Below, one piece after another: positions 1 through 33,041 of a DNA stretch of 33,041 nt. The notes under the pieces are model-generated. The model saw only the letters and a program-made list of their open reading frames with translations. It searched no databases and had not been told where the DNA came from. The stretch comes from a virus. Lineage: Duplodnaviria > Caudoviricetes. The stretch covers positions 1 through 33,041 of the IMG/VR virus record IMGVR_UViG_3300014613_000064; one strand, written 5' to 3'. The position numbers and the translations under genes were made by a program. Each line of letters opens with the position of its first letter. Positions within the stretch are counted from its first letter, which is position 1.

Positions 1-1377
1 GAAGCTGCCCCATTGGTTGTTGGAGGTGTCAGGATTAAGGGCAGAATGCAAAATAACTTGTGGATTTACTGAAATAGCATGATCGAAGTCTTGAGTAACG
101 AAATTCCCTCCTATAACAAAATTTCCAGAGGTATTCACGCCGTTAACCGCTAAAGCTAGTTTTAAGAAATCATTTGTACCGTTTGATTCCCAAAGAAAGG
201 ACGAAGGAGAATTAGTTCCGAAGACTAATGCTTTATTATCCAGCCACCTAAAACCATTGGTACTATTTACGCGTATCCAATTGTCACCTGAAATCTGTAT
301 GTATGAATCACTAGCTATTGACATAGCATATACACCATCTAGCCAAAGTTTGCCGTTAACCTCCAAGTTCCCACCCACCAGAACATCTTCTCCCCCTAAG
401 CTGTGCCCTGTAGCCGCTAGAATATCTCCACCAATCTGAAGGGGTTTGTCTTGATGAGAATAGCCGGTGATTCTTTGGCCATTGGTGCCGTCGGTAGCCC
501 CGATATAAATTACATCTTTATAAAATGTAACAGTTAAATCAGTATCGGTTGCAGCAAGAACTCTATCTAAAACCACGGTAGTTGCGCCAGCGGTTATTAT
601 TCGGTAATATCCTAAATGTGAAGCTGTAGTAGATGCGGAGATATGAACCAGGTCTCCAACTGCAAGACTTAAACCATGAGCAGCCCCACCGACATCAGTG
701 ATATTGGCTGTGCCTGCTGAAGAAACGCCGTCACCAGCCCAACTTCCAATAGGGGTTGTATTACCTATTAATGTATTAGGAATTGTGACCATTCTACTTG
801 TATTAGCAGTTGTAATTATAGAACCATTATCTGTCCATATTACAGCTGATTGTATTGGTATCCACGCGGTACCATTCCATGCAATTTCATCACCAGTTAG
901 GAATGAATCCCCTGTATTAGTTTTTCCCACCTGATTATCTGTTACATCAGCAGTTACAAAATAGACCCATCCTACTGTAACATCCGCTTCATTTGGAAAA
1001 TCTCCAGCTGCCGCAATACTTCCCTTAAATATTAATGGATTCGGCACACCTGTAGGTCTCCAAATTGCTGTATCCGCTGTATTATCTACGCATATATAAG
1101 CTACATCTCCAACTGTATCCACCCAATGGGATCCTACTTCATAACCAATCGATGAATCATCTGTAGCTGTAGGAGCCATAGTTGCTGTAAAGTTATTTTT
1201 GTAATCTGATTCCCATACAGTGGAATTAGTGGCTATAAGAGCCTCCATTGTTATGGTGTCCACTTTAAGATCATTATTACTGTCTACATAGACCAGATCT
1301 ATTTTTCCTGTAATATTATTAGGGCTTATGGCCACTACGTTTATCTGATTTCCGCCGTAAGTACATTCCACGTTCAT
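1..1377 (-). CDS. tail fibre / virion appendage-like protein, N-terminal part (runs off window)
   Basis: Not in the ORF track because it has no stop in the window. ATG at 1375-1377 with AAGGAG upstream; frame open to base 1 (459 codons). Begins MNVECTYGGNQINVVAISP, G/T/S/A-rich, with APTATDDSSIGYEVGSHW and GDEIAWNGTAW segments typical of phage fibre proteins. Confidence 0.7.
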   Translation of the reverse strand, partial: MNVECTYGGNQINVVAISPNNITGKIDLVYVDSNNDLKVDTITMEALIATNSTVWESDYKNNFTATMAPTATDDSSIGYEVGSHWVDTVGDVAYICVDNTADTAIWRPTGVPNPLIFKGSIAAAGDFPNEADVTVGWVYFVTADVTDNQVGKTNTGDSFLTGDEIAWNGTAWIPIQSAVIWTDNGSIITTANTSRMVTIPNTLIGNTTPIGSWAGDGVSSAGTANITDVGGAAHGLSLAVGDLVHISASTTASHLGYYRIITAGATTVVLDRVLAATDTDLTVTFYKDVIYIGATDGTNGQRITGYSHQDKPLQIGGDILAATGHSLGGEDVLVGGNLEVNGKLWLDGVYAMSIASDSYIQISGDNWIRVNSTNGFRWLDNKALVFGTNSPSSFLWESNGTNDFLKLALAVNGVNTSGNFVIGGNFVTQDFDHAISVNPQVILHSALNPDTSNNQWGSF

Positions 1378-1395
1378 TTTTATTGTTTCTCCTTA

Positions 1396-1581
1396 TTAAG
1401 ATAAAGGTCTATTATTTTTAATCCTGAAAGATGCTTTATAACAACTATAATTATTATCTCTACAAAACTTACTCAAATTTCTTATAGTTATTTCTTTACC
1501 TTCCCATATAAATGTCCATTCTTTGCTCATGTTATTTTTATGACTTTCAGAATGCTTTCGTCCTTTACCTATTTTACTCAA
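1396..1581 (-). pseudogene. C-terminal part of the HNH/NUMOD3 endonuclease at 1578-2168, separated by a frameshift in an A8 run
   Basis: KGRKHSESHK NUMOD3 repeat and WTFIWEGKEITIRNLSKFCRDNNY tail match the C-termini of paralogues 3184-3846 and 7996-8865. Confidence 0.8.
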
Positions 1582-2168
1582 TTTTTTTTATGTTCTTCTG
1601 TAAGGTGAGTACCTTTCTTTGCCTCACTCATTTTCCTTTTTGATTCTTCCGAATGTGTTTTACCATACATACCATTTTTCTCACCTATTAAACCTTTACC
1701 GTACATGTGATTCTTTTTACCGGTCATCGATTCACTTATCTTCTTTTTGGTTTCCTTTGAATGTTTCCTACCTTTATTAATTTCACTTATTTTTCTTTTT
1801 GCTTCTTTTGTATGTGTTTTACCATACATAGGATGATTTTTGCCACTCATCCTTATACTCATTGCTTTACTTTTTGCCTTCTTTACTTTTTCATATTGTG
1901 ATGGTGATAATTTTCGTTTTGATGGTCCTTGTGCCATGCCACCAAACGCATATAACATTTTATTCTTGACCACTTCATCCTTAAACATTTTATTAAGTAA
2001 CCAATGTGCAATAAAATGTTCCCTACCAGTGAAATGGACCAAATTGCCCTTATTACTGCCGCCTAAACATTTTGGAATAATATGGTGTTTCTCATAATAT
2101 TCTCCTTCCACCAACTCTTTGTTTTTCCTGGATGTAACCAGGTCCTTGTAAACCTTTTTATAATCCAT
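1578..2168 (-). CDS. HNH homing endonuclease with NUMOD3 repeats (frameshifted near the C-terminus)
   Basis: N-terminal YYEKHHIIPKCLGG...NLVHFTGREHFIAHWLL HNH domain; repeated HPMYGKTHT/KHSKETKKKIS NUMOD3 motifs. Confidence 0.88.
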   Translation of the reverse strand: MDYKKVYKDLVTSRKNKELVEGEYYEKHHIIPKCLGGSNKGNLVHFTGREHFIAHWLLNKMFKDEVVKNKMLYAFGGMAQGPSKRKLSPSQYEKVKKAKSKAMSIRMSGKNHPMYGKTHTKEAKRKISEINKGRKHSKETKKKISESMTGKKNHMYGKGLIGEKNGMYGKTHSEESKRKMSEAKKGTHLTEEHKKN

Positions 2169-2177
2169 AACTTTTCT

Positions 2178-2253
2178 CCTTAGAAGTTAATTATTAGGAG
2201 TTAGGTCGGAATATCTAAGGTATCCGACCAAGGTGATCAAGCCCTGTCCTCCC
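2178..2253 (-). ncRNA. HNH-leader structured RNA motif, copy 1
   Basis: P1 GGGAG/CUCCU; P2 loop contains UGAUCA; P3 GGUCGGA/UCCGACC; loop CCUUAGA complementary to UCUAAGG at the RBS. Confidence 0.8.
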
Positions 2254-2259
2254 TGGTTC

Positions 2260-2267
2260 TATTTATG
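2260..2267 (-). promoter_or_regulatory. T4-like late promoter variant CATAAATA
   Basis: One mismatch to TATAAATA; with T4 spacing, +1 falls on A2254, immediately before RNA copy 1. Confidence 0.45.
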
Positions 2268-2270
2268 TTG

Positions 2271-2471
2271 TTATTTACCCACTGGTGGTCCTTCCGTAAT
2301 TTTAGTCATTTCCCACGTTTGGGTATTTAACCTCCAATCACCTTCCAGTTCAAGAGCATCTTTATAACCTTCTATTAATGTGTTCATTTGTTTCTGAAGT
2401 TCATTAATCAACTGTATAGTATTTGATAATTTAATTGACATTGTTTTGTTTAATTTAACAGTTTTTTCCAT
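2271..2471 (-). CDS. hypothetical protein (short, coiled-coil-like)
   Basis: 66-aa ORF with AAGGAG RBS, co-directional with the module. Confidence 0.65.
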   Translation of the reverse strand: MEKTVKLNKTMSIKLSNTIQLINELQKQMNTLIEGYKDALELEGDWRLNTQTWEMTKITEGPPVGK

Positions 2472-2490
2472 TTCTTTACACTCCTTTTAT

Positions 2491-2685
2491 TTATGTTGTG
2501 AGGCGGCCATTTATTGATGTAACATTTGTGGCTATAGGATCTTGGTGTGGTATAGTTACTCGGACCAAATCTGAATTACTGTCCACATAAGCAATTTCAA
2601 TGTACCCTGTTAATTCACTTGGCCTTATTTCCACAATATTTACAATTCCGGCGTCCTCATATGTACATGCTATATTTATACTCAT
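2491..2685 (-). CDS. small protein paralogous to the N-terminal domain of the fibre-like gene 1-1377
   Basis: IACTY..IVNIVEIRPSELTGYIEIAYVDSNSDL..IATN aligns with VECTY..INVVAISPNNITGKIDLVYVDSNNDL..IATN; AAGGAG RBS. Confidence 0.75.
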   Translation of the reverse strand: MSINIACTYEDAGIVNIVEIRPSELTGYIEIAYVDSNSDLVRVTIPHQDPIATNVTSINGRLTT

Positions 2686-2696
2686 ATCATTCTCCT

Positions 2697-3113
2697 TTAT
2701 TTATAATAATCCATCATTAATGCTTCATCTGGATTACTTATAATTTTATTTCTAAAATTTAACCAATGTTGTAATTCGTGTCCTAAAGCATATTGGTTTA
2801 TAATAATTTTCCCACTTTTTGTTTTATGAACTACTAACCAAATTTGTGTTGGATTAGATAATCCAGCATATCCTATTTTTGTTAAATTTTCATTATTCCT
2901 TTCATTATATTTTTCTATTAATACCTCTTCACATCCACAAAGATGTATCTCAGGAATACCTTTGATAAAAGAATAGTAATCACTTGGTATCCAGAAATTT
3001 TGAAACCAACGATTTACTGCTGTAGTCATTTCTTTAGTAGGTATAAATGGTTTCGGTGAACAACCAACCATAAAAAAACAAAATATCATTATACAGGTTA
3101 TTATATTTTTCAT
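2697..3113 (-). CDS. putative lipoprotein with HExxH zincin-like motif
   Basis: Start moved to ATG 3111-3113 (GGGAG upstream): MKNIITCIMIFCFFMVG-C lipoprotein-type signal; ALGHELQH motif. Confidence 0.6.
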   Translation of the reverse strand: MKNIITCIMIFCFFMVGCSPKPFIPTKEMTTAVNRWFQNFWIPSDYYSFIKGIPEIHLCGCEEVLIEKYNERNNENLTKIGYAGLSNPTQIWLVVHKTKSGKIIINQYALGHELQHWLNFRNKIISNPDEALMMDYYK

Positions 3114-3183
3114 TTTATAAATTCTCCCATTCTTCTTCAATAACCATATGTATTTTTTCACATTTGTTTCTTTTAATATTTCT

Positions 3184-3846
3184 TTATAAAGGAATATTTC
3201 TATTTGCTCTGTATTTGGCTAATGAGTATTTATAATTATTTTCTTTACACCAATTTCTAAGTGATTTTATGGTTATTTCATTACCACTATAAATGAATGT
3301 CCAAATTCTAGCTTTTGGATTATTCGCTTTACATTTTTTACTTATTTTACTTCTAGTTTCCTCTGAATGTTTCCTACCATACATTGGGTTGTTTTTACCA
3401 ATATATTTATCCTTCTTTGCCGCACTCATTTTTCTTTTTGACTCTTTGGTATGGGTTTTATTTTTGAAACTACTTATTTTACCCTTACTAGATTTACTCA
3501 TTTTTCTTTTTGACTCTTTGGTATGGGTTTTTCCTTTCCTTGCTTTACTGAATGCTTTCCTTGCGCTTTCATATTGTAATGATGTTAAATTCCTTCGGCC
3601 TGATCCATTTGAAACCATATAACTAAAAGCATGTAACATCTTTCTATTGATAATTTTATCCTTAAACATTTTGGTAAGTAACCAGTGTGCGATAAAATGT
3701 TCTCTAAAAGTAAAATTTACTATTCCTTTATCTTTACCACCTAAACATTTTGGAGTAATATGATGTTTTTCATAATACTCACCTTTTATTAATATTCCAT
3801 TTTTTCTAGATATAACTAAATCCTTATAAATCTGTATGTAATTCAT
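3184..3846 (-). CDS. HNH homing endonuclease with NUMOD3 repeats
   Basis: YYEKHHITPKCLGG...FTFREHFIAHWLL; KTHTKESKRKMS and NPMYGRKHSEETR motifs. Confidence 0.88.
   Translation of the reverse strand: MNYIQIYKDLVISRKNGILIKGEYYEKHHITPKCLGGKDKGIVNFTFREHFIAHWLLTKMFKDKIINRKMLHAFSYMVSNGSGRRNLTSLQYESARKAFSKARKGKTHTKESKRKMSKSSKGKISSFKNKTHTKESKRKMSAAKKDKYIGKNNPMYGRKHSEETRSKISKKCKANNPKARIWTFIYSGNEITIKSLRNWCKENNYKYSLAKYRANRNIPL
3424..3531. repeat. 36-nt exact direct repeat (3424-3459, 3496-3531) encoding a duplicated NUMOD3 unit
   Basis: actcatttttctttttgactctttggtatgggtttt occurs twice, 72 nt apart; encodes KTHTKESKRKMS. Confidence 0.85.
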
Positions 3847-3854
3847 AACTTCCT

Positions 3855-3927
3855 CCTATTCAGTTTGTTATAGGAGTTAGGTGAAATAGAATAGGTATTT
3901 CACCAAGGTAGCTAACCCTGTCCTCCT
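3855..3927 (-). ncRNA. HNH-leader structured RNA motif, copy 2
   Basis: P1 AGGAG/CUCCU; P2 loop region UAGCUA; P3 GGUGAAAUA/UAUUUCACC; loop CCUAUUC complementary to GAAUAGG at the RBS. Confidence 0.82.
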
Positions 3928-3932
3928 TATAT

Positions 3933-3940
3933 TATTTATG
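3933..3940 (-). promoter_or_regulatory. T4-like late promoter variant CATAAATA overlapping the gp3 stop codon
   Basis: With T4 spacing, +1 falls on A3927, the first base of RNA copy 2. Confidence 0.45.
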
Positions 3941-4442
3941 TTGAACGCGACTCAAAATAATCATATGCAAAAGATGCCGAACACTCCAGTACTTGGTCTC
4001 CTTCCCTATAGGAAAGCGTGACTTCCCCTAAATTGGTAATCCAAACACCGACAAAGAATAATTTAAAAATCTCCGCTTGGAAGTTATCTGTGACCCTCAG
4101 TGTAGCGTCTACCGCATAATTACTATGTTCTTTTATATAATCATCTTTGGCATTATTTATGTAGGTAACCCAATTATATAAAAGTTGCCAGTTGGTAAAA
4201 TTTACATCAACTATGAAATTTATATTCCAGGGCTCGAAAACCACATTTCCGCTGGCCCTTTGGGTAGCTGATCCCATCCATCTATGTTCTATTAAGTCTA
4301 AATTCAATGATGGCACAATCGTGGAGAATATGCTCAATGTAAATTCATCTCCGGCATCCAGAGTTGTTTCGGATGGTAATTTAGGGAAACACAATTCAAA
4401 ATTACTCGGAGAACTGTGGTTTAATGTTGTTGTAATTGTCAT
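3936..4442 (-). CDS. gp3: tail completion / tube terminator protein, T4 gp3-like (tail-tube fold)
   Basis: LNHSSPSNFELCFPKLP...PWNINFIVDVNFTNWQLLYNW...DATLRV...CSASFAYDYF pattern; 168 aa; adjacent to gp15. Confidence 0.65.
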   Translation of the reverse strand: MTITTTLNHSSPSNFELCFPKLPSETTLDAGDEFTLSIFSTIVPSLNLDLIEHRWMGSATQRASGNVVFEPWNINFIVDVNFTNWQLLYNWVTYINNAKDDYIKEHSNYAVDATLRVTDNFQAEIFKLFFVGVWITNLGEVTLSYREGDQVLECSASFAYDYFESRST

Positions 4443-4457
4443 AATATTTTATTTCCT

Positions 4458-5258
4458 TTAATAATCTCCAAATGTTTCATAGGCGCTTACTATGGCTGCA
4501 TCCGCATCATACCATGGAGAATATGCTGTGTGGGTTGAGGCATAGGCTTCATTTCCGCTAGCACCACTGGTAAAGGTTGTTTCGGTTGATCCATCACTAT
4601 AAGTTTGCCTATTGGCCCATGAATCCTCGGTCATATAATATTTGAGGATTGTTTGTTGGATAAGTTTTTCATCAGTGGTAGGCTTAAATAGGTAACTTTG
4701 TACCATGAAATCCATTGTCCATCTAACAACTCTCCAATCTTCATCCGTTATTTCATGTGTTATATCAGGTGAACAACTTTGGAAAACAACCTTCACATCA
4801 AAATCTGAATCAAGTTCTGGTATATTTATTTTAGTCATAACATATGGTGCAAAATATGGTAAAATTTGTTCTATTATTTGGTCAGCATCTACCATATGTA
4901 AGGACCATATATTTAAAGTAAATCCAAGGTTATATGGCACAGGATTCGCAAATCTAGTAATTATTCCGGCACTTGGTGTTTTTGAATGTAGAACATTATG
5001 TATTTTATTTCCCATTCTATCCGGTGCAAATTCTATGGACGAAAGCATAACGGAAATCATTGGTAACATTTCATCGTCCTTCCTCTGTTCCACCCAGTGC
5101 CAAATTTTTTCCTTGGCCGAAAATTTGATTGGAACCGTCACATATTTACTAATTGTGGCACCATCCGACATATACCTGGCAATCTTTATTCCGTTGAATA
5201 GGTCCAAGAACATTATGATTGATTTTCTAAAACTTTTGTAATAAAAATATGTGTCCAT
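4458..5258 (-). CDS. gp15: tail sheath stabiliser / terminator, T4 gp15-like
   Basis: YFYYKSFRKSIIMFLDLFNGI, VPIKF, PVPYNLGFTLNIW, DADQIIEQILPYFAP motifs. Confidence 0.9.
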   Translation of the reverse strand: MDTYFYYKSFRKSIIMFLDLFNGIKIARYMSDGATISKYVTVPIKFSAKEKIWHWVEQRKDDEMLPMISVMLSSIEFAPDRMGNKIHNVLHSKTPSAGIITRFANPVPYNLGFTLNIWSLHMVDADQIIEQILPYFAPYVMTKINIPELDSDFDVKVVFQSCSPDITHEITDEDWRVVRWTMDFMVQSYLFKPTTDEKLIQQTILKYYMTEDSWANRQTYSDGSTETTFTSGASGNEAYASTHTAYSPWYDADAAIVSAYETFGDY

Positions 5259-5264
5259 TATTGA

Positions 5265-5348
5265 TTATCCGTTATATTGATTATGGCTATTTTTACACTG
5301 TAATTCATTATATTTACATCCATCCTTTTGGTGAATTTTTTTATGGCA
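5265..5348 (-). pseudogene. relic C-terminal tail of a Cys-rich HNH endonuclease
   Basis: Translates CHKKIHQKDGCKYNELQCKNSHNQYNG*, matching the CHKEIHQKDGCKYNDMKC ends of intact paralogues. Confidence 0.8.
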
Positions 5349-5975
5349 TTACCTTCTAATTCCTTGCCAATTCATATCTAATTCTTTATCTAATTCTCTT
5401 AAAAATAAGGTTGATATCATGTAAGCACTTTTAGTATTTATCATTATTTCATTGTCATGTGATACTGCTCTCCGTATATTTTTATTGGTATATTCGGCAT
5501 CATTTAATAATTTTTCAATTACAGGTAACAAAATATTTTTATTAATATCTTGGCCTCTAAAAAATTCTTTATCGGCATTCAAATATTCCGTTAAATCTTT
5601 TACTTCGGGGCTCCATACATATTTATATTTACCTACTGGAAATACTAAATAATAAGATGAAATATAAAAAGTTATATCTCCAAAAGGTCTACCCCAACAG
5701 AATATTACATTACTCCTTGCTCTCCATCCAAATTTTTTATTAAACCATTCATCGGCATAGGTATGAATTTCTTTTTGAGTATCTAATGGGTTTCTTTCTT
5801 TCCGTATATTTTTGAAAAGTATAGGTTTTCTTCTAGCATCTCCTTGCATTCTAACAAGTGTTCCAATGGAACCTCTCATATCCTTAAGGAAAGGTTTACA
5901 ATTCTTTTTAATACCTTCAATGGCCGAAGCAAGTGTTAAATTACTTTCCGTTATATATTCTTTTAATCTACTCAT
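5349..5975 (-). CDS. hypothetical phage protein (possible head-internal protein; weak ADP-ribosyltransferase-like pattern)
   Basis: 208-aa ORF starting MSRLKEYITE; LVRM / RSNVIFC / NEIMI spacing loosely recalls R-S-E ARTs. Confidence 0.6.
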   Translation of the reverse strand: MSRLKEYITESNLTLASAIEGIKKNCKPFLKDMRGSIGTLVRMQGDARRKPILFKNIRKERNPLDTQKEIHTYADEWFNKKFGWRARSNVIFCWGRPFGDITFYISSYYLVFPVGKYKYVWSPEVKDLTEYLNADKEFFRGQDINKNILLPVIEKLLNDAEYTNKNIRRAVSHDNEIMINTKSAYMISTLFLRELDKELDMNWQGIRR

Positions 5976-6262
5976 TTATATTTCCTTACATTTCATATCA
6001 TTATATCCACAACCTTCCTTTTGGTGGATTTCTTTATGATTGGGCAATTTTGTTTACATCCATCTGAATAATAAAAACGATTTTCACCAGGATAATTATT
6101 ATTACCAAGAAGTGATTGTATTCTATTCCTTACATTATATTGTTTCGGTACAAACCATTTACCACAATAAATACACTTGACTTTTAGGATGTTAGGGTCT
6201 TCTTTATTCCTTCTAACTTGCCCACACCGGCTTATTTGTGAGGTATATAAATCATAAGTTAA
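5976..6262 (-). pseudogene. 3' remnant of a Cys-rich HNH endonuclease with the catalytic core deleted
   Basis: Reads TYDLYTSQISRCGQVRRNKEDPNILKVKCIYCGKWF...SDGCKQNCPI, then jumps near 6038 (frame change) to HKEIHQKEGCGYNDMKCKEI*. Confidence 0.85.
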
Positions 6263-6432
6263 TCTTCCGGATCATTTATTTTTATGGTTTTTAGTTCCTT
6301 ATCTTTTTCGGTTAAATACCGCATGATTTCTTTCCTTTTTCAAACAATCAAGTTTTTCAAATAAAATATAACCACAAGGCATCCTACAATAAAACCGACC
6401 ACGAAAGATATTGCTATGATCCACTACATCAT
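6259..6432 (-). pseudogene. degenerate small membrane-protein gene
   Basis: GAGG RBS, then ATG ATG TAG followed by hydrophobic WIIAISFVVGFIVGCLVVIFY; a charged tail FEKLDCLKRKEIMRYLTEKDKELK continues in another frame. Confidence 0.5.
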
Positions 6433-6449
6433 AATTTATCCTCTAACTA

Positions 6450-6818
6450 TTAATATAGCCATATAACCTCTGAGTCTTTAGTGGCATCATTGTCTGCATG
6501 AATAAATCCTGTTCCAATTCCAATCCTTATAAACCCCGCTTGAATCAGTCCACGAATAACCTTGAATCTTACTCTTGATCCGATAGCGGAAATATCAACC
6601 GCTTTGCCATACAAATGCGCTGAACCCGGTTTGCCGTTAACGTTTTTGTTGTGAGTACGGCAGCGCCAGCCGGAAGTGATTGAAAACGGGATATCCGCAA
6701 TCTCCCGTGCGTGATCCAGCATTTCAAGAACTTTTTGCTGCATGTGCTGTTGTCCACAACAAGGGCAAATAAATTCGGAAAGTTGAAAATATTTTAAAGT
6801 GATTTTTTTGGGAGTCAT
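6450..6818 (-). CDS. peptidase M15A family Zn peptidase (endolysin-like)
   Basis: EFICPCCG, ITSGWRC..HN..V.G...SAHLYGKAVDI, RIGIGTGFIHAD motifs; visibly more GC-rich than flanks. Confidence 0.9.
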   Translation of the reverse strand: MTPKKITLKYFQLSEFICPCCGQQHMQQKVLEMLDHAREIADIPFSITSGWRCRTHNKNVNGKPGSAHLYGKAVDISAIGSRVRFKVIRGLIQAGFIRIGIGTGFIHADNDATKDSEVIWLY

Positions 6819-6840
6819 TTAACCGTCTTCCTTATCTTTT

Positions 6841-7173
6841 TCATATTTTTTTTCTTACATCTGATCTTTTTGCTGGATTAAGATCGCCCACTAATGTTCC
6901 TTTTTTTAGGATAGACATTTTCTTTTTTTGTTCATCAGACCATTTATTACCATAATTGGGGTTATTTTTACCTTTGTTATCAGGTGGCATCGCTCTGTTT
7001 TTACATTTCACGGTACAATAATGGCCATTAATACCTTTTCTTACTAAGTATAAAAATGGTTCATTACAATACAAACATTTATTTTTATACTTAAAGGTAT
7101 CTCCATTTCTATACCATTTTCTTGTTTTATTACTATATCTTAATCTTTCCAGATTGTCCCAACATATTTTCAT
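6841..7173 (-). pseudogene. 5' half of an MKICWDNLE-family HNH endonuclease, truncated by the M15 insertion
   Basis: MKICWDNLERLRY start, CxxC pairs and NUMOD3-like NNPNYG; no HNH domain; the remainder lies at 5976-6262. Confidence 0.8.
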
Positions 7174-7183
7174 AATATTACCT

Positions 7184-7259
7184 CCTCGTTAAGTTTTACT
7201 ATATGGGAGTAAGATGGATAAACGAGGTATCCATCAAGGTGGCCAAACCCTGTCCTCCC
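7184..7259 (-). ncRNA. HNH-leader structured RNA motif, copy 3
   Basis: P1 GGGAG/CUCCC; P2 loop region UGGCCA; P3 GAUGGAUA/UAUCCAUC; loop CCUCGUU complementary to AACGAGG at the RBS. Confidence 0.82.
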
Positions 7260-7266
7260 TTTTATA

Positions 7267-7902
7267 TTATATATTTATCCCATATATTGTTGTATCCACA
7301 TCTGATAAGGTATGGATTTCATCACTTTCGGTTTCTATCCAGGAATTATCTCCATAAGCCGTAATCGGTGATGTAAGGGTACTATCACTTGTTATAGATA
7401 ATGGTTTTTTAGCCGATTCACTTTGTTCACTAAATCTGAATGGTTTTAATATAAGTTCCCATATAAATTTACCTAATTGAAATATCCTTGCCTCTTCTCC
7501 TACATCCACCACTTCATATGCCCTACTATTCCAGGTGGTTCTTAAAACATCTCCTGGTTTCGGTTCTGTCGCTCCACTTACATCTCTGGTAAATGTGTAT
7601 TTTGGAACCATTGCAAATTGTATTATGTCTTCGGATACTATTCCAAAAGAATTTGTAATACCGGCCTCTTCTGTTGGTTCATATATTAATTTAGTTATAC
7701 TTTTCCATTTATATTCGGTATTACTTGATTCTCCGTAAAGTGTGTCCATGGTTATGGTATCCGTATCTCTAACATAATAATCACATTTTATACCACCAAT
7801 ATCGGTATATTCAACTATACCAGATATGAATAAGTCATGTTCCATTGAGGTACTGTTATCATATAATTCCCATTTTGGTTTGGCCAATTGACTCGCTCTC
7901 AT
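7267..7902 (-). CDS. gp14: neck / head completion protein, T4 gp14-like
   Basis: GGIKCDYYVR..DTLYGE, SFGIVSEDIIQF, PKPGDVL, YEVVDV..FQLGK motifs; lies between gp13 and gp15. Confidence 0.85.
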   Translation of the reverse strand: MRASQLAKPKWELYDNSTSMEHDLFISGIVEYTDIGGIKCDYYVRDTDTITMDTLYGESSNTEYKWKSITKLIYEPTEEAGITNSFGIVSEDIIQFAMVPKYTFTRDVSGATEPKPGDVLRTTWNSRAYEVVDVGEEARIFQLGKFIWELILKPFRFSEQSESAKKPLSITSDSTLTSPITAYGDNSWIETESDEIHTLSDVDTTIYGINI

Positions 7903-7976
7903 TTCAACCTTTTTATTAATTTTATATGGGTTTTCATAATTCTTCTTCCATATACTTCTCTTATTGTATCGTTCAT
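7899..7976 (-). CDS. 25-aa mini-ORF duplicating the C-terminus of gene 8956-9285, coupled to gp14 by an ATGA overlap
   Basis: GAGG RBS; MNDTIREVYGRRIMKTHIKLIKRLK*; its TGA overlaps the gp14 ATG. Confidence 0.5.
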   Translation of the reverse strand: MNDTIREVYGRRIMKTHIKLIKRLK

Positions 7977-7995
7977 TTTAACCTCTTTATCAATT

Positions 7996-8865
7996 TTATA
8001 TGGATAAATTTCTATGAATCCTCCACTTTGCTGTATTGTATTTATAATTGTTTTCCTTACACCAGGTTTTAAGTGATTTTATGGTAATTTCTACATCATT
8101 ATATATAAAAGTCCATATTTTAGCGTTTCCATTATTTTCTCCTGATTTCGCTTCACTCATCTTCCTTCTCGTTTCTCCTGATAGATTTTCTCGTTTACTA
8201 CACTCACTTAATTTCTTTTTATGTTCTTCTGAGAATTTCTTACCTCTCTTTATTTCACTCATTTTCCTTATGGTTTCCTTGGTATGTTTTCTACCATAAA
8301 GCGGATGATCTTTACCTAATATACCATACATTGGGTTATTTTTACCACTAAAATCGGCATGGTTTTCACTTATTTTCCTTTTGGTTTCCTCTGAATGTTT
8401 TTTACCGGTTGAATGTAATCTTAATTTTTTTTTAGTTTTTTCTGTATGGTGTTTTCCATACATTGGATTACCTCTACCTTTTTTTATCTTACTCATTTTC
8501 TTTCTTGTTTCGTTTGAGAATTTTTTACCATAATTAGGATTACTTTTACCAGTCATTACCTTACTAAATGCCTTCCTTGCCTTTTCAAATTGCCATGACG
8601 ATAAATTTCTTCCTTGTCCATTACCATTTAGCCTCATTATACCGAAAGCAAACAGCATTTTCCTTGTAATAATTTCATCCATAAACATCTTGGTAAGCAA
8701 CCAATGTGCTATAAAATGTTCCCTGGCCGTCAAATTAACCAAACTTTTATCTTTACTGCCCACACATTTTGGAATAATATGGTGTTTTTCATAATATTCA
8801 CCTTCAATTATCATCCGGTTCTTTCTGGAAGTAACCAAGTCCTTATAAATCTTCTTATAATTCAT
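7996..8865 (-). CDS. HNH homing endonuclease with multiple NUMOD3 repeats
   Basis: YYEKHHIIPKCVG...NLTAREHFIAHWLL; several NPMYGKHHT / KHSEETKRKIS motifs. Confidence 0.88.
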   Translation of the reverse strand: MNYKKIYKDLVTSRKNRMIIEGEYYEKHHIIPKCVGSKDKSLVNLTAREHFIAHWLLTKMFMDEIITRKMLFAFGIMRLNGNGQGRNLSSWQFEKARKAFSKVMTGKSNPNYGKKFSNETRKKMSKIKKGRGNPMYGKHHTEKTKKKLRLHSTGKKHSEETKRKISENHADFSGKNNPMYGILGKDHPLYGRKHTKETIRKMSEIKRGKKFSEEHKKKLSECSKRENLSGETRRKMSEAKSGENNGNAKIWTFIYNDVEITIKSLKTWCKENNYKYNTAKWRIHRNLSI

Positions 8866-8874
8866 AATTTTTCT

Positions 8875-8949
8875 CCTTAGTAGTTAATTATTAGGAGTTA
8901 GGTCAGAATAACTAAGGTATCTGACCAAGGTAGCTAACCCTGTCCTCCT
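8875..8949 (-). ncRNA. HNH-leader structured RNA motif, copy 4
   Basis: P1 AGGAG/CUCCU; P2 loop region UAGCUA; P3 GGUCAGA/UCUGACC; loop CCUUAGU complementary to ACUAAGG at the RBS. Confidence 0.82.
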
Positions 8950-8955
8950 TATTTG

Positions 8956-9285
8956 TTAAAGTCTTTTTATTAATTTTATATGGGTTTTCATAATTTCCAT
9001 CAATGTTTGTTCAATGGTATTTAGTCTATCATTGATTTTTTCCATCTCATTCAATTGTGGTTTTACTACCGATCCACTTTTTTTTGCTGCCATTCTTTTA
9101 TCCATTTCGGCAATCATGGCGGCATCTTCGGCACTAATTTCTGTTGGTTGAAATGGGTCCACTTTTTCCTTAATTGCTGTAGGTTGTTTTAGGCCATCTG
9201 GCGTTGGTTGTGGCATATGTGATCGTTTTCTATTTTCTGGATTTTGAAGCATCCGTTCATATGCGGACATTATTGCTTTTGACAT
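8956..9285 (-). CDS. hypothetical protein
   Basis: Start placed at ATG 9283-9285 with AAGGAG 5 nt upstream; coiled-coil-like C-terminus. Confidence 0.7.
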   Translation of the reverse strand: MSKAIMSAYERMLQNPENRKRSHMPQPTPDGLKQPTAIKEKVDPFQPTEISAEDAAMIAEMDKRMAAKKSGSVVKPQLNEMEKINDRLNTIEQTLMEIMKTHIKLIKRL

Positions 9286-9367
9286 TTTTACTCCTTTGTT
9301 ATTATCCAACCTTTGTAATTTTTAGTATTATATGGTATCGTAATGAACTTTTATTAAAGCCATTTTC

Positions 9368-10201
9368 TTAACCAAAAAAAATACCCATTCCCTCGAAACT
9401 TTCCTCAAGGCGTAAACTCTCCTCTAATCGTTCCTTTTCTTCTTTACCTTCACTTACAAGGCTATCTCCATCCATTGTTATTCCTACATTGCCTATTGAA
9501 TTAAAAGATGCGAATTTTCTCCTTATCATACCTAATTTTATTTTACAAAGAGCTACTGCATGGTCAAGTATCCAACCTTCTCCATAGAAATCTTCATTTG
9601 AGTCTCCTCGTATCCATGAATTACTTAAAGTACTTCCTTCTATCATATATGTTTGGATCATAACCCATCCAGGAGAATCAATAGTCTTATCGTTTCCATC
9701 CTCATCAGTATAAGTTATAGAGCCACCACTTGGAGGTGCTGGGTGCAATTCTAATTGGTTTGTGTATTTATGGTATTTCCAATTATATCTATCTACGGTA
9801 TATCTTTTTAATGTTTCAAGAAAATCTAATGATATATGGTAGGAAATAAGATTATATCCATCTCCACCTCCTTTAGTATTTAGTAAGCCATCAAACATTC
9901 CTTGGTTATATAAAAAATTGTCCAAGGTGAAAAGCGTATTTATACCTGTCCCTCCTGTATTTGTACTATAAGATAAAACATCAATGACACCTACAGGTAA
10001 ATCGTAAATATATTCACCAGCAGATATTAATTTGGTTAAAAAAACTTCTTGTGTGGCATTTCCTGCGGCCCATTTAATCCATTTGCTTCTGGAAGTATCA
10101 ATACTATCATGTATATTTTGTGGATCCAATTCTACTTTTATAACAGGATACCCAAGTTCTCTATATATTCTTTCTGTTAGTTCGGCTTTTGTCATTGACA
10201 T
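9368..10201 (-). CDS. gp13: neck / head-tail adaptor, T4 gp13-like
   Basis: ELTERIYRELGYPVIKVEL..NIHDSID; WILDHAVALCK..LG..RRKF..G.TMDG motifs. Confidence 0.9.
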   Translation of the reverse strand: MSMTKAELTERIYRELGYPVIKVELDPQNIHDSIDTSRSKWIKWAAGNATQEVFLTKLISAGEYIYDLPVGVIDVLSYSTNTGGTGINTLFTLDNFLYNQGMFDGLLNTKGGGDGYNLISYHISLDFLETLKRYTVDRYNWKYHKYTNQLELHPAPPSGGSITYTDEDGNDKTIDSPGWVMIQTYMIEGSTLSNSWIRGDSNEDFYGEGWILDHAVALCKIKLGMIRRKFASFNSIGNVGITMDGDSLVSEGKEEKERLEESLRLEESFEGMGIFFG

Positions 10202-10236
10202 TTACAAATACTCCTTTTAATCATATAATTTATACC

Positions 10237-10244
10237 TATTTATA
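10237..10244 (-). promoter_or_regulatory. T4-type late promoter TATAAATA upstream of gp13
   Basis: Exact consensus, intergenic, about 35 nt upstream of the start. Confidence 0.6.
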
Positions 10245-10289
10245 TTTATGCCTTGAAAAAGTTTTATGTTGAAAAATATAAAATTTTGG

Positions 10290-10303
10290 TATAAATATTT
10301 ATA
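10290..10303. promoter_or_regulatory. palindromic TATAAATATTTATA: overlapping late-promoter consensus on both strands
   Basis: Lies in the divergent intergenic region between gp13 (-) and the RHH/HNH pair (+). Confidence 0.5.
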
Positions 10304-10333
10304 GAAAAAGTAAAATAAAATATAGAGGAATAT

Positions 10334-10522
10334 ATGAAAATTTTAAAAGAGATAAGTGGTGCAGGCGATTCGTTATATAATATTAAGGTTTCCGATGAAA
10401 TAAAAGAAATGATTGCCTATCTTCGTTCCAAAAAGGTAAAACTACCAGCAATGTTACGGGATTATATTATTGAGGTTTATAAAACGGTTAAGGATGGAAG
10501 TGATGAAGATTTGTTGGGATAA
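10334..10522 (+). CDS. small putative ribbon-helix-helix DNA-binding protein
   Basis: GAGG RBS; LYNIKVSDEIKEMIAYL...LPAMLRDYIIEV strand-helix-helix pattern. Confidence 0.5.
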   Translation: MKILKEISGAGDSLYNIKVSDEIKEMIAYLRSKKVKLPAMLRDYIIEVYKTVKDGSDEDLLG

Positions 10523-11396
10523 TTTGGAAGGATTAAGGTATATAGGACAAGGTAGGTGGCGTAAAGGTTATAATATATATGTTTATAAAGAAGCATGTAG
10601 ATTATGCGGAGAACCCTTTATAGGTCAAAGAAAAAATGAGATTTGTACAAAATTTTGTGCCAATAAAGGTAAAAATAATCCACAATATGGAAGAAAAGGT
10701 AAAAAATCAGTAAGATATGGTATGATCCATTCAGAGGAAACTAAAAAAAGGATAAGTAGATCTAGAAAGGGTAAATGTTCGGGTGAAGATCATCCAATGT
10801 GGGGTAAACATCATACCGAAGAAACTAAAAAGAAATTGAGTGACGTTCTTTCAAATATATATAGTAAAAAGGATATTCCATTATATGATGTGTTTGTGTT
10901 GCAATTGGATTGGTGTGAACCTGTTAGAAGGAATCAAGAAGATCCAAATATATTGGAAATCAAATGTACTTGGTGTGGACGATGGTATATACCTACTGTA
11001 AATGCTGCACACCATAGATCACAATATTTAAAAGGTAATTATAATAGTGAAAGCCGTTTTTATTGTTCAGATGGATGTAAACAAAATTGTCCTATATATG
11101 GTAAAAGACCTGAAACTTTGATAAGAGAAGATGCGGTAAGAGCCGGACGGCATCCTTGGTGGGAATTAAACCGTGAGATCCAACCAGAATTAAGGAAAAT
11201 GGTATTCAAACGTGATGGGTGGGAATGTATAAAGTGTGGGTCTAATAAATCCCTCCATTGTCACCATTTAGAAGGTATAAGGTGGGCTCCTTTAGAAAGT
11301 GCGGATATAGACCAATGTATAACGGTTTGTAAGGAATGTCATAAAAAAATCCATAAGAAGGATGGTTGTGGTTATCATGAAATGGTTTGTAATTAA
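10503..11396 (+). CDS. MKICWDNLE-family Cys-rich HNH endonuclease with NUMOD3 motifs
   Basis: Start placed at ATG 10503 by paralogy; C-terminal RDGWECIKC...LHCHH...CITVCKECHKKIH HNH domain. Confidence 0.88.
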   Translation: MKICWDNLEGLRYIGQGRWRKGYNIYVYKEACRLCGEPFIGQRKNEICTKFCANKGKNNPQYGRKGKKSVRYGMIHSEETKKRISRSRKGKCSGEDHPMWGKHHTEETKKKLSDVLSNIYSKKDIPLYDVFVLQLDWCEPVRRNQEDPNILEIKCTWCGRWYIPTVNAAHHRSQYLKGNYNSESRFYCSDGCKQNCPIYGKRPETLIREDAVRAGRHPWWELNREIQPELRKMVFKRDGWECIKCGSNKSLHCHHLEGIRWAPLESADIDQCITVCKECHKKIHKKDGCGYHEMVCN

Positions 11397-12736
11397 TCAT
11401 ATAATTTACTATTATTTAGCCATTCCCAATTCTCAACATCGGCCTCGATATCGGACAATACGCCCCAAATGTCTCCATCATCTTTATCTTGGATAAACTC
11501 ATAATTTTCTTCCAATATGTTCATTTCTAAAAGATAAACTGCCCAGTATAATGCGGATACGGTATCATCTGGTTTATCTTTTCCAAAGAATTTTCCTTTT
11601 TCTTCTATAAAGGATGCTAATTCTTCTATTGTATATTTATCTTTAAGTTTTATGGATCCATCTTCTATAAGTTTTTTCATCAATAAAACTGCCCTTGGTT
11701 TTGATGTTCTGGTTGCCCTTATTCCAAGATCGGCATTTTTTGATCCGGTATTTACAAGATTTTCATTTTCATAATCCCACCATAATTTTTGTATAACAGC
11801 ACCACCTTCGCCATTGTTTTCACACATTATATGGGCATTATTATAATAGTAACATAATCTATTTAGTATTTCCGCAAACATATAAACATCGGTATTATTA
11901 TCTCTATAAATTCCTACTTGTTCCAACCTAATTGGTTTCATACTAACTAATTTCAATATTTGAGCCACGGAAAAATTTTCACCTGTTCCTTTTGCGGGAT
12001 CGGCTCCAATAATATAAGTGCATCCTTCCATAGGATTTTCCCATAACATTAATTTATCATGCATATCATATATTTTTGGTTCCTTTATTTTTGTAAGAAG
12101 GATTTTTAAGATCCTTGGACTAATAACTGTGTTGGTACTACCAAGGAAAGCACAAGAAAATTCCTGTGCAAATTTTTGAGTCCCAAGGTTTTTTAATTGT
12201 TCATCTGCCCATGCTTCATCTCTACCGGGCACTCTTTCCCAAGTTATTTTTTTATGTTTAAAAGTGTTTTGTCCAACTTCAGCTTGACTATATAGTCTAT
12301 GAAAAATATTGAACATTCCATTAGGTGTACTAATGATAATTACTTTGGCTTCTATTGAGGCTGAGATTGTAGGATAATTGGCTGCCCAAAATTCTTCGGC
12401 TTGGTTCCCAGGTACAAAAGCAAACTCATCACAATTGGATGTCTCCACTCCTTTGGAATTCATGGTATCTTTATTCCACACAAGAAAACTGTTTCTATAA
12501 TTCTTTACATTAATGATATCATAGGATTTATCTTTTCCAATATTCTTTCCGCCAATCTTACCAAGGTTTATTTTTTCATCATTTATGTAAACATTATGGT
12601 CTGCTGTGCCTATTATATCTCCATCTATTGTAGAAACCTTTATAAGATCCTTTTCTCCATTGTAACTTATACCATCAAAATTTTTCCAGCCTTCTGGTGT
12701 TAATATTTCATATTTATTATTCTTTATATAAGTCAT
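11393..12736 (-). CDS. gp17: terminase large subunit, fragment 3: split-intein C-part (aa 1-101), then Walker B to nuclease domain
   Basis: YEILTPEGW, GTADH, ...ETSN|CDEFAFVP; IISTPNG, FAQEFSCAFLGS, IIGADPAKG, ENNGEG, DDTVSAL. Confidence 0.92.
   Translation of the reverse strand: MTYIKNNKYEILTPEGWKNFDGISYNGEKDLIKVSTIDGDIIGTADHNVYINDEKINLGKIGGKNIGKDKSYDIINVKNYRNSFLVWNKDTMNSKGVETSNCDEFAFVPGNQAEEFWAANYPTISASIEAKVIIISTPNGMFNIFHRLYSQAEVGQNTFKHKKITWERVPGRDEAWADEQLKNLGTQKFAQEFSCAFLGSTNTVISPRILKILLTKIKEPKIYDMHDKLMLWENPMEGCTYIIGADPAKGTGENFSVAQILKLVSMKPIRLEQVGIYRDNNTDVYMFAEILNRLCYYYNNAHIMCENNGEGGAVIQKLWWDYENENLVNTGSKNADLGIRATRTSKPRAVLLMKKLIEDGSIKLKDKYTIEELASFIEEKGKFFGKDKPDDTVSALYWAVYLLEMNILEENYEFIQDKDDGDIWGVLSDIEADVENWEWLNNSKLYD
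12434..12736 (-). mobile_element. split intein 2, C-fragment (101 aa)
   Basis: Block B TADH, block F SYDIINV, terminal SN followed by Cys+1. Confidence 0.8.
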
Positions 12737-13629
12737 ATATCCTCACACCTCATATCATGGTAACCACATCCTGGTATTTTATGGATTTCCTTATGACAAT
12801 CTTTACAAACTGTAATACATTGGTCCACATCAGCAGATTCCAAAGGATTCCACCTAATACCTTCCAAATGGTGGCAATGTAAAGATAATTCACTCCCACA
12901 CTTAATACATTTATATTTATCCCTTTCAAACACCATTTTCCTGAGGTCTGGTTGGACCTCTCTAGAGAGTTCTAACCAGGATAATCTTCCAGCTTTTATG
13001 GTATCTTCTTTCATTAAAGTAGCCGGTGATTTATTGTAGACAGGACAGCATTTCTTGCATCCTTCGGAACAATATAACCTCCCCTCACCAGTTTTTCTAC
13101 CGTTTAATGCGCCTATTCTGTTATCAATAATTTTATTGGTAGGATTGAACCATTTACCACACCATGTACATTTGACTTGTAATAATTCTTTATTGTCTGG
13201 ATCCTCTCTGGTTTCTTCACAATATGATATTTTATTGACATAACTGTTATAATATGCATGTAAGTTCCTAAAAGTTATATTATATTGTTTTATATTATCT
13301 TTTCTTATTAAACCTGTTAAAGATTTTCCGGAATTTATTATAGAGAGTTGATGTTTTGTATAACCTGTTTCATCATCAATATTTTTTAGGCCTCCTTTTA
13401 TATTTTCAATCCTTTTAGTACAAATTTTTTGTTGTTTTGGATATTTTTCATCATAATCTTGCACTGTTATTCCAAGGACTTTTGTTATATAAGTGGATTT
13501 TATCATTGAGAGTCTTTCATTACTTATAGGACAAACAATATAGTCGTATCCTTCTATTAGTCCATCCTTATATAGGTGTTTGTTCCTACGTTTGTTCCTT
13601 TCTATAAATCTTTTTAGTTTCAAGTTCAT
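12733..13629 (-). CDS. free-standing Cys-rich HNH endonuclease between terminase fragments 2 and 3
   Basis: KCTWCGKWF, YCSEGCKKCCP, RDKYKCIKC...LHCHH...CITVCKDCHKEIH; stop overlaps the fragment 3 ATG (ATGA). Confidence 0.88.
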   Translation of the reverse strand: MNLKLKRFIERNKRRNKHLYKDGLIEGYDYIVCPISNERLSMIKSTYITKVLGITVQDYDEKYPKQQKICTKRIENIKGGLKNIDDETGYTKHQLSIINSGKSLTGLIRKDNIKQYNITFRNLHAYYNSYVNKISYCEETREDPDNKELLQVKCTWCGKWFNPTNKIIDNRIGALNGRKTGEGRLYCSEGCKKCCPVYNKSPATLMKEDTIKAGRLSWLELSREVQPDLRKMVFERDKYKCIKCGSELSLHCHHLEGIRWNPLESADVDQCITVCKDCHKEIHKIPGCGYHDMRCEDI

Positions 13630-13698
13630 AATTTCTCCTTGTAACTATTTTTAAAATCTCTAAAAAATTCATTTGTGGTATATTTTATATTTTCCAAA

Positions 13699-14421
13699 TT
13701 ATCCCAACATATTTTCATTTTCTAATTCCTTATACAAATTTTCTATGGATATAAATTTTATCTCACCTGTTATTTTATCCTTAACCTTAACCTCATTTTC
13801 TCCACCAAGGCAAATTAATAAGTTCATGCTTTCTCCACGGAAAGCATCAGGTGACGTGGCCGATATAATTATTTTAGTATCATTGTCAAAAACAACACCC
13901 GTTTTGGCATATTCTTTAACGCCTGGTTTCAACCATATAGGTAATGATTCCCACATATGTTTAATTCGCCCTAGAATCATTTTAGCACTAGATTCTTTAT
14001 TAGAAACAATACCTATAGATTTATTATTGTTAAATACTGCATACCAAAGTGCATATATACCAACACAGGTGGTATTATGGGATAATATATCATTGCTATA
14101 ATATTTTTTACCATCTACCTGTATATCATACATATTTTCTATTTTGTTTATATTTTCTATTGATGATGTTGGTATTGGGCCATTGATGGTATCTATATTT
14201 TGACCTATCTCCACATCTTTTACAAATATTTCCTCATCTTCTGAAAAGACAATATGGTCATCGGCACATTCTAAATATTTTCCATCTTCTAAGGATAGTT
14301 TATAAACATTGTAAGGTATAGTTTCACAAACTTTTTTTATATTTTTCCATCCTGTATCCGTTAATATTTCATAATCTTCCACATCATATATAGCTTCAAA
14401 TTTTCTTTTAGGTTGCTCCAT
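13699..14421 (-). CDS. gp17: terminase large subunit, fragment 2: intein-1 C-part (aa 1-116), ATPase segment (aa 117-203), intein-2 N-part (aa 204-240)
   Basis: ECADDH, MYDIQV..YYSNDILSHN|TT; ESLPIWLKPG, ATSPDAFRGESMNLLI|CLGGENEVKV. Confidence 0.92.
   Translation of the reverse strand: MEQPKRKFEAIYDVEDYEILTDTGWKNIKKVCETIPYNVYKLSLEDGKYLECADDHIVFSEDEEIFVKDVEIGQNIDTINGPIPTSSIENINKIENMYDIQVDGKKYYSNDILSHNTTCVGIYALWYAVFNNNKSIGIVSNKESSAKMILGRIKHMWESLPIWLKPGVKEYAKTGVVFDNDTKIIISATSPDAFRGESMNLLICLGGENEVKVKDKITGEIKFISIENLYKELENENMLG
13702..13812 (-). mobile_element. split intein 2, N-fragment (37 aa)
   Basis: CLGGENEVKVKDKITGEIKFISIENLY (block A) placed immediately before the Walker B residues. Confidence 0.82.
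14074..14421 (-). mobile_element. split intein 1, C-fragment (116 aa)
   Basis: Block B CADDH, block F MYDI, block G SHN, then Thr+1. Confidence 0.88.
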
Positions 14422-15496
14422 TTATAAACTCCATACATTCTCCTATGACTTTTTGAGGATCAGATTTGTAATCTTTTTCCCATATTACCAATACATCATA
14501 TCCTTTAGACTTGGCATAATCTATTTTTTTCTTATCTCTGCTCCATTTTTCTTTAGCAGTCATGTCTATTAATTCATGATAATAATCAGATGGATATATT
14601 TTAGGATTACAGTGCCAATAATCACCATTATATTCTATTAATTTTTTACCTCTGCCTAAATCAAATTTATATCCAGATATATCAATTTGTTTATTACATT
14701 TTAATAACTTCTGTAATTCTTTTTCAGGTTTTGAAATGTATATACTGTGATAATTTTTTGTTGTTTTGTTCCTATTGATTCTATTAATTTCTTCCTGTGG
14801 TTTGGATTTTAGTGTATTTTGCCATCCATCTTGTCTATCTTTCCAAACTTTCAATCCTTTTTCTTTGCCGTATTTTTCTATACATATTTCTTTGGAAAAG
14901 GTACATTGCCTTTGCTTCAATAACCAATCAGCTAAATCATAATTGGCTTGTGCTTCTTCAAGGTAATATTCTATCCTGGTATTATAGGTCCGATTTTCAT
15001 TTGCTTTCTTTATTACTTCTTGTCTTTTTTTTTCATCATAATATATAAAATTTTTACTAAATGGTGAATATTTTCCTCCATGATTGAAGGCAGGATTTTT
15101 TTCTCCTTCTAAACCTAATTTATCTAGATAGGATTGATGGAAGACATCAAGTTTTGATAGGTTGTATTTTTTCATATATTCTGGTATTGATAGATTATGT
15201 AATTTATTTACATGGGTCGTAAGATTTAAACTTTTCATACCACATATTTTACATGTTGGTATATCTTTTATATTTCCATATTTTTTCTCTTTAGAGTGAT
15301 TCAATTTACATATATTATTACAGAATTTTACATTAGGATGCATGTCTTCTAAAAGTTTTTCACAATATAGGCATTTAGGTAATTTTATTTCTCCAAATTT
15401 TATTTGATAATTCCTAAATGTTAAACTATGTTGTTTTTTAACATGAACTTTTAATGATAATTCGGTTAGTTCTTTATTACATATTTTACATTTCAT
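14408..15496 (-). CDS. free-standing Vsr-like (PD-(D/E)XK) homing endonuclease with N-terminal Zn-finger repeats
   Basis: SKPEKEL...FDL...LIEYNGDYWHCNP...RDKKK...GYDVLVIWEKD; CxxC..H..H repeats; lies between split-intein halves. Confidence 0.85.
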   Translation of the reverse strand: MKCKICNKELTELSLKVHVKKQHSLTFRNYQIKFGEIKLPKCLYCEKLLEDMHPNVKFCNNICKLNHSKEKKYGNIKDIPTCKICGMKSLNLTTHVNKLHNLSIPEYMKKYNLSKLDVFHQSYLDKLGLEGEKNPAFNHGGKYSPFSKNFIYYDEKKRQEVIKKANENRTYNTRIEYYLEEAQANYDLADWLLKQRQCTFSKEICIEKYGKEKGLKVWKDRQDGWQNTLKSKPQEEINRINRNKTTKNYHSIYISKPEKELQKLLKCNKQIDISGYKFDLGRGKKLIEYNGDYWHCNPKIYPSDYYHELIDMTAKEKWSRDKKKIDYAKSKGYDVLVIWEKDYKSDPQKVIGECMEFINGAT

Positions 15497-15529
15497 TTTT
15501 CATCCTCCAGTATTTTATTATTCATTATA

Positions 15530-15537
15530 TATTTATA
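15530..15537 (-). promoter_or_regulatory. T4-type late promoter TATAAATA
   Basis: Exact consensus upstream of the Vsr-like gene and terminase fragment 2. Confidence 0.55.
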
Positions 15538-15552
15538 CTAGAGACAGAAAAA

Positions 15553-15900
15553 TTACGTGTTGATTTTGAATTTATTAAAGAAATTTTCAATGGAAATGTT
15601 TTCCATTTTACCTGTTTTTTTATTTCGGATTTTTATTTTAGTATTTCCTCCAGAACACTTACCTACTTGCCGCGCACATAAGGATATACAAAACCTATTA
15701 TTTAAAAAATCATTAAATAATTCTAATTGAAAATCATATGGTTCATAAGGAATTTCACCTCTATCAGGATTTATTATTTTTACATATTTTATAAAATGGT
15801 ATAGGTCTTGTTGGCATTTTTGTAGTTCTATTATTTGTTCCTCTGTGTATTCTAATTCTTCTCTTGGACGTTTTACATATTGGTCGTATTTAATTGGCAT
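15553..15900 (-). CDS. gp17: terminase large subunit, fragment 1: N-terminus to Walker A, then intein-1 N-part (34 aa)
   Basis: Start at ATG 15898-15900 (GGAG RBS); KCQQDLYHFIKYVKI, PYDFQ adenine-binding motif, ARQVGK|CSGGNTKIKI. Confidence 0.92.
   Translation of the reverse strand: MPIKYDQYVKRPREELEYTEEQIIELQKCQQDLYHFIKYVKIINPDRGEIPYEPYDFQLELFNDFLNNRFCISLCARQVGKCSGGNTKIKIRNKKTGKMENISIENFFNKFKINT
15556..15657 (-). mobile_element. split intein 1, N-fragment (34 aa)
   Basis: CSGGNTKIKIRNKKTGKMENISIENFF directly after Walker A GK, then stop. Confidence 0.85.
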
Positions 15901-15940
15901 TTCAACTTCTCCATTAATAATTATTTCATGCGGGAAACCT

Positions 15941-15976
15941 AAAAAACCCACTACACATATTTATGTAGTGGGTTTT
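15941..15976 (-). terminator. intrinsic terminator after spoVR, with CATAAATA across its loop
   Basis: 13-bp inverted repeat aaaacccactaca/tgtagtgggtttt with an 8-nt loop; ends in a U6 run on the minus strand. Confidence 0.75.
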
Positions 15977-15996
15977 ATTTTGTAAATTTATTCTTT

Positions 15997-17517
15997 TTAT
16001 TTTATTTGTAAAAATCCAGATTTAATATCTTTATCGTTTACCATATACATATAATCTTTATCGAGAACTTTTGTTTCTAGAAATATTGATCTACCCCAAA
16101 GATTGTAAATATGTTTCATTGTTTCTGTTGCATATAATGAATTTAAATCAATATTTTGCCATTTATGGTTTAATATTAAATCTCCTTTGTTATTACCATT
16201 ACCATTGGTGATTTCTATTTGTGGAATACCACTATGGGAAAAACTACTTATAATTATTTGTGCCATTTCTTTTGCTTCATGCCCAGTAATAATCCATTCA
16301 TTTTTTTCCCAATCTTCTTGTTTTACATACACATATAGTTTTAATTCATTTATTAGTTTAGGTGTTAGAAAATTTTGAAAAAAGAACCAATCAGTATATG
16401 AGTCTAAAATTTCAAACATTTTCTTCCTGCCATTCATTTCTTTGGTATCCCAATTTTTTTTCAAATTATAATTTTCACAGTTATCATATTCAAATCCATA
16501 CTTGCCTTTATCCCATCTATCAACAATATCTTTCCACATTGCATTTCCTATATTGTAAGGATTCAAAGATATGGGATTCATTGCTTGTACAAGTGAATTT
16601 GAATAGTTATATTGCGAATGTTCACTTGTAGTTAAGTCGCCTTCTTCAAATAATTCGTTCATTATAATTTCGTGGAAATAGGTGGCAAAACCTTCATTCA
16701 TAAACCTGGTTCTCATTGTTGGCCAATAATGTTGTCCTTCCACTCTCAAGGCTTCCAGAATATCTTTATGCCATTCAGTTAATACAGAAGAATTATCAAT
16801 TATGTATCTCAATAAATCTTCTGTTGGTTCTACAGGTGTTTTTAGTTCCAATGATTTTAATAATTTTTGGTTATATAGGTGCATATCTTCGCCATATTCT
16901 TGTTTTATATTACCCACATCGGATATATCACCGAAATCTGATACTGGTTTATCAATGGTTTTTCTTCTTTTTTGTTCATATACCCTTTTTCTTCTGTCTG
17001 TTTCTGTTTCTGAACTTTCAAAAGGAGAAGAATGGAATTGAATTGAATGGCCGGCATCTATAATTTTTTCAACTTCATTAATACCATAGAGTTTTTCATA
17101 TTTCTCTATCCGTTTAGATACATCCAACATATAATCCAAGATATCACCACGAGTTCTTTCGTGGTGTTTATTCATTGTATGGAATGCGGCGTGACCATAA
17201 ACATGTGCCATAACAAGTGCTTGTACGGCAAGTGTATTTGAGTTCATTAAATATGCCCTGGCAGGATCAGAATTTATAACAACTTCATATGGAAGTCCGG
17301 CGTCCATATGTTCATAAATTGTTCTTTGCCTTTCATAATCTCTGCCATATTTCCAATTATTTACATTAGTTGGAAGTCTATAGGCCATTATTTCCATCAT
17401 TTTTTGTGGAGGTACTACATCGAACTCCACCTGATGAAATTCTAATCCGTGTTTTTTAGCAATTTTTACAATCCTACCTTCAATTTTTATTAATCGTTGG
17501 AGTTCTTGTTTGGTCAT
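15997..17517 (-). CDS. spoVR: SpoVR / YcgB family protein
   Basis: WKYGRDY, LPYEVVINSDPARAYLM..NTL..QALVMAHVYGH, TRFMNEGFATYFH, LNPYNIG motifs. Confidence 0.93.
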   Translation of the reverse strand: MTKQELQRLIKIEGRIVKIAKKHGLEFHQVEFDVVPPQKMMEIMAYRLPTNVNNWKYGRDYERQRTIYEHMDAGLPYEVVINSDPARAYLMNSNTLAVQALVMAHVYGHAAFHTMNKHHERTRGDILDYMLDVSKRIEKYEKLYGINEVEKIIDAGHSIQFHSSPFESSETETDRRKRVYEQKRRKTIDKPVSDFGDISDVGNIKQEYGEDMHLYNQKLLKSLELKTPVEPTEDLLRYIIDNSSVLTEWHKDILEALRVEGQHYWPTMRTRFMNEGFATYFHEIIMNELFEEGDLTTSEHSQYNYSNSLVQAMNPISLNPYNIGNAMWKDIVDRWDKGKYGFEYDNCENYNLKKNWDTKEMNGRKKMFEILDSYTDWFFFQNFLTPKLINELKLYVYVKQEDWEKNEWIITGHEAKEMAQIIISSFSHSGIPQIEITNGNGNNKGDLILNHKWQNIDLNSLYATETMKHIYNLWGRSIFLETKVLDKDYMYMVNDKDIKSGFLQIK

Positions 17518-18452
17518 TATTCAATCCTTTCTATTTTACATTTCATATCATTATATCCACAACCATCCTTCTTATGGATTTCCTTGTGACAATCCGAACA
17601 AACCGTTATACAAGCATCTATATCGGCCGATTCTAATGGATTCCACCTAATTCCTTCCACATGGTGACAATGTAATGACTCATTAGACCTACACTTAATA
17701 CATTTATAACCATCTCGTTTGAACACCATTTTCCTAAGCTCAGGTTGGACTTCACGATTTAACTCTAACCAGGGTAGTCTTCCAATCTTTACAGCATCTT
17801 CCTTTATCAACTGTTCCGGTGATTTATTCCATATAGGACAATTATGGCGGCATCCATCAGAACAATAAAATCTACATTCACCTGACATTTTTCCTTCTGT
17901 TGATTGTATTCTATTCCATACTTTTGATAAGGTTGGTATAAACCATTTTCCACACCAGGTACATTTTACTTCCAATATATTTGGATCTTCTTGGTTCCTT
18001 TTGACAGGTTCAAAATAACCAATTTTATCTTTATAAACATTATATGCTGGTATATTTTTTTTGGCGTATCCTCCGTTATAAGATGGATTATTTTTACCTG
18101 ATAGTTTTAGACTTAATTTTTTCTTAACATCAAGTCTTTTAGATGGATTTTTATCACCTTTCATCATTTCACTTCTTCTTTTTCTAACTTCTGGCCTTTT
18201 ATTATAATTTTTATTACCTGTTATATCAGGCCTTTTCTTACCATACATTGGATTATTTTTACCAGAATTTTGACAGAAAATATTACAATATAAACCTTTA
18301 ACTTGTATATTAGCTAAAAATGGATCACCACAATTTTTACAAGAATTTTTCAATATAAATGTTTGTGTTATTTTACCGTTTTTTCGTTTATACCATTTCT
18401 TTTTTATTTGATTATATTCCAATTCTAATATTTTATTATCTGTTAACTTCAT
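17517..18452 (-). CDS. Cys-rich HNH endonuclease inserted between yeaH and spoVR
   Basis: EVKCTWCGKWF, FYCSDGC..NCP, RDGYKCIKC..LHCHH..CITVCSDCHKEIH; overlaps both neighbours. Confidence 0.88.
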   Translation of the reverse strand: MKLTDNKILELEYNQIKKKWYKRKNGKITQTFILKNSCKNCGDPFLANIQVKGLYCNIFCQNSGKNNPMYGKKRPDITGNKNYNKRPEVRKRRSEMMKGDKNPSKRLDVKKKLSLKLSGKNNPSYNGGYAKKNIPAYNVYKDKIGYFEPVKRNQEDPNILEVKCTWCGKWFIPTLSKVWNRIQSTEGKMSGECRFYCSDGCRHNCPIWNKSPEQLIKEDAVKIGRLPWLELNREVQPELRKMVFKRDGYKCIKCRSNESLHCHHVEGIRWNPLESADIDACITVCSDCHKEIHKKDGCGYNDMKCKIERIE

Positions 18453-19750
18453 ATTATACTTTTTTTAGTTGGTTCAAAAAGAAAATGACGAAGGGACGGC
18501 CATATATGTTTTTTATCTTTTATTACTGATATCAGAAACCTATTTTCATCATTTCTTAAAAATATAGTATCGTCAAGGTTGGTTTTTTTAAATTTCCAGT
18601 TATTTACGATATCTTGTAATAATGTTCTGTTACCAAAAAATCCATCTTCTATAAGAATTTCACTATATCCTAACATATTGATTTTTTTATCTAGCATGGT
18701 TTTGATACTTATACATGTTTTCGGAGAATCAAAATCTTCACCATCGGAAATATACATACAGTAAATATTCCATTCACTTATAGGATATTCATTTTCAATT
18801 AAATTATTTGCTAAATCAAATGCTGTATGGCAGTATGTTCCACCACTTTCTCCTCTGTTAAAAAATGTTTCTTCATCGACAATACTAGCTTCTGTTGTAT
18901 GTTGAATAAAACGAATTTCCACATTTTCATATACTTTATGTAAAAATTCTTTCATCCAGAATAACATTGATCTAGCTAAATATTTTTTCTCTCTTGTCAT
19001 TGATCCTGAAGTATCCATCATGGCAATAACAACGGCATTACTATGTGTTTCCGTGGCCCTATCTATTTGTTTATACCTTAAATCATCATCGTCAATAACA
19101 TAATAACTTTCATCAATTGTTAGCTTATTTCCTTTTATAATTGAAATGGCTTCATTAATATCGTTATTAGATTGTGTAAGGGCACGTTTGGCATTTTCTT
19201 CATTACAATCAGTTTCGTTCATAACCACATACATATAAGCTATATTTCTTTTTATAGCTTCCATCATTGTTTTCTTTTTGTGTATCCTTGGAAATATACC
19301 TTTTTTAGAAATGGTTTCAAATTTCCAGCCTTTAGGTATGAGTTGCATGGCTTTGGATTTTTCTTCTATCCATGGAAGACCCAAATCTTCAAACATGATT
19401 TTTATAAGGTAGTCAATATCAACTTCCGTCTCCATATAAAATTCACCTTTTTCATTACCAGGTTTACCAGGTTTACCATTTTTATCTTTAGAACTGATTA
19501 TATCTCCTTCTTTTCCATCGCCTTGCCCAATACCACCATTTGATTTATTTCCATAAGTAAACCTATAATCCTTTAATCCCTTAACAGGCACACGGACTTT
19601 CCTGCCTTTTTTACTTGTTATAATTGATTCTTCTGCAATGACGTCCCTAACATTCTTACGGATAGCATCATCTATTTTATCACGATGGCGTTGAGCATCT
19701 TTTATACCTCGTCCGCTTAAACCCCAATCACGGTGGTCAATAATTGCCAT
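18449..19750 (-). CDS. yeaH: YeaH / YhbH (DUF444) vWA-domain protein
   Basis: D..RH..K, Gly-rich GQGDGKEGD, FEDLGLP, DDLRYK, AVVIAMMDTSGSM (MIDAS), ESGGT, ISDGED. Confidence 0.92.
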   Translation of the reverse strand: MAIIDHRDWGLSGRGIKDAQRHRDKIDDAIRKNVRDVIAEESIITSKKGRKVRVPVKGLKDYRFTYGNKSNGGIGQGDGKEGDIISSKDKNGKPGKPGNEKGEFYMETEVDIDYLIKIMFEDLGLPWIEEKSKAMQLIPKGWKFETISKKGIFPRIHKKKTMMEAIKRNIAYMYVVMNETDCNEENAKRALTQSNNDINEAISIIKGNKLTIDESYYVIDDDDLRYKQIDRATETHSNAVVIAMMDTSGSMTREKKYLARSMLFWMKEFLHKVYENVEIRFIQHTTEASIVDEETFFNRGESGGTYCHTAFDLANNLIENEYPISEWNIYCMYISDGEDFDSPKTCISIKTMLDKKINMLGYSEILIEDGFFGNRTLLQDIVNNWKFKKTNLDDTIFLRNDENRFLISVIKDKKHIWPSLRHFLFEPTKKSII

Positions 19751-20023
19751 TTATTCCATCCTTTCATCTTCTTCTATAAATTCAAATATAGCTTTTACTG
19801 TATTATCAATATTAGTATATTCTTTAATTTCAAAAATTTCCATAGACATGTGTTCTCCAATATAAGTAGTAATATCTTCCCATGTATAATCTTCTTGATA
19901 AAGTTGTTTAAATCCAAAAAAAGTGGTTCTCATATCTGTAATAAAATATTTTTTCTTTTGAATTGTATAATAAGTATCTTCTTCCGTTTCACCTGGAATT
20001 TTAAGTATTCTATAATTACTCAT
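19751..20023 (-). CDS. hypothetical protein
   Basis: 90-aa ORF with AAGGA RBS, abutting the yeaH start. Confidence 0.6.
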   Translation of the reverse strand: MSNYRILKIPGETEEDTYYTIQKKKYFITDMRTTFFGFKQLYQEDYTWEDITTYIGEHMSMEIFEIKEYTNIDNTVKAIFEFIEEDERME

Positions 20024-20102
20024 AATTTTTCCTTTATAATTTATATATTGTTATATTTGGAACCACTTCTGAAATTATTTTTATTTATTTTTATAGGAAT
20101 TA

Positions 20103-20753
20103 TTATACTAAAATTTGTGAGGTTTGTAAACATAGTATTTTAGTAAATAAGTCTTCAAAAAGGTGTTCTTTATTGTTTACCATTGTTTGATGGCATTTTT
20201 TACAAAGAGTTATGCCATTAGAAACCTCAAAAACTAATTCTGGATATTTACTGAACATTTTTATATGGTGAGCTTCTAGTTTATAACCTTTTTGTCCGCA
20301 AAAATTACAAGTCCAATTATCTCTCTTAAAAACTGATTTTCTCCATTCTTTATATTCTTTACTGTCATAAATTTTTTTCTTTTCTGTTCTGTGTCCACCT
20401 TTCCAATTAGAATTTAAAGGACCAACTCTCTTTTTCATCCGTTCACTCATTCTTTTTTTTTCTTCTTCTGAATGGACAGGTATGCCTTTCTTTGTATTAC
20501 TTATTTTCTTTGCTGTTTCTTCTGATATACCATATATTGAGTTTTTATATTTTACATTACATGATAAGGAACAACAAATATTTTTATTACCAGTGGAGAA
20601 TAGGTATTCATTTCCACATACTTTACAGAAATTTTCACTCATTTCATAAGAATTTGTGTTGATTCTTTTACCGTGTTTGTACTTATCTTTATACCATTTA
20701 CCCGTTTTACTATTAAACCTTAAACACTCTATATTATCCCAACATATTACCAC
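20103..20753 (-). CDS. HNH endonuclease (ICWDN N-terminus, NUMOD3, McrA-like HNH)
   Basis: MVICWDNIECLRF; EYKEWRKSVFKRDNWTCNFCG..LEAHHI..NGITLCKKCH; GTG start with GGAGG. Confidence 0.88.
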   Translation of the reverse strand: MVICWDNIECLRFNSKTGKWYKDKYKHGKRINTNSYEMSENFCKVCGNEYLFSTGNKNICCSLSCNVKYKNSIYGISEETAKKISNTKKGIPVHSEEEKKRMSERMKKRVGPLNSNWKGGHRTEKKKIYDSKEYKEWRKSVFKRDNWTCNFCGQKGYKLEAHHIKMFSKYPELVFEVSNGITLCKKCHQTMVNNKEHLFEDLFTKILCLQTSQILV

Positions 20754-20796
20754 AAAAAAATACCTCCAGATTTTTTTCTTTCTGGAGGTATTTATG
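20754..20796 (-). promoter_or_regulatory. RBS-sequestering hairpin / terminator overlapped by late promoter variant CATAAATA
   Basis: 13-bp inverted repeat 20758-20770 / 20781-20793 containing GGAGG; U7 tract follows; CATAAATA at 20789-20796. Confidence 0.75.
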
Positions 20797-20827
20797 TTTA
20801 TCAGCTATTCTTTTGAACTTCCTATTC

Positions 20828-23800
20828 TTAACCTTCTCGGCGCAGGACTTCACCTATAAAGGTAAGTAATATATTAGCACAGTGTTTACAATAACCCTTA
20901 TCATTTATAAGGGTATTTAGTGCGCCGTTTCTTTTCTCTTGTGCTTTTGGGTTTGTTGTGGTTGTATCACCTATAGAAAGACTAACTACATTTTTAAGGT
21001 CTTTCATAAGTTTTTTTTCAATTGCATCTCTAATAGGATCATAACTTTTATAATCAAATGTTCCGCCATTTCTTAAAACGCTGGATTCATGGACAAAGAT
21101 TTCTCTCCTGAACATTTCCTTGGAATTCTCAGGAACTTGAATCCTTTCTTCAATGGACCTCATTAGTTTTTCATCAGGAGGGCCATCTTCTCCTGTTATA
21201 CTATCTATTATTCTATCTTTCCTACAAAACGCATCGGCATTTATCATATATCTAGAAAATAAAGCCTGGGCTTGATCTTCATAGGCATATAAAAATGCCA
21301 TGTTTACTTCTTTTTTAGCTATTTCTTTAAATTCTTTGGCAACAGAATCTTTATCACCTTCCAACATATTGATTGCACTCGTTATATCTTCTTCACTTAT
21401 TCCAATGTGATGATCAAAATTTTGTTTTAGTGATCTTATTGTATCAATTGGATTGATACAATTTTTATCTTCCTTTGACGCAAAGGCTACATTTAGTGCA
21501 TTGATAACAAATCTTGGAGAAATACCAAACATACCTTCTCCATTTTTTCTTCCTTCTTCTATAAGACTTTTAATATCCATTTCTTGTTTTTTGAAACTTT
21601 CGGTCATTTCACCATTATAAAGTTTCATTTTTTCTATAAGTGATGTGACTCTCGGTGACGCTGTTAATCTCGTTAAAATTGCAAATTGTGCCGCAATTTT
21701 TAGAGTATGAGGCGCTATATGGATTCCTTTAAAATCAGATTCTCTAATCATTTTTTCATAAATTTTAATTTCATCATCCACTCTTAAATTATAAGGAACC
21801 TTACATTTATACATACGGTCATGTATGGCTTCGTTATCCTTGTTTGATTTGAATTTATCAAATTCACTTTGGTTAGTATGTGAAAGAATAACTTCATCAA
21901 CATATACTTGTGGAAAACCAGGGGATTTAATAACTTGTTCCTGTGCCGCAGAAATAAGAACATATAGAAATTTTGTATCGGCTTTTAGAATTTCAACATA
22001 TTCAACTAAACCACCATTAGCTACATGCATCTCTCCATTAAATTCAAATGCCCTTGGATCCGTTTCACCCCATCTAGCACTTTTTGTCATATTTACACGG
22101 CCAATAAGTTCTGTTATGTCCTGACTATTATGATTAACAAAACCATTTGCACAAAACGAATGTGTTCCTGGAACCGTTAAATCATAAACTTGGTCGGGTT
22201 CCTGTAATTCAATATTTTCAACTTTTAAAAATATAAGATTACCATCCGCATATGATTTAAGAGTTTCTAGTGATTCATCAAAACCAATAAATTTCGATGC
22301 TACATCAACAAATTCCAAAACAGTAGATTTTCTTGGATTTCTTGACCATGAATCAGAATATGATTTATACCTCTCAAATTTTATAAGGTCTTTAATTTTA
22401 TATATAGGACCATGAACATCTTTTATTTTACCAAATATATCAGAAAATAAAGGTTGTATATTCGGCACACTATCCCAATTACTATGATAACGCTTACTAA
22501 TAAATTCTCCATCATCGGTTTTTTTATTTTTTAAAGATGGTATTAATTCAAGTACATCAAGTACATCATCACCAGTAACAATAACTGAATAACAAGTAAA
22601 TTTTTTATCTATGATTTTTTTCTTTAACGCAGAAACAATGCCAAAATTCATTAACATCATTTGAACTTGTTTTGCTAATGTTATTGAGGCAGAATCGTAT
22701 TTAAATCTATTACTCTTTAATGTGTGTCTGGAAGATATTGTACCATCGCCCCAAAATAATCCTTCTAAGAAACTTAATATATTTTCCTTGGTTGAGGTTC
22801 TTATAATTTTTGGAATGTCCTTATTATAAGCACCTTTTTTAATACCACACACATTTAGTAACCATGATGAAAGTTTTGATGACCAATTACATACTGATAT
22901 ATAATCATTACCTCTATTATAATTATATGTATCAATGGAAAAGGTTTCTTTGAAACATTGATTAAAATCATTTATAATATCCATATTTTTATTACCGAAG
23001 TAATAAGCCTTTTCACCAATTGAACCTTCAGATACCATATAACCTAAGAGTTTTGATAATTTTGGTGTTAAAATACTTGGGAATGTAATATTCTTATTTT
23101 TACCTCTACTTTCAGGACCATTATATACAAATTCAGGTAGGTCAATTTTATTACCAAACAACTTTTGTCTTCTTTGTAAAACAACAACATCTTCAATTTC
23201 AATATCTTTTGTTTCTTTCCATTCTAATTTACCATCAATCATTGTAAGTAATGGATGGACGGGAGTTGCGGATATATCATATCCAAGTTTTGTTTTAATA
23301 TTGATGATTTCTTGTATTCCATTATTATAGAAATGTGATGTTAATTCATTACCATTGGTACCAGATATACCAATTTCCAGCGGAACAAATTCATCATTGT
23401 CGGATTGTGCTGTTTCTTGTAATTCTTCAAATGTAAGCATTCCTTCGTTTGAAAATAAATATGTATCCCATTTAACACATTTCGGGTCGCTCGGTTGAAA
23501 GGTCCCTATACCTTTCCGTTTTTGCTCTGAGAATATAAAGGATTCTACAGGAACATTTTCCCAAGCTATAATACCTTCCTTATTAGTGTATTCAACATCA
23601 ATCATTCTCTGGCATACAGGACAAAGTGTTCCTTCAATTCTTACCTTCAATTTATCTTCCCAAAAAGATCTATCAATATCAGGAATAAGATGTAATGGTT
23701 CTTCATGTAAAGGACAGCCAGTAATTGTAAATTTAGGTGTATTATCCATCTCCAACCCTTTTTTGATAAGAGACGCAATTGAACTTTTGCCTGAGGCCAC

Positions 23801-24136
23801 AGGACCAACCATAATAAAAATTCTTTTACCGGTTTCAGTTCGTCTGGCCGATGCTTTAAGAAATCTCATAAGGTCATGTATGGCTTCGAGTGTGCCATAA
23901 ATCTTTTCATTAAAAAAGTTATAACTTACGAGGTCATCATACCCCTTCGTTTTTAATGAAGTATTAACAGGTTTAGTACCATGTTTCATAATCATATTAT
24001 ATATACGACCAGGTGCAAATGTTGCAATTTCGGGATTTTCTTTAACCTTATAAAGATAATCAATCATTGTTCCTGACCATAAATTTAATTCTTTGCCTTC
24101 TTTTTGTTTTGTTATTACATCAAAAAAATTTTCCAT
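20828..24136 (-). CDS. prkA: PrkA / YeaG AAA+ serine kinase-family protein with an intein (about 651 aa after splicing)
   Basis: Walker A GPVASGKS, CPLHEEPLHLIP, GTFQPSDPK|SQDITELIG, DPRAFEFNGE..ANGG, AHTN-equivalent SHTNQSEF, GISPRF. Confidence 0.93.
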   Translation of the reverse strand: MENFFDVITKQKEGKELNLWSGTMIDYLYKVKENPEIATFAPGRIYNMIMKHGTKPVNTSLKTKGYDDLVSYNFFNEKIYGTLEAIHDLMRFLKASARRTETGKRIFIMVGPVASGKSSIASLIKKGLEMDNTPKFTITGCPLHEEPLHLIPDIDRSFWEDKLKVRIEGTLCPVCQRMIDVEYTNKEGIIAWENVPVESFIFSEQKRKGIGTFQPSDPKCVKWDTYLFSNEGMLTFEELQETAQSDNDEFVPLEIGISGTNGNELTSHFYNNGIQEIINIKTKLGYDISATPVHPLLTMIDGKLEWKETKDIEIEDVVVLQRRQKLFGNKIDLPEFVYNGPESRGKNKNITFPSILTPKLSKLLGYMVSEGSIGEKAYYFGNKNMDIINDFNQCFKETFSIDTYNYNRGNDYISVCNWSSKLSSWLLNVCGIKKGAYNKDIPKIIRTSTKENILSFLEGLFWGDGTISSRHTLKSNRFKYDSASITLAKQVQMMLMNFGIVSALKKKIIDKKFTCYSVIVTGDDVLDVLELIPSLKNKKTDDGEFISKRYHSNWDSVPNIQPLFSDIFGKIKDVHGPIYKIKDLIKFERYKSYSDSWSRNPRKSTVLEFVDVASKFIGFDESLETLKSYADGNLIFLKVENIELQEPDQVYDLTVPGTHSFCANGFVNHNSQDITELIGRVNMTKSARWGETDPRAFEFNGEMHVANGGLVEYVEILKADTKFLYVLISAAQEQVIKSPGFPQVYVDEVILSHTNQSEFDKFKSNKDNEAIHDRMYKCKVPYNLRVDDEIKIYEKMIRESDFKGIHIAPHTLKIAAQFAILTRLTASPRVTSLIEKMKLYNGEMTESFKKQEMDIKSLIEEGRKNGEGMFGISPRFVINALNVAFASKEDKNCINPIDTIRSLKQNFDHHIGISEEDITSAINMLEGDKDSVAKEFKEIAKKEVNMAFLYAYEDQAQALFSRYMINADAFCRKDRIIDSITGEDGPPDEKLMRSIEERIQVPENSKEMFRREIFVHESSVLRNGGTFDYKSYDPIRDAIEKKLMKDLKNVVSLSIGDTTTTNPKAQEKRNGALNTLINDKGYCKHCANILLTFIGEVLRREG
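22127..23479 (-). mobile_element. 451-aa intein with LAGLIDADG endonuclease inside prkA
   Basis: Cys1 CVKWDT, block B ATPVHP, LLGYMVSEGS and FLEGLFWGDGT motifs, VYDLTVPGTHSFCANGFVNHN|Ser. Confidence 0.93.
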
Positions 24137-24139
24137 TGA

Positions 24140-24592
24140 TTAATTCCTTTCTAATAATTTTTGGGCTCCATCTTTATTGATAATACTTAATATACTTTCT
24201 CTATCGGTTATTAACAATGTGTTTCTACCTGTTTTTTTATTTTCTAATAATTTTATTTTCTCTTTCTGTAATAATAACATTTTTTTTCTTATATGTAAAT
24301 ATTTTTTATAGTTTTCGCTTGTTAATATTTCCTTACTTGAGTTGGTAACAGTGTTTATAAGCTGTCCTGCCACTTCAACTAATCTGGCGGAGAAATTACC
24401 ATTTAATAGTTCTTCTTCTACTTGGTCCAACATTCTATTGGCTCTATCTATATTATCTATAAGGATTTTATTAGGATCTTCTGAATCTTCAAATTCGCTT
24501 TCAAATGTTTCTTCTGGTCCCAATACTTCAATCCTATTGGTGGGATCTAAATTGAACTCCTCCGATAATGTGTCTCTATCTATATCCGACAT
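24140..24592 (-). CDS. gp16: terminase small subunit, T4 gp16-like
   Basis: SARLVEVAGQLINTV matches the gp16 SPRxxEV.xQL helix; 150 aa; C-terminal NTLLITDRESIL. Confidence 0.72.
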   Translation of the reverse strand: MSDIDRDTLSEEFNLDPTNRIEVLGPEETFESEFEDSEDPNKILIDNIDRANRMLDQVEEELLNGNFSARLVEVAGQLINTVTNSSKEILTSENYKKYLHIRKKMLLLQKEKIKLLENKKTGRNTLLITDRESILSIINKDGAQKLLERN

Positions 24593-24638
24593 AATTTCTC
24601 CACTAAACTTCTTATATTTTATAATTACATATTATTTT

Positions 24639-24662
24639 TATTTATATGTAAACTTATTTATA
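24639..24662 (-). promoter_or_regulatory. two TATAAATA late-promoter consensus boxes (24639-24646, 24655-24662) upstream of gp16
   Basis: Exact matches; very AT-rich context lowers specificity. Confidence 0.5.
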
Positions 24663-25622
24663 GGAATGGAACCATATATTTGTGTGATTGGATTTTTTTT
24701 CTTCTTCTTTTATATTTTGTAAATTTAAAATGAATACCTTAACTCCGGCATTTGGGACAGCAAGAACTTTACCCAATTTCATTTGTTCCATAACCCACTT
24801 ATGGTTCATAGGTTCTCTATTTTTAATTTTATTTTTTTCTATCCAATAATTAATAAACCCACCTTCTGAATAACATTTAAATTCAAACCCTAATTTATCC
24901 ATACTACCACCTAAGTTATGATCATAATCGGAATAGAATTTCAAATAATCCACCTTAACAATATTTTTACCTATTTTAATTCTTCTATGGTTCTTTATAA
25001 AATGTTTAAGTAATTTAGATGAACCACCCATAACATAGGAAAATTTTATAGTGCCAACTCTAATAACTTCTACGATATTATCTTCCTTACCAAAAAAATT
25101 TTTACCAAATGTATATAACATTAATAATGCACCGCCATGTAAACCATTTTTATTTTTTTTCAAACGTAAACCCAAATTTAAACTTGCACCTCTTTTTCCA
25201 TAAAAACAATTCACTTCTTCAAATGATCTGGCCTCTTGATTATTAACTTCTACCACTACACAATCTCTAGCATAAAACTTATTGGGTGTTTTGTGTGCCG
25301 CATGTAATATATAAGACTTTAGAACATCCTTTTTTTTAGGATCATTCCATTCAAAATCTTTAATCCATAGTTTGAATGAATTATTTTGTTCCGCCTCATA
25401 ACTTAAATCAAAAAAATGTTTTTTATTTACACCTTCAATATTGTATTTAGGATATGAAATTGGATATTTTTCTGACGGAACATATTCTATTTCATATTTA
25501 CGTTTTCCACCTGGGTTATTATACCATAGACAAAAATTTGATAATTCGGTGCTATAATCTATATCATTTTCATCCAAGAAATTTCTAATTTCTTCTAAAT
25601 TTTTTTCATGTTTTATATTCAT
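24654..25622 (-). CDS. Hef-like protein (degenerate nuclease plus GNAT/Mom-like C-terminal domain)
   Basis: KFYARDC..EARSFEEVNC.YG, LYTFG, EVIRVGT..VMGGSSKLLKHF, FYSDY..GGSM.KLGF; lacks the EYxGxxWH motif of its neighbour. Confidence 0.65.
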   Translation of the reverse strand: MNIKHEKNLEEIRNFLDENDIDYSTELSNFCLWYNNPGGKRKYEIEYVPSEKYPISYPKYNIEGVNKKHFFDLSYEAEQNNSFKLWIKDFEWNDPKKKDVLKSYILHAAHKTPNKFYARDCVVVEVNNQEARSFEEVNCFYGKRGASLNLGLRLKKNKNGLHGGALLMLYTFGKNFFGKEDNIVEVIRVGTIKFSYVMGGSSKLLKHFIKNHRRIKIGKNIVKVDYLKFYSDYDHNLGGSMDKLGFEFKCYSEGGFINYWIEKNKIKNREPMNHKWVMEQMKLGKVLAVPNAGVKVFILNLQNIKEEEKKSNHTNIWFHSYK

Positions 25623-25695
25623 ATTAGGTATGGTACTATATTTTCAGGTATTTGTAAATTATTTATTTTATATTTACAAATTATATGTTTTATGA

Positions 25696-25703
25696 TATAA
25701 ATA
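25696..25703 (+). promoter_or_regulatory. T4-type late promoter TATAAATA
   Basis: Exact consensus 6 nt before the ORF-track ATG at 25710. Confidence 0.5.
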
Positions 25704-25709
25704 GGCTTA

Positions 25710-27221
25710 ATGAGTAGATATACAGGAGTATTTGATATGATTATAAGGCGTGAAGATTTTGGTAATATAAAAGAATTAAGTAATGGATCACATAAGAAAA
25801 TTTGGTTTATTTGTGAAAAGTGTGGCATAGGTATATTACAAGCATACAGGAATTATAATCAACAAAAATCCGGTAAATTCTGTAGACCCTGTAGAAATAA
25901 ACATACTGCCAATAGACCTGATGTGAAGGAAAAACAATCACAGGCATCTAAAAAGAAATGGAAGGATCCTGAACACAGGAAACATATGAGTGAAGTGTTA
26001 CAAAAAGCCTGTAAAAAAGCATGGGACCAAGATGATGGAACAAGAAGAAAAACTATCCATAATAAAATATCTTATAATGAAATAAAAGAGATTATAGAAA
26101 AGGAAGGTTTTAAATTATTAACTACTATATCAGAAAGAGGGAATGTAGGACATAACATAGAAATAGAGTGTAAAAGAGGCCATAAATTTAAAACTTCTAT
26201 GGGTAGATGGAACAGTGGTATAAGATGTAATAAGTGTCAAAAGGTTATGTTTAGTAAAATACAAAATTCTTTTAGTGAAGAAGGATATACTCTTCTTATA
26301 AATGAAGAAGATTATATTAATAATGCCATAAAAATGCCCTATATATGTCCTTTAGGACATAAACACCATATAACATGGTCAAATTGGATATTAGGACATA
26401 GATGTGGAAAATGTTCATCTCATATATCAAAAGGAGAATATGAAATACAAAACTATATCCAAAGTTTGGCCAGTGACATGATAACAAATGATAGAATAAT
26501 TATCAAACCATTAGAGTTAGATATAGTTATTCCTTCAAAAAAATTAGCAATAGAATATTGTGGTTTATTTTGGCATTCAGAACAAAAAGGTAAGGACAAA
26601 AATTATCACTTAAATAAATTTAATATGTGTAAGGAAAAAGGTTACAGACTTATAACTATATTTGAGGATGAATGGTATAAGAAAAAAAATGTTGTGAAAA
26701 ATAAATTAAAACATATATTAAACAAAGGTTCCGATGGAAAAATATATGCAAGGAAATGTAAAATATATCCCGTACAAACAACAGAGGCAAAGATATTCAT
26801 TGATAAATTTCATATCCAAGGATATATTACGTCTTCAATAAGATTAGGAGCCTACCATGAAAATAAATTGGTGGCTGTAATGACTTTTACTAAACAAGAA
26901 CAATCTGATATATGGGAATTAAATAAGTTTTCAACTTCTTGTAATATAACTGGTATAGCAGAAAAATTATTGGAATACTTTAAAAGGAATTATGAATGGA
27001 ATGAGATTTACTCTTTTGTTGATAAAAGATGGAGTAATGGAAATCTATATAGAAAAATGAGTTTTGAAGAATTAGAAGATACAGAACCAAACTGTTGGTA
27101 TTTTTACCAGAAGTCTTTTTATAAGGAATATAAACGTATTTTAGATATATTTAATCCTATGGATGATTGGTATAAGATATGGGATTGTGGTAATTATAAA
27201 TTTGTTATGAGACGTGACTAA
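25710..27221 (+). CDS. Hef-like homing endonuclease (Zn ribbons, Vsr-like nuclease, GNAT-like C-terminus)
   Basis: GSHKKIWFICEKCG, CxxGH..CxxC repeats, SKGEYEI..LELDI.IP..LAIEYCGLFWHS, IFEDEW, IYARKC, IWDCG. Confidence 0.82.
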   Translation: MSRYTGVFDMIIRREDFGNIKELSNGSHKKIWFICEKCGIGILQAYRNYNQQKSGKFCRPCRNKHTANRPDVKEKQSQASKKKWKDPEHRKHMSEVLQKACKKAWDQDDGTRRKTIHNKISYNEIKEIIEKEGFKLLTTISERGNVGHNIEIECKRGHKFKTSMGRWNSGIRCNKCQKVMFSKIQNSFSEEGYTLLINEEDYINNAIKMPYICPLGHKHHITWSNWILGHRCGKCSSHISKGEYEIQNYIQSLASDMITNDRIIIKPLELDIVIPSKKLAIEYCGLFWHSEQKGKDKNYHLNKFNMCKEKGYRLITIFEDEWYKKKNVVKNKLKHILNKGSDGKIYARKCKIYPVQTTEAKIFIDKFHIQGYITSSIRLGAYHENKLVAVMTFTKQEQSDIWELNKFSTSCNITGIAEKLLEYFKRNYEWNEIYSFVDKRWSNGNLYRKMSFEELEDTEPNCWYFYQKSFYKEYKRILDIFNPMDDWYKIWDCGNYKFVMRRD

Positions 27222-27248
27222 TAAGAAAGGGCCTTCAAAAGAAGGCCC
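27222..27248 (-). terminator. intrinsic terminator downstream of the major capsid gene (possibly bidirectional)
   Basis: gggccttc-aaaa-gaaggccc stem-loop between convergent genes; U-rich tail on the minus strand. Confidence 0.75.
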
Positions 27249-27284
27249 CCTCAATTTTTATTATACAGTATTTTTACCGGGTTG

Positions 27285-28535
27285 TTAGCTTGGTAAATTT
27301 GTAACCGTGATCTTTTGATAATAATTTGCCGCCCCAAAGATATGGCTGTGGATAGCATATCTGGACATCAGTCCAATTGATGGTTGGAATGAGTCTTCAA
27401 ATGTTGATCTTGCGGCCAATAATTGGATATAAGGCAAGTAAATAATTCCTGTATCGTACTCACTTGGCCCTTTGTATCCTAATATCATTTGATCCGTTGA
27501 TGTAAACGTATCACGATATACAGTCATTCTACCACCAAGAGATCCAAGTCTTGCAACACCCGTTACCGCTGTTGTTACATCTGATGGAACTGGAGCAATT
27601 GTGAAGTCAGCCAATGATTCAAGAACCGCTGAACAGTCAGGATCAGCAACAACAAAGTTAGCTGAACCACGTCTTGTCAATCTTGCAATTTCATTAGACT
27701 TACGGATCATAAAATGATAAAGTTCACGATATCTTTCCATTTCCCAACGACCTTTATAGGAACCCGATGCTGTATAGTTCCATGTTGAACTTGTAGCTAC
27801 ACTATCGATCCTATAAACTAATTCACGGTCAATTTCAGCCGTAATTTCGTACGCTAGAATATCCATCATTTCTTCTTCAAGGTCAAGACCGTGCATAGCT
27901 TTCAAATCTTGAGCAACTTCAAGAGACCAACGACTTCTTAACTTACGTGTTGCGGCTTCTACTTGTGCTTTTTCTACTGTCATGTTTACTTCTTTGATAT
28001 GGTTGGCTGCGGCTGTTCCGATACCAAGACCAATATCACTACCTACTGTACCAGCTGTACCTGTATTTGAACCTAAGGCTTCACCGGATGCTGTAGCCAT
28101 ACCTGTACCTGAAGGTGTAGCATTATATGTGCCGGTGCCAGAATAGAAGTTATCTATGGTATTATAACCAAGTTCTACACCAGTATCAGCAGCATAAGTT
28201 AGATTAGTTGTGCCACCAGTAAATCTTAAAGCAAATGCAAGACCAACAGGTCCTGTCATTGGTTGAACACCTACTATTTGATGGGCAAGTAATTCAGGGA
28301 AAGTTCTTCGTACCATAGGTACGGCAATCTTATCAAATACACCTGAGGTAGTATAACTACCTGTACCTGTTGTGGTTCCTAAATGGGATCCACTCCAAGA
28401 TGTTCCTGCTTCAACTAAATAATTATGCTCGTTTTCCAACATGATGGCGGTCGCTTTTTTAATACGTTCATTAGCAATTGGATTTCCTTCATCAATTACT
28501 TCGGACCACTTTTCAATAAGTTGTTTTACGTCCAT
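27285..28535 (-). CDS. gp23: major capsid protein, T4 gp23-like
   Basis: VGVQPMTGPVGLAFALR, VEAATRKLRSRWSLEVAQDLKAMHGLD, EITAEIDRE, GYKG.SEYDTG..Y.PY, SFQP.IG.MSRY. Confidence 0.97.
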   Translation of the reverse strand: MDVKQLIEKWSEVIDEGNPIANERIKKATAIMLENEHNYLVEAGTSWSGSHLGTTTGTGSYTTSGVFDKIAVPMVRRTFPELLAHQIVGVQPMTGPVGLAFALRFTGGTTNLTYAADTGVELGYNTIDNFYSGTGTYNATPSGTGMATASGEALGSNTGTAGTVGSDIGLGIGTAAANHIKEVNMTVEKAQVEAATRKLRSRWSLEVAQDLKAMHGLDLEEEMMDILAYEITAEIDRELVYRIDSVATSSTWNYTASGSYKGRWEMERYRELYHFMIRKSNEIARLTRRGSANFVVADPDCSAVLESLADFTIAPVPSDVTTAVTGVARLGSLGGRMTVYRDTFTSTDQMILGYKGPSEYDTGIIYLPYIQLLAARSTFEDSFQPSIGLMSRYAIHSHIFGAANYYQKITVTNLPS

Positions 28536-28555
28536 TGTTTTTTCTCCTCCTCTCT

Positions 28556-29329
28556 TTATATCTTGTTTTCTTTGAGTACCTTGAGATAAGTTTTTCTCAC
28601 GAACTCTTTAAAAGGATCGTCATTTTCGTTGAGATTATTTTTATCATCAACATTTACATGACCTTTTCCTTCATCTTTCTTTTTGTCCTCGTCTTCGTCC
28701 TCGTCCTCGTCTTTTTTATTATCGTCCTCATCTTCTTCATCTTTTTCAACGATGACGTTAAATTTTTTATCTATTTCTTCCTTATCAGTAATACCTTCTA
28801 AGATTGAATAGACTCTTTCTTTTTGTACTTCAGTAAGACCTTCACATTTTTCTTTAATGTAAAGTTCGGATGCCATTTCTTGTGCATCTTGCATTAATTC
28901 AAGTTCTTTGGCTGTTTTTTTATCAAGGTCACTACGGAGTGAAACGATTTCATCTTTCGCTTCTTTCAATAATCCTTTAACTTCCTCATCTAAAAGTCCT
29001 TGATCAACTGATAATCTAATTTTAAATTGTTCAATCAAATCATCATACAATTCACCCTTTCTGGCATATTCTTGAATTTTTTCAGGAATTACCATTTCTT
29101 CATCTATAACAGAGTCAAGAAAATTACTAAACTTTGAAGTAATTTCATCTTTATATTCCTCAAATTTTGTTTCATAGGTCTCAATAAGGGCTTCTTTTTC
29201 TTCTTTGAGACTATTTTGAGAAAGTTCTTTTGCTTTTACTTCTATAATTGTTTGTAATTTATCTTTTATCTTTGTTTGTGCGGCTTCATCAAGTTTACCA
29301 ACACCTAACATTTCCAAAAGTTTATCCAT
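28556..29329 (-). CDS. gp22: prohead core scaffold protein, T4 gp22-like
   Basis: Acidic coiled-coil protein between protease and capsid; EGLTEVQKERVYSILEGI motif. Confidence 0.85.
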   Translation of the reverse strand: MDKLLEMLGVGKLDEAAQTKIKDKLQTIIEVKAKELSQNSLKEEKEALIETYETKFEEYKDEITSKFSNFLDSVIDEEMVIPEKIQEYARKGELYDDLIEQFKIRLSVDQGLLDEEVKGLLKEAKDEIVSLRSDLDKKTAKELELMQDAQEMASELYIKEKCEGLTEVQKERVYSILEGITDKEEIDKKFNVIVEKDEEDEDDNKKDEDEDEDEDKKKDEGKGHVNVDDKNNLNENDDPFKEFVRKTYLKVLKENKI

Positions 29330-29360
29330 TGATTTTCCTCCTAATTATATTCTATACTAT

Positions 29361-29368
29361 TATTTATA
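29361..29368 (-). promoter_or_regulatory. T4-type late promoter TATAAATA upstream of gp22-gp23
   Basis: Exact consensus in the intergenic gap. Confidence 0.65.
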
Positions 29369-29393
29369 AAAACTACTATTGTTTTTCGTGTTT

Positions 29394-29981
29394 TTAGCCT
29401 ATGTTTTCTAATACTTGCCAAATTCTTTTTTCTAAATATTCCTTGGCCTCATCCATGGTAGGTTCTGGTTTTTTCGTTCCTGGCATTATGAATTCTTGTC
29501 CTTCCAATATACCATTGATCCAGCTCCCGGGATTTGAAGGATCTGAAACTAAATCATATGTAAGGAGCTGGAAATCTTCATTTACATACCCCTCTTCCGA
29601 CACGGTTCCCAGTCCTCTAGAAGATATACCAAGATTTCCTTCTTTCACTAAAGTTTTAGCGATGTTTCCCATAGGGGTGTCTAGTATTTTGGCTTTACCA
29701 TATAAATCGCTACCCTTCCATTGTAAATCTGTGGTTAATATTGCTACCTTATCCAAATTTATTTCAGGATTTTGAGGATGTCCTAATTCTCCGAAAAGCC
29801 TTTTATTTAAGAGTTTTTCTTCTAATTTTTTGGTTTCTCTTTCCAATATATCCTTTTTATATCTCCTTTTATTATTATTTTCAACTTCCGCGGAGCTAAA
29901 AATACCAACAATATGGTGTCCTTTAGTTTTAGATTCTGTTATTTCAAAATCATAACTTGTTTCCGTTATAAGTTTTGCCAT
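29394..29981 (-). CDS. gp21: prohead protease, T4 gp21-like
   Basis: N.N.R.Y, GELGHP, ILDTPMG, LGISSRGLG, DLVSDPS motifs. Confidence 0.96.
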   Translation of the reverse strand: MAKLITETSYDFEITESKTKGHHIVGIFSSAEVENNNKRRYKKDILERETKKLEEKLLNKRLFGELGHPQNPEINLDKVAILTTDLQWKGSDLYGKAKILDTPMGNIAKTLVKEGNLGISSRGLGTVSEEGYVNEDFQLLTYDLVSDPSNPGSWINGILEGQEFIMPGTKKPEPTMDEAKEYLEKRIWQVLENIG

Positions 29982-29982
29982 T

Positions 29983-31062
29983 TTATATCTCCTTACATTT
30001 CATATCATTATATTTACATCCATCCTTTTGATGGATTTCCTTATGACAGTCTGAACAAACCGTTATACAACCATTAACATCAGCACTTTCCAAAGGATTC
30101 CATCTAATACCTTCTATATGGTGACAGTGTAATGATTCAGTAGATTTACATTTAATACATTTCCATCCATCCCTTTCAAACACCATTTGCCTTAATTGTG
30201 GTTGGACCTCACGGTTTAATTCAAGCCATGATAGTCTTCCTGCTCTTATTGCATCTTCTTTCATTAACGTTACAGGTTTTTTGCCATAAATAGGACAATT
30301 CTGTTTACATCCATCCGAACAATAGAAACGGTTTTCTCCTTTATAATTACCTTTAATAGATTGTATTCTATGTTTTACCATGATAAGTATAGGTACAAAC
30401 CATTTTCCGCACCAGGTACATTTAATTTCCAAAACATTAGGATCTTTTTGGTTTCTCCTAACAGGTTCACACCATTCTATTTGTTGTGCATAGGTATTAT
30501 ATAATGGTATACATTTTCCTGTATACCTATTACTTTTTGCCTTACTCATTTTTCTTTTAGTTTCTTCGGAATGATTTATAGTTCCATTTTTTCTTTTACT
30601 ATCTATAACTTTTTCAACAACATCTTTGTTTTTCATACAATTATTTACGGATAATTTTTTTCTATACTCTTTAGTATTAAAAATAGATAAAGGATCTTGC
30701 CTTAATTTTTTCATACTTTTTGATATATTCAATTTATGTAAATCTGTGAGGTTTTTCTCCTTTGCTGATTTACTCATCTTTTTTCGTGTTTCGTTTGTGA
30801 CTATTCTTTTTCTAAAACTTTCAATTGTTTTTTGAGAATGTTTTTTACCATAAAATGGATTATTTTTACCTTTTTTTGAACATTTATTATCACAAAACCT
30901 GCCCTTATTGTTTATAAACATTAAAAATGGCTCTTTACAAGTTTCACATTCTTCCACATAATGATATGCGTTTGATGTTTTTCCCTTTTTTGTTATTTTA
31001 TACCACTTACCTGTCCTTTTACTATACCTAAGTCCTTCCAAATTATCCCAACAAATTTTCAT
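29983..31062 (-). CDS. MKICWDNLE-family Cys-rich HNH endonuclease with NUMOD3 repeats
   Basis: Family N-terminus; NNPFYGKKHS; RDGWKCIKC..LHCHH..CITVCSDCHKEIH. Confidence 0.88.
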   Translation of the reverse strand: MKICWDNLEGLRYSKRTGKWYKITKKGKTSNAYHYVEECETCKEPFLMFINNKGRFCDNKCSKKGKNNPFYGKKHSQKTIESFRKRIVTNETRKKMSKSAKEKNLTDLHKLNISKSMKKLRQDPLSIFNTKEYRKKLSVNNCMKNKDVVEKVIDSKRKNGTINHSEETKRKMSKAKSNRYTGKCIPLYNTYAQQIEWCEPVRRNQKDPNVLEIKCTWCGKWFVPILIMVKHRIQSIKGNYKGENRFYCSDGCKQNCPIYGKKPVTLMKEDAIRAGRLSWLELNREVQPQLRQMVFERDGWKCIKCKSTESLHCHHIEGIRWNPLESADVNGCITVCSDCHKEIHQKDGCKYNDMKCKEI

Positions 31063-31072
31063 AATATTACCT

Positions 31073-31150
31073 CCTCGATTGGTTTTTTGTTATAGGAGTA
31101 AGGTTAATTGATCGAGGCAATTAACCAAGGGAGCTACCCTCTGTCCTCCT
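31073..31150 (-). ncRNA. HNH-leader structured RNA motif, copy 5
   Basis: P1 AGGAG/CUCCU; P2 GAGGG-UAGCU-CCCUU; P3 GGUUAAUUG/CAAUUAACC; loop CCUCGAU complementary to AUCGAGG at the RBS. Confidence 0.82.
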
Positions 31151-31156
31151 TATGTT

Positions 31157-31327
31157 TTACTCCTCGTTTTTTACTGGATTTATATCATTCTGTAATTCCA
31201 GTTTATCTTTAAGCCAACCATCTCTATGCTTAGATATTTCACCTTTTAAAATATCTTTAGCATCCGTAAAGGAATCCTCTTCAAAGGAATCTAAAGCGGC
31301 TTTTATTTTTTCTTTATCTACTGGCAT
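31157..31327 (-). CDS. small protein, probable prohead core component (gp67/gp68 position)
   Basis: 56 aa, below the ORF-track cutoff: MPVDKEKIKAALDSFEEDSFTDAKDILKGEI...; AAGGAG RBS; between portal and protease. Confidence 0.65.
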   Translation of the reverse strand: MPVDKEKIKAALDSFEEDSFTDAKDILKGEISKHRDGWLKDKLELQNDINPVKNEE

Positions 31328-31346
31328 TATTTATTCTCCTTGTATA

Positions 31347-31354
31347 TATTTATA
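31347..31354 (-). promoter_or_regulatory. T4-type late promoter TATAAATA
   Basis: Exact consensus just upstream of the RBS of 31157-31327. Confidence 0.6.
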
Positions 31355-31372
31355 TTTTTTATATTAAATTCC

Positions 31373-31510
31373 TTATAATCCTGTTTTGTTTACATACCCG
31401 TTTACCTTATTGACCGCGTTTTCAAGTAGTTTTTTGTTATTTCTCCATACAAAAAACCAAACTACTGATGATACCGTTATACCCGCTACAAATGCTATAA
31501 TAATTCCCAT
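31373..31510 (-). CDS. small single-pass membrane protein
   Basis: 45 aa MGIIIAFVAGITVSSVVWFFVWRNNKK...; strong AAGGAGG RBS. Confidence 0.7.
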   Translation of the reverse strand: MGIIIAFVAGITVSSVVWFFVWRNNKKLLENAVNKVNGYVNKTGL

Positions 31511-31526
31511 GTTATTCCTCCTTTAT

Positions 31527-32306
31527 TTAAATACATTTCATATCATTATATCCACAACTTTCCTTCTGATGGATTTTTTTATGGCAATCCTTACAAACCG
31601 TTATACAACCATCCATATCGGCTGATTCTAATGGATTCCATCTAATACCTTCTAAATGATGACAGTGTAATGAATTATCAGATCCGCACTTTATACACTT
31701 ATAGTTATCACGTTCAAGTACCATTTGCCTTAATTCCGGCTGGACCTCTCTGGAGGTTCCATTTATTTCCTGATATTTATATCTTGTTTGTGTCCAATAT
31801 ATAGGACAATTTTCTTTACATCCTTCAGAACAATATAATCTACATTCACCATTCAACTGCCCTAATAAAGATTGTATTCTTCTCCTAACTTCAGATTTTT
31901 TCGGTAAAAACCATTTACCACAATAGGCACATTTAACTTCTAATAATGGATATTTATCATTAGTTTTTCTGGTTTTCTCATATAATTCTAATTGAGGTCC
32001 AAAGGTTATATACAGAGGTAAATTTTTCTTTTCAACGCCACCTTTCCAGTTAGGATTATTTGTTTTGGATTGTTTAATAGACATCTTTTTCCGTGTTTCT
32101 TTTGTATGTTTTTTACCATACATTGGATGCCTCTTACCACTTAGGGAACATGATCTACCGCAATATTTACTATATACCGATGAAAAATATGGTTCATCAC
32201 ATAACAAACAATTTTCATAATATAAGTAAGTACAGTTTCTTTTATACCATTTACCCGTTTTTCTACTGTATCTAAGTCTTTCCAAGTTATCCCAACAAAT
32301 CTTTAT
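31527..32306 (-). CDS. MKICWDNLE-family Cys-rich HNH endonuclease with ATA at the homologous start position
   Basis: ATA AAG ATT TGT TGG GAT AAC TTG at 32306, 7 nt after GGAGG; intact HNH C-terminus. Confidence 0.82.
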   Translation of the reverse strand: MKICWDNLERLRYSRKTGKWYKRNCTYLYYENCLLCDEPYFSSVYSKYCGRSCSLSGKRHPMYGKKHTKETRKKMSIKQSKTNNPNWKGGVEKKNLPLYITFGPQLELYEKTRKTNDKYPLLEVKCAYCGKWFLPKKSEVRRRIQSLLGQLNGECRLYCSEGCKENCPIYWTQTRYKYQEINGTSREVQPELRQMVLERDNYKCIKCGSDNSLHCHHLEGIRWNPLESADMDGCITVCKDCHKKIHQKESCGYNDMKCI

Positions 32307-32316
32307 AACTTTACCT

Positions 32317-32392
32317 CCTCAATTGGTTTTTGTTATAGGAGTGAGGTTAATTAATCGAGGCAATTAACCAAGGTAGCTAACCCTGTCCTCCT
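32317..32392 (-). ncRNA. HNH-leader structured RNA motif, copy 6
   Basis: P1 AGGAG/CUCCU; P2 loop region UAGCUA; P3 GGUUAAUUG/UAAUUAACC; loop CCUCGAU pairs with AUUGAGG (one G-U). Confidence 0.82.
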
Positions 32393-32399
32393 TTATATA

Positions 32400-33041
32400 T
32401 TATCCATTTTGTTCTTCTGGTTCATCCTTTGGTTCCGGTTTTTCTTCCGGTTCATCCTTTGGTTCTGGTTCTTCCTCATATCCGCTTCCACCAGATTCAC
32501 CTTCTTCGTCTGGTTTCAGTCCTAATTTTTTATCTTTTTCCATATCCTTAACATTTTCCATGATTTCTTCATCGGTCCATTTTAAGTATTTTCTCATAAG
32601 GTAATAGGTGGAAAATTCTGTTCTATCCGCTAAGGTTGAGTAATTATTAAATCTGGTCTCCAAGAAATTCTGTGACATTTGTTCTCGGTATTCTGATGGA
32701 TAGTTCATCCATATTTGAATATTTTTTTCGCTTAATCCATATAATTTTTTTAAGCCTTTTAAATCTAAGTGAATGAGAAATAATTTTAAAAGGTCTTTGG
32801 CAAATTTTCTTTGTTGACGTTCTAAAAATTTGGCCCATTTAATTTCATCTCTTGTTATTTCACTTGTTTGGCTTCCGCCAAAAGTTATATCGGCCTCTCT
32901 TTTTTCTTGGCCCGCTGTTACTCTGGATAAAGGATATTTCAATGCTCTATACATTTTTCTGGCAAAATAGTAGATATCATCCAATTCCGTGAATCCCTTT
33001 GAATCTCCACCAATTGACTCTATTTGGCTACCACGGCCATC
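32400..33041 (-). CDS. gp20: portal vertex protein, T4 gp20-like, C-terminal part (begins outside window)
   Basis: Frame open to the window edge: DGRGSQIESIGG..ELDDIYYF.RKMYRALKYP.SR, EITRDEIKWAKFLERQQ; acidic EPKDEPEE tail. Confidence 0.93.
   Translation of the reverse strand, partial: DGRGSQIESIGGDSKGFTELDDIYYFARKMYRALKYPLSRVTAGQEKREADITFGGSQTSEITRDEIKWAKFLERQQRKFAKDLLKLFLIHLDLKGLKKLYGLSEKNIQIWMNYPSEYREQMSQNFLETRFNNYSTLADRTEFSTYYLMRKYLKWTDEEIMENVKDMEKDKKLGLKPDEEGESGGSGYEEEPEPKDEPEEKPEPKDEPEEQNG

Follow-up and report, generated by a model that had tools for sequence, protein, structure and literature searches.

Background

In the preQ1-I and SAM-II riboswitches, a hairpin loop captures the 5' portion of the Shine-Dalgarno (SD) sequence by base pairing, and the linker is A-rich. 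The phage mRNA leader analysed here differs from them in that its loop sequence varies freely, its gene context is not ligand-related, and it has no Rfam match. A second RNA for comparison is int-alpA (RF02996, Rfam type 'Gene; sRNA'), which was reportedly described by Weinberg et al. in 2017. It is not mentioned by name in the main text of PMC5737381.

In T4-like phages, free-standing and intron-borne endonuclease genes such as I-TevI, I-TevII, I-TevIII, segB and Aeh1 mobE are described with hairpins at the ribosome-binding site (RBS) (PMC2988022, PMC3014915). The leader is like them in placing RNA structure, here predicted, over the RBS of endonuclease genes. The T-even hairpins are simple and gene-specific (PMC2988022, PMC3014915), while the leader appears to be one conserved tertiary fold common to many nuclease families, a three-way junction whose pseudoknot leaves the 3' portion of the SD uncovered. 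The I-TevI gene is released by a late promoter, from whose position the late transcripts are unable to fold the hairpin (PMC2988022, PMC3014915). According to the same two reports, repression of the T4 endonucleases protects splicing (PMC3014915, PMC2988022); their translation is late, and removal of the I-TevI hairpin is reported to carry no cost to T4 viability through nuclease toxicity (PMC2988022).

Self-complementary hairpin tips, like that of hairpin P2 in the leader, occur in the HIV-1 DIS (GUGCAC), the GACG loops of MoMuLV and the guanidine-II riboswitch (PMC7357161). Those kissing dimers are solved structures from retroviral genomes or a ligand-binding riboswitch, whereas the leader dimer is predicted and would lie in a phage mRNA leader. 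None of the papers listed by literature searches describes the leader. A table in PMC10690425 has RNA candidates that precede HNH and GIY-YIG genes, so the leader may have been listed there without a name.

Leader copies and fold

The analysed DNA (the window) is a 33,041-nucleotide stretch from the genome of an uncultured tailed phage, IMG/VR record IMGVR_UViG_3300014613_000064. It contains exactly six leader copies, all on the minus strand, as found by a covariance model built from 29 leader copies including these six and run with filters off; they score 76-94 bits, and the next match scores 17.9 bits. A preliminary description of this DNA had placed six minus-strand copies at the same coordinates and listed their loop/target pairs, and all of these were found again. 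In each copy a closing stem, P1, surrounds hairpins P2 and P3, and the P3 loop is complementary to a downstream target. Copy 1 (2178..2253) has P1 at 2249-2253/2196-2200, P2 at 2230-2245 with core GAUC, P3 at 2204-2229 with loop CCUUAGA, and its target at 2178-2184. In copy 2 (3855..3927) P2 is at 3905-3919 (core AGCU), the loop at 3889-3895 and the target at 3855-3861, and in copy 3 (7184..7259) the corresponding positions are 7236-7251 (core GGCC), 7221-7227 and 7184-7190. Copy 4 (8875..8949) has P2 at 8927-8941 (core AGCU), loop CCUUAGU and target 8875-8881. Copy 5 (31073..31150) consists of P1 at 31146-31150/31094-31098, GAC at 31143-31145, P2 at 31127-31142 (core AGCU), P3 at 31102-31126 with its loop at 31111-31117, UUA at 31099-31101 and the target at 31073-31079. 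Copy 6 (32317..32392) has P2 at 32370-32384 (core AGCU), the loop at 32354-32360 and the target at 32317-32323, and its loop/target helix includes one wobble pair.

The leader belongs to a larger family whose stems covary. We recovered 127 distinct members with search patterns that fixed the junction, so the set is biased and its counts are of copies, not of independent events. Across 75 distinct metagenome rows, 96.9% of stem cells are paired, 14 of the 19 pairs change on both sides, and the covariation score was reached by none of 500 shuffles. Covariation shows stems P1, P2 and P3 and the loop/target helix. Some details proposed from the window do not extend to the family. P1 was given as RGGAG/CUCCY, and its letters instead covary; GAC was called invariant, and it is GAA in loci L425 and L428. 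A loop of exactly seven nucleotides holds in the window but in only 89 of 127 family members, the rest having six by a parser that mis-centred bulged stems such as those of copies 1 and 4. A pattern for the GAA junction found two loci, neither of which is scored by the leader model. The P1 3' strand was considered as an anti-SD; this is strictly possible in 79 of 125 copies and is lost where P1 covaries, and it was rejected as a conserved mechanism.

The inverted repeats could also act as DNA, as a cruciform or protein site, or could stem from template-switch mutation, without selection on RNA. Some P2 variants are indeed perfect 12-bp DNA palindromes, and two related folds are antisense to their genes (a pattern for this type found only the contig of L346 and one chance match). 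Among 1075 P3 positions, however, there are 46 G-U and 8 A-C combinations on the coding strand, in agreement with the earlier claim that G-U pairs favour the minus strand. The palindrome letters change, which argues against a sequence-specific protein, and the position of the target follows the SD and the start codon. This DNA-level reading is highly improbable.

The junction has the form GA(C/A)A / U(U) / UNA, with 3' triplets UAA in 74, UUA in 49 and UCA in 6 of 129 cases. The G-C pairs flanking it and the G, A, A, U and A positions are highly conserved, which is partly fixed by the search patterns. A conserved AA-Y-Y-U stands at the end of the linker, and P3 is closed by U-A/R-Y in 93 of 127 copies, conservation of the kind that tertiary contacts would need. 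P3 length and linker length show no correlation (rho about 0). The conserved junction could mean that the GAN/UNA elements bind a metabolite, ion or phage protein that steadies the pseudoknot, and the partial SD capture resembles that of preQ1-I. This ligand- or protein-controlled switch is very unlikely. The selfish nucleases encoded downstream are unrelated and have neither a metabolite nor a domain in common, and the likely sister family int-alpA has another junction with the same P2. Variation at the C of GAC and at the N of UNA fits a self-contained building block like UAA/GAN (PMC2615604). In that motif GAN stands opposite UAA beside a helix, in an internal loop; the candidate elements of the leader lie in a junction. 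The earlier suggestion of a ligand at the junction is not supported for a small molecule, since no metabolism is common to the downstream genes and GAC is not invariant.

The leader family heads HNH, GIY-YIG and PD-(D/E)XK-type nuclease genes. In a Pfam search of 66 downstream proteins, taken from 105 open reading frames (ORFs), 29 match a nuclease family (11 HNH, 12 GIY-YIG, 5 MTES_1575 and 1 His-Me), 13 match nothing but the accessory domains that usually accompany such nucleases, and 20 have no match. A perfect lock also stands once before a DUF5405 gene, which is not a nuclease.

Loop pairing with the Shine-Dalgarno sequence

The P3 loop appears to be retuned to the RBS of each gene. It pairs fully with a target overlapping the SD in 115 of 127 copies, compared with 8.2±2.6 expected (maximum 18 in 1000 permutations), and 84 different loops occur. 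The preliminary description of a portable, covarying loop-to-SD pseudoknot ahead of unrelated nuclease families is upheld by these counts and by the several nuclease Pfams. The target overlaps the SD by 2-4 nt in 103 of 122 copies and by at least 1 nt in 116, and it ends 8-12 nt before the ATG in 105. This pseudoknot is most simply read as a translational brake, and repression is predicted. The block may be partial, because the loop/target helix is weaker than the full SD:anti-SD duplex (mean -6.8 vs -10.2 kcal/mol) and 2-4 SD nucleotides are left free in 106 of 122 copies. A second loop site exists in 10 of 127 copies when scored by 5-mers; by eye, from a 4-mer list, such sites are mostly in coding sequence. 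The decay test for loss of the lock before broken ORFs is weak: perfect locks precede 27 of 34 short or broken ORFs and 87 of 93 long or open-ended ones (p=0.04).

Promoter-like words suggest that the transcript often starts at the fold. A late-promoter-like TAAATA, a predicted promoter, is found at 2260..2265 on the minus strand, 6 nt ahead of P1 of copy 1, and another at 3933..3938 (minus strand), 5 nt ahead of P1 of copy 2, overlaps the stop codon of the tail-tube gene. TATAAT occurs 6 nt upstream of copy 3 (7266-7271, minus strand), and copy 4 has no promoter word ahead of its leader. Across the family such a word stands directly ahead of P1 in 57 of 125 copies, compared with 11.4±3.2 in shuffled sequences, and in roughly half of them the predicted transcript would begin with the fold. 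Unlike the I-TevI late promoter, this predicted promoter precedes the entire fold.

With the fold beginning at so many predicted transcript starts, its main role could be to protect or process the mRNA 5' end, by stabilising it, by offering an RNase site or by self-cleavage, or to position the SD for better initiation. Several SD bases are free, and in introns (L419, L434) the leader is kept where most of the nuclease ORF is gone. Such roles need no loop that tracks the SD of each gene across 84 sequences, and no ribozyme model matches, making them quite unlikely as the main function.

P2 self-complementarity and relation to int-alpA

At a fixed offset, 36 of the 45 P2 variants, representing 114 of 127 copies, have a loop core that is complementary to itself, and the remaining nine variants are self-complementary after a shift of 1-2 nt by eye. 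The corresponding values for P3 loops, used for comparison, are 0-35%. Palindromic P2 centres are GC, AU, UA and CG, and all 11 later copies outside the 45-variant count have a palindromic 4-mer by eye, which in one case (CAUG) is new to the set. GACG, which in MoMuLV forms a kissing loop of two base pairs (PMC7357161), is the tetraloop of three variants, and GUGCAC is present in one. The predicted homodimer gain exceeds that of loop-permuted controls in 31 of 45 variants, modestly (-8.6 vs -6.8 kcal/mol), with a cofold program that cannot model kissing. Self-complementarity that is kept while the P2 letters change points to RNA-RNA dimers, and it is the best clue to a trigger. We consider pairing between leaders through P2 somewhat more probable than not.

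The leader is likely a sister of int-alpA with a rebuilt junction. Both have a closing stem around two hairpins, a self-complementary P2 loop core (int-alpA consensus gAcgu) and a P3 loop with a downstream partner, the int-alpA loop being rich in CCUU with an AGGG-type partner. Twelve P2 hairpins are letter-identical between the 127 leader copies and 93 int-alpA-like RNAs, and these cover 15 of 45 leader variants, 58 of the leader copies and 34 of the int-alpA-like RNAs. By eye, int-alpA-like RNAs sometimes head nuclease-like genes too. The two differ in the junction (UA / GAAAA / CU in int-alpA, GA(C/A)A / U / UNA in the leader), in P3 (about 5-6 bp vs 7-10 bp) and in the number of loop-complementary sites. 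Two sites occur in 48 of 93 int-alpA-like RNAs by 5-mers, with medians of 14 nt (near) and 28 nt (far), while the leader has one, over the SD; the two-site feature was seen here and is not an Rfam criterion.

By model score the earlier statement that the leader fits no known family holds, even though the shared topology and letter-identical P2 hairpins tie it to int-alpA. Rfam returned no family matching any leader copy of the window at E ≤ 5, nothing for copy 5 alone at E ≤ 10, and no family on the leader motif itself in 34 leader-family loci; in the same three sets the motif matches no catalogued aptamer class and no catalogued ribozyme core. The RF02996 model, which does detect true int-alpA members, has no match in the window at E ≤ 10 (its gathering cut-off of 35.8 bits is not reached) and none in 10 motif-bearing virus records at E ≤ 0.1. 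Conversely, in 62 loci, of which 60 came from an int-alpA-like pattern scan, the leader model gives one weak match (17.7 bits). The self-complementary P2 loop, the likely int-alpA kinship and the upstream promoter-like word are absent from the preliminary description.

Proposed regulation

We give about an even chance to the reading that the leader is a portable translational lock on nuclease genes, likely tuned by self-pairing; it would likely keep the nucleases scarce. Quite probably the P3 loop folds back over the A-rich linker, covers the 2-4 nucleotides at the 5' end of the SD, some 10 nt upstream of the AUG, and so lowers 30S loading. Every transcript from a promoter upstream of the whole fold would carry the lock, so a late-promoter release of the T4 type could not apply. 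Nuclease output would then be set by pseudoknot stability. P2-P2 pairing may stabilise the folded, locked state, and tightening of the lock seems slightly more probable than release.

The same lock could have the opposite trigger, with self-pairing at high transcript level freeing the SD in a late, abundance-gated ON switch that replaces the T4 trick of a promoter inside the hairpin. A lock on every transcript from the predicted promoter would need some release, and the near and far loop sites of int-alpA-like RNAs imply a trigger that moves the loop off the near site; by rough geometry, the only site of the leader is at about the int-alpA near distance. Late translation of the T4 endonucleases (PMC2988022) also fits. 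A strand-swapped P2 dimer, however, need not disturb P3, and a nuclease under positive feedback would be riskier, so we regard the ON switch as unlikely.

The lock reading connects the leader to int-alpA. The near pairing site, which many int-alpA-like RNAs use as a decoy, has in the leader likely come to hold the SD, so one trigger is expected to change output in opposite directions in the two groups. We tentatively suggest, as a possibility on the doubtful side, that the leader is an RNA switch with itself as ligand, in which an abundant message forms P2 dimers and ribosome access flips. If so, the int-alpA superfamily would sense concentration without a protein and be widespread in phages, and the position of the SD relative to the near partner site of the loop would decide between OFF and ON wiring. 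Different palindromes would be separate channels; copies 2, 4, 5 and 6 (AGCU) could cross-talk, and copies 1 and 3 would not. The orphan motif int-alpA would gain a concrete, testable mechanism and a contrast pair, the one-site lock and the decoy-plus-SD switch. Unrelated selfish nucleases would be able to share one portable regulatory cassette, retuned for each RBS, and a scaffold that tolerates 84 loop sequences is a candidate programmable translation lock. At 75 nt, the leader is also a candidate for an mRNA leader that dimerises functionally; a 2020 review describes such dimerisation as rarely seen in natural RNAs (PMC7357161).

Downstream genes and insertion sites

The sequence shows leader and nuclease gene together as one insertion, either between structural genes or within group I introns, where four leader copies are found. 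The portal-to-protease gap is 222-369 bases in 31 of 55 relatives, which represent empty sites, and about 2,400 bases in the window phage. Likewise, 80 capsid-centred loci gave no significant match to the leader model. A clean empty allele was not found among the contigs of four groundwater DNA runs, and cultured phages in INPHARED gave no match covering the leader (best capsid match 35% identity). A GTDB pattern scan found 43 loci with one true leader copy (L289), on a 1,454-base contig of a metagenome-assembled genome that is not usable to assign a host. A sequencing-run look-up listed no RNA run as carrying the leader.

Three of the six genes behind the window leaders are broken (copies 1, 3 and 6). 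Copies 1, 2 and 4 precede homing endonuclease genes (phrog_655, NUMOD3), all on the minus strand. That of copy 1 (1396..2168) is frameshifted, with 196 aa and a C-terminal piece in another frame, and those of copy 2 (3184..3846, 220 aa) and copy 4 (7996..8865, 289 aa) are open. The other three genes, also on the minus strand, are of the MKICWDNLE type. The gene of copy 3 (6841..7173) stops at 110 aa, ahead of any nuclease domain, and so lacks the C-terminal HNH domain, and that of copy 5 (29983..31062) has this domain, is open for 359 aa and is inserted ahead of the head maturation protease gene. The HNH gene of copy 6 (31527..32309) is inserted after the portal gene; its frame is open apart from a first codon ATA, so the start codon reported after each target is ATG in five copies only. 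An upstream stop codon lies 6 nt ahead of the leader in copy 4, and the portal stop codon 7 nt ahead in copy 6. Coupling of translation to an upstream stop was considered and is not general, the distance being 5-8 nt in five window copies and scattered across the family. The window holds seven further nuclease genes that lack a leader, so the leader is not required for a nuclease gene.

The leader family

The leader is real, a predicted RNA fold with many relatives outside the window. It has a closing stem (P1) and two hairpins (P2 and P3), and the P3 loop pairs with a downstream target overlapping the Shine-Dalgarno (SD) sequence. The six copies (2178-32392, minus strand) have the stems and loop/target pairs given in the preliminary description, score 76-94 bits against a covariance model built from 29 copies (runner-up 17.9), and had no match in the Rfam search that it had proposed. 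Further copies came from pattern scans of viral contigs, metagenomes and GTDB genomes, a protein-led scan and model searches; those from the metagenome pattern scan are among the matches listed, of an estimated total of about 210. After removal of three weak matches the collection held at least 231 rows, and dropping six more that were cut off or without GAC gave at least 131 distinct instances. Parsing left 129, and setting aside two antisense-type folds left 127; these are counts of copies, not independent events. Searching the complete records of 10 viruses yielded 11 additional copies, with up to eight per genome. Literature searches turned up no description of the leader, and it may be listed unnamed in the supplements of PMC5737381 or the alignments of PMC10690425.

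Probable translational control

The pairing pattern and its position suggest that the leader is quite probably a cis-acting translational lock. In a model-fitted alignment of 75 distinct metagenome rows, 96.9% of stem cells are paired, 14 of 19 stem pairs change on both sides, and the covariation score was not reached in any of 500 shuffles. The coding strand has 46 G-U against 8 A-C combinations; a DNA-level role of the repeats is less likely. The family contains 84 distinct P3 loops, and full pairing of the loop with a downstream site occurs in 115 of 127 copies, compared with 8.2±2.6 after permutation; a processing or stability role of the fold is also less likely. Of 122 copies, 103 have a target that covers 2-4 nt of the SD, 106 leave 2-4 SD bases free, and in 105 the target ends 8-12 nt upstream of ATG. 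The leader is predicted to work like the T-even RBS hairpins, although it is not one of them. Three points weigh against the lock: the loop/target helix is less stable than a complete SD:anti-SD duplex, seven nuclease genes in the window do without a leader, and perfect pairing is frequently kept before broken genes.

The junction strands read GA(C/A)A and UNA, so the GAC formerly described as invariant is not, and conservation here is overstated because the search patterns fixed the junction. The strands resemble in sequence, geometry aside, the UAA/GAN building block as presented in PMC2615604. The linker ends in AA-Y-Y-U and the P3 closing pairs are U-A/R-Y, which suggests tertiary contacts. 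The ligand-type switch proposed earlier, a metabolite riboswitch, is judged less likely.

A feature overlooked initially is the self-complementary core of P2, which makes it fairly likely that the lock would be tuned by leader-leader pairing. The tips include AGCU, GAUC, GGCC, AAUU, GUAC and UGCA; others are imperfect but retain GC or AU at the centre, and three are GACG tetraloops. Under a fixed-offset rule 36 of 45 variants, accounting for 114 of 127 copies, are self-complementary, compared with 0-35% for P3 loops; by eye, the other nine fit with a shift of 1-2 nt. All 11 later copies have such a core, with one new word, CAUG. Because neighbouring bases of a single strand cannot pair with each other, the simplest interpretation is that separate molecules pair, and GACG and GUGCAC are described as kissing loops in PMC7357161. 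Against dimers, only 31 of 45 variants had a computed gain above that of their loop-permuted controls. We lean slightly toward a model in which high transcript levels would tighten the lock, giving feedback control of a nuclease whose gene sits in a late region with strong expression.

A close rival is that the lock is released late in infection. TAAATA or TATAAT lies directly upstream of P1 in 57 of 125 copies (11.4±3.2 shuffled), and window copies 1-3 have a promoter-like word there. As PMC2988022 reports for T4, the position of the promoter truncates the I-TevI hairpin in late transcripts, which thereby avoid its effect; in contrast, the predicted transcript start of the leader family retains the entire fold.

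By eye, a fold with the same GAC/UUA junction lies antisense to a GIY-YIG-like gene at two loci outside the window (L346:2496-2560, plus strand; L285:90-182, minus strand). The P2 loop of this fold, GUAAUCC, could pair with the SD region of the opposing gene, and late-promoter-like words at both ends point inward. The fold could be an antisense form of the scaffold that acts in trans.

Relation to int-alpA

The leader family is likely a sister of the orphan motif int-alpA (RF02996), though not a member by score. The RF02996 model gives no score on the leader family, nor does the leader model on int-alpA-like loci, which agrees with the earlier statement that it could not be assigned to a known family; the kinship itself is new to that account. 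The consensus topologies are identical, 12 P2 hairpins are shared letter for letter, and the junctions are not alike. A pattern based on one true member gave 93 distinct int-alpA-like RNAs; 17 of the first 20 loci match RF02996, and 13 of these reach or exceed the cut-off. The loops of the int-alpA-like RNAs can frequently pair at two sites, a near one at a median of 14 nt and a far one at a median of 28 nt. Counted by 5-mer this holds for 48 of 93, compared with 10 of 127 in the leader family; counted by 4-mer it holds for 78 of 93, compared with 17.6 after permutation. The single leader site would roughly match the near site, since it begins about 17-18 nt out and P3 is 3-4 bp longer. In the compact fold, the SD would then be exposed in int-alpA RNAs with two sites and buried in the leader family. 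At L441-L560, the int-alpA-like loci, one loop often has a decoy site and an SD site, and the genes behind are varied by eye (HNH-like, antirepressor-like, replication-like).

Downstream genes and insertion sites

Leader and nuclease gene come as one insertion. Portal and protease genes are separated by 222-369 bases in 31 of 55 relatives and by about 2,400 in the window, and 80 capsid-centred loci have no significant leader copy. At another locus (L429) the nuclease gene is lost, and P1 3' and the target are gone too. A Pfam scan took 66 of 105 downstream ORFs, leaving out most MKICWDNLE-type genes (one of two nuclease types behind the window leaders). Nuclease families matched 29 (HNH 11, GIY-YIG 12, MTES_1575 5, His-Me 1); 13 had accessory domains only, 4 other matches and 20 none. 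An 88-aa DUF5405 gene, not a nuclease, lies behind a perfect lock at L195:2560-2823 (minus strand). Group I introns hold four copies, two with only an ORF remnant downstream. The introns at L419:1277-1630 and 521-908, L432 and L240 have the leader in a peripheral loop, and in two tandem introns the lock is still intact before remnants of 7 and 18 aa. An amber-reading tRNA, anticodon CUA, occurs at L346:3180-3255 (minus strand) within a phage tRNA cluster.

The 33-kb window covers part of the genome of an uncultured T4-like phage (CheckV completeness 13%). It is contained in DNA sequencing runs that have the label groundwater metagenome, one of which may be its source. Among its products are the portal, head protease, scaffold, major head protein, terminase, neck and tail-tube proteins, and the closest capsid of a cultured phage is 35% identical. 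Nuclease-type genes are dense, six with a leader and seven without. Three of the six are broken: copy 6 precedes an ATA first codon, copy 1 a frameshift and copy 3 a truncation. Phage-borne genes for PrkA (which contains a LAGLIDADG intein), DUF444 and SpoVR follow the order of the host operon, interspersed with HNH genes (15997-24136, minus strand). The terminase large subunit is spread over three ORFs that have intein-like pieces and are separated by two free-standing nuclease-type genes (11393-15951, minus strand), resembling a fractured split-intein gene. A leaderless HNH gene oriented opposite to the late genes is overlapped at its start by a 62-aa ORF without a Pfam match (10334-11396, plus strand), which may, as a guess from the sequence, encode a small repressor that binds DNA. 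At 24654-27221, an inverted repeat of about 50 bases is common to the 5' regions of two divergent phrog_559-type nuclease genes, and another MKICWDNLE-type gene is a decayed remnant (5975-6250, minus strand).
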